Positions 1 to 64,000 of a stretch of 64,000 nucleotides of DNA are shown here, piece after piece. The stretch lies in assembly GCA_038087875.1 (NCBI GenBank), contig CM075979.1:39680001-39744000 (forward strand). The letters are read 5' to 3'. This stretch comes from Malacoraja senta (Eukaryota). The notes under the pieces are model-generated. The model worked only from the letters and a program-made list of their open reading frames with translations, ran no database searches and had not been told where the DNA came from. The translations under genes were made by a program, and so were the position numbers. Numbering within the stretch: position 1 is the first letter of the stretch; each line of letters begins with the position of its first letter.

Positions 1-711
1 CATTTCAAAGAAAGAGCTTTACAGCTGTTGCTTGGGTAGACAAAAATGCTGGTGAGACTCAGCGGGTGAGGCAGCATCTATGGAACCTACATCTGTCTCT
101 TGCTAAGTGCAGATGATAGCAAGAAATGCATCCAATTATGAAGTTGATGCACAGTTCTAAACATGACAACATAAATTATAGAATCTTTTTGCTTTCTTAT
201 TTTTTTCCATTTGAGTTAATGTGGTTGAAGCTCTTAATAGTTTTAAATCACCGGAGGCTTCTTCCTCCAACCACTGAGCAACAGGATATATTTGATTCAA
301 ATGCTCCTTAAATGCAACATCTTGTTACGATAAAGTTCAACACCCCTACATTGTGCTTGACAGCAGCATTGATCAGAGAGGTTTGCTCACAATGTGGACC
401 TACACTTTTATACTGGAAATGTTGTGGTCCGCCCATGGTTTCTGTTATGGGCCAGATCATGCCTCCTGTGAAAAAAGTTATTTCTGCCCAAAAATGAACT
501 ACGCAACTGAGCAACATTACTGCAATTGCCGCTCACTCTTTGCTGATTTCTGTATTATATTCTCTCCGCAATTCCCTTTTACAAGGCCTGCCAGCCACAA
601 GCTACGATATGAAATCACGCACTGTGTTTGATCAAAGGAGAAACATCATTTCTTGATTCTTGATGCAAACACTTTGAAATTACAACCTGATTTTCTTTTC
701 TTTGCCTCCAG

Positions 712-924
712 GTCAGGCAACTGTGACGTCTACAGGTAAATCAGGCCTCTGTAACTTTATTCTGTGTACTGAAGATTGTAAAGTTATGAAGTACACAGGA
801 AGATGTGAAAGTACAACCAGACCAGCAGAAACTACAACAGCAGCTACAACAGTGACAGTAACACCAACGTCAAGAGGAACTACCACATGTACCTGTGAGA
901 ATGACGGGCGAATAATGTTACCTG
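712..924 (+). CDS. Repeat exon 1, type A
   Basis: tttgcctccag|GTCAG...CCTG|gtaagt; 213 nt, phase 1-1; GQATVTSTGKSGLCNFILCTEDCKVMKYTGRCESTTRPAETTTAATTVTVTPTSRGTTTCTCENDGRIMLP. Confidence 0.92.
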
Positions 925-3900
925 GTAAGTGTGTCAATTATCACAGATCTCTTCCATGAACATTGAAAAGACAAAGAAATCCATAATCCCAAAGCTGAAA
1001 ATGGCAGCAGCAATGATTGGCAATGGATGGCAAATAATCACACCCTTGCTTTTCATTGGGTAAACGTATGTCCACCCATTTCCAAGGTTAATTGTACACG
1101 CCTGATCACGCACCTTCAGGAGACATTGCCATCTCCTCGCAATAATGAATCATGCAACTGAGTATCCGTTCTGCAGTTGTCAAGTAATCGTCTGCTGATT
1201 CCTGTATTGTGCTTTTACATTCACTCTACAATTCCCTTTTACACAGCCTGTCAGCAGCAACCGGCTTTGCCAAAATGTTATGCTTCACAACCAGACCATG
1301 GTGCTTGCACAGATGTGGTTCAGAACGTCCCGATCCTTGATGCATTCTGCAAAATAATATTCTCATATTTCAAACTTACTTACTAAGTGAAATGCATGAA
1401 CCAGGGTCATCAGCAGAGATAAAGATATAACATGCAGGTTCACAAACCCTGATTTTCTTTACTTTGTCTCCAGGTCAGGCAATGGTGATTTCTGCCGGTA
1501 AATCAGAGCTGTGTAACTTTACTCTGTGTACTAAGGTTCAAATGATTATGGGCCAAACACAGGTAAATGGGACATTCAATTAGGTAATTTGGTTAGCTTG
1601 GATGAGTTTCAATGCTGTATATCACTATGACTCTGGTGGATTGGATTTGAGAGGCAGTTCCTGCTCCGAGTGTGTGTATGTCTACATGGTGGCTGTTGGT
1701 GTTGTTCCAAATCTCAGAATGAATCTTGGAATATTGTGAAACTTAAAGAGTCTGGAAAGAGAATTTGGAGAACTGATGTTAAACTACACATGAGTCCTTA
1801 AGGAGCCATCACTATATCTGGGAAATGTCTGGAAATGATGAGTCCCTGAAAGCACTGATGTCCAAAAGCTACCAATGTCAAACACCATCAATGAAAACTG
1901 ATTCCCATTTTTTGTATCCATTCATCCCAGTTGGAAAACAAATGTGTTTGTTTGCATTAATGACAGAGCTAGAAGAACCGCTGCCAACCAGCTCCAAAAA
2001 CGCAGACAATGCTGTTTGCTCAGATTTGGTTCAGAACATCCTGATCCTTGAAGCAGACAGCAAAATAATATTCACATATTTCAAACTTATTTCCCAAGTG
2101 AAAGACAAGAACCAACTTCAACATCATACATAAAGATAGTCATCAGTTGCATCACCTTGACGTGTACACAACCTGATTTTTTTTTCTTTGCCTCCAGGTC
2201 AGGCAACTGTGACTTCTGCAGGTAAATCAGGCCTCTGTAACTTTACTCTGTGTACTGAGGATTGTGAAGTTCTGAAGTACACAGGAAGATGTGAAACTAC
2301 AACCAGACCAGCAGAAACCACAACATCAGCTACAACAGTGACAGTAACACCAACGTCAAAAGGAACTACAATCTGTTCATGTGATGTTGACGGACATATA
2401 ATGTCACCAGGTAAGTGTGTCAGTAATCAGTGCTCTTCTGTTCACATTCCAAAGAAAGAGCTTTACGGCTGTCTCTTGGGGAGACAAAAATGCTGGTGAG
2501 ACTCAGCGGGTGAAGCAGCATCTATGGAACCTACATCTGTCTCTTGCTAAGTGCAGATGATAGCAAGAAATGCATCCAATTATGAAGTTGATGCACAGTT
2601 CTAAACATGTCAACATAAATTATAGAATCTTTTTGCATTCTTATTTTTTCCATTTGAGTTAATGTGGTTGAAGCTCTTAATAGTTTAAAATCACCGGAGG
2701 CTTCTTCCTCCAACCACTGAGCAACAGGATATATTTGATTCAAATGCTCCTTAAATGCAACATCATGTTACGATAAAGTTCAACACCCCTACATTGTGCT
2801 TGACAGCAGCATTGATCAGAGAGGTTTGCTCACAATGTGGACCTACACTTTTATACTGGAAATGTTGTGGTCCGCCCATGATTTCTGTTATGGGCCAGAT
2901 CATGCCTCCCGTGAAAAAGTTATTTCTGCCCAAAAATGAACTACGCACCTGAGCAACCTTACTGCAATTGCCACTCACTCTTCTGCTGACTTCTGTATTA
3001 TATTCTCTCCGCAATTCCCTTTTACAAGCCCTGCCAGCCACAAGCTACGATATGAAATCACGCACTGTGTTTGATCAAAGGAGGTGCATCATTTCTTGAT
3101 TCTTGATGCAAACACTTTGAAATTACAATCTGAATTTCTTTTCTTTGCCTCCAGGTCAGGCAACTGTGACGTCTACAGGTAAATCAGGCCTCTGTAACTT
3201 CATTCTGTGTACTGAAGATTGTAAAGTTATGAAGTACACAGGAAAATGTGAAAGTACAACCAGACCAGCAGAAACTACAACAGCAGCTACAACAGTGACA
3301 GTAACACCAACGTCAAGAGGAACTACCACATGTACCTGTGAGAATGACGGGCGAATAATGTTACCTGGTAAGTGTGTCAATTATCACAGATCTCTTCCAT
3401 TCACATTGAAAAGACAAAGAAATCCATAATCCCAGGGCGGAAAATGGCAGCAGCATTGATTGGTAATGGATGGCAAATAATCACACCCTTGCTTTTCATT
3501 GGGTAAACGTATGTCCACCCATTTCCAAGTTTAATTGTACACGCCTGATCACGCACCTTCAGGAGACATTGCCATCTCCTCGCAATAATGAATCATGCAA
3601 CTGAGTATCCGTTCTGCAGTTGTCAAGTAATCGTCTGCTGATTCCTGTATTGTGCTTTTACATTCACTCTACAATTCCCTTTTACACAGCCTGTCAGCAG
3701 TAACCAGCTTTGCCAAAATGTTATGCTTCCCAACCAGACCATGGTGCTTGCACAGATGTGGTTAAGAACGTCCCGATCCTTGACGCATTCTGCGAAATAA
3801 TATTCTCATATTTCAAACATACTTACTAAGTGAAATGCATGAACCAGGGTCATCAGCAGAGATAAAGATTTTTTTTAATTTTTAAAAAAAAATATTTTTA

Positions 3901-6900
3901 TTTTATTAGAATTAAGTACAATCGTATGGCACCAAAGTGCCTAATATATATTTTCATAATACATTTTATGTACAGCTTCTTATTTTTTTATTATAATAAA
4001 AAAGAAGAAAAAGAAATTAGATAATAAAGTATAGAAAAACGTGAGATATATAGTGTGTGAAAAAGTAGAAAAAAGAATGAAAGAAGAAAGTTAAAGAAAA
4101 GAAAAGTAAGGAGATCATTATTTATACTCTTGACCATCCCTCGCCCAGTCCCGAGACAATTAGCTTTTACAATTGTGTTGCACCATATGATTCCAAAAAG
4201 ACGACAAATGGGGACCAACTCGTTATGAATTGGTCTGATTTATCTATTAGGAGGAATCGCATTTCCTCAAGATGTGCGGTATCCAACATGCTTGCAATCC
4301 ACTTTTTGAGCGAGAGATAAAGATATAACATGCAGGTTCACAAACCCTGATTTTCTTTACTTTGCCTCCAAGTCAGGCAATGTTGATGTCTGTCGGTAAA
4401 TCAGGGCTGTGTAACTTTACTCTGTTTACTAAGGTTCAAATGATTATGGGTCAAACACAGGTAAATGGGACATTCAATTAGGTAATTTGGTTAGTTTGGA
4501 TGAGTTTCAATGCTGCATAACACTATGACTCTGGTGGCTTGGATTTGAGAGGCAGTTCCTGCTCCTAGTGTGTGTATGTCTACATGGTGGCTGTTGGTGT
4601 TGTTCCAAATCTCAGAAGAATCTTGGAATATTGTGAAACTTAAAGAGTCTGGAAAGAGAATTTGGAGAACTGATGTTAATTTACACATGAGTCCTTAAGG
4701 AGCCATCACTATATCTGGGAAATGTCTGGAAATGATGAGTCAAGCAGTTCCCTGAAAGCACCAATGTCCAAAAGCTACCAATGTCAAACACCATCAAGCA
4801 AATCTGATTCCCATTTTTTGTATCCATTCATCCCAGTTGAAAAAGATTGTGTTTGTTTGCATTATTGACAGACCTAGAAGAATCGCTGCCAACCAGCTCC
4901 AAAAACGCAGACAATGCTGTTTGCTCAGATTTGGTTCAGAACATCCTGATCCTTGATGCAGTCGGCAAAATAATATTCGCATATTTCAAACTTATTTCCC
5001 AAGTGAAAGACATGAACCAGCTTCAACATCATACATAAAGATAGTCACCAGTTACATCACCTGCAGGTGGACACAATCTGATTTTTTTTTTCTCTTTGCT
5101 TCCAGGTCAGGCAACTGTGACTTCTGCAGGTAAATCAGGCCTCTGTAACTTTACTCTGTGTACTGAGGATTGTGAAGTTCTGAAGTACACAGGAAGATGT
5201 GAAACTACGACCAGACCAGCAGAAACCACAACATCAACTACAATAGTGACAGTAACACCAACGTCAAAAGGAACTACAATCTGTTCATGTGATGTTGACG
5301 GACATATAATGTCACCAGGTAAGTGTGTCAGTAATCAAAGTGCTCTTCTATTCACATTTCAAAGTAAGAGGTTTACCTCAGTCTTTAGCTTTGTGCAGAT
5401 GATTGCAAGAAATGCATCAGATTATGAAGCTGATGCATTACACTATACGTCAACAAAAATTATCGCAACTTATTGCTTTCAATGAATTTCCGTTTGAGTT
5501 AATGAGGTCAAAGTTTTTCATATCTCCAATGCGACCTTCTTCCTTGCAACCATAGAGCTACAGGATATATTTGGTTCAAATGCTCCTTAAATTCAACATC
5601 ATATTACGATACAGTTCAACATCCCTACATTGAGATTAGCAGCAGAATTGATCAGTAGAGGTTTGTACACAATTCCGAACCTCCACATCTGTACTAGAAA
5701 TTCTGTGGTCCACCCGATCCCATGGCTGTGTTATGGGCCTGATCATGCCCTGCTGAAAATGATATTTCTTCACAAAAATACACAATGCAATTAAGCAACC
5801 TTACTGTAATTCCCGTTAACTCTTCTGCTGGATTCTGTGTTGAGTTTTTCCATTCTATCGGCAATGCCATTTTGCAAGGCCTGCCAACCACAAGCTACGA
5901 TATGAAAACACACACTGGTATTTTTCAGGGGAGGGACAGAATTTATTGATTCTTGAGACAAACACATTGAAATTACATTAGAGCCTCCTCAACAATTCTG
6001 CACAACTGAAATATTCATATCCAACATCATACATAAAAATATTTATCAGTTACATCACCTTCAGGTGTACACAACCTGATTTTAATGTTTTGTCTCCAGG
6101 TCAGGCAACTGTGACGTCTACAGATAAATCAGGCCTCTGTAACTTTATTCTGTGTACTGAAGATTGTAAAGTTATGAAGTACACAGGAAGATGTGAAAGT
6201 ACAACCAGACCAGCAGAAACTACAACAGCAGCTACAACAGTGACAGTAACACCAACGTCAAGAGGAACTACCACATGTACCTGTGAGAATGACGGGCGTA
6301 TAATGTTACCTGGTAAGTGTGTCAATTATCACAGAGCTCTTCCATGAACATTGAAAAGACAAATAAATCCATAATCCCAGGGCTGAAAATGGTAGCAGCA
6401 TTGATTGGTAATGGATGGCAAATAATCACACGCTTTTCATAGGGAAAACGTATGTCCACCCATTTCCAAGGTTAATTGTACACGCCTGATCACGCACCTT
6501 CAGGAGACATTGCCATCTCCTCGCAATAATGAATCATGCAACTGAGTATCCGTTCTGCAGTTGTCAAGTAATCGTCTGCTGATTCCTTTATTGTGCTTTT
6601 ACATTCACTCTACAATTCCCTTTTACACAGCCTGTCAGCAGCAACCGGCTTTGCCAAAATGTTATGCTTCACAACCAGACCTGGTGCTTGCACAGATGTG
6701 GTTCAGAACGTCCCGATCCTTGACGCATTCTGCGAAATAATATTCTCATATTTCAAACACACTTACTAAGTGAAATGCATGAACCAGGGTCATCAGCAGA
6801 GATAAAGATTTTAAAAAAAAATATTTTTATTTTATTAGAATTAAGTACAATCGTATGGCACCAAAGTGCCTAATATATATTTTCATAATACATTTTATGT

Positions 6901-9900
6901 ACAGCTTCTTATTTTTTTATTATAATAAAGAAGAATAAGAAAAAGAAATTAGATAATAAAGGATAGAAAAACGTGAGATATATAGTGTGTGAAAAAGTAG
7001 AAAAAAGAATGAAAGAAAAAAGTTAAAGAAAAGAAAAGTAAGGAGATCATTATTTATACTCTTAACCATCCCTCGCCCAGTCCCGAGACAATTAGCTTTT
7101 ACAATTGTGTTGCACCATATGATTCCAAAAAGACGACAAATGGGGACCAACTCGTTATGAATTGGTCTGATTTATCTATTAGGAGGAATCGCATTTCCTC
7201 AAGATGTGCGGTATCCAACATGCTTGCAATCCACATTTTGAGCGAGAGATAAAGATATAACATGCAGGTTCACAAACCCTGATTTTCTTTACTTTGCCTC
7301 CAAGTCAGGCAATGTTGATGTCTGCCGGTAAATCAGGGCTGTGTAACTTTACTCTGTTGACTAAGGTTCAAATGATTATGGGTCAAACACAGGTAAATGG
7401 GACATTCAAGTAGGTAATTTGGTTAGTTTGGATGAGTTTCAATGCTGTATAACACTATGACTCTGGTGGCTTGGATTTGAGAGGCAGTTCCTGCTCCTAG
7501 TGTGTGTATGTCTACATGGTGGCTGTTGGTGTTGTTCCAAATCTCAGAAGAATCTTGGAATATTGTGAAACTTAAAGAGTCTGGAAAGAGAATTTGGAGA
7601 ACTGATGTTAAGTTACACATGAGTCCTTAAGGAGCCATCACTATATCTGGGAAATGTCTGGAAATGATGAGTCAAGCAGTTCCCTGAAAGCACCAATGTC
7701 CAAAAGCTACCAATGTCAAACACCATCAAGGAAATCTGATTCCCATTTTTTGTATCCATTCATACCCAGTTGAAAAAGATTGTGTTTGTTTGCATTATTG
7801 ACAGACCTAGAAGAACCGCTGCCAACCAGCTCCAAAAACGCAGACAATGCTGTTTGCTCAGTTTTGGTTCAGAACATCCTGATCCTTGATGCAGTCGGCA
7901 AAATAATATTCGCATATTACAAACTTATTTCCCAAGTGAAAGACATGAACCAGCTTCAACATCATACATAAAGATAGTCACCAGTTACATCACCTTCAGG
8001 TGGACACAATCTGATTTTTTTTTCTCTTTGCTTCCAGGTCAGGCAACTGTGACTTCTGCAGGTAAATCAGGCCTCTGTAACTTTACTCTGTGTACTGAGG
8101 ATTGTGAAGTTCTGAAGTACACAGGAAGATGTGAAACTACGACCAGACCAGCAGAAACCACAACATCAACTACAATAGTGACAGTAACACCAACGTCAAA
8201 AGGAACTACAATCTGTTCATGTGATGTTGACGGAAATATAATGTCACCAGGTAAGTGTGTCAGTAATCAAAGTGCTCTTCTATTCACATTTCAAAGTAAG
8301 AGGTTTACCTCAGTCTTTAGCTTTGTGCAGATGATTGCAAGTAATGCTTCAGATTATGAAGCTGATGCATTATACTATACGTCAACAAAAATTATCGCAA
8401 CTTATTGATTTCAATGAATTTCCGTTTGAGTTAATGTGGTCAAAGTTTTTCATTGCTCCAATGCGACCTTCTTCCTTGCAACCATAGAGCTACAGGATAT
8501 ATTTGGTTCAAATGCTCCTTAAATTCCACATCATATTACGATACAGTTCAACATCCTACATTGAGATTAGCAGCAGAATTGATCAGTAGAGGTTTGTACA
8601 CAATTCCGAACCTCCACATCTGTACTAGAAATTCTGTGGTCCACCCGATCCCATGGCTGTGTTATGGGCCTGATCATGCCCCGCTGAAAATGATATTTCT
8701 TCACAAAAATACACGATGCAACTAAGCAACCTTACTGCAATCCCCGTTAACTCTTCTGCTGGATTCTGTGTTGAGTTTTTCCATTCTATCGGCAATGCCA
8801 TTTTGCAGGGCCTGCCAACCACAAGCTATGATATGAAAACACACACTGGTATTTTCTCAGGGGAGGGACAGAATTTATTGATTCTTGAGACAAACTAATT
8901 GAAATTATATTAGAGCCTCCTCAACAATTCTGCACAACTGAAATACTCATATTCAACATCATACATAAAGATATTTATCAGTTACATCACTTTCAGGTGT
9001 ACACAACCTGATTTTAATGTTTTGTCTCCAGGTCAGGCAACTGTGACGTCTACAGGTAAATCAGGCCTCTGTAACTTTATTCTGTGTACTGAAGATTGTA
9101 AAGTAATGAAGTACACAGGAAGATGTGAAAGTACAACCCGACCAGCAGAAACTACAACAGCAGCTACAACAGTGACAGTAACACCAACATCAAGAGGAAC
9201 TACCACATGTACCTGTGAGAATGACGGGCGAATAATGTTACCTGGTAAGTGTGTCAATTATCACAGAGCTCGTCCATGAACATTGAAAAGACAAATAAAT
9301 CCATAATCCCAGGGCTGAAAATGGTAGCAGCATTGATTGGTAATGGATGGCAAATAATCACACGCTTTTCATTGGCAAAACGTATGTCCACCCATTTCCA
9401 AGGTTAATTGTACACGCTTGATCACGCACCTTCAGGAGACATTGCCATCTCCTCGCAATAATGAATCATGCAACTGAGTATCCGTTCTGCAGTTGTCAAG
9501 TAATCGTCTGCTGATTCCTTTATTGTGCTTTTACATTCACTCTACAATTCCCTTTTACACAGCCTGTCAGCAGCAATTGCTTTGCCAAAATGTTATGCTT
9601 CACAACCAGACCCTGGTGCTTGCACAGATGTGGTTCAAAACGTCCCGATCCTTGATGCATTCGGAGAAATAATATTCTCATATTTTAAACTTTCTTACTA
9701 TGTGAAATGCATGAACCAGGGTCATCAGCAGAGATAAAGATATAACATGCAGGTTCACAAACCCTGATTTTCTTTACTTTGCCTCCAGGTCAGGCAATGG
9801 TGATTTCTGCCGGTAAATCAGGGCAGTGTAACTTTACTCTGTGTACTAAGGTTCAAATGATTATGGGCCAAACACAGGTAAATGGGACATTCAATTAGGT

Positions 9901-12900
9901 AATTTGGTTAGCTTGGATGAGTTTCAATGCTGTATATCACTATGACTCTGGTGGATTGGATTTGAGAGGCAGTTCCTGCACCTAGTGTGTGTATGTCTAC
10001 ATGGTGGCTGTTGGTGTTGTTCCAAATCTCAGAATGAATCTTGGAATATTGTGAAACTTAAAGAGTCTGTAAAGAGAATTTGGAGAACTGATGTTAAGTT
10101 ACACATGAATCCTTAAGGAGCCATCACTATATCTGGGAAATGTCTGGAAATGAGGAGTCCCTGAAAGCACTGATGTCCAAAAGCTACCAATGTCAAACAC
10201 AATCAAGGATAACTGATTTTCATTTTTTGTATCCATTCATCCCAGTTGAAAAAAAAGTGTGTTTGTTTGCATTAATGACAGAGCTGGAAGAACTGCTGCC
10301 AACCAGCTCCAAAAACGCAGACAATGCTGTTTGCTCAGATTTGGTTCAGAACATCCTGATCCTTGATGCAGACAGCAAAATAATATTCACATATTTCAAA
10401 CTTATTTCCCAAGTGAAAGACAAGAACCAGCTTCAACATCATACATAAAGATAGTCATCAGTTGCATCACCTTGACGTGTACACAACCTGATTTTTTTTC
10501 TTTGCCTCCAGGTCAGGCAACTGTGACTTCTGCAGGTAAATCAGGCCTCTGTAACTTTACTCTGTGTACTGAGGATTGTGAAGTTCTGAAGTACACAGGA
10601 AGATGTGAAACTACAACCAGACCAGCAGAAACCACAACATCAGCTACAACAGTGACAGTAACACCAACGTCAAAAGGAACTACAATCTGTTCATGTGATG
10701 TTGACGGACATATAATGTCACCAGGTAAGTGTGTCAGTAATCAAAGTGCTCTTCTGTTCACATTCCAAAGAAAGAGCTTTACAGCTGTCTCTTGGGTAGA
10801 CAAAAATGCTGGTGAGACTCAGCGGGTGAGGCAGCATCTATGGAACCTACATCTGTCTCTTGCTAAGTGCAGATGATAGCAAGAAATGCATCCAATTATG
10901 AAGTTGATGCACAGTTCTAAACATGTCAACATAAATTATAGAATCTTTTTGCATTCTTATTTTTTCCATTTGAGTTAATGTGGTTGAAGCTTTTAATAGT
11001 TTAAAATCACCGGAGGCTTCTTCCTCCAACCACTGAGCAACAGGATATATTTGAATCAAATGCTCCTTAAATGCAACATCTTGTTACGATAAAGTTCAAC
11101 ACCCCTACATTGTGCTTGACAGCAGCATTGATCAGAGAGGTTTGCTCACAATGTGGACCTACACTTTTATACTGGAAATATTGTGGTCCGCCCATGGTTT
11201 CTGTTATGGGCCAGATCATGCCTCCCGTGAAAAAAGTTATTTCTGCCCAAAAATGAACTACGTAACTGAGCAACCTTAATGCAATTGCCGCTCACTCTTC
11301 TGCTGATTTGTGTATTATATTCTCTCCGCAATTCCCTTTTACAAGGCCTGCCAGCCACAAGCTACGATATGAAATCACGCACTGTGTTTGATCAAGGGAG
11401 GTACATCATTTATTGATTCTTGATGCAAACACTTTGAAATTACAACCTGATTTTCTTTTCTTTGCCTCCAGGTCAGGCAACTGTGACGTCTACAGGTAAA
11501 TCAGGCCTCTGTAACTTTATTCTGTGTACTGAAGATTGTAAAGTTATGAAGTACACAGGAAGATGTGAAAGTACAACCAGACCAGCAGAAACTACAACAG
11601 CAGCTACAACAGTGACAGTAACACCAACGTCAAGAGGAACTACCACATGTACCTGTAAGAATGACGGGCGAATAATGTTACCTGGTAAGTGTGTCAATTA
11701 TCACAGAGCTCTTCCATTCACATTGAAAAGACAAAGAAATCCATAATCCCAAAGCTGAAAATGGCAGCAGCATTGATTGGTAATGGATGGCAAATAATCA
11801 CACCCTTACTTTTCATTGGGAAAACGTATGTCCACCCATTTCCAAGGTTAATTGTACACGCCTGATCACGCACCTTCAGGAGACATTGCCATCTCCTCGC
11901 AATAATGAATCATGCAACTGAGTATCCGTTCTGCAGTTGTCAAGTAATCGTCTGCTGATTCCTTTATTGTGCTTTTACATCCACTCTACAATTCCCTTTT
12001 ACACAGCCTGTCAGCAGCAACCGGCTTTGCCAAAATGTTATGCTTCACAACCAGACCCTGGTGCTTGCACAGATGTGGTTCAGAACGTCCCGATCCTTGA
12101 TGCATTCGGCGAAATAGTATTCTCATATTTCAAATGTACTTATTAAGTGAAATGCAAGAACCAGCGTCATCAGCGGAGATAAAGATATTTTATGATTAAA
12201 TAACATGCAGGTTCACAAACCCTGATTTTCTTTACTTTACCTCCAGGTCAGGCAACTGTGATTTCTGCAGGTAAATCAGGCCTCTGTAACTTTACTCTGT
12301 GTACTGAGGATTGTGAAGTTCTGAAGTACACAGGAAGATGTGAAACTACGACCAGACCAGCAGAAACCACAACATCAGCTACAACAGTGACAGTAACACC
12401 AACGTCAAAAGGAACTACAATCTGTTCATGTGATGTTGACGGAAATATAATGTCACCAGGTAAGTGTGTCAGTAATCAAAGTGCTCTTCTATTCACATTT
12501 CAAAGTAAGAGGTTTACCTCAGTCTTTAGCTTTGTGCAGATGATTGCAAGTAATGCATCAGCTTATGAAGCTGATGCATTATACTGTACATCAACAAAAA
12601 TTATCGCAACTTCTTGCTTTCAATGAGTTAATGTGGTCAAAGTTTTTCATTGCTCCAATGCGACCTTCTTCCTTGCAACCATAGAGCTACAGGATATATT
12701 TGGTTCAAATGCTCCTTAAATTCCACATCATATTACGATACAGTTCAACATCCCTTCAATGAGATTAGCAGCAGAATTGATCAGTAGAGGTTTGTACACA
12801 ATTCCGAACCTCCACATCTGTACTAGAAATTCTGTGGTCCACCCGATCCCATGGCTGTGTTATGGGCCTGATCATGCCCCGCTGAAAATGATATTTCTTC

Positions 12901-15900
12901 ACAAAAATACACGATGCAACTAAGCAACCTTACTGCAATCCCCGTTAACTCTTCTGCTGGATTCTGTGTTGAGTTTTTCCATTCTATCGGCAATGCCATT
13001 TTGCAAGGCCTGCCAACCACAAGCTATGATATGAAAACACAAACTGGTATTTTCTCAGGGGAGGGAAAGAATTTATTGATTCTTGAGACAAACTAATTGA
13101 AATTATATTAGAGCCTCCTCAACAATTCTGCACAACTGAAATACTCATATTCAACATCATACATAAAGATATTTATCAGTTACATCACCTTCAGGTGTAC
13201 ACAACCTGATTTTAATGTTTTGTCTCCAGGTCAGGCAACTGTGACGTCTACAGGTAAATCAGGCCTCTGTAACTTTATTCTGTGTACTGAAGATTGTAAA
13301 GTAATGAAGTACACAGGAAGATGTGAAAGTACAACCAGACCAGCAGAAACTACAACAGCAGCTACAACAGTGACAGTAACACCAACATCAAGAGGAACTA
13401 CCACATGTACCTGTGAGAATGACGGGCGAATAATGTTACCTGGTAAGTGTGTCAATTATCACAGAGCTCGTCCATGAACATTGAAAAGACAAATAAATCC
13501 ATAATCCCAGGGCTGAAAATGGTAGCAGCATTGATTGGTAATGGATGGCAAATAATCACACGCTTTTCATTGGCAAAACGTATGTCCACCCATTTCCAAG
13601 GTTAATTGTACACGCTTGATCACGCACCTTCAGGAGACATTGCCATCTCCTCGCAATAATGAATCATGCAACTGAGTATCCGTTCTGCAGTTGTCAAGTA
13701 ATCGTCTGCTGATTCCTTTATTGTGCTTTTACATTCACTCTACAATTCCCTTTTACACAGCCTGTCAGCAGCAATTGCTTTGCCAAAATGTTATGCTTCA
13801 CAACCAGACCCTGGTGCTTGCACAGATGTGGTTCAGAACGTCCCGATCCTTGATGCATTCGGCGAAATAATATTCTCATATTTTAAACTTTCTTACTAAG
13901 TGAAATGCATGAACCAGGGTCATCAGCAGAGATAAAGATATAACATGCAGGTTCACAAACCCTGATTTTCTTTACTTTGCCTCCAGGTCAGGCAATGGTG
14001 ATTTCTGCCGGTAAATCAGGGCTGTGTAACTTTACTCTGTGTACTAAGGTTCAAATGATTATGGGCCAAACACAGGTAAATGGGACATTCAATTAGGTAA
14101 TTTGGTTAGCTTGGATGAGTTTCAATGCTGTATATCACTATGACTCTGGTGGATTGGATTTGAGAGGCAGTTCCTGCACCTAGTGTGTGTATGTCTACAT
14201 GGTGGCTGTTGGTGTTGTTCCAAATCTCAGAATGAATCTTGGAATATTGTGAAACTTAAAGAGTCTGTAAAGAGAATTTGGAGAACTGATGTTAAGTTAC
14301 ACATGAATCCTTAAGGAGCCATCACTATATCTGGGAAATGTCTGGAAATGAGGAGTCCTTGAAAGCACTGATGTCCAAAAGCTACCAATGTCAAACACAA
14401 TCAAGGAAAACTGATTTTCATTTTTTGTATCCATTCATCCCAGTTGAAAAAAAGTGTGTTTGTTTGCATTAATGACAGAGCTGGAAGAACTGCTGCCAAC
14501 CAGCTCCAAAAACGCAGACAATGCTGTTTGCTCAGATTTGGTTCAGAACATCCTGATCCTTGATGCAGACAGCAAAATAATATTCACATATTTCAAACTT
14601 ATTTCCCAAGTGAAAGACAAGAACCAGCTTCAACATCATACATAAAGATAGTCATCAGTTGCATCACCTTGACGTGTACACAAACTGATTTTTTTTCTTT
14701 GCCTCCAGGTCAGGCAACTGTGACTTCTGCAGGTAAATTAGGCCTCTGTAACTTTACTCTGTGTACTGAGGATTGTGAAGTTCTGAAGTACACAGGAAGA
14801 TGTGAAACTACAACCAGACCAGCAGAAACCACAACATCAGCTACAACAGTGACAGTAACACCAACGTCAAAAGGAACTACAATCTGTTCATGTGATGTTG
14901 ACGGACATATAATGTCACCAGGTAAGTGTGTCAGTAATCAAAGTGCTCTTCTGTTCACATTCCAAAGAAAGAGCTTTACAGCTGTCTCTTGGGTAGACAA
15001 AAATGCTGGTGAGACTCAGCGGGTGAGGCAGCATCTATGGAACCTACATCTGTCTCTTGCTAAGTGCAGATGATAGCAAGAAATGCATCCAATTATGAAG
15101 TTGATGCACAGTTCTAAACATGTCAACATAAATTATAGAATCTTTTTGCATTCTTATTTTTTCCATTTGAGTTAATGTGGTTGAAGCTTTTAATAGTTTA
15201 AAATCACCGGAGGCTTCTTCCTCCAACCACTGAGCAACAGGATATATTTGAATCAAATGCTCCTTAAATGCAACATCTTGTTACGATAAAGTTCAACACC
15301 CCTACATTGTGCTTGACAGCAGCATTGATCAGAGAGGTTTGCTCACAATGTGGACCTACACTTTTATACTGGAAATATTGTGGTCCGCCCATGGTTTCTG
15401 TTATGGGCCAGATCATGCCTCCCGTGAAAAAAGTTATTTCTGCCCAAAAATGAACTACGCAACTGAGCAACCTTAATGCAATTGCCGCTCACTCTTCTGC
15501 TGATTTCTGTATTATATTCTCTCCGCAATTCCCTTTTACAAGGCCTGCCAGCCACAAGCTACGATATGAAATCACGCACTGTGTTTGATCAAGGGAGGTA
15601 CATCATTTCTTGATTCTTGATGCAAACACTTTGAAATTACAACCTGATTTTCTTTTCTTTGCCTCCAGGTCAGGCAACTGTGACGTCTACAGGTAAATCA
15701 GGCCTCTGTAACTTTATTCTGTGTACTGAAGATTGTAAAGTTATGAAGTACACAGGAAGATGTGAAAGTACAACCAGACCAGCAGAAACTACAACATCAG
15801 CTACAACAGTGACAGTAACACCAATGTCAAGAGGAACTACCACATGTACCTGTGAGAATGACGGGCGAATAATGTTACCTGGTAAGTGTGTCAATTATCA

Positions 15901-18900
15901 CAGAGCTCTTCCATTCACATTGAAAAGACAAAGAAATCCATAATCCCAAAGCTGAAAATAGCAGCAGCATTGATTGGTAATGGATGGCAAATAATCACAC
16001 CCTTGCTTTTCATTGGGAAAACGTATCTCCACCCATTTCCAAGGTTAATTGTACACGCCTGATCACGCACCTTCAGGAGACATAGCCATCTCCTCGCAAT
16101 AATAAATCATGCAACTGAATATCCGTTCTGCAGTTGTCAAGTAATCGTCTGCTGATTCCTTTATTGTGCTTTTACATCCACTCTACAATTCCCTTTTACA
16201 CAGCCTGTCAGCAGCAATTGCTTTGCCAAAATGTTATGCTTCACAACCAGACTCTGGTGCTTGCACAGATGTGGTTCAGAACGTCCCGATCCTTGATGCA
16301 TTCGGCGAAATAATATTCTCATATTTCAAACGTACTTACTAAGTGAAATGCAAGAACCAGCGTCATCAGCAGAGATAAAGATATTTTATGATTATATAAC
16401 ATGCAGGTTCACAAACCCTGATTTTCTTTACTTTACCTCCAGGTCAGGCAACTGTGATTTCTGCAGGTAAATCAGGCCTCTGTAACTTTACTCTGTGTAC
16501 TGAGGATTGTAAAGTTCTGAAGTACACAGGAAGATGTGAAACTACGACCAGACCAGCAGAAACCACAACATCAGCTACAATAGTGACAGTAACACCAACG
16601 TCAAAAGGAACTACAATCTGTTCATGTGATGTTGACGGACATATAATGTCACCAGGTAAGTGTGTCAGTAATCAAAGTGCTCTTCTATTCACATTTCAAA
16701 GTAAGAGGTATACCTCAGTCTTTAGCTTTGTGCAGATGATTGCAAGAAATGCATCAGATTATGAAGCTGATGGATTATACTATACGTCAACAAAAATTAT
16801 CGCAACTTATTGCTTTCAATGAATTTCCGTTTGAGTTAATGTGGTCGAAGTTTTTCATCGCTCCAATGCGACCGTCTTCCTTGCAACCATAGAGCTACAG
16901 GATATATTTGGTTCAAATGCTCCTTAAATTCAACATCATATTACGATACAGTTCAACATCCCTACATTGAGATTAGCAGCAGAATTGATCAGTAGAGGTT
17001 TGTACACAATTCCGAATCTCCATATCTGTTACTAGAAATTCTGTGGTCCACCCGATCCCATGGCTGTGTTATGGGCCTGATCATGCCCCGCTGAAAATGA
17101 TATTTCTTTACAAAAATACACGATGCAACTAAGCAACCTTACTGCAATTCCCGTTAACTCTTCTGCTGGATTCTGTGTTGAGTTTTTCCATTCTATCGGC
17201 AATGCCATTTTGCAAGGCCTGCCAAGCACAAGCTATGATATGAAAACACACACTGCTTTTTCTCAGGGGGGGACAGAATTTATTGATTCTTGAGACAAAC
17301 TCATTGAAATTATATTAGAGCCTCCTCAACAATTCTGCACAACTGAAATATTCATATTCAACATCATACATAAAGATATTTATCAGTTACATCACCTTCA
17401 GGTGTACACAACCTGATTTTAATGTTTTGTCTCCAGGTCAGGCAACTGTGACGTCTACAGGTAAATCAGGCCTCTGTAACTTTATTCTGTGTACTGAAGA
17501 TTGTAAAGTTATGAAGTACACAGGAAGATGTGAAAGTACAACCAGACCAGCAGAAACTACAACAGCAGCTACAACAGTGACAGTAACACCAACGTCAAGA
17601 CGAACTACCACATGTACCTGTGAGAATGACGGGCGAATAATGTTACCTGGTAAGTGTGTCAATTATCACAGAGCTCTTCCATTCACATTGAAAAGACAAA
17701 GAAATCCATAATCCCAAAGCTGAAAATGGCAGCAGCAATGATTGGCAATGGATGGCAAATAATCACACCCTTGCTTTTCATTGGGTAAACGTATGTCCAC
17801 CCATTTCCAAGGTTAATTGTACACGCCTGATCACGCACCTTCAGGAGACATTGCCATCTCCTCGCATTAATGAATCATGCAACTGAGTATCCGTTCTGCA
17901 GTTGCCAAGTAATCGTCTGCTGATTCCTTTATTGTGCTTTTACATTCACTCTACAATTCCCTTTTACACAGCCTGTCAGCAGCAATTGCTTTGCCAAAAT
18001 GTTATGCTTCACAACCAGACCCTGGTGCTTGCACAGATGTGGTTCAGAGCGTCCCGATCCATGATGCATTCTGCGAAATAATATTCTCATATTTCAAACA
18101 TACTTACTAAGTGAAATGCATGAACCAGGGTCATCAGCAGAGATAAAGATATAACATGCAGGTTCACAAACCCTGATTTTCTTTACTTTGCCTCCAGGTC
18201 AGGCAATGGTGATTTCTGCCGATAAATCATGGCTGTGTAACTTTACTCTGTGTACTAAGGTTCAAATGATTATGGGACAAACACAGGTAAATGGGACATT
18301 CAATTAGGTAATTTGGTTAGCTTGGATGAGTTTCAATGCTGTATATCACTATGACTCTGGTGGATTGGATTTGAGAGGCAGTTCCTGCTCCGAGTGTGTG
18401 TATGTCTACATGGTGGCTGTTGGTGTTGTTCCAAATCTCAGAATGAATCTTGGAATATTGTGAAACTTAAAGAGTCTGGAAAGAGAATTTGGAGAACTGA
18501 TGTTAAGCTACACATGAGTCCTTAAGGAGCCAACAATATAACTGGGAAATGTCTGGAAATGATGAGTCAAGCAGTTCCCTGAAAGCACCAATGTCCAAAA
18601 GCTACCAATGTCAAACACCATCAAGGAAAACTGATTCCCATTTTTTGTATCCATTCATCCCAGTTGAAAAAAATTGTGTTTGTTTGCATTAATGACAGAG
18701 CTAGAAGAACCGCTGCCAACCAGCTCCAAAAACGCAGACAATGCTGTTTGCTCAGATTTGGTTCAGAATATCCTGATCCTTGATGCAGTCGGCAAAATAA
18801 TATTCGCATATTTCAAACTTATTTCCCAAGTGAAAGACATGAACCAGCTTCAACATCATACATAAAGATAGTCACCAGTTACATCACCTTCAGGTGGACA

Positions 18901-21900
18901 CAATCTGATTTTTTTTCTTTGCTCCAGGTCAGGCAACTGTGACTTCTGCAGGTAAATCAGGCCTCTGTAACTTTACTCTGTGTACTGAGGATTGTGAAGT
19001 TCTGAAGTACACAGGAAGATGTGAAACTACGACCAGACCAGCAGAAACCACAACATCAGCTACAATAGTGACAGTAACACCAACGTCAAAAGGAACTACA
19101 ATCTGTTCATGTGATGTTGACGGACATATAATGTCACCAGGTAAGTGTGTCAGTAATCAAAGTGCTCTTCTATTCACATTTCAAAGTCAGAGGTTTACCT
19201 CAGTCTTTAGCTTTGTGCAGATGATTGCAAGAAATGCATCAGATTATGAAGCTGATGCATTATACTATACGTCAACAAAAATTATCGCAACTTATTGCTT
19301 TCAATGAATTTCTGTTTGAGTTAATGTGGTCAAAGTTTTTCATTGCTCCAATGCGACCTTCTTCCTTGCAACCATAGAGCTACAGGATATATTTGGTTCA
19401 AATGCTCCTTAAATTCAACATCATATTACGATACAGTTCAACATCCCTACATTGAGATTAGCAGCAGAATTGATCAGTAGAGGTTTGTACACAATTCCGA
19501 ATCTCCATATCTGTTACTAGAAATTCTGTGGTCCACCCGATCCCATGGCTGTGTTATGGGCCTGATCATGCCCCGCTGAAAATGATATTTCTTTACAAAA
19601 ATACACGATGCAACTAAGCAACCTTACTGCAATTCCCGTTAACTCTTCTGCTGGATTCTGTGTTGAGTTTTTCCATTCTATCGGCAATGCCATTTTGCAA
19701 GGCCTGCCAAGCACAAGCTATGATATGAAAACACACACTGCTTTTTCTCAGGGGGGGACAGAATTTATTGATTCTTGAGACAAACTCATTGAAATTATAT
19801 TAGAGCCTCCTCAACAATTCTGCACAACTGAAATATTCATATTCAACATCATACATAAAGATATTTATCAGTTACATCACCTTCAGGTGTACACAACCTG
19901 ATTTTAATGTTTTGTCTCCAGGTCAGGCAACTGTGACGTCTACAGGTAAATCAGGCCTCTGTAACTTTATTCTGTGTACTGAAGATTGTAAAGTTATGAA
20001 GTACACAGGAAGATGTGAAAGTACAACCAGACCAGCAGAAACTACAACAGCAGCTACAACAGTGACAGTAACACCAACGTCAAGACGAACTACCACATGT
20101 ACCTGTGAGAATGACGGGCGAATAATGTTACCTGGTAAGTGTGTCAATTATCACAGAGCTCTTCCATTCACATTGAAAAGACAAAGAAATCCATAATCCC
20201 AAAGCTGAAAATGGCAGCAGCAATGATTGGCAATGGATGGCAAATAATCACACCCTTGCTTTTCATTGGGTAAACGTATGTCCACCCATTTCCAAGGTTA
20301 ATTGTACACGCCTGATCACGCACCTTCAGGAGACATTGCCATCTCCTCGCATTAATGAATCATGCAACTGAGTATCCGTTCTGCAGTTGCCAAGTAATCG
20401 TCTGCTGATTCCTTTATTGTGCTTTTACATTCACTCTACAATTCCCTTTTACACAGCCTGTCAGCAGCAATTGCTTTGCCAAAATGTTATGCTTCACAAC
20501 CAGACCCTGGTGCTTGCACAGATGTGGTTCAGAGCGTCCCGATCCATGATGCATTCTGCGAAATAATATTCTCATATTTCAAACATACTTACTAAGTGAA
20601 ATGCATGAACCAGGGTCATCAGCAGAGATAAAGATATAACATGCAGGTTCACAAACCCTGATTTTCTTTACTTTGCCTCCAGGTCAGGCAATGGTGATTT
20701 CTGCCGATAAATCATGGCTGTGTAACTTTACTCTGTGTACTAAGGTTCAAATGATTATGGGACAAACACAGGTAAATGGGACATTCAATTAGGTAATTTG
20801 GTTAGCTTGGATGAGTTTCAATGCTGTATATCACTATGACTCTGGTGGATTGGATTTGAGAGGCAGTTCCTGCTCCGAGTGTGTGTATGTCTACATGGTG
20901 GCTGTTGGTGTTGTTCCAAATCTCAGAATGAATCTTGGAATATTGTGAAACTTAAAGAGTCTGGAAAGAGAATTTGGAGAACTGATGTTAAGCTACACAT
21001 GAGTCCTTAAGGAGCCAACAATATAACTGGGAAATGTCTGGAAATGATGAGTCAAGCAGTTCCCTGAAAGCACCAATGTCCAAAAGCTACCAATGTCAAA
21101 CACCATCAAGGAAAACTGATTCCCATTTTTTGTATCCATTCATCCCAGTTGAAAAAAATTGTGTTTGTTTGCATTAATGACAGAGCTAGAAGAACCGCTG
21201 CCAACCAGCTCCAAAAACGCAGACAATGCTGTTTGCTCAGATTTGGTTCAGAATATCCTGATCCTTGATGCAGTCGGCAAAATAATATTCGCATATTTCA
21301 AACTTATTTCCCAAGTGAAAGACATGAACCAGCTTCAACATCATACATAAAGATAGTCACCAGTTACATCACCTTCAGGTGGACACAATCTGATTTTTTT
21401 TCTTTGCTCCAGGTCAGGCAACTGTGACTTCTGCAGGTAAATCAGGCCTCTGTAACTTTACTCTGTGTACTGAGGATTGTGAAGTTCTGAAGTACACAGG
21501 AAGATGTGAAACTACGACCAGACCAGCAGAAACCACAACATCAGCTACAATAGTGACAGTAACACCAACGTCAAAAGGAACTACAATCTGTTCATGTGAT
21601 GTTGACGGACATATAATGTCACCAGGTAAGTGTGTCAGTAATCAAAGTGCTCTTCTATTCACATTTCAAAGTCAGAGGTTTACCTCAGTCTTTAGCTTTG
21701 TGCAGATGATTGCAAGAAATGCATCAGATTATGAAGCTGATGCATTATACTATACGTCAACAAAAATTATCGCAACTTATTGCTTTCAATGAATTTCTGT
21801 TTGAGTTAATGTGGTCAAAGTTTTTCATTGCTCCAATGCGACCTTCTTCCTTGCAACCATAGAGCTACAGGATATATTTGGTTCAAATGCTCCTTAAATT

Positions 21901-24900
21901 CAACATCATATTACGATACAGTTCAACATCCCTACATTGAGATTAGCAGCAGAATTGATCAGTAGAGGTTTGTACACAATTCCGAACTTCCACATCTGCA
22001 CTAGAAATTCTGTGGTCCACCCGATCCCATGGCTGTGTTATGGGCCTGATCACGCCCCGCTGAAAATGATATTTCTTCACAAAAATACACGATTCAACTA
22101 AGCAACCTTACTGCAATTCCCGTTAACTCTTCTGCTGGATTCTGTGTTGAATTTTTCCATTCCATCGGCAATGCCATTTTCCAAGGCCTGCCAACCACAA
22201 GCTATGATATGAAAACACAAACTGGTATTTTCTCAGGGGAGGGACAGAATTTATTCATTCTTGAGACAAACTAATTGAAATTATATTAGAGCCTCCTCAA
22301 CAATTCTGCACAACTGAAATACTCATATTCAACATCATACATAAAGATATTTATCAGTTACATCACCTTCAGGTGTACACAACCTGATTTTAATGTTTTA
22401 TCTCCAGGTCAGGCAACTGTGACGTCTACAGGTAAATCAGGCCTCTGTAACTTTATTCTGTGTACTGAAGATTGTAAAGTTATGAAGTACACAGGAAGAT
22501 GTGAAAGTACAACCAGACCAGCAGAAACTACAACAGCAGCTACAACAGTGACAGTAACACCAACGTCAAGAGGAACTACCACATGTACCTGTAAGAATGA
22601 CGGGCGAATAATGTTACCTGGTAAGTGTGTCAATTATCACAGAGCTCTTCCATTCACATTGAAAAGACAAAGAAATCCATAATCCCAAAGCTGAAAATGG
22701 CAGCAGCATTGATTGGTAATGGATGGCAAATAATCACTCCCTTACTTTTCATTGGGAAAACGTATGTCCACCCATTTCCAAGGTTAATTGTACACGCCTG
22801 ATCACGCACCTTCAGGAGACATTGCCATCTCTTCGCAATAATGAATCATGCAACTGAGTATCCGTTCTGCAGTTGTCAAGTAATCGTCGGCTGATTCCTT
22901 TATTGTGCTTTTACATTCACTCTACAATTCCCTTTTACACAGCCTGTCAGCAGCAACCGGCTTTGCCAAAATGTTATGCTTCACAACCAGACCCTGGTGC
23001 TTGCACAGATGTGGTTCAGAACGTCCCGATCCTTGATGCATTCGGCGAAATAGTATTCTCATATTTCAAACGTACTTATTAAGTGAAATGCAAGAAACAG
23101 CGTCATCAGCAGAGATAAAGATATTTTATGATTAAATAACATGCAGGTTCACAAACCCTGATTTTCTTTACTTTACCTCCAGGTCAGGCAACAGTGATTT
23201 CTGCAGGTAAATCAGGCCTCTGTAACTTTACTCTGTGTACTGAGGATTGTGAAGTTCTGAAGTACACAGGAAGATGTGAAACTACGACCAGACCAGCAGA
23301 AACCACAACATCAGCTACAACAGTGACAGTAACACCAACGTCAAAAGGAACTACAATCTGTTCATGTGATGTTGACGGACATATAATGTCACCAGGTAAG
23401 TGTGTCAGTAATCAAAGTGCTCTTCTATTCACATTTCAAAGTAAGAGGTTTACCTCAGTCTTTAGCTTTGTGCAGATGATTGCAAGTAATGCATCAGATT
23501 ATGAAGCTGATGCATTATACTGTACATCAACAAAAATTATCGCAACTTCTTGCTTTCAATGAGTTAATGTGGTCAAAGTTTTTCATTGCTCCAATGCGAC
23601 CTTCTTCCTTGCAACCATAGAGCTACAGGATATATTTGGATCAAATGCTCCTTAAATTCAACATCATATTACGATACAGTTCAACATCCCTACATTGAGA
23701 TTAGCAGCAGAATTGATCAGTAGAGGTTTGTACACAATTCCGAACCTCCACATCTGTACTAGAAATTCTGTGGTCCACCCGATCCCATGGCTGTGTTATG
23801 GGCCTGATCATGCCCCGCTGAAAATGATATTTCTTCACAAAAATACACGATGCAACTAAGCAACCTAACTGCAATTCCCGTTAACTCTTCTGCTGGATTC
23901 TGTGTTGAGTTTTTCCATTCTATCGGCAATGCCATTTTGCAAAGCCTGCCAACCACAAGCTATGATATGAAAACACACACTGGTATTTTCTCAGGGGGGG
24001 ACAGAATTTATTGATTCTAGAGACAAACTCATTGAAATTATAGTAGAGCCTCCTCAACAATTCTGCACAACTGAAATACTCATATTCAACATCATACATA
24101 AAGATATATATCAGTTACATCACCTTCAGGTGTACACAACCTGATTTTAATGTTTTGTCTCCAGGTCAGGCAACTGTGACGTCTACAGGTAAATCAGGCC
24201 TCTGTAACTTTATTCTGTGTACTGAAGATTGTAAAGTAATGAAGTACACAGGAAGATGTGAAAGTACAACCAGACCAGCAGAAACTACAACAGCAGCTAC
24301 AACAGTGACAGTAACACCAACGTCAAGAGGAACTACCACATGTACCTGTGAGAATGACGGGCGAATAATGTTACCTGGTAAGTGTGTCAATTATCACAGA
24401 GCTCTTCCATGAACATTGAAAAGACAAATAAATCCATAATCCCAGGGCTGAAAATGGTAGCATCGTTGATTGGTAATGGATGGCAAATAATCACACGCTT
24501 TTCATTGGTAAAACGTATGTCCACCCATTTCCAAGGTTAATTGTACACGCCTGATCACGCACCTTCAGCAGACATTGCCATCTCCTCGCAATAATGAATC
24601 ATGCAACTGAGTATCCGTTCTGCAGTTGTCCAGTAATCGTCTGCTGATTCCTTTATTGTGCTTTTACATTCACTCTACAATTCCCTTTTACACAGCCTGT
24701 CAGCAGCAATTGCTTTGCCAAAATGTTATGCTTCACAACCAGACCCTGGTGCTTGCACAGATGTGGTTCAGAACGTCCCGATCCTTGATGCATTCAGCGA
24801 AATAATATTCTCATATTTCAAACGTACATATTAAGTGAAATGCAAGAACCAGCGTCATCAGCAGAGATAAAGATATTTTATGATTACATAACATGCAGGT

Positions 24901-27900
24901 TCACAAACCCTGATTTTCTTTACTTTACCTCCAGGTCAGGCAACTGTGACTTCTGCAGGTAAATCAGGCCTCTGTAACTTTACTCTGTGTACTGAGGATT
25001 GTGAAGTTCTGAAGTACACAGGAAGATGTGAAACTACGACCAGACCAGCAGAAACCACAACATCAGCTACAATAGTGACAGTAACACCAACGTCAAAAGG
25101 AACTACAATCTGTTCATGTGATGTTGACGGACATATAATGTCACCAGGTAAGTGTGTCAGTAATCAAAGTGCTCTTCTATTCACATTTCAAAGTCAGAGG
25201 TTTACCTCAGTCTTTAGCTTTATGCAGATGATTGCAAGAAATGCATCAGATTATGAAGCTGATGCATTATACTATACGTCAACAAAAATTATCACAACTT
25301 ATTGCTTTCAATGAATTTCTGTTTGAGTTAATGTGGTCAAAGTTTTTCATTGCTCCAATGCGACCTTCTTCCTTGCAACCATAGAGCTACAGGATATATT
25401 TGGTTCAAATGCTCCTTAAATTCCACATCATATTACGATACAGTTCAACATCCCTTCAATGAGATTAGCAGCAGAATTGATTAGTAGAGGTTTGTACACA
25501 ATTCCGAACCTCCACATCTGTACTAGAAATTCTGTGGTCCACCCGATCCCATGGCTGTGTTATGGGCCTGATCATGCCCCGCTGAAAATGATATTTCTTC
25601 ACAAAAATACACGATGCAACTAAGCAACCTTACTGCAATCCCCGTTAACTCTTCTGCTGGATTCTGTGTTGAGTTTTTCCATTCTATCGGCAATGCCATT
25701 TTGCAAGGCCTGCCAACCACAAGCTATGATATGAAAACACAAACTGGTATTTTCTCAGGGGAGGGACAGAATTTATTGATTCTTGAAACAAATTAATTGA
25801 AATTATATTAGAGCCTCCTCAACAATTCTGCACAACTGAAATACACATATTCAACATCATACATAAAGATATTTATCAGTTACATCACCTTCAGGTGTAC
25901 ACAACCTGATTTTAATGTTTTGTCTCCAGGTCAGGCAACTGTGACGTCTACAGGTAAATCAGGCCTCTGTAACTTTATTCTGTGTACTGAAGATTGTAAA
26001 GTAATGAAGTACACAGGAAGATGTGAAAGTACAACCAGACCAGCAGAAACTACAACAGCAGCTACAACAGTGACAGTAACACCAACATCAAGAGGAACTA
26101 CCACATGTACCTGTGAGAATGACGGGCGAATAATGTTACCTGGTAAGTGTGTCAATTATCACAGAGCTCTTCCATTCACATTGAAAAGACAAAGACATCC
26201 ATAATCCCAAAGCTGAAAATAGCAGCAGCATTGATTGGTAATGGATGGCAAATAATCACACCCTTGCTTTTCATTGGGAAAACGTATCTCCACCCATTTC
26301 CAAGGTTAATTGTACACGCCTGATCACGCACCTTCAGGAGACATAGCCATCTCCTCGCAATAATGAATCATGCAACTGAGTATCCGTTCTGCAGTTGTCA
26401 AGTAATCGTCTGCTGATTCCTGTATTGTGCTTTTACATCCACTCTACAATTCCCTTTTACACAGCCTGTCAGCAGCAACCGGCTTTGCCAAAATGTTATG
26501 CTTCACAACCAGACCATGGTGCTTGCACAGATGTGGTTCAGAACGTCCCGATCCTTGATGCATTCTGCAAAATAATATTCTCATATTTCAAACTTACTTA
26601 CTAAGTGAAATGCATGAACCAGGGTCATCAGCAGAGATAAAGATATAACATGCAAGTTCACAAACCCTGATTTTCTTTACTTTGTCTCCAGGTCAGGCAA
26701 TGGTGATTTCTGCCGGTAAATCAGGGCTGTGTAACTTTACTCTGTGTACTAAGGTTCAAATGATTATGGGACAAACACAGGTAAATGGGACATTCAATTA
26801 GGTAATTTGGTTAGCTTGGATGAGTTTCAATGCTGCACTACACTATGACTCTGGTGGATTGGATTTGAGAGGCAGTTCCTGCTCCGAGTGTGTGTATGTC
26901 TACATGGTGGCTGTTGGTGTTGTTCCAAATCTCAGAATGAATCTTGGAATATTGTGAAACTTAAAGAGTCTGGAAAGAGAATTTGGAGAACTGATGTTAA
27001 GCTACACATGAGTCCTTAAGGAGCCATCACTATATCTGGGAAATGTCTGGAAATGATGAGTCCCTGAAAGCACTGATGTCCAAAAGCTACCAATGTCAAA
27101 CACCATCAAGGAAAACTGATTCCCATTTTTTGTATCCATTCATCCCAGTTGGAAAAAAAATGTGTTTGTTTGCATTAATGACAGAGCTAGAAGAACCGCT
27201 GCCAACCAGCTCCAAAAACGCAGACAATGCTGTTTGCTCAGATTTGGTTCAGAACATCCTGATCCTTGATGCAGACAACAAAATAATATTCACATATTTC
27301 AAACTTATTTCCCAAGTGAAAGACAAGAACCAGCTTCAACATCATACATAAAGATAGTCATCAGTTGCATCACCTTGACGTGTACACAACCTGATTTTTT
27401 TTTCTTTGCCTCCAGGTCAGGCAACTGTGACTTCTGCAGGTAAATCAGGCCTCTGTAACTTTACTCTGTGTACTGAGGATTGTGAAGTTCTGAAGTACAC
27501 AGGAAGATGTGAAACTACAACCAGACCAGCAGAAACCACAACATCAGCTACAACAGTGACAGTAACACCAACGTCAAAAGGAACTACAATCTGTTCATGT
27601 GATGTTGACGGACATATAATGTCACCAGGTAAGTGTGTCAGTAATCAGTGCTCTTCTGTTCACATTCCAAAGAAAGAGCTTTACGGCTGTCTCTTGGGTA
27701 GACAAAAATGCTGGTGAGACTCAACGGGTGAAGCAGCATCTATGGAACCTACATCTGTCTCTTGCTAAGTGCAGATGATAGCAAGAAATGCATCCAATTA
27801 TGAAGTTGATGCACAGTTCTAAACATGTCAACATAAATTATAGAATCTTTTTGCATTCTTATTTTTTTCATTTGAGTTAATGTGGTTGAAGCTCTTAATA

Positions 27901-30900
27901 GTTTAAAATCACCGGAGGCTTCTTCCTCCAACCACTGAGCAACAGGATATATTTGATTCAAATGCTCCTTAAATGCAACATCATGTTACGATAAAGTTCA
28001 ACACCCCTACATTGTGCTTGACAGCAGCATTGATCAGAGAGGTTTGCTCACAATGTGGACCTACACTTTTATACTGGAAATGTTGTGGTCCGCCCATGAT
28101 TTCTGTTATGGGCCAGATCATGCCTCCCGTGAAAAAGTTATTTCTGCCCAAAAATGAACTACGCACCTGAGCAACCTTACTGCAATTGCCACTCACTCTT
28201 CTGCTGATTTCTGTATTATATTCTCTCCGCGATTCCCTTTTACAAGGCCTGCCAGCCACAAGCTACGATATGAAATCACGCACTGTGTTTGATCAAAGGA
28301 GGTACATCATTTCTTGATTCTTGATGCAAACACTTTGAAATTACAATCTGAATTTCTTTTCTTTGCCTCCAGGTCAGGCAACTGTGACGTCTACAGGTAA
28401 ATCAGGCCTCTGTAACTTCATTCTGTGTACTGAAGATTGTAAAGTTATGAAGTACACAGGAAAATGTGAAAGTACAACCAGACCAGCAGAAACTACAACA
28501 GCAGCTACAACAGTGACAGTAACACCAACGTCAAGAGGAACTACCACATGTACCTGTGAGAATGACGGGCGAATAATGTTACCTGGTAAGTGTGTCAATT
28601 ATCACAGAGCTCTTCCATGAACATTGAAAAGACAAAGAAATCCATAATCCCAGGGCTCAAAATGGCAGCAGCATTGATTGGTAATGGATGGCAAATAATC
28701 ACACCCTTGCTTTTCATTGGGTAAACGTATGTCCACCCATTTCCAAGTTTAATTGTACACGCCTGATCACGCACCTTCAGGAGACATTGCCATCTCCTCG
28801 CAATAATGAATCATGCAACTGAGTATCCGTTCTGCAGTTGTCAAGTAATTGTCTGCTGATTCCTGTATTGTGCTTTTACATTCACTCTACAATTCCCTTT
28901 TACACAGCCTGTCAGCAGTAACCGGCTTTGCCAAAATGTTATGCTTCACAACCAGACCATGGTGCTTGCACAGATGTGGTTCAGAACGTCCCGATCCTTG
29001 ACGCATTCTGCGAAATAATATTCTCATATTTCAAACATACTTACTAAGTGAAATGCATGAACCAGGGTCATCAGCAGAGATAAAGATTTTTTTTTTTTTA
29101 AATTTAAAAAATATTTTTATTTTATTAGAATTAAGTACAATCGTATGGCACCAAAGTCCCTAATATATATTTTCATAATACATTTTATGTACAGCTTCTT
29201 ATTTTTTTATTATAATAAAGAAGAATAAGAAAAATAAATCAGATAATAAAGTATAGAAAAACGTGAGATATATAGTGTGTGAAAAAGTAGAAAAAAGAAT
29301 GAAAGAAGAAAGTTAAAGAAAAGAAAAGTAAGGAGATCATTATTTATACTCTTGACCATCCCTCACCCAGTCCCGAGACAATCAGCTTTTACAATTGTGT
29401 TGCACCATATGATTCCAAAAAGACGACAAATGGGGACCAACTCGTTATGAATTGGTCTGGTTTATCTATTAGGAGGAATCGCATTTCCTCAAGATGTGTG
29501 GTATCCAACATGCTTGCAATCCACTTTTTGAGCGAGAGATAAAGATATAACATGCAGGTTCACAAACCCTGATTTTCTTTACTTTGCCTCCAAGTCAGGC
29601 AATGTTGATGTCTGTCGGTAAATCAGGGCTGTGTAACTTTACTCTGTGTACTAAGGTTCAAATGATTATGGGCCAAACACAGGTAAATGGGACATTCAAT
29701 TAGGTAATTTGGTTAACTTGGATGAGTTTCAATGCTGTATATCACTATGACTCTGGTGGATTGGATTTGAGAGGCAGTTCCTGCACCTAGTGTGTGTATG
29801 TCTACATGGTGGCTGTTGGTGTTGTTCCAAATCTCAGAATGAATCTTGGAATATTGTGAAACTTAAAGAGTCTGTAAAGATAATTTGGAGAACTGATGTT
29901 AAGTTACACATGAATCCTTAAGGAGCCATCACTATATCTGGGAAATGTCTGGAAATGAGGAGTCCCTGAAAGCACTGATGTCCAAAAGCTACCAATGTCA
30001 AACACAATCAAGGAAAACTGATTTTCATTTTTTGTATCCATTCATCCCAGTTGAAAAAAAGTGTGTTTGTTTGCATTAATGACAGAGCTGGAAGAACTGC
30101 TGCCAACCAGCTCCAAAAACGCAGACAATGCTGTTTGCTCAGATTTGGTTCAGAACATCCTGATCCTTGATGCAGACAGCAAAATAATATTCACATATTT
30201 CAAACTTATTTCCCAAGTGAAAGACAAGAACCAGCTTCAACATCATACATAAAGATAGTCATCAGTTGCATCACCTTGACCTGTACACAACCTGATTTTT
30301 TTTCATTGCCTCCAGGTCAGGCAACTGTGACTTCTGCAGGTAAATCAGGCCTCTGTAACTTTACTCTGTGTACTGAGGATTGTGAAGTTCTGAAGTACAC
30401 AGGAAGATGTGAAACTACAACCAGACCAGCAGAAACCACAACATCAGCTACAACAGTGACAGTAACACCAACGTCAAAAGGAACTACAATCTGTTCATGT
30501 GATGTTGACGGACATATAATGTCACCAGGTAAGTGTGTCAGTAATCAAAGTGCTCTTCTGTTCACATTCCAAAGAAAGAGCTTTACAGCTGTCTCTTGGG
30601 TAGACAAAAATGCTGGTGAGACTCAGCAGGTGAGGCAGCATCTATGGGACCTACATCTGTCTCTTGCTAAGTGCAGATGATAGCAAGATATGCATCCAAT
30701 TATGAAGTTGATGCACAGTTCTAAACATGTCAACATAAATTATAGAATCTTTTTGCATTCTTATTTTTTCCATTTGAGTTAATGTGGTTGAAGCTTTTAA
30801 TAGTTTAAAATCACTGGAGGCTTCTTCCTCCAACCACTGAGCAACAGGATATATTTGAATCAAATGCTCCTTAAATGCAACATCTTGTTACGATAAAGTT

Positions 30901-33900
30901 CAACACCCCTACATTGTGCTTGACAGCAGCATTGATCAGAGAGGTTTGCTCACAATGTGGACCTACACTTTTATACTGGAAATATTGTGGTCCGCCCATG
31001 GTTTCTGTTATGGGCCAGATCATGCCTCCCGTGAAAAAAGTTATTTCTGCCCAAAAATGAACTACGCAACTGAGCAACCTTAATGCAATTGCCGCTCACT
31101 CTTCTGCTGATTTCTGTATTATATTCTCTCCGCAATTCCCTTTTACAAGGCCTGCCAGCCACAAGCTACGATATGAAATCACGCACTGTGTTTGATCAAG
31201 GGAGGTACATCATTTCTTGATTCTTGATGCAAACACTTTGAAATTACAACCTGATTTACTTTTCTTTGCCTCCAGGTCAGGCAACTGTGACGTCTACAGG
31301 TAAATCAGGCCTCTGTAACTTTATTCTGTGTACTGAAGATTGTAAAGTTATGAAGTACACAGGAAGATGTGAAAGTACAACCAGACCAGCAGAAACTACA
31401 ACATCAGCTACAACAGTGACAGTAACACCAATGTCAAGAGGAACTACCACATGTACCTGTGAGAATGACGGGCGAATAATGTTACCTGGTAAGTGTGTCA
31501 ATTATCACAGAGCTCTTCCATTCACATTGAAAAGACAAAGACATCCATAATCCCAAAGCTGAAAATAGCAGCAGCATTGATTGGTAATGGATGGCAAATA
31601 ATCACACCCTTGCTTTTCATTGGGAAAACGTATCTCCACCCATTTCCAAGGTTAATTGTACACGCCTGATCACGCACCTTCAGGAGACATAGCCATCTCC
31701 TCGCAATAATGAATCATGCAACTGAGTATCCGTTCTGCAGTTGTCAAGTAATCGTCTGCTGATTCCTGTATTGTGCTTTTACATCCACTCTACAATTCCC
31801 TTTTACACAGCCTGTCAGCAGCAACCGGCTTTGCCAAAATGTTATGCTTCACAACCAGACCATGGTGCTTGCACAGATGTGGTTCAGAACGTCCCGATCC
31901 TTGATGCATTCTGCAAAATAATATTCTCATATTTCAAACTTACTTACTAAGTGAAATGCATGAACCAGGGTCATCAGCAGAGATAAAGATATAACATGCA
32001 AGTTCACAAACCCTGATTTTCTTTACTTTGTCTCCAGGTCAGGCAATGGTGATTTCTGCCGGTAAATCAGGGCTGTGTAACTTTACTCTGTGTACTAAGG
32101 TTCAAATGATTATGGGACAAACACAGGTAAATGGGACATTCAATTAGGTAATTTGGTTAGCTTGGATGAGTTTCAATGCTGCACTACACTATGACTCTGG
32201 TGGATTGGATTTGAGAGGCAGTTCCTGCTCCGAGTGTGTGTATGTCTACATGGTGGCTGTTGGTGTTGTTCCAAATCTCAGAATGAATCTTGGAATATTG
32301 TGAAACTTAAAGAGTCTGGAAAGAGAATTTGGAGAACTGATGTTAAGCTACACATGAGTCCTTAAGGAGCCATCACTATATCTGGGAAATGTCTGGAAAT
32401 GATGAGTCCCTGAAAGCACTGATGTCCAAAAGCTACCAATGTCAAACACCATCAAGGAAAACTGATTCCCATTTTTTGTATCCATTCATCCCAGTTGGAA
32501 AAAAAATGTGTTTGTTTGCATTAATGACAGAGCTAGAAGAACCGCTGCCAACCAGCTCCAAAAACGCAGACAATGCTGTTTGCTCAGATTTGGTTCAGAA
32601 CATCCTGATCCTTGATGCAGACAACAAAATAATATTCACATATTTCAAACTTATTTCCCAAGTGAAAGACAAGAACCAGCTTCAACATCATACATAAAGA
32701 TAGTCATCAGTTGCATCACCTTGACGTGTACACAACCTGATTTTTTTTTCTTTGCCTCCAGGTCAGGCAACTGTGACTTCTGCAGGTAAATCAGGCCTCT
32801 GTAACTTTACTCTGTGTACTGAGGATTGTGAAGTTCTGAAGTACACAGGAAGATGTGAAACTACAACCAGACCAGCAGAAACCACAACATCAGCTACAAC
32901 AGTGACAGTAACACCAACGTCAAAAGGAACTACAATCTGTTCATGTGATGTTGACGGACATATAATGTCACCAGGTAAGTGTGTCAGTAATCAGTGCTCT
33001 TCTGTTCACATTCCAAAGAAAGAGCTTTACGGCTGTCTCTTGGGTAGACAAAAATGCTGGTGAGACTCAACGGGTGAAGCAGCATCTATGGAACCTACAT
33101 CTGTCTCTTGCTAAGTGCAGATGATAGCAAGAAATGCATCCAATTATGAAGTTGATGCACAGTTCTAAACATGTCAACATAAATTATAGAATCTTTTTGC
33201 ATTCTTATTTTTTCCATTTGAGTTAATGTGGTTGAAGCTCTTAATAGTTTAAAATCACCGGAGGCTTCTTCCTCCAACCACTGAGCAACAGGATATATTT
33301 GATTCAAATGCTCCTTAAATGCAACATCATGTTACGATAAAGTTCAACACCCCTACATTGTGCTTGACAGCAGCATTGATCAGAGAGGTTTGCTCACAAT
33401 GTGGACCTACACTTTTATACTGGAAATGTTGTGGTCCGCCCATGATTTCTGTTATGGGCCAGATCATGCCTCCCGTGAAAAAGTTATTTCTGCCCAAAAA
33501 TGAACTACGCACCTGAGCAACCTTACTGCAATTGCCACTCACTCTTCTGCTGATTTCTGTATTATATTCTCTCCGCGATTCCCTTTTACAAGGCCTGCCA
33601 GCCACAAGCTACGATATGAAATCACGCACTGTGTTTGATCAAAGGAGGTACATCATTTCTTGATTCTTGATGCAAACACTTTGAAATTACAATCTGAATT
33701 TCTTTTCTTTGCCTCCAGGTCAGGCAACTGTGACGTCTACAGGTAAATCAGGCCTCTGTAACTTCATTCTGTGTACTGAAGATTGTAAAGTTATGAAGTA
33801 CACAGGAAAATGTGAAAGTACAACCAGACCAGCAGAAACTACAACAGCAGCTACAACAGTGACAGTAACACCAACGTCAAGAGGAACTACCACATGTACC

Positions 33901-36900
33901 TGTGAGAATGACGGGCGAATAATGTTACCTGGTAAGTGTGTCAATTATCACAGAGCTCTTCCATGAACATTGAAAAGACAAAGAAATCCATAATCCCAGG
34001 GCTCAAAATGGCAGCAGCATTGATTGGTAATGGATGGCAAATAATCACACCCTTGCTTTTCATTGGGTAAACGTATGTCCACCCATTTCCAAGTTTAATT
34101 GTACACGCCTGATCACGCACCTTCAGGAGACATTGCCATCTCCTCGCAATAATGAATCATGCAACTGAGTATCCGTTCTGCAGTTGTCAAGTAATTGTCT
34201 GCTGATTCCTGTATTGTGCTTTTACATTCACTCTACAATTCCCTTTTACACAGCCTGTCAGCAGTAACCGGCTTTGCCAAAATGTTATGCTTCACAACCA
34301 GACCATGGTGCTTGCACAGATGTGGTTCAGAACGTCCCGATCCTTGACGCATTCTGCGAAATAATATTCTCATATTTCAAACATACTTACTAAGTGAAAT
34401 GCATGAACCAGGGTCATCAGCAGAGATAAAGATTTTTTTTTTTTTAAATTTAAAAAATATTTTTATTTTATTAGAATTAAGTACAATCGTATGGCACCAA
34501 AGTCCCTAATATATATTTTCATAATACATTTTATGTACAGCTTCTTATTTTTTTATTATAATAAAGAAGAATAAGAAAAATAAATCAGATAATAAAGTAT
34601 AGAAAAACGTGAGATATATAGTGTGTGAAAAAGTAGAAAAAAGAATGAAAGAAGAAAGTTAAAGAAAAGAAAAGTAAGGAGATCATTATTTATACTCTTG
34701 ACCATCCCTCACCCAGTCCCGAGACAATCAGCTTTTACAATTGTGTTGCACCATATGATTCCAAAAAGACGACAAATGGGGACCAACTCGTTATGAATTG
34801 GTCTGATTTATCTATTAGGAGGAATCGCATTTCCTCAAGATGTGTGGTATCCAACATGCTTGCAATCCACTTTTTGAGCGAGAGATAAAGATATAACATG
34901 CAGGTTCACAAACCCTGATTTTCTTTACTTTGCCTCCAAGTCAGGCAATGTTGATGTCTGTCGGTAAATCAGGGCTGTGTAACTTTACTCTGTTTACTAA
35001 GGTTCAAATGATTATGGGTCAAACACAGGTAAATGGGACATTCAATTAGGTAATTTGGTTAGTTTGGATGAGTTTCAATGCTGTATAACACTATGACTCT
35101 GGTGGCTTGGATTTGAGAGGCAGTTCCTGCTCCTAGTGTGTGTATGTCTACATGGTGGCTGTTGGTGTTGTTCCAAATCTCAGAAGAATCTTGGAATATT
35201 GTGAAACTTAAAGAGTCTGGAAAGGGAATTTGGAGAACTGATGTTAAGTTACACATGAGTCCTTAAGGAGCCATCACTATATCTGGGAAATGTCTGGAAA
35301 TGATGAGTCAAGCAGTTCCCTGAAAGCACCAATGTCCAAAAGCTACCAATGTCAAACACCATCAAGGAAATCTGATTCCCATTTTTTGTATCCATTCATC
35401 CCAGTTGAAAAAGATTGTGTTTTTTGCATTATTGACAGACCTAGAAGAATCGCTGCCAACCAGCTCCAAAAACGCAGACAATGCTGTTTGCTCAGATTTG
35501 GTTCAGAACATCCTGATCCTTGATGCAGTCGGCAAAATAATATTCGCATATTTCAAACTTATTTCCCAAGTGAAATTTCCCAACATCATACATAAAGATA
35601 GTCACCAGTTACATCACCTTCAGGTGGACACAATCTGATTTTTTTTTCTTTTTGCTTCCAGGTCAGGCAACTGTGACTTCTGCAGGTAAATCAGGCCTCT
35701 GTAACTTTACTCTGTGTACTGAGGATTGTGAAGTTCTGAAGTACACAGGAAGATGTGAAACCACGACCAGACCAGCAGAAACCACAACATCAACTACAAT
35801 AGTGACAGTAACACCAACGTCAAAAGGAACTACAATCTGTTCATGTGATGTTGACGGACATATAATGTCACCAGGTAAGTGTGTCAGTAATCAAAGTGCT
35901 CTTCTATTCACATTTCAAAGTAAGAGGTTTACCTCAGTCTTTAGCTTTGTGCAGATGATTGCAAGAAATGCATCAGATTATGAAGCTGATGCATTATACT
36001 ATACGTCAACAAAAATTATCGCAACTTATTGCTTTCAATGAATTTCCGTTTGAGTTAATGAGATCAAAGTTTTTCATAGCTCCAATGCGACCTTCTTCCT
36101 TGCAACCATAGAGCTACAGGATATATTTGGTTCAAATGCTCCTTAAATTCAACATCATATTACGATACAGTTCAACATCCCTACATTGAGATTAGCAGCA
36201 GAATTGATCAGTAGAGGTTTGTACACAATTCCGAACCTCCACATCTGTACTAGAAATTCTGTGGTCCACCCGATCCCATGGCTGTGTTATGGGCCTGATC
36301 ATGCCCCGCTGAAAATGATATTTCTTCACAAAAATACACGATGCAACTAAGCAACCTTACTGTAATCCCCGTTAACTCTTCTGCTGGATTCTGTGTTGAG
36401 TTTTTCCATTCTATCGGCAATGCCATTTTGCAAGGCCTGCCAACCACAAGCTACGATATGAAAACACACACTGGTATTTTTCAGGGGAGGGACAGAATTT
36501 ATTGATTCTTGAGACAAACACATTGAAATTACATTAGAGCCTCCTCAACAATTCTGCACAACTGAAATATTCATATTCAACATCATACATAAAGATATTT
36601 ATCAGTTACATCACCTTCAGGTGTACACAACCTGATTTTAATGTTTGGTCTCCAGGTCAGGCAACTGTGACGTCTACAGGTAAATCAGGCCTCTGTAACT
36701 TTATTCTGTGTACTGAAGATTGTAAAGTTATGAAGTACACAGGAAGATGTGAAAGTACAACCAGACCAGCAGAAACTACAACAGCAGCTACAACAGTGAC
36801 AGTAACACCAACGTCAAGAGGAACTACCACATGTACCTGTGAGAATGACGGGCGAATAATGTTACCTGGTAAGTGTGTCAATTATCACAGAGCTCTTCCA

Positions 36901-39900
36901 TGAACATTGAAAAGACAAATAAATCCATAATCCCAGGGCTGAAAATGGTAGCAGCATTGATTGGTAATGGATGGCAAATAATCACACGCTTTTCATTCGG
37001 AAAACGTATGTCCACCCATTTCCAAGGTTAATTGTACACGCCTGATCACGCACCTTCAGGAGACATTGCCATCTCCTCGCAATAATGAATCATGCAACTG
37101 AGTATCCGTTGTGCAGTTGTCAAGTAATCGTCTGCTGATTCCTTTATTGTGCTTTTACATTCACTCTACAATTCCCTTTTACACAGCCTGTCAGCAGTAA
37201 CCGGCTTTGCCAAAATGTTATGCTTCACAACCAGACCCTGGTGCTTGCACAGATGTGGTTCAGAACGTCCCGATCCTTGATGCATTCTGCGAAATAATAT
37301 TCTCATATTTCAAACATACTTACTAAGTGAAATGCATGAACCAGGGTCATCAGCAGAGATAAAGATTATTTTTTTTTTTTTTAAATTTAAAAATATTTTT
37401 ATTTTATTAGAATTAAGTACAATCGTATGGCACCAAAGTGCCTAATATATATTTTCATAATACATTTTATGTACAGCTTCTTATTTTTTTATTATAATAA
37501 AGAAGAATAAGAAAAAGAAATTAGATAATAAAGGATAGAAAAACGTGAGATATATAGTGTGTGAAAAAGTAGAAAAAAGAATGAAAGAAGAAAGTTAAAG
37601 AAAAGAAAAGTAAGGAGATCATTATTTATACTCTTGACCATCGCTCGCCCAGTCCCGAGACAATTAGCTTTTACAATTGTGTTGCACCATATGATTCCAA
37701 AAAGACGACAAATGGGGACCAACTCGTTATGAATTGGTCTGATTTATCTATTAGGAGGAATCGCATTTCCTCAAGATGTGCGGTATCCAACATGCTTGCA
37801 ATCCACATTTTGAGCGAGAGATAAAGATATAACATGCAGGTTCACAAACCCTGATTTTCTTTACTTTGCCTCCAAGTCAGGCAATGCTGATGTCTGCCGG
37901 TAAATCAGGGCTGTGTAACTTTACTCTGTTTACTAAGGTTCAAATGATTATGGGTCAAACACAGGTAAATGGGACATTCAATTAGGTAATTTGGTTAGTT
38001 TGGATGAGTTTCAATGCTGTATAACACTATGACTCTGGTGGATTGGATTTGAGAGGCAGTTCCTGCTCCTAGTGTGTGTATGTCTACATGGTGGCTGTTG
38101 GTGTTGTTCCAAATCTCAGAAGAATCTTGGAATATTGTGAAACTTAAAGAGTCTGTAAAGAGAATTTGGAGAACTGATGTTAAGTTACACATGAGTCCTT
38201 AAGGAGCCATCACTATATCTGGGAAATGTCTGGAAATGATGAGTCAAGCAGTTCCCTGAAAGCACCAATGTCCAAAAGCTACCAATGTCAAACACCATCA
38301 AGGAAATCTGACTCCCATTTTTTGTATCCATTCATCCCATTTGAAAAAGATTGTGTTTGTTTGCATTATTGACAGACCTAGAAGAACCACTGCCAACCAG
38401 CTCCAAAAACGCAGACGATGCTGTTTGCTCAGATTTGGTTCAGAACATCCTGATCCTTGATGCAGTCGGCAAAATAATATTCGCATATTTCAAACTTATT
38501 TCCCAAGTGAAAGACATGAACCAGCTACATAAAGATAGTCACCAGTTACATCACCTTCAGGTGGACACAATCTGATTTTTTTTTTCTTTTTGCTTCCAGG
38601 TCAGGCAACTGTGACTTCTGCAGGTAAATCAGGCCTCTGTAACTTTACTCTGTGTACTGAGGATTGTGAAGTTCTGAAGTACACAGGAAGATGTGAAACC
38701 ACGACCAGACCAGCAGAAACCACAACATCAACTACAATAGTGACAGTAACACCAACGTCAAAAGGAACTACAATCTGTTCATGTGATGTTGACGGACATA
38801 TAATGTCACCAGGTAAGTGTGTCAGTAATCAAAGTGCTCTTCTATTCACATTTCAAAGTAAGAGGTTTACCTCAGTCTTTAGCTTTGTGCAGATGATTGC
38901 AAGAAATGCATCAGATTATGAAGCTGATGCATTATACTATACGTCAACAAAAATTATCGCAACTTATTGCTTTCAATGAATTTCCGTTTGAGTTAATGAG
39001 ATCAAAGTTTTTCATAGCTCCAATGCGACCTTCTTCCTTGCAACCATAGAGCTACAGGATATATTTCGTTCAAATGCTCCTTAAATTCAACATCATATTA
39101 CGATACAGTTCAACATCCCTACATTGAGATTAGCAGCAGAATTGATCAGTAGAGGTTTGTACACAATTCCGAACCTCCACATCTGTACTAGAAATTCTGT
39201 GGTCCACCCGATCCCATGGCTGTGTTATGGGCCTGATCATGCCCTGCTGAAAATGATATTTCTTCACAAAAATACACGATGCAACTAAGCAACCTTACTG
39301 TAATTCCCGTTAACTCTTCTGCTGGATTCTGTGTTGAGTTTTTCCATTATATCGTCAATGCCATTTTGCAAGGCCTGCCAACCACAAGCTACGATATGAA
39401 AACACACACTGGTATTTTTCAGGGAGGGACAGAATTTATTGATTCTTGAGACAAACACATTGAAATTACATTAGAGCCTCCTCAACAATTCTGCACAACT
39501 GAAATATTCATATCCAACATCATACATAAAGATATTTATCAGTTACATCACCTTCAGGTGTACACAACCTGATTTTAATGTTTTGTCTCCAGGTCAGGCA
39601 ACTGTGACGTCTACAGGTAAATCAGGCCTCTGTAACTTTATTCTGTGTACTGAAGATTGTAAAGTTATGAAGTACACAGGAAGATGTGAAAGTACAACCA
39701 GACCAGCAGAAACTACAACAGCAGCTACAACAGTGACAGTAACACCAACGTCAAGAGGAACTACCACATGTACCTGTGAGAATGACGGGCGAATAATGTT
39801 ACCTGGTAAGTGTGTCAATTATCACAGAGCTCTTCCATGAACATTGAAAAGACAAATAAATCCATAATCACAGGGCTGAAAATGGTAGCAGCATTGATTG

Positions 39901-42900
39901 GTAATGGATGGCAAATAATCACACGCTTTTCATTCGGAAAACGTATGTCCACCCATTTCCAAGGTTAATTGTACACGCCTGATCACGCACCTTCAGGAGA
40001 CATTGCCATCTCCTCGCAATAATGAATCATGCAACTGAGTATCCGTTGTGCAGTTGTCAAGTAATCGTCTGCTGATTCCTTTATTGTGCTTTTACATTCA
40101 CTCTACAATTCCCTTTTACACAGCCTGTCAGCAGTAACCGGCTTTGCCAAAATGTTATGCTTCACAACCAGACCATGGTGCTTGCACAGATGTGGTTCAG
40201 AACGTCCCGATCCTTGATGCATTCTGCGAAATAATATTCTCATATTTCAAACATACTTACTAAGTGAAATGCTTGAACCAGGGTCATCAGCAGAGATAAA
40301 GATTTTTTTTTTTTTAATTTAAAAAAAAAATATTTTTATTTTATTAGAATTAAGTACAATCGTATGGCACCAAAGTGCCTAATACATATTTTCATAATAC
40401 ATTTTATGTACAGCTTCTTATTTTTTTATTATAATAAAGAAGAATAAGAAAAAGAAATTAGATAATAAAGGATAGAAAAACGTGAGATATATAGTGTGTG
40501 AAAAAGTAGAAAAAAGAATGAAAGAAGAAAGTTAAAGAAAAGAAAAGTAAGGAGATCATTATTTATACTCTTGACCATCGCTCGCCCAGTCCCGAGAGAA
40601 TTAGCTTTTACAATTGTGTTGCACCATATGATTCCAAAAAGACGACAAATGGGGACCAACTCGTTATGAATTGGTCTGATTTATCTATTAGGAGGAATCG
40701 CATTTCCTCAAGATGTGCGGTATCCAACATGCTTGCAATCCACATTTTGAGCGAGAGATAAAGATATAACATGCAGGTTCACAAACCCTGATTTTCTTTA
40801 CTTTGCCTCCAAGTCAGGCAATGTTGATGTCTGCCGGTAAATCAGGGCTGTGTAACTTTACTCTGTTTACTAAGGTTCAAATGATTATGGGTCAAACACA
40901 GGTAAATGGGACATTCAATTAGGTAATTTGGTTAGTTTGGATGAGTTTCAATGCTGTATAACACTATGACTCTGGTGGATTGGATTTGAGAGGCAGTTCC
41001 TGCTCCTAGTGTGTGTATGTCTACATGGTGGCTGTTGGTGTTGTTCCAAATCTCAGAAGAATCTTGGAATATTGTGAAACTTAAAGAGTCTGTAAAGAGA
41101 ATTTGGAGAACTGATGTTAAGTTACACATGAGTCCTTAAGGAGCCATCACTATATCTGGGAAATGTCTGGAAATGATGAGTCAAGCAGTTCCCTGAAAGC
41201 ACCAATGTCCAAAAGCTACCAATGTCAAACACCATCAAGGAAATCTGATTCCCATTTTTTGTATCCATTCATCCCAGTTGAAAAAGATTGTGTTTGTTTG
41301 CATTATTGACAGACCTAGAAGAACCATTGCCAACCAGCTCCAAAAACGCAGACGATGCTGTTTGCTCAGATTTGGTTCAGAACATCCTGATCCTTGATGC
41401 AGTCGGCAAAATAATATTCGCATATTTCAAACTTATTTCCCAAATGAAAGACATGAACCAGCTTCAACATCATACATAAAGATAGTCACCAGTTACATCA
41501 CCTTCAGGTGGACACAATCTGATTTTTTTTTCTCTTTGCTTCCAGGTCAGGCAACTGTGACTTCTGCAGGTAAATCAGGCCTCTGTAACTTTACTCTGTG
41601 TACTGAGGATTGTGAAGTTCTGAAGTACACAGGAAGATGTGAAACTACGACCAGACCAGCAGAAACCACAACATCAACTACAATAGTGACAGTAACACCA
41701 ACGTCAAAAGGAACTACAATCTGTTCATGTGATGTTGACGGACATATAATGTCACCAGGTAAGTGTGTCAGTAATCAAAGTGCTCTTCTATTCACATTTC
41801 AAAGTAAGAGGTTTACCTCAGTCTTTAGCTTTGTGCAGATGATTGCAAGAAATGCATCAGATTATGAAGCTGATGCATTATACTATACGTCAACAAAAAT
41901 TATCGCAACTTATTGCTTTCAATGAATTTCCGTTTGAGTTAATGTGGTCAAAGTTTTTCATAGCTCCAATGCGACCTTGTTCCTTGCAACCATAGAGCTA
42001 CAGGATATATTTGGTTCAAATGCTCCTTAAATTCAACATCATATTACGATACAGTTCAACATCCCTACATTGAGATTAGCAGCAGAATTGATCAGTAGAG
42101 GTTTGTACAGAATTCCGAACCTCCACATCTGTACTAGAAATTCTGTGGTCCACCCGATCCCATGGCTGTGTTATGGGCCTGATCATGCCCCGCTGAAAAT
42201 GATATTTCTTCACAAAAATACACGATGCAACTAAGCAACCTTACTGCAATTCCCGTTAACTCTTCTGCTGGATTCTGTGTTGAGTTTTTCCATTCTATCG
42301 GCAATGCCATTTTGCAAGGCCTGCCAACCACAAGCTATGATATGAAAACACACACTGGTATTTTCTCAGGGGAGGGACAGAATTTATTGATTCTTGAGAC
42401 AAACTCATTGAAATTATATTAGAGCCTCCTCAACAATTCTGCACAACTGAAATATTCATATTCAACATCATACATAAAGATATTTATCAGTTACATCACC
42501 TTCAGGTGTACACAACCTGATTTTAATGTTTGGTCTCCAGGTCAGGCAACTGTGACGTCTACAGGTAAATCAGGCCTCTGTAACTTTATTCTGTGTACTG
42601 AAGATTGTAAAGTTATGAAGTACACAGGAAGATGTGAAAGTACAACCAGACCAGCAGAAACTACAACAGCAGCTACAACAGTGACAGTAACACCAACATC
42701 AAGAGGAACTACCACATGTACCTGTGAGAATGACGGGCGAATAATGTTACCTGGTAAGTGTGTCAATTATCACAGAGATCTTCTATTCACATTACAAAGA
42801 CAAAGATTTTGTGCAATGACTCTTGCTGTCTGCAGCTGTATTCTAAAAGTACCTCACATTTTGAAGTTGTTGCTCCAATCCATTTGTCAACCAGATGATA

Positions 42901-45900
42901 GATTGTGCTAAGTTATTTCTATTCTACATTTTTTTTCTGTATGATGAATTTTAATTTGAAGTTCTTAATTCCTCCAACTGTTACCAGAAGCTTCTTGCTT
43001 GCAACTGTTGAGCTCCAGGATAAAATTGTTTCAAGTGGTCCTCAGCAGCAACATCAGGTTGTGATGTAATCCATAATCCCAAAGCTGAAATTGGCAGCAG
43101 CATTGATTGGCAATGGATGGCAAATAAATACACACTTGATTTTCCTTGGGTAAAGTTATGTCCACCCATCCGCAAGGTCAATTGTACATGCCTGACCACG
43201 CACCTTCTGGAGACATTGCCATTTCTCGCGATAATGAATCATGCAACTGAGTATCCATTTTGCAATTGTCGCGCTATTGTCTTCTGATTCCAGTATTGTA
43301 CTTGTACATTCACTCCACCATTCCTTTACACAGCCTGTCAGCAGCAAGCAGCTTTGCCAAAATGTTATGCTTCACAACCAGACCCTGGTGTTTACCGGAT
43401 GATGTTCAGAACATCCCGATTCTTGACGCAGTCTGATAAATAATATTCACAAATTTAAAACTTATTTCTCAAATGATGGATATGAACAAGCTTCATTAGC
43501 GGAGATAAAGATATTTCATGGTTTTATTACATTCAGGTTCACACACCCTGATTTTCATTATTTTGCCTCCAGGTCAGGCAACGGTGATTTCTGCAGGTAA
43601 ATCAGGCCTCTGTAACTTTACTCTGTGTACTGAGGATTGTGAAGTTCTGAAATACACTGGAAGATGTGAAACTACAACCAGACCAGCAGAAACCACAACA
43701 TCAGCTACAACAGTGACAGTGACAGTCACACCAAAGTCAAAAGGAACTACCATCTGTTCCTGTGATGCTGACGGACATATAATGTCACCTGGTAAGTGTG
43801 TCAATTATCAAAGTGCTCTTCCAGTCACATTTCAAAGTAAGAAGTTTACCTCGGTCTTTAGCTTTGTGTAGATGACTGCAAGAAATGCATCAGATTACGA
43901 AGCGAACGCATTATCCTATACATGTTAATAGAAATTATAGCATCTTATTTCTTGAAATGATTTTTCTGTTTGGGTCAAAGTTTTTCGTTGCTCCAATGTG
44001 ACCTTGCAACCATTGAGCTACATGATATATTTGGTGCAAATGATCCTAAAATGCAACATCTTGTTACGATATAATTCAACACCCCTACATTGCGATTGGC
44101 AGCAACATTGATCATAGAGGTTTATTTACGATTGTGGACCTACACTTTTATACAGGAAATGTTGTCGTCCACCCGACCCTACGTTTTGTGTTATGGGCCA
44201 GATCATGCCTCCCATGAAAAAAGTTATTTCTGCCCAAAAATGAACTAAGCAACAGAGCAACCTTAATGCAATTGTTGCTCACTCTTCTGCTGCTTTCTGT
44301 ATTGAGCTTTTACATTTTCTCTGTAATTTCCTTTTACAAGGTCTGCCAGCCACAAGCTACGATATGAAATCACGCACTGATCTTTGCTCAGATGTGGTTG
44401 AGAATTTCTTGAGACTGGATGCAAACTCTTTGAAATTATAACAAAGCCTCCGCAACAATTCTGCACAACCGAAATACATAACTCAGCTTCAACATCAAAC
44501 AGAAATATAGTCATCAGTTCCATCACCTTCAAGTGGACACAACCTGATTTTCTTTTCTTTGCCACCAGGTCAGGCAACTGTGACTTCCGCAGGTAAATCA
44601 GGCCTCTGTAACTTTACTCTGTGTACTGAGGATTGTGAAGTTCTGAAGTACACAGGAAGATGTGAAACTACAACCAGACCAGCAGAAACCACAACAACAG
44701 CTACAACAGTGACAGTCACACCAACATCAAGAGGAACTACACAATGTACCTGTGAGAATGACGGGCGAAAAATGTTACCTGGTAAGTGTCAATTATCATA
44801 GACCTCTTCCATGCACATTGCAAATTAGCAGAGATAAAGATATTTCATGGTTTTATTATATTCAGGTGTACACAACCTGATTTTAATGTTTTTCCACCAG
44901 GTCAGGCAACTGTGACGTCTACAGGTAAATCAGGCCTCTGTAACTTTACTCTGTGTACTGAGGATTGTGAAATTCTGAAGTACACAGGAAGATGTGAAAC
45001 TACAACCAGACCAGCAGAAACCACAACATCAGCTACAACAGTCACAGTAACACCAACGTCGAAAGGAACTACAATCTGTTCCTGTGATGTTGACGGACAT
45101 ATAATGTCACCTGGTAAGTGTGTCAGTTATCAAAGTGCTATTCTAGTCACATTTCAAAGCAAGAGGTTTACCTCAGTCTCTTGCCAAGTGCAGATGATTG
45201 CAAGAAATGCATCAGATTGTGAAGCTGATGCATTGTCTTATACATGCCAACAAAAATTATACCATCTCTTCGCTATCATACTTTTTTGCGTTTGAATTAA
45301 AATGGACAAAGTTCTTCATTGCTCCAAAGTGCCTTCTTCCTTGCAACCATTGAGCAACAGGATATATTTGGCCGAAATGACCCTAACATGCAACATCTTG
45401 TTACAATATCTGTTGATTCTTGATACAAACTCTTTGAAATTATATGGAATCCTCCTCAACAATTCTATCCAACCGAAATACATAACTCAGCTTCAACATA
45501 ATACATAAAGATAGTCACCAGTTACATCACCTTCAGGTGGACACAACCTGATTTTCTTTTCTTTGCCACCAGGTCAGGCAACTGTGACGTCTACAGGTAA
45601 ATCAGGCCTCTGTAACTTTACTCTGTGTACTGAAGATTGTAAAGTTCTAAAATACACAGGAAGATGTGAAACTACAACCAGACCAGCAGAAACTACAACA
45701 TCAGCTACAACAGTGACAGTAACACCAAAGTCAAGAGGAACTACCACATGTACCTGTGAGAATGACGGGCGAATAATGCTACCTGGTAAGTTTGTCAATT
45801 AATTCATTCCTAAATTGTTTTAATTTTCTAATTAAACTTTTGTTTCAGACTCAAGGTCCAGATAAAAGACGACATTACATAGAATACATTGCATATAAAA

Positions 45901-48900
45901 ACACCATCAAATACATATAAAAGCTTAGTGAATTACTTATAAGAGCATCATAAATTATATACAAAAACACAACACATGATTTAAAATCCAGAATAAAAAG
46001 AAAGATCATGTCCTACAACGAGACAACGATACCAATGTCCACAGCTGTGATTGGTTGCATGTAGTGCTAAACCTTCATTTTCAGAGTCATTAATCCTGCA
46101 AATAAATTGATACATATGATTTCTTAGGATTCCTAGTAAAGTACAGACTCCTGCAGCCAAAAACATTTGACTTGCACTACACCATGTAGGTTTCTTTAGT
46201 AGTATTCTCATGACATCATTATTCGCTACTTTAAGTCTCTGTAAAATTGTTTTTCTGTAGTTTGACCACACGTGTGCAGTACAGAGTGGTGTACAATATG
46301 CTCTGAACAGAGACATCTTCACTACATCTGTACACGCACCAAACTTGTGAAAGGGAATATTCGCTTGTACATACAACATATGACGGTGCCTATAAATATC
46401 CTCATCATCTGCCACAGAGGGTAGTTGAGGCCAGTTCATTGGCTATATTTAAGAGGGAGTTAGATGTGGCCCTTGTGGCTAAAGGGATCAGGGGGTATGG
46501 AGAGAAGGCAGGTACGGGATACTGAGTTGGATGATCAGCCATGATCATATTGAATGGCGGTGCAGGCTCGAAGGGCCGAATGGCCTACTCCTGCACCTAT
46601 TTTCTATGTATCTATGTATTTCTATGTATCTAAGGAGTGAAGAGGAAGGGATACAGAACATGAAAGTCATGAGAGTCTGACGAAGGGTCTTGACCCAAAA
46701 CCTCACCCATTCCTTGTCTCCAGAGATGCTGCCTGACCCGCTGAGTTACTCCAGCATTTTGGTTCTATGTTCGGTTTAAAAGTTATAGACGTCTGATTTA
46801 ACTGCTGCCTGACCTGGAGACAGAGAAAATAAGGTTTACACCTGATACACTCATGACAGTGTAGCCAAATACCAACCTAACACATATTAAAATTCTCCAA
46901 ATTTAGGTAACTACATAAGTTCCTCCACCCCCCACCCCCCACCACATTGCCCACCCTCCCCTTTCTTCCCCCCCTCTCTCCCATGTGCCTCATCTAGACT
47001 TGCACTTATCTCCACCACTTCCACTTCCACTTCCATTTCTTCCTCTAGCCTCACGATTTGCAACTCATCAATCCTTTTCTCTTGCACGTTCTGACCTTTG
47101 CCTACACATCTGCATCTCCAAAACCCACCACAAGCAATCTGAATAAGAGTCCTGACCCAAAGTGTCACATTTCCATTTTCTCCAGAGATTCTGCCTGATC
47201 CGCTGAGTTACTCCAACACTTTGAGTCTTTTTTTGTAAACCAAAATCTGCAGTTCCTTGGCCCTTCATCTCATGTTCTGTGGAGATGCGGATCCAATGTT
47301 GCCAATGACCCACTGCTCTTTCTAGTTTGCGATGTACTCTTCCCATTGCATAGAGCTTGCCTGATGAAGAAAACACAGTTCAACAGCAGTCTACAAGCTT
47401 TGCAAAGGAATTGCCCAATACATATTTGTATATATCTTTGTATATTATATATATTTTGACAGCAAACAGCATCAAAATCCACAGGGTAGCTAACTAGTGT
47501 ATGGGCTGAAGAAACATTGTGGCATTAATAATATCAGTGGCAATGTAGTGGTGATGTAGCTTCTGCAGAATGAGTGGTGACTCCTAGTGTATTCTCTGCT
47601 TGAAATATGACTTTTGTTCATTTTTATATCCATCTAACACATTGATGAAGCATAATTCCTGTTGCTTTGACATGCAGGGCAATCCTCTGTGAGTTCTGAA
47701 GATAAATCGGGCCTCTGCAATTACACACTGTGCACTGAGGGCTGCAAAACGTTGACATATACAAGAAAATGCGAAAACACCTCTCCAATCACCGAGCACA
47801 GTACAGCTGAAACCACAACAGTGCAGACAACAACTCCCAGTTCCACAGCTTCAACAACCTGTTTCTGCAAAGTCAACGGCCAAGTAATATCTGCAGGTGA
47901 GTGTTTCACTTGTTCATAACATGTGACTGTATAAATCAATCATTAAATTGTACAATTGAAGTGATAGTCCAGTCCTTTACATGGCTTGATTCACAGTCCA
48001 TTGAATGCGTTTGTTAAAGACCTCTGTATAAGCTCAGCATGGGAATTTGTACAAATCACTATACGAACGTTGGTACAAACGTCTATGTCTTTCACAGGTC
48101 TTCCACACATGTTCCAGAGCAGTGGAAGCAGGCCTCTTATCAATGTGCCACTTCCTAATCTTCCCATGTGTGAGGATGTTCCCAGGCTTCCTTGTTCATG
48201 TGCTACTAGCCCAAGTTAGCCCAGACCCCTGATTTTGGCCTCATCTCCCCTTGACCAACTGGTATAGAGACGCAGACACCAAACTGACACCAGTACATAA
48301 CCTAGTGTTTCCAGCGAAGCAATCACAGTACTGATCATTTGCTGCTGTGCACTTACTTGGTTCACTCACACAAATACATGTGGCTTGTTAAAATATCCAA
48401 TTTTTCTTGTTCAGTTCAGTATATTATCACGTGTACCGAGGTAAAGTGAAAAGCTTTTGTTGTGTCCTAATCAGTTTGCGGAAAGACAATACATGATTAC
48501 ACTCGAACCATTCACAGTGTACAGATACATGATCAGGGAATAACGTTTAGTGCAAGGTAAAGCCAGTAAAGTCCAATCAAAGATAGTCAAAGGGTCACCA
48601 ATGAGGAGGATCGTCATTCAGGACTGTTCTCTGGCTGTGGTGGAATGTTTCAGTTGTCTGATAGCAGCTGGAAAGAAACTGTCCCTGAATCTGAAGGTGT
48701 GCATTTTCACTTCTATACCTTTTGCCCGATGGGAGAGGGAGAAGAGGGAGTGGGCAGGGTGTGACCCGTGCTTCTCTTTGTAAAGAATGTACTATCTGTA
48801 TGTCTGTCGGACTGTAAGAGCTTTCTCCTTTATTTCTCTGTTTTTACTTCGTCTTTCTATTTGTGGTATTTTTTGGTTCCTTTTGGTCTTTATTAATGTA

Positions 48901-51900
48901 GCCTGTAGTAGTTTCCTGCATTGTCCAAATTCAAAAAGGGGTCTTGAAATGCATACATATGGTTTGAAGACCATCTACCTCAGATTTATTCTAGAAATTC
49001 AGTTCTATGTGAAAAGATCACTGAGGATGTGATGAGAGCCTTATTTGCTCGATGAGCAACACCATTGTATCACAGGTTTGTGCAGCACAGAAATGGCCCC
49101 TTCGGCACAATATGTCCACAACAACGTGTTTGCCCCTGTACACATATCCCATTTGAAGCATTAGGACTGTATCCTTCTATGCCTTCCCTACTTAGGTCTA
49201 CCTCAATGCCTCTTAAACATAGAGATTATATCTGATTCTACTGTGGTGACAGATTTTTATATCGTTTCAAGGATTCTTTCCTTTAGTCACTATGATTGAA
49301 GACGGGATCAGAAGATAATCGAAACGCACTCACGAGCTCTCCACGAGACATTCAATGCCGTTGAAAGATAAATCTTCCAAACACAGTCTCTTGATTAATA
49401 GTTTCTTTATTGTAGTCGTAAAAACAGTAAGATATTAATCCAAACTTCTTCTTGTATAAGTACATTTCAATTCAATCGTGGTCATGTTCGTGCATGGTCA
49501 AAAGCTGTGACCTCTCCCCCATTCTTCAAATGAAAGTAACTACTAGAGAGTCTGCGCGAGAATCCCAGCCCCAAACACGCCTCAGACTACATATAAATCC
49601 CACCCACATTATTACAGGCAGATAGAATTTAAAGGTAACTGGTTATAGTTATAACACACTGAGTTAAGCTAAATGGCTACAACATCTAGCACCTCCTCTG
49701 GCTATCCCTAACCCTCACGTCCCTTCCAAAACTCCTTCATCTCATCTTAAACATGTGCCCTCTTATTTTTAATATCCCTGCCATGGGAAAAAGATTTGGA
49801 CAATATGCTCAATCTTTGCTTCTGTTCATCTTATATACCTCATTCAGATCACCAGGTCTCCTGGTGAATCACCTCTGCACTCTCTCCAGTGCAACCACAT
49901 CCTTTCTATAGTGTGGGCATCAAAACTGCACACATTACTCCTTATGGTATAACCAGTGTTTTGTAAAGTTGCACCGTAACATCCCGATTCTTATATTCCA
50001 TGTCTTGACCTACAGAAGTTACCAATACCATATGCTTTCTTCACCATCCTATTTACCTTTCCCTAGCTATCAATGTTCTATTCTACATTTTCCTTGAGCT
50101 TCATCCCCTTTGATATCTCATTTTCACACAATACCCTTCCATATCTCTGTGTCTCCCTCTCCCCTCAGTCTGAAGAAGGGTCTCCACTGGAAACGTCATC
50201 CATTCCTTCTAATCAAAGAAGCTGTTTGTCCCTCCATCATTTTGTGTCTATCTCTTGCTTCTAATATAGATATAGAATGATAGTCAGCATATCTTACCTG
50301 CTAATAATATTTTGTTTAAGAAGGAACTGCAGATGCTGGAAAATCAAAGGTAGACAAGAATGCTGGAGAAACTCAGTGGGTGAGGCAGCATCTATGGAGC
50401 GAAGGAAATAGGCGATGTTTCGGGTCGAGACCCTTCTTCAGACTAATAATATTTAATCACCTCCTTTTATTCTCAGTTTCTCCTATACCCTCTATATTCC
50501 TCAAGGAAAAATGCTTGACTGCAGTTGGTGTACCTGCCATTACTATTTTCCCTAATCAAGCCATCAATAACATATCAAAGGTTCATTAATCTTGCCATCA
50601 TTCCATTTCCCTATTACTGGAACCCTTGCTAACATTGTTTAAAAAAACATTCCCACTTGTCAAATGAATAATATATTATGGCTGCAGATACAAAGCAAAA
50701 TAACGTTTATTAAATCTGTTCAACCATTCTTCTGGTGCAATTCTAAAACAAATTCAATCCGAAGAATATACAAACCAATGAAATATTAGAGTACAGTATA
50801 AGCTGGCAAAATGGTTTCAAAATGCAGTAATATACATATCCAACCACAAATGTTTCAACTGTACCATTCTGTAATTATAAACATATAACCTTTCTATTAG
50901 TGTTTAAACTACAAATCAGAGACAATCTGTGCTCTGACTAGTTTCACTGTCCTCTTGATTAATGTTACTGATTGTGTGCCTCGCTGTCATCTTGCCCTCT
51001 GCTAACAATGAACCATTCTACATTTCCCTGACCATTGTCTGCTTTGATCTGTAGTTTTCACACCATACCCTTCCATATCTCTCTAGTCTTCCTCTCCCCA
51101 GACTCGCAGTCTGAAGAGCGTCTCGACCCGAAACATCACCCATTCCTTCTCTCCAGAGATGCTGCTTGTCCCACTGAGTTACTCCAGTATTGTGTGTCTA
51201 TCTATGCCAATAACACCAGCAGGTAGAATTTATTTTACTTCTAAATTACAATTTCCATTTGTTCGACCTTTGGGTCAGGCTGCAGCGAGCTCTGTAGGTC
51301 TTTATACACATGGGAAAATGCAAAGCCACTGCTATTGCTATACCCAATACAACAGAATCTACAAGGCGTGGAAACAGGCCCTTCGGCCCACCGAGTCCAC
51401 ACCGACCAGCGATCCCCATGCACTAACACTGTCTACACACAATAAGGACAATTTTCACTTATACCAAGTAGTCAATTAACCTACAAACCGGTACGTCTTT
51501 GGAGTGTGGGAGTAAGACGAAGATCTCGGAGAAAACCCACACAGTCGCGGAGAGAATGTACAAACTTCGTACAGAGAGCACCCATAGTTGGGATCGAACC
51601 AGGGTCTCTGGCGTGCAAGCGCTGTAAGGCAGCAACTCTACCAACTCTACTCTGCGCACAGTTACTATTGCAATGTTCACCTGGAAAATAGAGCAACTAT
51701 TTAAAAACCTTCCGTTCTGACCTCACAAATTTGGGTAACGTTTGTTTTTAACCCTCCTTTGCATGTTATATCTAACCATGATATAACCAAGCTGCAATCG
51801 TTTATCTCTTCCCACTGCAACCAGGGGAACAATTGTCCTAAAGAAGAGGTGATATTTCTAATTTTCTGTGTGTGTGATTCTTGGTAGAAATATGCCAAAT

Positions 51901-54900
51901 AAAATCTCATGATGCAATACATAAAATAGTGCATTTCCCATGAGGCAATGTATGCATTTCCATGGTTTGTCCAAAAATGTAGTACTAGCAAGTGTGTTTT
52001 TTACCTAAATACTGAATTAGTGCAGTGTGTCAAGACTTACGGAGATCGCATTTCCTTTTCTTTCCAGGAGAGAAAATTTACTTTACCAGTGATAAAGCTG
52101 GCTGGTGTTACATTGGGTTATGTACATCTAAGTGTGATATTGTGAAGCACACCATACCATGCGAAACCTCCACTTCCGTCTTACCAACCACAGAGACATC
52201 AGCACCAACAACAACAGTATCAGTGATCGGTTGCCCAGACGTACACCCACCAAGAGCTGTGAGTATCCTCGTGACATCAGGGGTCTTTAGAACATAGAAT
52301 AGTACAGCATTGGAACAAGCTCTTCAGCCCCAATGTTAGTGCCGAAACATGATGCCAAATAAAACTGTTCTCATCTACCTGTACATGATCCATATCCAAA
52401 GTCTAGTCCCTACACTTCCATGTGCCTATCCAAAAGCCGATTCGTTTTGTAGTTTTTAGTTTTAGTGATATAGCGTCAAAACAGGCCCTTCAGCCCACCA
52501 AGTCCGCACCCACCAGAAACCACCCCGTACACTAACACTATCCTACACACCGGAGACAAATTACAATCTTTACCAAAGCCTATTAACCTACAAACCTGTA
52601 CATCTTTGGAGTGTGGGTGAAAACTGGAGCACCAAGAGAAATCCCACATGGTCATGGGGAGAACGTACAAACTCCGTAGAGACAGCACCCATAGTCAGGT
52701 TTGAACAGGGGTCTCTGGCGCTGTAAGTCAACAATCTACCGCTGCACCACCGTGCCACCCTAACGCCCAGCTGATCCAACATTACTTTGCCTGTGAAACT
52801 AGAGCGGACTGTTCTAAGTTGCAGCTGCTGTGAGGAGATGCTTCCCCAACCAGCTGGGAACCCATGTCACTCAGTCCTCTAAAATCTCATGACTTCATGA
52901 ATCTTTACAGCACCTCTCCCACCCAGCCGCATAACAACTGGCAGCCAGCCCTACTGACAGTCCCTATACAAACCCCTTCACCATGGATCAGGAAAGTACA
53001 CCCCCACCCCTCGCAGCCTTATCCCTCCTCCCTCGTCCCAGGCTATGGTAGGCCATCCAATCCCAAACACCCCGGCCACCTGTGGACGACCCTCCCCTGA
53101 ATGAGGTGCACCTCACCTACAGTCCACCAGGACTCATTCCCAGACAAAGACAAACCAAAGTCTTTCCTCTTTGCATTCCGCACCAGCGCAGTCTACCTGC
53201 CACATGTTGTCGGGGGCCTCTCAGTGACATATAATGCTCAGGCTCTTGATTTTGCTGCAACAGACGCAGCATGCGATGAAACCCCATGTTTCAGTGTTTC
53301 CCCCGGACCCAGTGAATTCCCAGATTACTGAGATATAAAATATGTCCAGCTACATTCTGGCCCTCTGCTCATTGCTTCTCCCCTTTCCCTTCTTTACTGA
53401 ATACCTCCTACCTGACTGTCCCTGGCCTTCTAATCCCCATGTAACCCTTCCATGATATTCTTTCTATTTTTCTGTCATTCCCTTACAAACGTCTACAGCT
53501 TCCCTCTCTTCTCGAAATATCATTGTGGTCCACCTCCCCCAGAACCAAAGGAGCTCATCTCAAGAGCTCACCTCAAGTGCACCATAACTGGTACTGAAAC
53601 TGTTAAGGAAAGTTTTTTAGTACTCATGGGTGATGGGGATCATCTGATTTTATTAAAACAGAAAAATATCAGCACGTTTTGCCATCCTTTTCCTATCAAA
53701 TAATTTTTGTTCAAACTCGATTAAACATATTGGTTTTCTTGACGTATTAGACTTATCACACATGTCTTTTGAAGACTTTAATGAGCTAATTGGTTTTCAT
53801 CCCAGTGTCACATTTATAGGTCTAAATGATATAGATATTTTAAAGGAACACCCCCATAATATATTGAAGGTCTCTTAACCATCCCCATGAGATTCTTTGC
53901 CCTGCCACATCCCCGCACTATTTCTGACCTTACTGGAATTGAAGGCTCAGATCTCAATGGGTTCTTGGCACAATGAGATTCAGGTCAGGTGGGTGGTAGT
54001 TTTTTTCTCCTTCTCCAGCCTCAGGGATTCTGTGAATGCCTTAACTTCTTACAATTGTTCATCCCCCCCCCCCCTACCGAACCATAGATGAATGAGACTT
54101 GGAAACTGGACAATTGCACAAAGGCAACATGCAAAGGGAATAACACTGTTTCCGTGGAGTCAGTGAAATGTCCAAGTGTTAAACCAATCGTTTGTCAAAA
54201 TGGACTGCAACCCAGAAAGGTTTATGACCATTCCAACTGCTGCTATCAGCAAGAATGTGGCTGTGAGTATTGGGGAAATGCATGCATTATCAAAATTAAA
54301 TGTGATTTAATAGATGGGTGGAAGATGGAGGTAATATGCTGAAGGAACGCGTAGTTCATTATTTCACTGTGTTAATTGACGAGTCGATAATACATCATCC
54401 CAACAGGTCTCACCACCAGAATCAATTACTCCAGCTTTATTTTTCAACTTTTTTTGTCTAGGCAACTCATTGAATTCTGGCAGAACTTGGATTCAGGCAA
54501 AGGTGTCTAGCTTAGATGGGAATCTTGCTCAGCAGAGATGAGTTGGGCCAAAGGGCCTGCATCCATGCTGCATGATTCCATGAGTATTAGAGATCAGTAG
54601 TCAGGGTCTGGGGGTGAGGAGAAATGAGAGGCCATTCTTCCCTTCAGTCCTGAAAAGAAGAGAGAATGCAATAAGTGTGTCCAGGAGCTAATCTCAAGTG
54701 GTCCATAACTGCAACAGAAACTTTCATGGAAAGTTTTTTTTAGTGTTTGTGCGTGAGGGGTGTTATCAAATTTTATAAAAACAGAAAAATATTCACATGA
54801 GGACAACAGAATAAGAGTTGTGGAACATACACAATACCAACCACAGAGATCTATGGGAGTAGCGACATGATCCATGGTGAGGAAACAAGATTCTGGGGAA

Positions 54901-57900
54901 AAGATCTTGCTGAACAAACGGTGATTGATACCATCATGATGAAATACTTCAAAACAATTATTGGTAGGAAGGTATTGGTAATTTAACTACTTGAAAAATA
55001 TGCAAATTTCTGGTATATGCTGATTCCTAGTAAGATGAAAAATATATATATTAATTTAACTAGTTGCAAAATATACTTGGTATGGGGATTTCCTGGGGAA
55101 TCGGGAGGCAATTCCTTGCAAATGGACATAGATTTCACCAACTGCGAACTGATGTAGTGTTTGGAGAGCGTAGCATACCATTTCTCACAGTGAAGGAAAC
55201 TGCCTCAGCCTTGTCTTAGAAATGTTTTTTTAAATGGCCAAATAGAATAAGAAGAGCCACAGGTAAAGTTTGATTTTCATTCAAACCCTTTCCTCCCAAC
55301 ATGCTGGGTTTTTCACTCATGGAGTCATAGAGTCAAGGAAACCCAGAGAATGGAAACAATCCCTTCGGTCCACCTTCTAAGCAGATCCCATATGAACTGT
55401 TTGGCCCATATCTCTTTAAATATTTTCTATCTATGTATCTTTTAAAATGTCTTTTAAATGTTGCTATTGTATCTGCCTCAACTACTTTGCCTGGCAATCT
55501 TAGTACATTTGGAGCCATTGACCTGATGCCAGTATATCTAAGCATTTGATGCCAGTATACCATCCTTTCCAGCAGTGCATGGGAACTCGTGTCTCACTAA
55601 TATGATGGTGTTCGCACATCTTGCCAGCTCTTCAGTATTGTGTTGGAGCTGAAGACTGTATTCACCTCAACGCCACCACTAAAGTTCAAAACCTCTGCCA
55701 ACTTAAGCATCATACCTTCTGCCTTCACATCCACGCCTCTCGTGTCTCCCAAAGATAGACGGCTGGTCAAAAGCTTCAAATTGCAAAACCAACCCTCCAG
55801 CATCAACAACCACCTCCTATCATCAAACCAAATTTGGATCTAAGTTGCCCATTTACCCATCTCCCATGTGAGACCTTATTAGACATTTACTGAAGTCTAT
55901 GAAGACAACATCAACTGCACATCTCTCAACAACATAGTCTTTCAATAGTTCAATCAATTTAGTCTGTCAGGATCCTTCCTCAACACACTGCCTTTCCTTG
56001 ATTAATCACCATCTTAGATTAATATTGTCCCTTATTTTTGTTCCCATTTTATTTACAATATTGGCATCATTGCAGAATAAAGGGGAGAGGCGAGGAGCAA
56101 TTTCTTCCTTCAGACAATGATGAATCTGTAATACTCTGTCCCAGGTAATTGGGGAGGTGGAGTCATTGAAAATGTTGCTGGCTAATACTGACAAATGATT
56201 GAACTCTAGGGGAGTCGGGGTCAATAGGAACAAGCAGGAATTGAAGGGAATAATGGAGTCAGATCAACAGCCATTTTAACAGGCAGATGTTTTAACAACA
56301 GATCAACAGGCAGAACACACCCAAATCGTGATCTGGCTGACTGCTGCTCCCATTCCTCTGCTCCCATTCCTCTGCTCTCTCTTTCAAGTCCAAATATAAG
56401 CAAAACTTGAATTAGGAAGACAAATATTTAACGTGAAATCTTGCATCACATTTCTCTTCCGTCAAAAGGCAATTTCAGCACACAAAGAAATCGGACAATC
56501 CGTTTTCCCAAAAATATAGTCACAAAACTGAAAGGAATTGTGAAGTAGCACGCTTTTGTTTTTTGGTTGAAGAGTGAGTTTTGAAGAACTTCTTGCTCAT
56601 ATACGATGGGGCTTTGGAATCTCATGACTGAACAAGCTTCCCTGCTTAACCTGTGGTTTTGAAGACAATCTCCCAGTGACATACTGGGATCTCGGCTGTG
56701 ACATTTTGAGAAAGTGCTAAGTGGGTCTTCAACCTATCGTTCTCCAAGTTGGAGACATAATCTCAATCAACAGAACAAAGCCATCACTGCCAATTTCATG
56801 GGAAGTTAAAAGTGCCTTGGAGCATAGGACCTTGCCAATAGGTTGGGGCTGTCCAAAAATGCTGCAATTGGCCAATTCAGACAGCACACAATGGGATTCA
56901 TACATCAACAATCTGGTTTGGTTTAGGCCTGAGTTTAAAATTACCATAACCTTATTCCTTTATTGGCAGAAAACATTTTTCTTCCAAAAACAATGATTAG
57001 ACTTCTAGCTTATAAAAATAATATATACAGTATTTTCATTTTTATTAAGAACTAACAAAAGGTCATCAATTGAACTGTTAACCCTATCTTCCTCCCCATA
57101 GACACTGTCAAACCAGATCAATATCTCCAACATTTTCAGTTTTTATTTCTATTTTCCAGTATCTGTATGTTTGCTTTTTCAGCTTAAATAAATAGTTGGT
57201 TGGAAACAGAGTCTGCCTTTGATATTCCAGGTTCCTGCATTGGATGGGGAGGTTCCCATTACATTACTTTTGATGGAACAGATTACACATTCAAAGGAAA
57301 ATGTACTTACATTGTGGTGAGGCAAATAACAGAAAAGATCGAAAACTTCAAGGTTTACTTGGACAACGGCAACATTGGGCCAGAAATGTCACAGCCAATA
57401 GCCCTCAAAATATTCTACAAATCTTTAGTAATCACATTGATTCGGGTGACTGCCAACAACTCAATAAGAGCTACGGTAAGTGTTTCTACACTTTCTGCCA
57501 ATTGGCAAAGAAGAGAGCTTCGCCCACCAGTTTGGATTTAAATCCATGATGAAAGTCCATTGCAAATAAAGCCATTGGGTTAAGGCTGGCATGGCTGTGA
57601 AGTTGCCTCTATGTCACTGATCCTCTCAATCTAAGGATGTATTCCAGGATGTATTCCAATCTTCCAAGCCATCCCATTGTGGCCCTTGCATTATTTTTAA
57701 CTGCATTCTCTGCAGCTGTAACATTATATTCTGCACTCTATTGTCTTTTCTGCACTACCTGATACATTCATCTATGATAAGATTTGCCTGGATAGCACAC
57801 AAACGAAAGTTTATCAGTATCCCAGTGCACATGACAATAATAAACCAGTGTTGGGCATTGAGGACAAACTGTTCTCAATGCTCTCCTAGAAATAACAGAA

Positions 57901-58863
57901 AACTAGGAATATCCCATTGTGTATATATGTGCCAAAGATTTGTCTGCCTAACCATCTCAATCCTCCCACTGGCCCAGGGTGCCCTCAAGTGGTAAGACCA
58001 AGTCACTGTCGGTCCAGTTTTGGAACTTTTACCAGATCGGACAGCGTGAAAATAGTCAATATGTAAAGATGGTGTCATTTACCTGCTGCACAATGTTTAC
58101 TCCTATTATGTGCAAATGTCCCATCGAGAAGAGTTCACCAAAGCCTCAATCAAATAGAAGACATGTCCAGAAGAAAAAAACCTGGGGAAGGAAGCAAACA
58201 GGAAAATGGTTCCAGTCAGTCATAGAGTTCTTTAGCACAAAAACAGACCTATTAACCAACTTTATATTCCCCGTTGACTTAATGTCTACCAAGTATGCCA
58301 AAGCTATGTATACCAAGTTGCCGACTCAACTCGTCCCACAGACTGTGGTGCACCCTGATAGAAATATATAAAACTAGACCAAGTGGGATCCATTGCAATA
58401 TTCCACCACTGACTCGTTCCCCCAACGCAACCCGTTCCACAACGCAAAATTCCACCACTCACCAATAGCCCCCAACACGGCTCATTTCCCCTTATCCCAC
58501 AGCACTCCCTCCCCCTCCTCTTCACCCTCACTCTTTTTAAACTTTTAAAAATTGACTTATCATTAAAAAAAATCCAATTCCACTTGCAGCCCCTGCCCAT
58601 TACAATGTTACAAATGACTGGACTCCCAGTATCTTGTCATTTGTAACATTGTAACGGGCATGGGCAGCAAGTGGAATTGGATTTCTTACAGTGAAAAGTC
58701 AAGTGAAAAGTTACATTTTTAAAACTTAAAATGTGAATAACTTGTAAAATATACCATCAATCTGAACGGAACTTGATACAACACACCACAGGACGATGGT
58801 GAGTATGGTGGTCCAACAATTGTAGCACTATAGTGTACCATTTAGGCATAATTTCAGGACATC

Positions 58864-58898
<35 letters not shown>

Positions 58899-61800
58899 TA
58901 GAAACAAACAAGATGATAGTTTTAGTAATATACAGATTCTGAAAGCTATGGATGGAGTAGATAGAATTTTTTCTCAGGGTGGAAATGTAAAAGACAAGAG
59001 GACATAGCTTTTAGGTGAGTGGGGAAAGTTAAAATTAGATTTACAAGAAAGAGGGCGGTAGGTGCCTGTAGTGCTAACCGGTGAGGTGGTGGAAGCAGAT
59101 ATAATAGTGATACTTAAGAGCCATTTAGACAGGCACATGTACAGAGAGGGTATGGAGGGATATGGAACATGTACAGGCAAAAGAGATCAGTTGAACTTGG
59201 TATCAACTTCTGCATAGTCACCATGGGCCAAAGGGCCTGTTTCTATGCTGCATGTTCTATATGTTTTTCAAGGGGGGGCCAAGAATGGATTTGAACAGAA
59301 ATTAAGGTAGGATTGGATTCAAGGCAGAGAAATATCCAAAGTTAGAGAAAGATTCCTGCTGCCCCGCTCATTGAGAAAGGTTGGGCAGTGTTGCTCAGGA
59401 AACCCACGACCAGTGATCTGCCAGGCAGTGCCTCCACACAGCAATAGACCATAACCGTCAACTGCGGACCTAGGGGTCACCACCTGCTCCATGATTCTAG
59501 TCTGACTCAGGTGACAAACATGTTCCTCATGCTTATAAAGTACAGAAATAAAACAGTAGCTGACCGGAGCATCTTGCTTTTCTTATGCAGGCCCTGGTCA
59601 ATGATGAAGAGATTATACAACCTTATTCCCATGATGGGGTCAGGATCAGTTCCTCAGGGATCACGGAAAAGGTTGAGATTACTACCATTAATGCTACTAT
59701 TACATTTGATGGCCTGGGCTTTACTATAGACCTTCCCAACAAGATCTTTGAGAAAAACGTTGAAGGACAGTGTGGTATGTATCATTGGGACTTCTTCATT
59801 TCAGTATCCAGAATTGTAAAAATGCTGCATCTAAATTGAGATATCGCCATGCATGGATTAACAGGAGGGCTTTCAATACATTACCTTCAGAACATGGAGA
59901 TGTTGGAAATCTGTATTTGTTCTGTTAATAAGTTTTTTGTCTTGTGAGATTTAAAAAAAATAAGGACAATTATCATTCATGGAAGTTAGTGGTCATATTT
60001 TATAATATTTTTCTCATTTTGCTAACCCAACTTTACAAACAAGTTATTTTTGTGGGAGGATATGGTGACAGAGATGATCTAATGAGTGTATCTCAGAATG
60101 TACTTAACTTTCCTCTGTGGGGGCAACGAGAGGCTTAACCAAAGGGACAATGTAAAGCAGATCAAGACATTCTTTAAAGAATGGCATCCATGTTGAATAT
60201 CAAATTGATGTTACATTGGGGGTGTTCAGAGAAATGCATTTGGATGTTTGGCCTAATTGTTTAAGTTCAGACACTGTGGGGGGAGGCGTTGGGGTTTGGG
60301 CCCATGAATCAGTGGAGGGGTGGTGTGGAGGAGGTTAATGGAGATAAGTGAAAATGCATTGGGAAGACTTCTTTGCTTGTGAGCATCCGATGACGTTGGA
60401 AGTACATTTTAAGTAATGCCTCAATTCTCAATTTCCACTTCCCTAGGTACCTGCACCAACAACAAGACAGATGACTGCACACTGCCTGATGGAACTGTGG
60501 TATCTTCTTGCTCTCACGCCGCGTCTCACTGGAAAATTACGGATAAGAACACAGCACATTGCGATGCCGGAACTACAACCCCAAGGCCAATACTTTCTTC
60601 AACTACACCTTCTCCAAAAACCACACTCAGTCCGACAACTGTGCCAACTACCCCTTGTGCAGCATCAAATATTTGCAAGATCATCCTTGGCCCGTAAGTC
60701 TTATTCCCAGGGTAAAGGTGACATTTGGGTACTGTTGGGAATGTGGGCACTCATGGTTAATCATTCCCCTTTCTATCTTCTAAGTGACCAGTTGGCACAG
60801 CTATTAAGTCATTTTAACAATCAGAATGCTGTTTAAATATTTTATTCTTAAAGGTATGCATTAAATTTCCTTTTGATTGCCAACAAGCTAGTTGACCTGG
60901 ATGATGCACACCTGGTGACAATCTCCATTCAATTGCAACAATTGCCTGTGAACTCTGGTCCTGGTGACCGACTTTTGGAATATCAACCATAAGTGCACCT
61001 TCCAAAACCAAAGCTACTGCCGTTAACTGTATACTTTCCCGTTACATTTGATCGCCATTGAAATTGTGATGAGGAGAAGTATTTTCACTCAGTGAGTGGT
61101 GAACCTATGGAACTGTCTACCTCAGAAGGTTTCAGAAGATAAGTCGTTCTGAGGGATTGATAGATTTCTGAACATTTATCATCTGACCAGCTAACCAGCT
61201 CATCTACCGCTATTGTTTGACTAGTACCACCTTTTTTTCCTCATTTTTTTCAACTATTGTCAGAACTAGATGAATGGCCTCATTGTCACCACTCAGGGAG
61301 GGCTAGAAGAGAAAGGAGAATGAGAGGAGGTGGGGGATAGAGCGGGAGGTGGTCACTTATCTCCGACAATGAAGGAATGATGACTTGCAATCAATATGTA
61401 AGGTAGACTGTTCCACTCAGAACATTTTGCATTTCTAACATTGTTCTTCTTTTCATAGTATCTTCTCAAAATGCCATGACAAGGTACCTCCAGGCCCATT
61501 CTATGAAGCCTGTGTGAATGACGCATGCCATGTCAGGAATGAGACAATAATATGTTCCAGTATAGACATGTATTCCAAGATGTGCAGATCTAAAGGCGAT
61601 ACCTGTGTGGATTGGCGGGATCACACCGACGGAATATGTTGTAAGTAACTGATCAAGAATCAAAGTGCTGGAGGTATTCGACAGGTCAGGTAGCATCTGT
61701 AGAGGACAATGAACAATGATTCGGGTCGGGACCCTTCTTCAGACTGATGGAGAAAGTTGTAAAAGAAAGGTAGGAGTGGCAAAGTGATAGGTGGATACAG

Positions 61801-64000
61801 GTGAGGGGGAATGTATGGTAGATTGGTGGAGGCAGTGACAAACATTGAAGATGCAAAGGAGACAAAAGGGTGTCTCAATTCTCAGAAAGGAGAGGTGCAA
61901 TGTAAAGATGGTGGAAGGGATGTGGGTGGAAGGGGACAGGGAGAGGAGGGAGGGAATAAATGGGAAATGCAAGACTCGAGGATGGGAGAGGTGGGAGATG
62001 AATGGAGGGAGGAGAGTAAAAGAGGGTTACAATGGGATGGGGTAGGGGGTGGTAGAGGAAAGAGATAGGGCGGTAGGAAACTGACAACTAATCATTTCCT
62101 CATAATATCATTGAATAATTTAACACAGGAGTTTCTTCAGATTATCATGACTTCTCTGACTCTCCATTCTTGCCTAGATTTCCCTTCTCACCCTGTGGCC
62201 TTGATATGTTAACTGTTTTCAAATATGTGTCCAAATTCTTTTTAAAACTGATTGAATCAAGAGTGAAGGATATTTGATTATCATATGTACTGGGAATGGA
62301 ACAATGACATTCTACTTGTTGCAGCTTAACAAGCTCATAAAGGCAATAACATATGAATAAATACATTATCAATAAAATAAATGAATAACTGTAACACTAG
62401 ATAACCATAAGTACAATACCAAATTCCGTAGTGCAACCAGAGCTACAGTCCATAGAAGATCAGAATAGGCAATTCTAGGACGACAGATGGCGCAATGGGC
62501 TAAGTGTTCGGCTGGCAACCGGAAGGTAGCCGGTTCGAATCCCGCTTGGAGTGCATACTGTCGTTGTGTCCTTGGGCAAGACACTTCACCCACCTTTGCC
62601 TGCGTGTGAATGTGTGTGAATGTGTGTGAGTGATTGGTGGTGGTCGGAGGGGCCGTAGGCGCAGATTAGCAGCCACGCTTCCGTCAGTCTGCCCCAGGGC
62701 AGCTGTGGCTACAGAAGTAGCTCACCACCACCGAGTGTGACTGAGGAGTGAATGAATAATGCGATGTAAAGCGCCTTGGGTATTAGAAAGGCGCTATATA
62801 AATCCAATCCATTATTATTATTATTATTATTAGACGAAGGGCCTGTTTCTGTTCTGTACAGCTCCATAACTATGTGAATCTATGAATCCTGACAGAAAAC
62901 AGGGAAGAGTATCAGGAAAGTGAGAAAGAGTATCCAGCATGGTAACCATTAACCAAAAGAGTTGGACAATCGTGGAATTTCAGATTTGATACCTAATTTC
63001 TTGATCTCTTGTTTATTTTAATCCAGCATATCACTGCCTTGCAAAGATGGAATATAAACCATGTGCATCAAAGGAGCAGCCAACTTGTGGGTCCAGGTTT
63101 GTTGCATATATTTTGCAAAACATTCTCACTGACAATTCAAAAATCATTCTCTCGTTTTCCTTCTCCCCTTCACTCAGTGCACAATATTAATGCTCCCTTT
63201 TGTGATTAGATCGAATGATAAAAATACACCCAGTGATAAGGGTGGATTTGATGAAGGCTGCTTCTGTCCTGATGGGAAGATCCTGTTTGAGCCCGGACAC
63301 ATCTGTACAGATAGCTGTAGTAAGTATATTTCTGTACAACCGCTACAAGGTCTGGTATCACCACTACCAAGTTCCCGCAATTGAATCTTAACTAGAACTA
63401 CCCTGACAACTGCAGAGAAGGGATATAATATCATGTGAGAATTGTAGGGAGAGTTCCGCACATTGGGAATGATGGAACACATCTTGAGAGAAAATCCAGG
63501 AAAGAGAAGGGCCTGCCCCACTTTCACGACCTAATTCACGACCTCTGCCGAGTTTGCCCTTGACTCATACTCACAGCATGGTCGTCATGAGGTCGTAGGA
63601 GGTCTTAGGTAGGTCATAGCAGGTCGTGATGCTAGTCGTAGGTACTCGTGGCATCAAGTAGGTCGCGGCGTTTTTTCTAGCCTGCTGAAAAATGTCCACG
63701 AGTAAAAAAGGTCGTGAATTAAGTCATGAAAGTGGGACAGGCCCTTAACTCAGCTGAAAGTGCATATTATTGCAGTGATTATTTTGGTTAATTGGCTTGT
63801 GAGTGACTGACTGACCATCACTTGAGGCAATGCTGGCTCCTCTGATCAGCAGTCACTTAATTTTATCCATCATCTTTCTTTCTTTGTATTTTATATGTTC
63901 TTTGTGGATTAAGAAGCATTTAGTATGTTGGTTCAAATTCAGTCAGTAAGCACATTAGTTATGATTTTTCTTTATGTCCATTGTAGATTGTATTGGACCT
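712..64000 (+). CDS. muc5b-like: Gel-forming mucin gene (MUC5B/MUC5AC/MUC2 family, closest to MUC5B by motif); internal part only, 49 exons visible, runs off both ends
   Basis: All 49 exons have AG/GT boundaries with compatible phases and give one open frame. The C-terminal part reads Cys module - VWD ([14 protein letters not shown]...EGQCGTCTNNKTDDC) - C8 (FSKCHDKVPPGPFYEAC...CVDWR) - TIL (GCFCPDG) - VWC start (CIGP). Exact orthology is not established. Confidence 0.9.
1474..1535 (+). pseudogene. Truncated B-like pseudo-exon, acceptor AG intact
   Basis: GQAMVISAGKSELCNFTLCTK, then switches to LINE-tail-like sequence. Confidence 0.85.
2198..2410 (+). CDS. Repeat exon 2, type B
   Basis: cctccag|GTCAG...CCAG|gtaagt; 213 nt; GQATVTSAGKSGLCNFTLCTEDCEVLKYTGRCETTTRPAETTTSATTVTVTPTSKGTTICSCDVDGHIMSP. 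Confidence 0.92.
3155..3367 (+). CDS. Repeat exon 3, type A
   Basis: 213 nt, AG/GT, open frame. Confidence 0.9.
3870..4312 (-). mobile_element. 5'-truncated L1-type LINE insertion, copy 1
   Basis: 12-bp TSD AGAGATAAAGAT (3858-3869 and 4313-4324); poly(T) on +; minus-strand frame LKKWIASMLDTAHLEEMRFLLIDKSDQFITSWSPFVVFLESYGATQL* resembles the fish L1 ORF2 C-terminus; the empty site is seen in other units. Confidence 0.85.
4372..4433 (+). pseudogene. Truncated pseudo-exon, acceptor AG>AA
   Basis: cctccaa|gtcaggcaatg. Confidence 0.85.
5106..5318 (+). CDS. Repeat exon 4, type B
   Basis: 213 nt, AG/GT, open frame. Confidence 0.9.
6100..6312 (+). CDS. Repeat exon 5, type A (STDKSG variant)
   Basis: 213 nt, AG/GT, open frame. 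Confidence 0.9.
6810..7244 (-). mobile_element. Same L1-type insertion, copy 2
   Basis: Same site, TSD and truncation point. Confidence 0.85.
7304..7365 (+). pseudogene. Truncated pseudo-exon, acceptor AG>AA
   Basis: Same motif as 4372. Confidence 0.85.
8038..8250 (+). CDS. Repeat exon 6, type B
   Basis: 213 nt, AG/GT, open frame. Confidence 0.9.
9032..9244 (+). CDS. Repeat exon 7, type A
   Basis: 213 nt, AG/GT, open frame. Confidence 0.9.
9789..9850 (+). pseudogene. Truncated pseudo-exon, AG intact
   Basis: Same motif as 1474. Confidence 0.85.
10512..10724 (+). CDS. Repeat exon 8, type B
   Basis: 213 nt, AG/GT, open frame. Confidence 0.9.
10795..10847. mobile_element. About 50-bp interspersed-repeat fragment in B-to-A introns (7 copies: near 35, 2480, 10795, 14992, 27697, 30599, 33043)
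   Basis: ggtagacaaaaatgctggtgagactcagcgggtgaggcagcatctatgga matches the repeat at about 50349-50398; flanked by a tacaNctgtctcttg duplication. Confidence 0.7.
11472..11684 (+). CDS. Repeat exon 9, type A (CKND variant)
   Basis: 213 nt, AG/GT, open frame. Confidence 0.9.
12247..12459 (+). CDS. Repeat exon 10, type B
   Basis: 213 nt, AG/GT, follows a short-type intron. Confidence 0.9.
13230..13442 (+). CDS. Repeat exon 11, type A
   Basis: 213 nt, AG/GT, open frame. Confidence 0.9.
13987..14048 (+). pseudogene. Truncated pseudo-exon, AG intact
   Basis: Same motif as 1474. Confidence 0.85.
14709..14921 (+). CDS. Repeat exon 12, type B
   Basis: 213 nt, AG/GT, open frame. Confidence 0.9.
15669..15881 (+). 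CDS. Repeat exon 13, type A (PMS variant)
   Basis: 213 nt, AG/GT, open frame. Confidence 0.9.
16443..16655 (+). CDS. Repeat exon 14, type B
   Basis: 213 nt, AG/GT, follows a short-type intron. Confidence 0.9.
17437..17649 (+). CDS. Repeat exon 15, type A (SRRT variant)
   Basis: 213 nt, AG/GT, open frame. Confidence 0.9.
18198..18259 (+). pseudogene. Truncated pseudo-exon, AG intact
   Basis: Same motif as 1474. Confidence 0.85.
18928..19140 (+). CDS. Repeat exon 16, type B
   Basis: 213 nt, AG/GT, open frame. Confidence 0.9.
19922..20134 (+). CDS. Repeat exon 17, type A (SRRT variant)
   Basis: 213 nt, AG/GT, open frame. Confidence 0.9.
20683..20744 (+). pseudogene. Truncated pseudo-exon, AG intact
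   Basis: Same motif as 1474. Confidence 0.85.
21413..21625 (+). CDS. Repeat exon 18, type B
   Basis: 213 nt, AG/GT, open frame. Confidence 0.9.
22408..22620 (+). CDS. Repeat exon 19, type A (CKND variant)
   Basis: 213 nt, AG/GT, open frame. Confidence 0.9.
23183..23395 (+). CDS. Repeat exon 20, type B
   Basis: 213 nt, AG/GT, follows a short-type intron. Confidence 0.9.
24165..24377 (+). CDS. Repeat exon 21, type A
   Basis: 213 nt, AG/GT, open frame. Confidence 0.9.
24935..25147 (+). CDS. Repeat exon 22, type B
   Basis: 213 nt, AG/GT, follows a short-type intron. Confidence 0.9.
25930..26142 (+). CDS. Repeat exon 23, type A
   Basis: 213 nt, AG/GT, open frame. Confidence 0.9.
26692..26753 (+). 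pseudogene. Truncated pseudo-exon, AG intact
   Basis: Same motif as 1474. Confidence 0.85.
27416..27628 (+). CDS. Repeat exon 24, type B
   Basis: 213 nt, AG/GT, open frame. Confidence 0.9.
28373..28585 (+). CDS. Repeat exon 25, type A
   Basis: 213 nt, AG/GT, open frame. Confidence 0.9.
29088..29534 (-). mobile_element. Same L1-type insertion, copy 3
   Basis: Same site, TSD and truncation point. Confidence 0.85.
29594..29655 (+). pseudogene. Truncated pseudo-exon, acceptor AG>AA
   Basis: Same motif as 4372. Confidence 0.85.
30316..30528 (+). CDS. Repeat exon 26, type B
   Basis: 213 nt, AG/GT, open frame. Confidence 0.9.
31276..31488 (+). CDS. Repeat exon 27, type A (PMS variant)
   Basis: 213 nt, AG/GT, open frame. 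Confidence 0.9.
32038..32099 (+). pseudogene. Truncated pseudo-exon, AG intact
   Basis: Same motif as 1474. Confidence 0.85.
32762..32974 (+). CDS. Repeat exon 28, type B
   Basis: 213 nt, AG/GT, open frame. Confidence 0.9.
33719..33931 (+). CDS. Repeat exon 29, type A
   Basis: 213 nt, AG/GT, open frame. Confidence 0.9.
34434..34880 (-). mobile_element. Same L1-type insertion, copy 4
   Basis: Same site, TSD and truncation point. Confidence 0.85.
34940..35001 (+). pseudogene. Truncated pseudo-exon, acceptor AG>AA
   Basis: Same motif as 4372. Confidence 0.85.
35662..35874 (+). CDS. Repeat exon 30, type B
   Basis: 213 nt, AG/GT, open frame. Confidence 0.9.
36656..36868 (+). CDS. Repeat exon 31, type A
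   Basis: 213 nt, AG/GT, open frame. Confidence 0.9.
37367..37816 (-). mobile_element. Same L1-type insertion, copy 5
   Basis: Same site, TSD and truncation point. Confidence 0.85.
37876..37937 (+). pseudogene. Truncated pseudo-exon, acceptor AG>AA
   Basis: Same motif as 4372. Confidence 0.85.
38600..38812 (+). CDS. Repeat exon 32, type B
   Basis: 213 nt, AG/GT, open frame. Confidence 0.9.
39593..39805 (+). CDS. Repeat exon 33, type A
   Basis: 213 nt, AG/GT, open frame. Confidence 0.9.
40304..40753 (-). mobile_element. Same L1-type insertion, copy 6
   Basis: Same site, TSD and truncation point. Confidence 0.85.
40813..40874 (+). pseudogene. Truncated pseudo-exon, acceptor AG>AA
   Basis: Same motif as 4372. 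Confidence 0.85.
41546..41758 (+). CDS. Repeat exon 34, type B
   Basis: 213 nt, AG/GT, open frame. Confidence 0.9.
42541..42753 (+). CDS. Repeat exon 35, type A
   Basis: 213 nt, AG/GT, open frame. Confidence 0.9.
43573..43791 (+). CDS. Repeat exon 36, type B with an extra VT
   Basis: 219 nt, in-frame 6-nt insertion, AG/GT. Confidence 0.9.
44569..44781 (+). CDS. Repeat exon 37, B-like 5' half and A-like 3' half
   Basis: 213 nt; SAGK..NFTL..CEVL then SRGTTQCTCENDGRKMLP. Confidence 0.88.
44901..45113 (+). CDS. Repeat exon 38, type B
   Basis: 213 nt; the preceding intron is only 119 nt. Confidence 0.88.
45573..45785 (+). CDS. Repeat exon 39, A-like (retains NFT)
   Basis: 213 nt, AG/GT. Confidence 0.88.
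45850..46408 (-). mobile_element. Non-LTR retrotransposon fragment, C-terminal to the RT domain (clade uncertain)
   Basis: ORF 45981-46439(-): DDEDIYRHRHMLYVQANI...VKMSLFRAYCTPL...LKVANNDVMRILL...SASQMF; boundaries approximate. Confidence 0.7.
46409..46630 (+). mobile_element. CR1-like LINE 3' end
   Basis: ...ggctcgaagggccgaatggcctactcctgcacct followed by a (tctatgta)-type tail, typical of elasmobranch CR1-like elements. Confidence 0.75.
46674..46772. mobile_element. Short interspersed repeat (agtctgaagaagggtctcgacccgaaac...gagttactccagca family); related copies at about 47140-47260, 50070-50260, 50320-50445 (inverted), 50940-51205, 61660-61750 (inverted)
   Basis: The motif recurs within the window in both orientations. 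Confidence 0.7.
47678..47896 (+). CDS. Exon 40, divergent terminal repeat
   Basis: catgcag|GGCAA...GCAG|gtgagt; 219 nt, phase 1-1; GQSSVSSEDKSGLCNYTLCTEGCKTLTYTRKC...CFCKVNGQVISA. Confidence 0.88.
48410..48770 (-). mobile_element. LINE 3' fragment
   Basis: ttcagttcagt...cacgtgtaccgaggt...gctggaaagaaactgtccctgaatctg, recalled as a common elasmobranch LINE end; boundaries approximate. Confidence 0.55.
49242..49684 (-). mobile_element. Probable solo LTR inserted into an old CR1-like fragment
   Basis: TGT...ACA termini; 5-bp flanks tctac/tctag; AATAAA on the minus strand at 49406-49411. Confidence 0.6.
51362..51650 (-). mobile_element. tRNA-derived elasmobranch SINE (HE1/V-SINE-like)
   Basis: gggatcgaacc (reverse complement of a B box) and the core tctttggagtgtggg...gaaaacccac; a second copy lies at 52455-52760. 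Confidence 0.75.
52068..52258 (+). CDS. Exon 41, last Cys-module half plus PT linker
   Basis: tttccag|GAGAG...AGCT|gtgagt; phase 1-0; GEKIYFTSDKAGWCYIGLCTSKCDIVKHTIPC...GCPDVHPPRA. Confidence 0.9.
52455..52760 (-). mobile_element. Same SINE family, near full length, with a (tttag)n tail
   Basis: Colinear with the 51362-51650 copy; ends in ctaccgctgcaccaccgtgcc. Confidence 0.78.
54088..54262 (+). CDS. Exon 42, pre-D4 Cys-rich segment
   Basis: catag|ATG...GGCT|gtgagt; phase 0-1; NETWKLDNCTKATCKGNN...CQNGLQPRKVYDHSNCCYQQECG. Confidence 0.9.
57231..57475 (+). CDS. Exon 43, VWD4 N-terminal part
   Basis: ttccag|GTTCC...TACG|gtaag; phase 1-0; [27 protein letters not shown]. Confidence 0.93.
58374..58936 (-). 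mobile_element. Non-autonomous Helitron-like element with a (CTGT)n microsatellite and an internal hairpin
   Basis: The minus strand reads A|TC...(ctgt)n...CTAG|T with no TSD; 48-bp inverted arms at 58571-58618 and 58636-58683. Confidence 0.7.
58940..59262 (+). mobile_element. Degenerate CR1-like LINE 3' fragment
   Basis: ...catttagacaggcacatg...gggatatgg...atgggccaaagggcctgtttctatgctg. Confidence 0.65.
59591..59774 (+). CDS. Exon 44, VWD4 middle part
   Basis: atgcag|GCC...TGTG|gtatgt; phase 0-1; ...FDGLGFTIDLPNKIFEKNVEGQC. Confidence 0.93.
60447..60693 (+). CDS. Exon 45, VWD4 end plus PT linker
   Basis: ccctag|GTACC...GCCC|gtaagt; phase 1-2; GTCTNNKTDDCTLPDG...CKIILGP. Confidence 0.92.
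61459..61640 (+). CDS. Exon 46, C8 domain (not in the ORF track)
   Basis: ttcatag|TATC...TGTT|gtaagt; phase 2-1; IFSKCHDKVPPGPFYEACVNDACHVRNETIICSSIDMYSKMCRSKGDTCVDWRDHTDGIC. Confidence 0.92.
62478..62831 (+). mobile_element. Full-length tRNA-derived SINE with an L2-type tail
   Basis: A box TGGCGCAATGG (62488), B box GGTTCGAATCC (62532), core gtgtccttgggcaagacactt, tail tgtaaagcgcctt...aaggcgctatataaat...(ATT)7. Confidence 0.85.
63027..63096 (+). CDS. Exon 47, TIL N-terminal part
   Basis: atccag|CATAT...CCAG|gtttgt; phase 1-2; YHCLAKMEYKPCASKEQPTCGS. Confidence 0.85.
63210..63319 (+). CDS. Exon 48, TIL C-terminal part
   Basis: gattag|ATCG...TGTA|gtaagt; phase 2-1; SNDKNTPSDKGGFDEGCFCPDGKILFEPGHICTDSC. 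Confidence 0.88.
63507..63746. mobile_element. MITE, probably PIF/Harbinger-type
   Basis: 38-bp terminal inverted repeats (63507-63544 and 63709-63746, 3 mismatches) beginning AAGGGCCTG; TSD unclear. Confidence 0.8.
63987..64000 (+). CDS. Exon 49 start (VWC-like), truncated by the window edge
   Basis: ttgtag|ATTGTATTGGACCT gives N-C-I-G-P in frame, matching the mucin CVGPDG motif; only 14 nt visible. Confidence 0.7.

Follow-up and report, generated by a model that had tools for sequence, protein, structure and literature searches.

Organisation of the repeat-exon array

The 64,000-nt stretch of the Malacoraja senta genome analysed here (the window) raises the question of what is encoded by a long series of short, very similar exons placed upstream of a mucin D4 assembly. 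We favour, at a probability of roughly 0.8, the reading that the window covers the D4 assembly and the 3' portion of the central domain in a MUC5-type gel-forming mucin of elasmobranchs, built by exon amplification. A combined scan for the repeat motif and for splice sites located 40 repeat exons on the plus strand between positions 712 and 47896, the first at 712–924 and the last at 47678–47896:

712..45785, plus strand: 39 repeat exons of alternating types B and A, 38 of 213 nt and one of 219 nt (43573–43791), phase 1-1
47678..47896, plus strand: exon 40, a divergent repeat exon of 219 nt with 85% amino acid identity to the Leucoraja model

All 40 exons have an open frame, phase 1-1 and AG...GT flanks, and stop codons, frameshifts or lost splice sites occur in none of them; the length is 213 nt in 38 cases and 219 nt in two (43573–43791 and 47678–47896). 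The acceptor is invariably a pyrimidine tract followed by CAG/G (the slash marks the exon boundary), and the donor is G/GTAAGT in 39 exons and G/GTGAGT in exon 40. Since units 1 to 39 alternate strictly between types B and A, the repeat period in this skate is a two-exon A+B dimer, present in about 20 copies in the window; the array escaped detection by Tandem Repeats Finder, because its period exceeds 500 nt. Position 1 of the window aligns 37 nt downstream of the end of an A exon, indicating that the array continues upstream. The initial annotation, which had reported at least 40 tandem phase 1-1 exons of 213 or 219 nt with six invariant Cys residues, was thus correct with respect to the exons as well as to the count being a minimum.

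Each repeat exon begins within one Cys-rich module (hereafter termed bead) and ends within the following one, thus encoding the second half of the former, the first half of the latter and, between them, a Thr-rich spacer of 27 aa; the 3' part of exon 40 encodes the first half (C-F-C...ISA-G) of the module preceding D4. Presumably, all 40 exons are joined in one mRNA. Alternatively, they could be cassette exons, a variable subset being included per mRNA and the length of the mucin being set by exon skipping, as their uniform symmetry would allow any subset to be skipped without a frameshift; the same possibility was raised for the multi-exon chicken Muc13 gene (Lang et al. 2006, PMC1552070). 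However, the splice sites of all 40 exons are strong and nearly identical, with no sign of regulated weak sites, and Gnomon models from other species include long consecutive runs of units, which makes regulated skipping unlikely.

Divergence of exons and introns

Segments of 5–10 kb within the array are mutually 97–98% identical and hence hard to assemble, so that its size might be suspected to be an assembly artefact, or the array to be a decaying or non-expressed duplication outside the functional mucin mRNA. We consider this very improbable: the copies are not identical, as they comprise 24 different exon sequences and their introns fall into two families and three length classes; all 40 exons are intact despite an intron divergence of up to 22%; unitigs containing the repeat exon occur at about 12–33 times unique depth in DNA sequencing runs; and the annotations of other elasmobranchs include arrays of 9 to >50 units. 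Searches of sequencing runs for the locus returned runs of genomic type only, and in six of these, introns at the locus were covered like exons, i.e., the reads behaved as genomic DNA.

Exons of the same type differ by a p-distance of 0.02, as compared to a mean of 0.13 and a median of 0.19 for the adjoining A-to-B introns, and in pairs of units with introns 21–22% apart, the exons are only 1.5–2.7% apart. The difference between same-type exons (about 2%) and flanking introns (13–22%) argues for constraint on the exons, the pN/pS of which is 0.42–0.55. However, their synonymous divergence of 2.5–3.8% is far below that of the introns; gene conversion, rather than selection at the protein level, may therefore account for some of the similarity between exons. 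Exon uniformity is presumably maintained by selection and/or gene conversion, with copy number shifting fast by unequal crossing-over.

Spliced product and bead module

The joined repeat exons encode 2,844 aa with 240 Cys (an invariant six per exon) and 732 Thr (26%), in agreement with the approximately 2,840 aa and 240 Cys estimated initially; Trp is absent from the entire repeat product. The bead is a 44-aa module with six Cys in the pattern C-x-C-x22-C-x4-C-x3-C-x8-C, which straddles the exon junction and recurs every 71 aa, each repeat unit corresponding to one exon. The spacer comprises 27 aa in 37 of the 38 gaps between Cys clusters, with Thr and Ser accounting for 55%. These linkers are presumably densely O-glycosylated. 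The PTS central domain characteristic of gel-forming mucins is represented by the Thr-rich spacers and, in orthologs, by an additional classical PTS tract.

Pfam searches with single repeat exons returned no family and no match to FN1 or VWC, a sequence search of the PDB with the repeat module gave nothing significant (matches to parkin were due to chance), and a search of the ESM Atlas yielded only low-scoring leads. The AF2 model of a single module has five strands and a pLDDT of 82. An AlphaFold model of three units consists of folded beads connected by linkers with pLDDT <50, in line with the Thr-rich spacers of 27 aa that the initial annotation had described. The best structural matches of the predicted bead, all of them weak (Foldseek E about 0.3), include the tPA finger (Z 5.6), FnI modules of FN1 (Z 4.5–4.8) and the E' and E3 modules of VWF (Z 4.5–4.6), besides MUC2 E3 and VWC. 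The fold of FnI and VWF E modules consists of a small β-hairpin and a three-stranded sheet, stabilised by disulfides. Fibronectin type I modules, the E modules of VWF and mucins, and subdomain 1 of VWC resemble the predicted bead in being small two-sheet β modules with disulfides, whereas the bead differs in its Cys pattern, having six Cys with an extra C-x3-C. The models suggest that the beads fold independently as small FnI/VWF-E-like β modules, probably with three internal disulfides.

Connection to the D4 assembly

Exon 40 (phase 1) runs in frame into 52068–52258, 54088–54262 and the region from 57231 onward, exon 41 starting in phase 1 and ending in phase 0. At the amino acid level, the C-terminal pieces are 81–97% identical to the C-terminal region of the mucin model from Leucoraja erinacea:

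52068..52258, plus strand: exon 41, remaining half of the six-Cys module before D4, followed by a brief Thr/Ser segment and the beginning of D4N (GCPDVHPPRA)
54088..54262, plus strand: exon 42, D4N/VWC-like segment (MNETW...ECGC), weak Pfam VWC match (E 0.003)
57231..57520 (3' boundary approximate), plus strand: VWD4 exon 1 (CIGWGGSHYITFDG...), Pfam VWD (E 5e-15)
59591..59776 (approximate), plus strand: VWD4 exon 2, from the Leucoraja alignment, weak VWD match
60428..60694 (approximate), plus strand: end of VWD4 and a short Thr/Pro-rich linker, 85% amino acid identity to Leucoraja
61439..61645 (approximate), plus strand: C8-4 exon, Pfam C8 (E 4.5e-16) and Leucoraja alignment
63026..63097 and 63208..63321 (approximate), plus strand: two TIL4 exons, from tblastn to the Leucoraja model

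The two short TIL4 pieces gave no direct Pfam match. The reading frame, the Pfam matches to VWD and C8 and the Leucoraja alignment support the in-frame splicing of the array into a VWD4-C8-TIL unit that had been proposed at the outset, and the mucin domain is hence followed by the assembly typical of gel-forming mucins. D4N and VWD4 of an ortholog match the human MUC2 chain 7qcu with E 1e-52. The N-terminal D1-D2-D'D3 and the C-terminal VWC/CK parts of this gene probably lie outside the window.

Distribution among elasmobranchs

At least 11 species of elasmobranchs share the array with one exon per bead, the gene already bearing the name "mucin-2-like" in their annotations. With a single exon as the query, an exhaustive phmmer search of 1.84 billion representative proteins yielded 10 matches. 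The top eight, one unnamed ENA sequence included, represent seven elasmobranch species, to which four more were added; the last two are weak matches to a sponge (Ephydatia) and were rejected as an unrelated repeat. Amphibian proteins were absent from this search at E 1e-3 or better. Genomic DNA of the sevengill shark Heptranchias perlo contains 22 exons of 222 nt with identical boundaries (AG/G-Q-A ... S-P-G/GT), and annotated array sizes range from about 9 to >50 units across elasmobranch models.

In full-length orthologs, the order is D1-D3, post-D3 module, PTS, beads, pre-D4 module, D4 and so on to CK, and the orthologs P0016 and P0003 contain four VWD and four C8 domains, TIL and VWC. Between D3 and the bead array lies a conventional PTS tract, the length of which is about 300 aa in the skate Leucoraja, about 650 aa in the electric ray Narcine and >750 aa in the bamboo shark Chiloscyllium; the corresponding region of M. 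senta would be located upstream, beyond the reach of the window. The distinct polymer design suggested in the initial annotation therefore holds for the regular alternation of beads and linkers, but not in the sense of a core made of beads only. Consistent with the lack of Trp and of a WxxW motif noted previously for the repeats, Pfam detected no CysD (PF13330) in P0016, P0013 or any of the elasmobranch matches, whereas CysD is present in the tetrapod MUC5AC matches. D1-D3 of the skate ortholog shares 52–56% identity with tetrapod MUC5AC and 45–47% with proteins named MUC2. The ortholog proteins are automatic gene models, several of them fragmented or erroneous; the elasmobranch "mucin-2-like" models are probably MUC5-like and often fragmented in the bead region.

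The occurrence of repeat-only models (P0001 from Heptranchias, P0002 from Narcine and P0015 from Heterodontus) could suggest that the beads form a protein of their own, encoded by a gene separate from that of the D4 mucin, but these models resemble fragments of larger genes, lacking a signal peptide and a proper end. In Pristis, Leucoraja, Carcharodon, Cetorhinus and Chiloscyllium punctatum, a single model protein combines D3, PTS, beads and D4, and in the window, the terminal half-module of exon 40 needs exon 41 for its completion, so that a separate gene is highly improbable.

Origin of the bead

A six-Cys module is present as a single copy before D4 in mucins of Xenopus, turtle and teleosts, and in the catshark ortholog, the module preceding D4 matches residues 395–438 of the human MUC5AC chain 8qsp (E 2e-9). 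Bead and pre-D4 module have a common Cys spacing and can be aligned with each other; on this comparison, the pre-D4 module is evidently the source of the bead. We propose that a pre-D4 six-Cys module split by a phase-1 intron gave rise to a symmetric exon, in which a 27-aa mini-PTS is preceded by the second half of one module and followed by the first half of another, and that this exon was amplified in tandem. Each additional exon would contribute one whole 44-aa bead and one O-glycosylated linker, and the array would lengthen and stiffen the mucin core, the beads possibly acting as protease-resistant and perhaps interacting knots that replace CysD. We also considered whether the template of the repeat exon had been the giant PTS exon of an ancestral mucin, bearing half a module at either end, but rejected this because the PTS exon of Chiloscyllium punctatum contains the whole post-D3 module, with the intron located before it rather than inside it.

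The bead belongs to no Pfam family and yet accounts for the greater part of a major mucus protein in sharks and rays. The array offers a natural system for studying the effects of bead spacing on the properties of mucus gels, the homogeneity of an exon array despite intron divergence (1.5–2.7% as compared to about 21%), and the evolution of copy number between species (about 9 to >50 units in the models). For annotators, the label "mucin-2-like" on elasmobranch models that are probably MUC5-like calls for caution.

Comparison with known mucins

The CysD domain (Pfam Mucin2_WxxW, PF13330) is roughly 100 aa long, has 10 Cys and the WxxW motif, and is found within one giant exon, where its copies are separated by long and irregular distances. 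Like the bead, the CysD domains of MUC2, MUC5AC and MUC5B form Cys-rich globular breaks in an O-glycosylated core, and a similar punctuating or cross-linking role is proposed; the bead, however, has 44 aa and six Cys, lacks Trp, is predicted to adopt another fold and recurs every 71 aa, and thus is not a CysD domain. CysD is not obligatory, being present in only 11 of 26 frog MUC2/5 paralogs (Lang et al. 2016, PMC4948705). The Cys module found before D4 and after D3 in MUC5AC-type mucins of bony vertebrates, likewise without a Pfam family, corresponds to the bead in Cys spacing and in its position adjoining PTS, but there one module flanks the PTS domain on each side, whereas the skate has at least 40, each packaged in an exon together with a mini-PTS. 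The PTS domain of chicken Muc13 resembles the skate array in having one exon per repeat unit; unlike the skate protein, Muc13 is a transmembrane mucin with pure PTS repeats devoid of a Cys module (Lang et al. 2006, PMC1552070).

Our literature search on elasmobranch mucin architecture retrieved only Callorhinchus gene counts and glycan studies. Nevertheless, the question raised in the initial annotation, whether the architecture had been described, can be answered in the affirmative, as a similar design has been published for MucXS (formerly Otogl), a VWD-type gel-forming mucin of the skin of Xenopus tropicalis, the multi-exonic centre of which consists of 39 Cys-rich subdomains alternating with 34 PTS subdomains, without typical CysD; its authors propose that the Cys-rich repeats take the role of CysD (Dubaissi et al. 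2018, PMC5789918). Frog FIM mucins likewise use shuffled Cys-rich modules (PMC7177656). Compared by the description of MucXS alone, the skate core shows the same alternation of Cys-rich and PTS segments over many exons without CysD. However, MucXS is an otogelin-like protein of a frog and the skate mucin a MUC5-like protein of an elasmobranch, and their likeness is one of design rather than of demonstrated descent; the two designs are probably convergent, because the bead-exon search detected no amphibian homolog. We would give even odds to the wider proposal that the bead constitutes an undescribed, elasmobranch-wide domain family, derived from a pre-D4 FnI/E-like module that was captured in a symmetric exon and multiplied to tens of copies, which replaces CysD in cross-linking or stiffening, has been in exon-focused concerted evolution since before the split of sharks and rays, and is convergent with MucXS. 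The skate array represents a second, apparently independent route to a core of regular disulfide beads and short glycan brushes, namely the amplification, exon by exon, of a module present once in all mucins of the MUC5 type.

Anatomy of the repeat-exon array

A frame-by-frame motif scan of the window, combined with splice-site checks, identified exactly 40 repeat exons on the plus strand between positions 712 and 47896:

213-nt repeat exons: 38 of the 40 units, within 712-47896, plus strand
219-nt repeat exons: 43573-43791 and 47678-47896 (exon 40), plus strand

All 40 are open and of phase 1-1 with AG...GT flanks; the acceptor is invariably a pyrimidine tract followed by CAG/G (the slash marks the exon boundary), and the donor reads G/GTAAGT in 39 units and G/GTGAGT in exon 40. 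Units 1-39 alternate strictly between type B (signature ...STGK...CTCENDGRIMLP) and type A (...SAGK...CSCDVDGHIMSP); unit 40 is divergent. A-to-B introns are mostly 744-782 nt long and most B-to-A introns belong to one of three size classes (about 560, 1270 and 1730 nt), patterns which are both lost among the last five exons (introns of 819, 459, 119 and 1892 nt). The conceptual product of the 40 exons comprises 2,844 aa with 732 Thr, 240 Cys (an invariant six per exon) and no Trp. The scan thus bears out the initial annotation, which had described at least 40 open phase 1-1 exons of 213 or 219 nt, each with six invariant Cys and together encoding about 2,840 aa and 240 Cys without Trp. The window contains no N. 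The lower bound of 40 was apt: positions 1-9741 match 30565-40303 at 97.9%, and position 1 aligns, within this internal copy, 37 nt downstream of the end of an A exon, indicating that the array extends upstream of the window.

Five intronic segments (46369-46821, 48388-48781, 50161-50554, 50949-51736 and 52328-52918) reach summed contig depths of 1e5-1e7 in all DNA runs and correspond to transposable elements or SINE-like repeats of high copy number, common to related species. In the genomic contigs of related species, position 49084 of intron 40 abuts 51945, so that the intervening 2.9 kb or so (49085-51944), which consists mainly of interspersed repeats of very high copy number, represents a lineage-specific insertion.

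Authenticity and coding constraint of the copies

Array segments are 97-98% rather than 100% identical to each other, and the array contains 24 distinct exon sequences, which speaks against a trivial duplication during assembly. Two genomic runs, possibly from the assembled individual, roughly support a multi-copy array, since repeat-exon unitigs occur in them at about 12-33x the depth of unique flanks. All 40 frames and all 80 splice sites are intact, which would not be so in decaying copies. Recent duplication alone fails to explain low exon divergence next to high intron divergence: exons of one type differ by about 2% in nucleotide sequence, whereas the A-to-B introns beside them differ by 13% (mean) or 19% (median). 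The introns form two families about 21% apart, and unit pairs from different families show an exon divergence of just 1.5-2.7%. A and B exons are 12% different, and their flanks are practically unalignable (39-48%). Among the repeat exons, pN/pS is 0.42-0.55 and pS, at 2.5-3.8%, is far below intron divergence. The pattern calls for purifying selection and/or exon-focused gene conversion. The sequencing runs analysed were all genomic DNA; we infer from the sequence that all 40 exons are included in one mRNA.

Junction with the D4 assembly

Exon 40 ends in phase 1, carrying the first half of a Cys module, and is followed by:

Exon 41: 52068-52258, plus strand, ending in phase 0; acceptor a pyrimidine tract then CAG/GA at 52067/52068, completing a Gly codon
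Exon 42: 54088-54262, plus strand, MNETW...ECGC, placed by reading frame
Exon 43: start at 57231, plus strand, CIGWGGSHYITFDG, placed by reading frame

The exons past 40 match Pfam VWD (E 5e-15) and C8 (E 4.5e-16) and share 81-97% amino acid identity with P0016, the "mucin-2-like" model of Leucoraja erinacea, over its C-terminal half; frame, domain matches and this alignment confirm that the reading frame of the repeat exons continues into a VWD4-C8 C-terminus, as had been proposed. D4N+VWD4 of the catshark ortholog matched the human MUC2 C-terminal structure 7qcu with an E value of 1e-52.

P0016, a Gnomon model, contains 14 extra residues (VCRDLWRLYFLFFP; residues about 3160-3173) within its pre-D4 module, matching a translation of the pyrimidine tract that precedes the CAG/G acceptor, with an equivalent open stretch at 52025-52067 of the window. 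Since shark, Xenopus and teleost homologs lack this insert, the model probably used the wrong acceptor. A Thr/Pro/Ser-rich stretch of about 30 aa (60560-60660) links the end of VWD4 to C8-4; it is conserved in Leucoraja and Pristis and probably forms an O-glycosylated hinge within the D4 assembly.

Origin and predicted fold of the bead

After splicing, the folded unit spans the exon junction and is a 44-aa module, C-x-C-x22-C-x4-C-x3-C-x8-C (the bead); behind it comes a 27-aa spacer of 55% Thr+Ser, in agreement with the Thr-rich spacer of that length originally described. Pfam has no family for the bead. Exons 40 and 41 jointly form the pre-D4 module, which in an ortholog aligns (E 2e-9) to residues 395-438 of human MUC5AC chain 8qsp, a small module directly after D3. 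A single six-Cys version precedes D4 in Xenopus MUC5AC (P0020:1997-2040), turtle MUC5AC and a teleost mucin, all of which have a five-Cys version after D3. The match to 8qsp and the single six-Cys copy in bony vertebrates identify the bead as an amplified copy of this conserved, unnamed mucin module. The idea that an ancestral giant PTS exon served directly as template was discarded, since the post-D3 module of Chiloscyllium punctatum lies wholly inside the PTS exon.

AlphaFold2, using a 47-sequence alignment, predicted a five-stranded all-beta bead (pLDDT 82). Its nearest structures (Foldseek, VIA-align) were the tPA finger (Z 5.6), fibronectin type I modules, VWF E' and E3, MUC2 E3 and VWC; as these matches are coherent but weak, an FnI/E-module/VWC-like fold class is graded as probable only. 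In a three-unit model the three beads stay folded and both spacers have pLDDT <50, which fits beads on a string.

Type A exons (e.g. 2198-2410) and most species conserve an N-F-T N-glycosylation sequon at the bead's third Cys. N-F-I replaces it in type B units 1-35 (e.g. 712-924); the last three B exons at the 3' end (units 37 and 39 and the divergent exon 40) retain a sequon. Over most of the array, an N-glycan would therefore sit on every second bead only.

Distribution and protein architecture

An exhaustive phmmer search with one exon as query, covering 1.84 billion representative proteins (cut-off E up to 1e-3), returned only 10 matches, the top eight from elasmobranchs; the last two, from sponge, are an unrelated repeat. 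The array was found in sharks (Heptranchias, Heterodontus, two Chiloscyllium species, Scyliorhinus, Carcharodon, Cetorhinus) and batoids (Leucoraja, Rhinoraja, Pristis, Narcine), with modelled copy numbers of 1-3 (partly truncated models), 9, 11, 17, about 22, 37 and >50 in automatic models with some errors. Genomic DNA of Heptranchias perlo (L001, 910-33840) contains 22 repeat exons of 222 nt, spaced by 1536, 1552 or 1572 nt, with boundaries and phase identical to those of the skate, so the exon design is older than the shark-batoid split. They comprise dimeric S/H variants (GQAIVSS and GQAIVHS), mostly alternating, and are near-identical to one another, indicating very strong homogenisation in that species. 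Types A and B also occur in Leucoraja; the dimer thus predates the split from Malacoraja senta.

In Narcine bancroftii (L002, 2945-13700), the small three-unit model P0006 has degenerate bead exons, two with Trp for Cys (SALWNF); it sits within the bounds of a different gene call (DHHC family) and is probably a decaying dispersed array fragment. In Rhinoraja longicauda P0005, residues 1 to about 560 are a duplicated retrotransposon-like ORF fused to a "mucin-2-like" mucin, a gene-model artefact.

Full-length orthologs have the order D1-D2-D'D3, post-D3 module, classical PTS, bead array, pre-D4 module, D4, VWC, CK. Their PTS tract measures about 300 aa (Leucoraja), about 650 aa (Narcine) or over 750 aa (Chiloscyllium). 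The regular alternation of disulfide beads and short Thr-rich linkers envisaged initially stands; a core of beads only does not. CysD (PF13330) is absent from the full-length elasmobranch orthologs and present in the tetrapod MUC5AC matches. D1-D3 of the skate ortholog are 52-56% identical to tetrapod MUC5AC versus 45-47% to MUC2-named proteins, making a MUC5-type gene more likely than MUC2.

Proposed mechanism and comparison with known mucins

In the symmetric exon two half-modules flank a mini-PTS; we propose that each tandem duplication by unequal crossing-over thereby adds one intact bead and one linker in frame. Duplication being frame-neutral, copy number could drift fast while selection and gene conversion would hold the exons uniform. 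With O-glycosylated spacers and disulfide-paired beads, both predicted, the array would function as a long, semi-rigid core in which compact disulfide knots, about 2-3 nm in diameter, separate short O-glycan brushes, and the beads may substitute for CysD in spacing and cross-linking.

The elasmobranch mucus literature found concerns glycans, not protein architecture, and for Callorhinchus Lang et al. 2016 give mucin gene counts only (PMC4948705). The architecture had been considered possibly undescribed, which does not hold for the general design: precedents are Xenopus tropicalis MucXS/Otogl, a VWD-type gel-forming mucin whose multi-exon core alternates Cys-rich and PTS subdomains (Dubaissi et al. 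2018, PMC5789918), chicken Muc13, cited there as a multi-exon mucin-domain precedent (PMC5789918; PMC1552070), and the frog FIM mucins, which use shuffled Cys-rich modules (PMC7177656). Among amphibian proteins, the bead exon had no significant match in the exhaustive phmmer search (1.84 billion proteins, E up to 1e-3), which suggests that the two arrays are convergent. MucXS resembles the skate mucin in design and as a VWD-type gel-forming mucin, but the module repeated in the skate is the pre-D4 module; new in the elasmobranch array are this use of the mucin's own module, the lineage and the regularity.

What the first reader, a model, noticed from the sequence alone, without database searches (positions are those of the whole stretch)
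45573..52258. The repeated domain straddles the exon junction and is the amplified pre-D4 Cys module of MUC5/MUC2
Seen: each exon ends with CxCxxxGxxxxP(G) and the next begins with QATVTSxGKSGLCNFxLCTEDCxVxKYTGRC, so the compact six-Cys unit exists only after splicing. The last copy (exons 40/41) reads CFCKVNGQVISAG|EKIYFTSDKAGWCYIGLCTSKCDIVKHTIPC. Known (from recall): human MUC5B and MUC5AC have one such module (CFC...PG..IY...D.AG...YA.C.Q.C...C) between the PTS region and D4. Inference: one exon holding the C-half of a module, a linker and the N-half of the next module was duplicated in tandem, turning a single-copy, poorly characterised module into the bulk of the protein.
Basis: partly seen in the sequence, partly recalled or inferred. 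Interest (0 to 1): 0.72.

Follow-up and report, generated by a model that had tools for sequence, protein, structure and literature searches.

The report
Amplified split-exon cysteine module in skate mucin
A skate-like gel-forming mucin gene has copied one small exon about 40 times, and because that exon carries the back half of a tiny disulfide-knotted domain, a sugar-coated linker and the front half of the next domain, whole domains exist only after splicing; the domain is the multiplied version of a single, unnamed module that sits just before the D4 region of MUC5AC/MUC2-type mucins in bony vertebrates, mammals included.

Summary
The window holds 39 intact 213-nt exons (one of 219 nt). All have AG/GTAAGT splice sites, all are phase 1-1, and two types alternate strictly. 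A divergent exon (47678-47896) and a terminal half-exon (52068-52258) follow, then VWCN/D4N, VWD4, C8-4 and TIL-4. Across each junction lies a collinear 44-aa six-Cys unit.

- **Profile match.** A profile of bony-vertebrate pre-D4N modules scores the last copy 52.5 bits and the repeats 17-24 bits. No Cys-fixed shuffle out of 2000 reaches these scores. A mammal-only profile also matches.
- **Intron position.** The phase-1 intron in the Gly-13 codon is at the same place in cat, Xenopus and a teleost.
- **Fold.** AlphaFold2 gives a five-strand mini-domain (pLDDT 83.5). It resembles fibronectin type I, VWF/mucin E modules and the N-terminal part of VWC.

- a 5-Cys paralogue without the intron follows E3 in MUC5AC;
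- no Pfam model covers either module;
- the exon array occurs only in sharks and rays among 1.84 billion representative proteins, in NCBI "mucin-2-like" models;
- these proteins lack CysD.

Function is inferred, and no RNA evidence could be obtained. This is a new variant of a known kind, of moderate interest.

The parts
712..45785 (+). Tandem array of 39 intact exons (38 of 213 nt, one of 219 nt at 43573-43791). Each encodes the C-half (4 Cys) of a 44-aa module, a linker of about 27 aa rich in Thr/Ser/Pro, and the N-half (2 Cys) of the next module. Types B and A alternate strictly. The array continues beyond the 5' end of the window.
   Evidence: blastn of the reference exon plus splice-site and frame check; peptide catalogue and the bB aA alternation; intron lengths 119-1740 nt.
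45573..45785 (+). Exon 39, the last regular repeat exon (phase 1-1). Its tail CTCENDGRIMLP(G) is the N-half of the penultimate module.
   Evidence: Sequence read directly; 100% reference.
47678..47896 (+). Exon 40, a divergent repeat exon (219 nt, phase 1-1). It holds a repeat-type C-half (QSSVSSEDKSGLCNYTLCTEGCKTLTYTRKC), a linker, and an ancestral-type N-half CFCKVNGQVISA(G).
   Evidence: Sequence and splice sites cag|GG and CAG|gtgagt; 49% identity to the repeat exons; 85% identity to Leucoraja P0025 3086-3159.
52068..52258 (+). Exon 41 (phase 1 to 0). It holds the C-half of the last, ancestral-type module (EKIYFTSDKAGWCYIGLCTSKCDIVKHTIPC), a short Thr/Ser linker, and the start of VWCN/D4N (GCPDVHPPRA).
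   Evidence: Sequence, polypyrimidine tract and cag acceptor, and GTGAGT donor; joined to the exon 40 tail it scores 52.5 bits with the bony-vertebrate pre-D4N profile.
54088..54262 (+). VWCN (D4N) exon (MNETWKLDNC...QQECGC), the domain that immediately follows the module in all gel-forming mucins examined.
   Evidence: ORF; sequence and splice sites; 83% identity to P0025 3236-3307; aligned with shark, alligator, frog and teleost D4N.
57233..60694 (+). VWD4 exons (about 57233-57520, 59591-59776 and 60428-60694; boundaries approximate, taken from tblastn).
   Evidence: tblastn of Leucoraja P0025 on the window, 85-90% identity.
61460..63321 (+). C8-4 exon (about 61460-61639) and TIL-4 exons (about 63026-63097 and 63208-63321).
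   Evidence: Pfam C8, E 4.5e-16; tblastn.
13987..14049 (+). Example of the 13 truncated exon remnants: the first 54-63 nt of an A-type exon, then unrelated sequence with a stop. The others start at 1474, 4372, 7304, 9789, 18198, 20683, 26692, 29594, 32038, 34940, 37876 and 40813. They lie inside the long B-to-A introns.
   Evidence: blastn rows with query end 54-63; sequence; only the first 63 nt align to an intact exon plus its intron.

Best explanation
The finding covers the 3' end of a long tandem exon array in an elasmobranch gel-forming mucin gene of the MUC5/MUC2 family. NCBI calls the orthologues 'mucin-2-like'.

**Ancestral state.** The ancestral gene, like today's MUC5AC/MUC2-type genes of bony vertebrates, had one 44-aa six-Cys module between the PTS region and VWCN/D4N. 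A phase-1 intron in the codon of Gly-13 split its coding sequence.

**Amplification.** In the elasmobranch stem lineage an exon arose that was bounded on both sides by copies of that intron. It carried residues 14-44 of the module (strands 3-5, four Cys), a linker of about 27 residues rich in Thr/Ser/Pro, and residues 1-12 of the next module (the first hairpin, two Cys). This exon was amplified by unequal crossing-over. Because it is phase 1-1, any number of copies stays in frame. Each splice junction rebuilds a complete module.

**Present state.** In this genome the repeat unit is now a pair of exons (types A and B). At least 39 copies precede the ancestral last copy.

**The protein.** The product is a string of small, disulfide-stabilised fibronectin-type-I/E-module-like beads. 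Short linkers separate the beads, and they are very probably O-glycosylated.

**Shown here:** exon anatomy, homology, intron conservation, taxonomic spread and the predicted fold.

**Inferred:**
- The first step was a recombination between two Thr-rich coding stretches.
- The beads act as non-glycosylated nodes for non-covalent cross-links or ligand binding. This is the role CysD domains play in other mucins; these elasmobranch proteins have no CysD.
For: - **Exon anatomy and phases:**
- **Collinear 44-aa units and their similarity:**
- **Profile matches:**. The module is present in 128 of 132 non-elasmobranch mucins.
- **Position.** The last copy sits directly before VWCN/VWD4/C8/TIL.
- **Same intron position and phase** in cat (L001), Etheostoma (L002) and Xenopus (L003). 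A shark-type scaffold, L004, carries two 210-nt phase 1-1 exons of the same design.
- **Taxonomic spread.** The exon-profile search of 1.84 billion representative proteins found only 8 proteins at E <= 0.001. Seven are named and come from sharks and rays; the eighth is an unnamed ENA scaffold with shark-type exons (L004). Genera named: Heptranchias, Narcine, Pristis, Chiloscyllium, Rhinoraja, Scyliorhinus. Leucoraja, Carcharodon, Cetorhinus and Rhincodon were added.
- **Module tree.** The post-E3 versus pre-type split has support 99/96. Repeats plus elasmobranch last copies have 95/94. The repeats alone have 100/98.
- **AlphaFold2.** The single module has pLDDT 83.5 and five strands, and the splice point falls in the loop between the hairpin and strand 3. 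In the three-module model the same five-strand pattern recurs, with linker pLDDT under 30 and pTM 0.29.
- **Fold matches**: tPA finger and fibronectin FnI (Z 5-5.8), VWF E3 and E' (Z 4.7-4.8), NEL VWC, and chicken MUC5B 1273-1324 (TM 0.74).
- **No CysD** (PF13330) in the elasmobranch orthologues (and the Pfam columns).
- **Conservation** across elasmobranchs is concentrated in the module. The linker keeps only its Thr-rich composition.
Against: - **No transcript evidence.** The runs found were genomic DNA. Splicing therefore rests on canonical sites, frame, homology and NCBI gene models of relatives.
- **Weak rejection of the alternative tree.** The AU test does not reject a tree that groups the repeats with post-E3 modules (p 0.33, only 44 columns).
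- **Modest fold scores.** Z values are 5-6 or lower, with no Foldseek E <= 0.001, as expected for 50 residues but not decisive.
- **No sequence-family support.** No Pfam model (VWC, Fn1, TILa) recognises the module.
- **Unknowns.** Disulfide pairing, glycosylation, tissue of expression and function were not tested.
- **Chimaeras.** No holocephalan hit was found, but missing gene models cannot be excluded.
Confidence: 0.85

Rival explanations
1. The repeated module descends from the post-E3 paralogue (or from E3 itself) at the N-terminal side of the PTS, not from the pre-D4N module. Its resemblance to the last copy would then be a family resemblance only.
For: The last copy also matches the human MUC5AC post-E3 segment in PDB chains 8qsp and 9gvj (E 8e-4). 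The post-E3 profile gives the repeats 11-13 bits. The AU test cannot reject repeats plus post-E3 as one group (p 0.33).
Against: - The pre-D4N profile scores the repeats higher than the post-E3 profile does: 24.2/18.6/16.6 against 13.4/11.1/13.1 bits. With the post-E3 profile, 7-10 of 2000 shuffles reach the observed value; with the pre-D4N profile none do.
- The repeats keep Cys-35. In the 44 proteins that carry both modules, 42 of 44 pre-type modules have it, while 43 of 44 post-type modules have Gly there.
- The repeats share the phase-1 intron in Gly-13 with the pre-D4N module, whereas the post-E3 module is encoded without that intron in cat and Xenopus.
- The best tree puts the repeats with the elasmobranch last copies (95/94).
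- The array abuts the last copy.
Confidence: 0.07
2. The folding unit is the exon-encoded piece (four-Cys part, linker, two-Cys part), with disulfides closing across the Thr-rich linker. On this view the junction-spanning unit is a paper construct.
For: Exons often equal domains. Both arrangements contain six Cys. No disulfide map exists.
Against: - In bony vertebrates the homologous module is single and contiguous, so its N-half can only pair with the adjacent C-half. The post-E3 paralogue is even encoded on one exon.
- The first N-half of the array ends the PTS exon and the last C-half begins the D4N exon. Exon-wise folding would therefore leave two orphan halves.
- AlphaFold2 folds the contiguous 44 aa with pLDDT 83.5, with only four residues between strands 2 and 3. 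It predicts the linkers as disordered (pLDDT under 30).
- FnI and E-module structures align to the contiguous range 1-52 of the model.
Confidence: 0.03
3. The array is a decaying or misassembled repeat (pseudo-exons or collapsed duplicates) that contributes little or nothing to a real protein.
For: Thirteen truncated exon remnants lie within the array. Copies are 88-97% identical, which is hard to assemble. No RNA evidence was obtained. NCBI models of relatives contain obvious local mis-splicing.
Against: - All 39 full-length copies are open, keep all six Cys and the conserved Gly/Lys/Tyr positions, and have AG and GTAAGT.
- A-type and B-type consensus exons differ at 25 nt; 8 of the 21 codons that differ are synonymous, and the core is unchanged.
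- The same architecture appears in independent assemblies of at least ten shark and ray genera, with 9 to 51 repeat modules in the fuller gene models (fragmentary models hold fewer).
- Independent DNA runs cover the unique parts of the region at normal depth with almost no differences (table 8).
Confidence: 0.03

Closest known systems
Single six-Cys module between the last PTS stretch and VWCN/D4N in MUC5AC/MUC2-type mucins of bony vertebrates (unnamed; no Pfam entry; mammalian examples here are nearly all MUC5AC)
   Same: It is 44 aa long with the same Cys spacing and the same Gly-7, Gly-13 and Gly-24 positions, and it gives 52.5 bits against the last copy. It has the same phase-1 intron in the Gly-13 codon and the same position directly upstream of VWCN. 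The window's last copy is its orthologue.
   Different: It is single-copy in bony vertebrates. Here there are at least 40 copies, and the repeat copies have diverged (QATVTS.GKSGLCNF instead of E.IYN.TD.AG.C.YA). In mammals, frog and teleost the N-half ends the exon that carries the PTS; here it ends a 213-nt repeat exon.
Post-E3 module of MUC5AC-type mucins (present in the sequences of PDB entries 8qsp, 8qtb and 9gvj; chicken MUC5B 1273-1324)
   Same: It has the same length and overall pattern (C.C..(D/N)G......(D/E).IY.TTDG.GGC...C) and the same predicted fold (TM 0.74 to the AlphaFold model of chicken MUC5B). It also borders the PTS region.
   Different: It has five Cys (Gly replaces Cys-35), carries a conserved NGT sequon, lacks the Gly-13 intron, and lies at the N-terminal side of the PTS. 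It forms a separate clade (99/96). The MUC5AC D3 paper I read (PMC11933400) does not name it as a domain.
E modules of VWF/mucin D assemblies, fibronectin type I (finger) modules, and the N-terminal subdomain of VWC
   Same: The predicted two-strand plus three-strand beta mini-fold is shared. The structural matches have Z 4.7-5.8 and cover the whole module (tPA finger, FnI 8-9, VWF 1191-1241, VWF E').
   Different: Cys number and spacing differ. The Pfam VWC, Fn1_2 and TILa models do not detect the module. E modules always follow a TIL, whereas this module stands alone between glycosylated linkers.
CysD domains (Pfam Mucin2_WxxW) interspersed in the PTS regions of MUC2, MUC5AC and MUC5B
   Same: These are non-glycosylated, disulfide-rich globules that interrupt the O-glycosylated rod many times. 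They have a known role in non-covalent homotypic contacts (stated in PMC11933400), which is the role proposed here by analogy.
   Different: The fold is unrelated and the domain is larger (about 110 aa and 10 Cys, from my own knowledge). CysD is absent from the elasmobranch proteins. From my own knowledge, not tested here: mammalian CysD domains lie within the large central exon.
Tandem partial D3 repeats of mouse zonadhesin and the repeated VWD units of FCGBP (from my own knowledge, not tested here)
   Same: These are lineage-specific tandem amplifications of Cys-rich pieces inside a VWD-family protein, with repeat boundaries that need not match domain boundaries.
   Different: The pieces are much larger and of a different domain type. 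No alternation with mucin-type linkers is involved.

Membership tests
Pre-VWCN (pre-D4N) six-Cys module of MUC5/MUC2-type gel-forming mucins | Contiguous unit of about 44 aa with the pattern C-x-C-x22-C-x4-C-x3-C-x8-C, plus Gly at positions 7 and 13 | tested here: met
   All junction-spanning units and the last copy align without gaps to alligator, caecilian, teleost, frog and mammal modules.
Pre-VWCN (pre-D4N) six-Cys module of MUC5/MUC2-type gel-forming mucins | Significant match to a profile built only from bony-vertebrate (or only mammalian) modules | tested here: met
   Bony-vertebrate profile: 52.5 bits (last copy) and 24.2/18.6/16.6 bits (repeats). None of 2000 Cys-fixed shuffles of the last copy and the two main repeat types (the penultimate copy was not shuffled) reaches the observed score. 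Mammal-only profile: 36.8 and 18.2/17.1/11.1 bits, with at most 1 of 2000.
Pre-VWCN (pre-D4N) six-Cys module of MUC5/MUC2-type gel-forming mucins | Phase-1 intron inside the codon of Gly-13 | tested here: met
   Window: CCT G|gtaagt ... cag|GT CAG at every repeat, and GCA G|gtgagt ... cag|GA GAG at the last copy. The same holds in cat, Etheostoma and Xenopus.
Pre-VWCN (pre-D4N) six-Cys module of MUC5/MUC2-type gel-forming mucins | Position directly upstream of VWCN/D4N and VWD4 | tested here: met
   Met for the last copy: exons 40/41 are followed by the VWCN exon at 54088 and then VWD4, C8 and TIL. The repeat copies lie upstream of it, so for them membership rests on sequence, intron and tree.
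Fibronectin type I / E-module / VWC N-terminal subdomain fold | Two-stranded hairpin followed by a three-stranded antiparallel sheet, stabilised by disulfides | tested here: met
   This is a predicted structure only. It has five strands and pLDDT 83.5. The best structural matches are FnI, tPA finger, VWF E3/E' and NEL VWC. Z values of 5.8 or lower are modest.
Fibronectin type I / E-module / VWC N-terminal subdomain fold | Recognition by the curated sequence models (Pfam VWC, Fn1_2, TILa) | tested here: not met
   No family reaches its threshold on repeat, last-copy, pre-D4N or post-E3 slices. Only the neighbouring E3 hits VWC.
Fibronectin type I / E-module / VWC N-terminal subdomain fold | Characteristic disulfide connectivity | not testable with these tools
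   Model coordinates are not returned, and there are no experimental data.
Gel-forming mucin of the MUC2/MUC5 type | C-terminal VWCN-VWD4-C8-TIL block after the central region; N-terminal D1-D2-D'-D3; PTS region | tested here: met
   The C-terminal block is in the window. The N-terminal D assemblies and a classical PTS are seen in the orthologues P0025, P0011, P0009 and P0003. They lie outside this window.
Gel-forming mucin of the MUC2/MUC5 type | CysD (Mucin2_WxxW) domains interspersed in the PTS | tested here: not met
   PF13330 is absent from P0011 and from P0009 residues 1-1700, and from the precomputed Pfam lists of all elasmobranch hits. Some frog mucins also lack CysD (PMC4948705), so this is not an absolute criterion.

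The most novel reading that the evidence does not exclude
In elasmobranchs the amplified pre-D4N module has taken over the job that CysD domains do in other vertebrates. It would form dozens of small non-glycosylated beads that make reversible bead-to-bead or bead-to-ligand contacts and so set the gel properties of shark and ray mucus. On this reading the two flanking single-copy modules of mammalian MUC5AC (post-E3 and pre-VWCN) are overlooked interaction sites of the same kind.
Probability: 0.3. Interest if true: 0.7.

Novelty: new variant of a known kind. Interest (0 to 1): 0.55.

Why it matters
- **An unnamed domain family.** Gel-forming mucins are described as D assemblies, PTS, CysD, VWC and CK. 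This locus shows a further small domain family: a post-E3 module and a pre-VWCN module that bracket the PTS. It is conserved from sharks to primates but has no Pfam model, and I did not find it named in the structural papers I read.
- **A natural experiment.** One lineage has made this module the bulk of a mucin: 52 module matches (51 of them repeats) in a 6083-aa Narcine protein and at least 40 here. That supplies a deep natural alignment for structure and covariation work. It also suggests a small recombinant unit for testing what the mammalian single copies do.
- **A mechanism of domain amplification.** The repeating exon is out of register with the domain. Only tandem iteration and splicing regenerate whole domains.
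- **Practical value for annotation.** The homology also corrects evident mis-splicing in current NCBI models.

Tried and rejected
1. **RNA evidence for the junctions.** Two searches for sequencing runs found only genomic-type runs. Laying them on 46300-52299 showed normal single-copy depth over the exons, huge depth over interspersed repeats, and no splice joints.
2. **Pfam on the raw exons and on spliced slices from orthologues.** There were no meaningful hits for the module; Crisp, DUF7025 and similar matches fall below threshold. I suspected that DUF7210 (PF23843) was the module. Direct scans of post-E3 and pre-D4N slices did not hit it.
3. **PDB sequence search with a repeat module.** It gave only parkin IBR noise. 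There is no solved structure of the pre-VWCN module; the MUC2 C-terminal structure starts at VWCN.
4. **Tandem Repeats Finder** found nothing, because its period limit of 500 is shorter than the unit of 1.7-2.9 kb.
5. **Human sequences.** The length limits of the homology search kept human MUC5AC and MUC5B out, so the closest primate tested is orangutan.
6. **Genomic DNA of shark and ray orthologues** (Pristis, Scyliorhinus, Rhincodon, Chiloscyllium) could not be fetched, because the gene was too long or the file too large. A small ENA scaffold with shark-type exons served instead.
7. **Origin of the truncated exon remnants.** I thought they were simple deletions joining exon to downstream intron. 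Only the first 63 nt align, so this was not supported.
8. **Other features.** Rfam and ORF scans of 45000-53500 on both strands found no other feature.
9. **Earlier notes of this scan** held nothing for this place.

Full report
**What is in the sequence**

The window is AT-rich eukaryotic DNA (GC about 0.40). It carries the 3' part of a gene on the + strand.

A blastn search with the exon at 45573-45785, followed by a check of frame and splice sites, finds 52 copies.
- 39 are full-length. Of these, 38 are 213 nt and one is 219 nt. Every one has an AG acceptor and a GTAAGT donor.
- Every full-length copy is open in the frame that starts with the last two bases of a Gly codon and ends with the first base of the next Gly codon. 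That makes each exon phase 1-1.
- 13 copies keep only the first 54-63 nt and then run into unrelated sequence with stop codons.

Each of the 39 exons encodes three parts in order:
1. (G)QATVTS.GKSGLCNF.LCTEDC.V.KYTG.C.
2. A linker of about 27 residues, with 15 Thr/Ser and 2 Pro.
3. C.C..DG.IM.P(G).

Two exon types alternate without exception over 36 exons, then aB aA aB.
- Type B has the head STGKSGLCNFILC and the tail CTCENDGRIMLP.
- Type A has the head SAGKSGLCNFTLC and the tail CSCDVDGHIMSP.

The present repeat unit is therefore an exon pair. Introns from A to B are 744-782 nt. Introns from B to A are about 560, 1270 or 1730 nt, and the longer ones hold an exon remnant.

Exon 40 (47678-47896, 219 nt, phase 1-1) is a diverged copy that ends CFCKVNGQVISA(G). 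Exon 41 (52068-52258, phase 1 to 0) begins (G)EKIYFTSDKAGWCYIGLCTSKCDIVKHTIPC and runs into GCPDVHPPRA.

Downstream lie the following exons:
- VWCN/D4N at 54088-54262.
- Three VWD4 exons.
- C8-4 (Pfam C8, E 4.5e-16).
- TIL-4.

The array starts before position 1, so 39 is a minimum.

**The junction-spanning unit**

Joining any tail to the next head gives 44 residues with Cys at positions 1, 3, 26, 31, 35 and 44. The two repeat forms, the penultimate copy and the last copy all align without a gap.

The last copy scores z 6.3-7.8 against the repeat forms, measured against shuffles that keep the Cys in place.

**Is it the pre-D4 module of MUC5/MUC2?**

*Finding the relatives.* An HMM of ten exon translations (A1) was run against 1.84 billion representative proteins.
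- It found only eight proteins at E <= 0.001.
- Seven are named and all come from sharks and rays: Heptranchias, Narcine, Pristis, Chiloscyllium, Rhinoraja and Scyliorhinus. NCBI names most of them 'mucin-2-like'. The eighth is an unnamed ENA scaffold with shark-type exons.
- Further searches added Leucoraja, Carcharodon, Cetorhinus and Rhincodon.

The longer gene models show a common order:
1. D1-D2-D'-D3.
2. A classical PTS that ends with an N-half.
3. Between 9 and 51 repeat modules.
4. A last, different module.
5. VWCN-VWD4 and the rest of the C-terminus.

*The module in bony vertebrates.* With these proteins as queries I obtained mucins of bony vertebrates. In front of their VWCN they carry one 44-aa six-Cys module. 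Examples:
- alligator MUC5AC: CHCQVQESLYQPGEVIYNTTDSDGCVFYAICTSNCSVSRFQERC;
- a caecilian mucin-2;
- two frogs;
- Etheostoma.

A search seeded with the alligator region gave 120 listed amniote and amphibian proteins. In all, 128 of 132 non-elasmobranch mucins have this module. Among the mammalian proteins retrieved, nearly all are MUC5AC (two squirrel entries carry the UniRef name Mucin-2), so mammalian MUC5B was not tested.

*Profile scores.* The table gives bit scores for the window's modules. Shuffles keep the Cys positions fixed, 2000 each.

| Profile | Last copy | Repeat modules | Shuffles reaching the score |
|---|---|---|---|
| 14 non-redundant bony-vertebrate pre-D4N modules, no elasmobranch | 52.5 | 24.2, 18.6, 16.6 | 0 of 2000 |
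| Mammals only | 36.8 | 18.2, 17.1, 11.1 | at most 1 of 2000 |

*Intron position.* I mapped the module onto genomic loci of three species.

| Species | End of N-half exon | Start of C-half exon | Intron length |
|---|---|---|---|
| Cat | GCA G\|gtgtgt | cag\|GA TCC | about 250 nt |
| Etheostoma | CCT G\|gtaggt | cag\|GG GAT | about 1.6 kb (from the mapped exon coordinates) |
| Xenopus laevis | CC. G\|gtaagt | cag\|GC CAA | about 320 nt |

This is the same Gly-13 codon and the same phase 1 as at all 40 junctions in the window. A small ENA scaffold with shark-type sequence carries two tandem 210-nt phase 1-1 exons of the same design.

The last copy, searched against PDB sequences, hit human MUC5AC constructs (8qsp, 8qtb, 9gvj) at EACVCTYNGQRFHPGDVIYHTTDGTGGCISARCGANGTIERRVYPC, with E 8e-4. 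With profile A2 the score is 75 bits.

- **Position.** This segment lies just after E3. In the elasmobranch and cat proteins a separate E3 (CPC..NG..Y.PG...C..C.C......C) precedes it and is recognised by Pfam VWC.
- **Frequency.** It occurs in 126 of 132 bony-vertebrate mucins.
- **Cys-35.** In the 44 proteins that carry both modules, the post-E3 module has Gly at position 35 in 43 of 44 cases. The pre-D4N module has Cys there in 42 of 44.
- **Exon structure.** In cat and Xenopus the post-E3 module is encoded without the Gly-13 intron.

In MUC5AC-type mucins, then, two related small modules bracket the PTS. No Pfam family covers either of them. The MUC2 C-terminal structure starts at VWCN (PMC10082768). 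The text searches I ran in the MUC5AC D3 paper found no description of the post-E3 piece (PMC11933400).

**Which module gave rise to the repeats?**

- The pre-D4N profile beats the post-E3 profile on the repeats: 24.2/18.6/16.6 against 13.4/11.1/13.1 bits. With the post-E3 profile, 7-10 of 2000 shuffles reach the observed value.
- The repeats keep Cys-35 and the intron.
- A maximum-likelihood tree of 48 modules separates post-E3 from pre-type modules (99/96). It unites the repeats with the elasmobranch last copies (95/94). It makes all repeats one clade (100/98), with a ray subclade (98/91).

One caveat applies. With 44 columns, the AU test does not reject grouping the repeats with post-E3 (p 0.33).

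Taken together, the evidence favours amplification of the pre-D4N module. The event would have come after the split from bony vertebrates and before the shark-ray split. Lineage-specific expansion and homogenisation followed.

**Fold**

*Single module.* AlphaFold2 on one module with a 44-sequence alignment (A2) gives mean pLDDT 83.5. It predicts five strands: a hairpin from the N-half and three strands from the C-half. The splice point lies in the four-residue loop between them.

*Structural matches*. Z values are from the VIA-align second look; the last two rows are Foldseek results:

| Match | Score |
|---|---|
| tPA finger domain | Z 5.8 |
| Fibronectin FnI modules | Z about 5 |
| VWF E3 (1191-1241) | Z 4.8 |
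| VWF E' | Z 4.7, 26% identity |
| NEL VWC (chicken) | Z 4.7; Foldseek probability 0.99 |
| AlphaFold model of chicken MUC5B, residues 1273-1324 (its post-E3 module) | TM 0.74, E 7e-3 |

The scores are modest in absolute terms, as expected for 50 residues, but they are consistent with each other.

*Three modules.* A three-module model (A3) repeats the five-strand pattern. The linkers have pLDDT under 30 and pTM is 0.29, so the picture is beads on a flexible string.

*Folding unit.* The folding unit is the contiguous 44 aa, not the exon. The single-copy homologues have no second half to pair with. The array also begins with an N-half and ends with a C-half.

**How it probably arose and works (inference)**

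*Origin.* A phase 1-1 exon of the form 'C-half, linker, N-half' can be produced in one step. Unequal recombination between the Thr-rich linker after the module and the Thr-rich PTS before it would do this, and it would leave a copy of the same intron on both sides. Those duplicated introns then drive further unequal crossing-over.

*Signs of ongoing turnover:*
- the A/B pair;
- the three intron length classes;
- the propagated exon remnants;
- copies 88-97% identical to the reference exon.

*Constraint.* A-type and B-type consensus exons differ at 25 of 213 nt. Of the 21 codons that differ, 8 are synonymous, and all Cys and core residues are unchanged.

*Conservation across species.* Across elasmobranchs the invariant positions lie in the module, and the linker keeps only its composition.

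*Proposed function.* The elasmobranch proteins have no CysD. I therefore propose that the beads serve as the non-glycosylated nodes of the polymer, for reversible cross-links or ligand capture, between short O-glycosylated spacers. This is analogy, not evidence.

*Context from the literature.* Mass spectrometry has detected gel-forming mucins named mucin-2-like and mucin-5B in shark skin mucus (PMC10707392). I could not link those accessions to this gene. A survey of mucin evolution (PMC4948705) does not mention such a module.

**Limits**

- There is no transcript evidence.
- There is no disulfide map.
- No human sequence was examined directly.
- No holocephalan was examined at the DNA level.
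- The species of the window is not known to me. It is 83-97% identical in the C-terminal exons to Leucoraja erinacea P0025.

**Verdict**

This is a new variant of a known kind: a gel-forming mucin whose central region is built from an amplified, previously unnamed Fn1/E-like module encoded out of register with its exons.

Noticed in passing
window 1474, 4372, 7304, 9789, 13987, 18198, 20683, 26692, 29594, 32038, 34940, 37876, 40813 (each about 63 nt): There are thirteen truncated exon remnants. Each keeps the first 54-63 nt of an A-type exon (eight still have the AG acceptor), followed by unrelated sequence with a stop. They have been propagated along with the repeat unit. Directly after the remnant lies a 27-nt stretch (GT TCA AAT GAT TAT GGG CCA AAC ACA G) flanked by AG and GTAAAT. 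If spliced in, it would add SNDYGPNTG in frame.
   Followed up: partly
P0025 (Leucoraja erinacea XP model) residues about 3005-3016 and 3160-3174; window 52026-52067: The NCBI model of the Leucoraja orthologue includes the 27-nt insert once (GSNDYGPNTG). At the last module it uses an acceptor 42 nt upstream, inserting VCRDLWRLYFLFFP between the two halves. The window has the same open stretch (VCQDLRRSHFLFFP). Homology with all other vertebrates favours the acceptor at 52068, so these are probably annotation errors, though alternative splicing is not excluded. P0025 also skips the post-E3 module, and P0003 skips the last module and VWCN.
   Followed up: partly
PDB 8qsp/8qtb/9gvj (human MUC5AC), chain positions 395-444 / 496-545 / 1246-1295; P0097 1274-1317; P0011 1251-1294: A conserved 44-aa five-Cys module lies directly after E3 in MUC5AC-type mucins from sharks to primates, and is a paralogue of the pre-VWCN module. 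No Pfam model covers it. It is encoded on one exon in cat.
   Followed up: yes
window 46300-46900, 48300-48900, 50300-50500, 51100-51700: These intron segments have word depths of 10^4-10^7 in whole-genome runs, and short inverted or duplicated joints. They are interspersed repeats (SINE/LINE-like elements, for example the motif GGCCCTTCGGCCCACCGAGTCC) that fill the two long introns around exon 40.
   Followed up: no
L004 (ENA metagenome-labelled scaffold, 2319 nt) 1012-1221 and 1761-1970: A scaffold filed under a metagenome assembly carries two tandem shark-type repeat exons (210 nt, phase 1-1, 749 nt apart). This is host DNA in a metagenome sample.
   Followed up: partly
window, heads of type A versus type B exons (for example 2198 versus 3155): Type A modules keep an N-F-T sequon next to Cys-26, and this sequon is nearly invariant in repeat modules of other elasmobranchs. 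Type B has N-F-I and has lost it, so alternate beads may differ in N-glycosylation.
   Followed up: no
P0013 (Rhincodon typus) 1195-1345: The whale-shark model contains a second VWCN-like plus VWD start (NETWLL...CDCYCNGWGGSHF) right after a truncated E3. This suggests either an extra D assembly or a fusion of two neighbouring mucin genes in the model.
   Followed up: no
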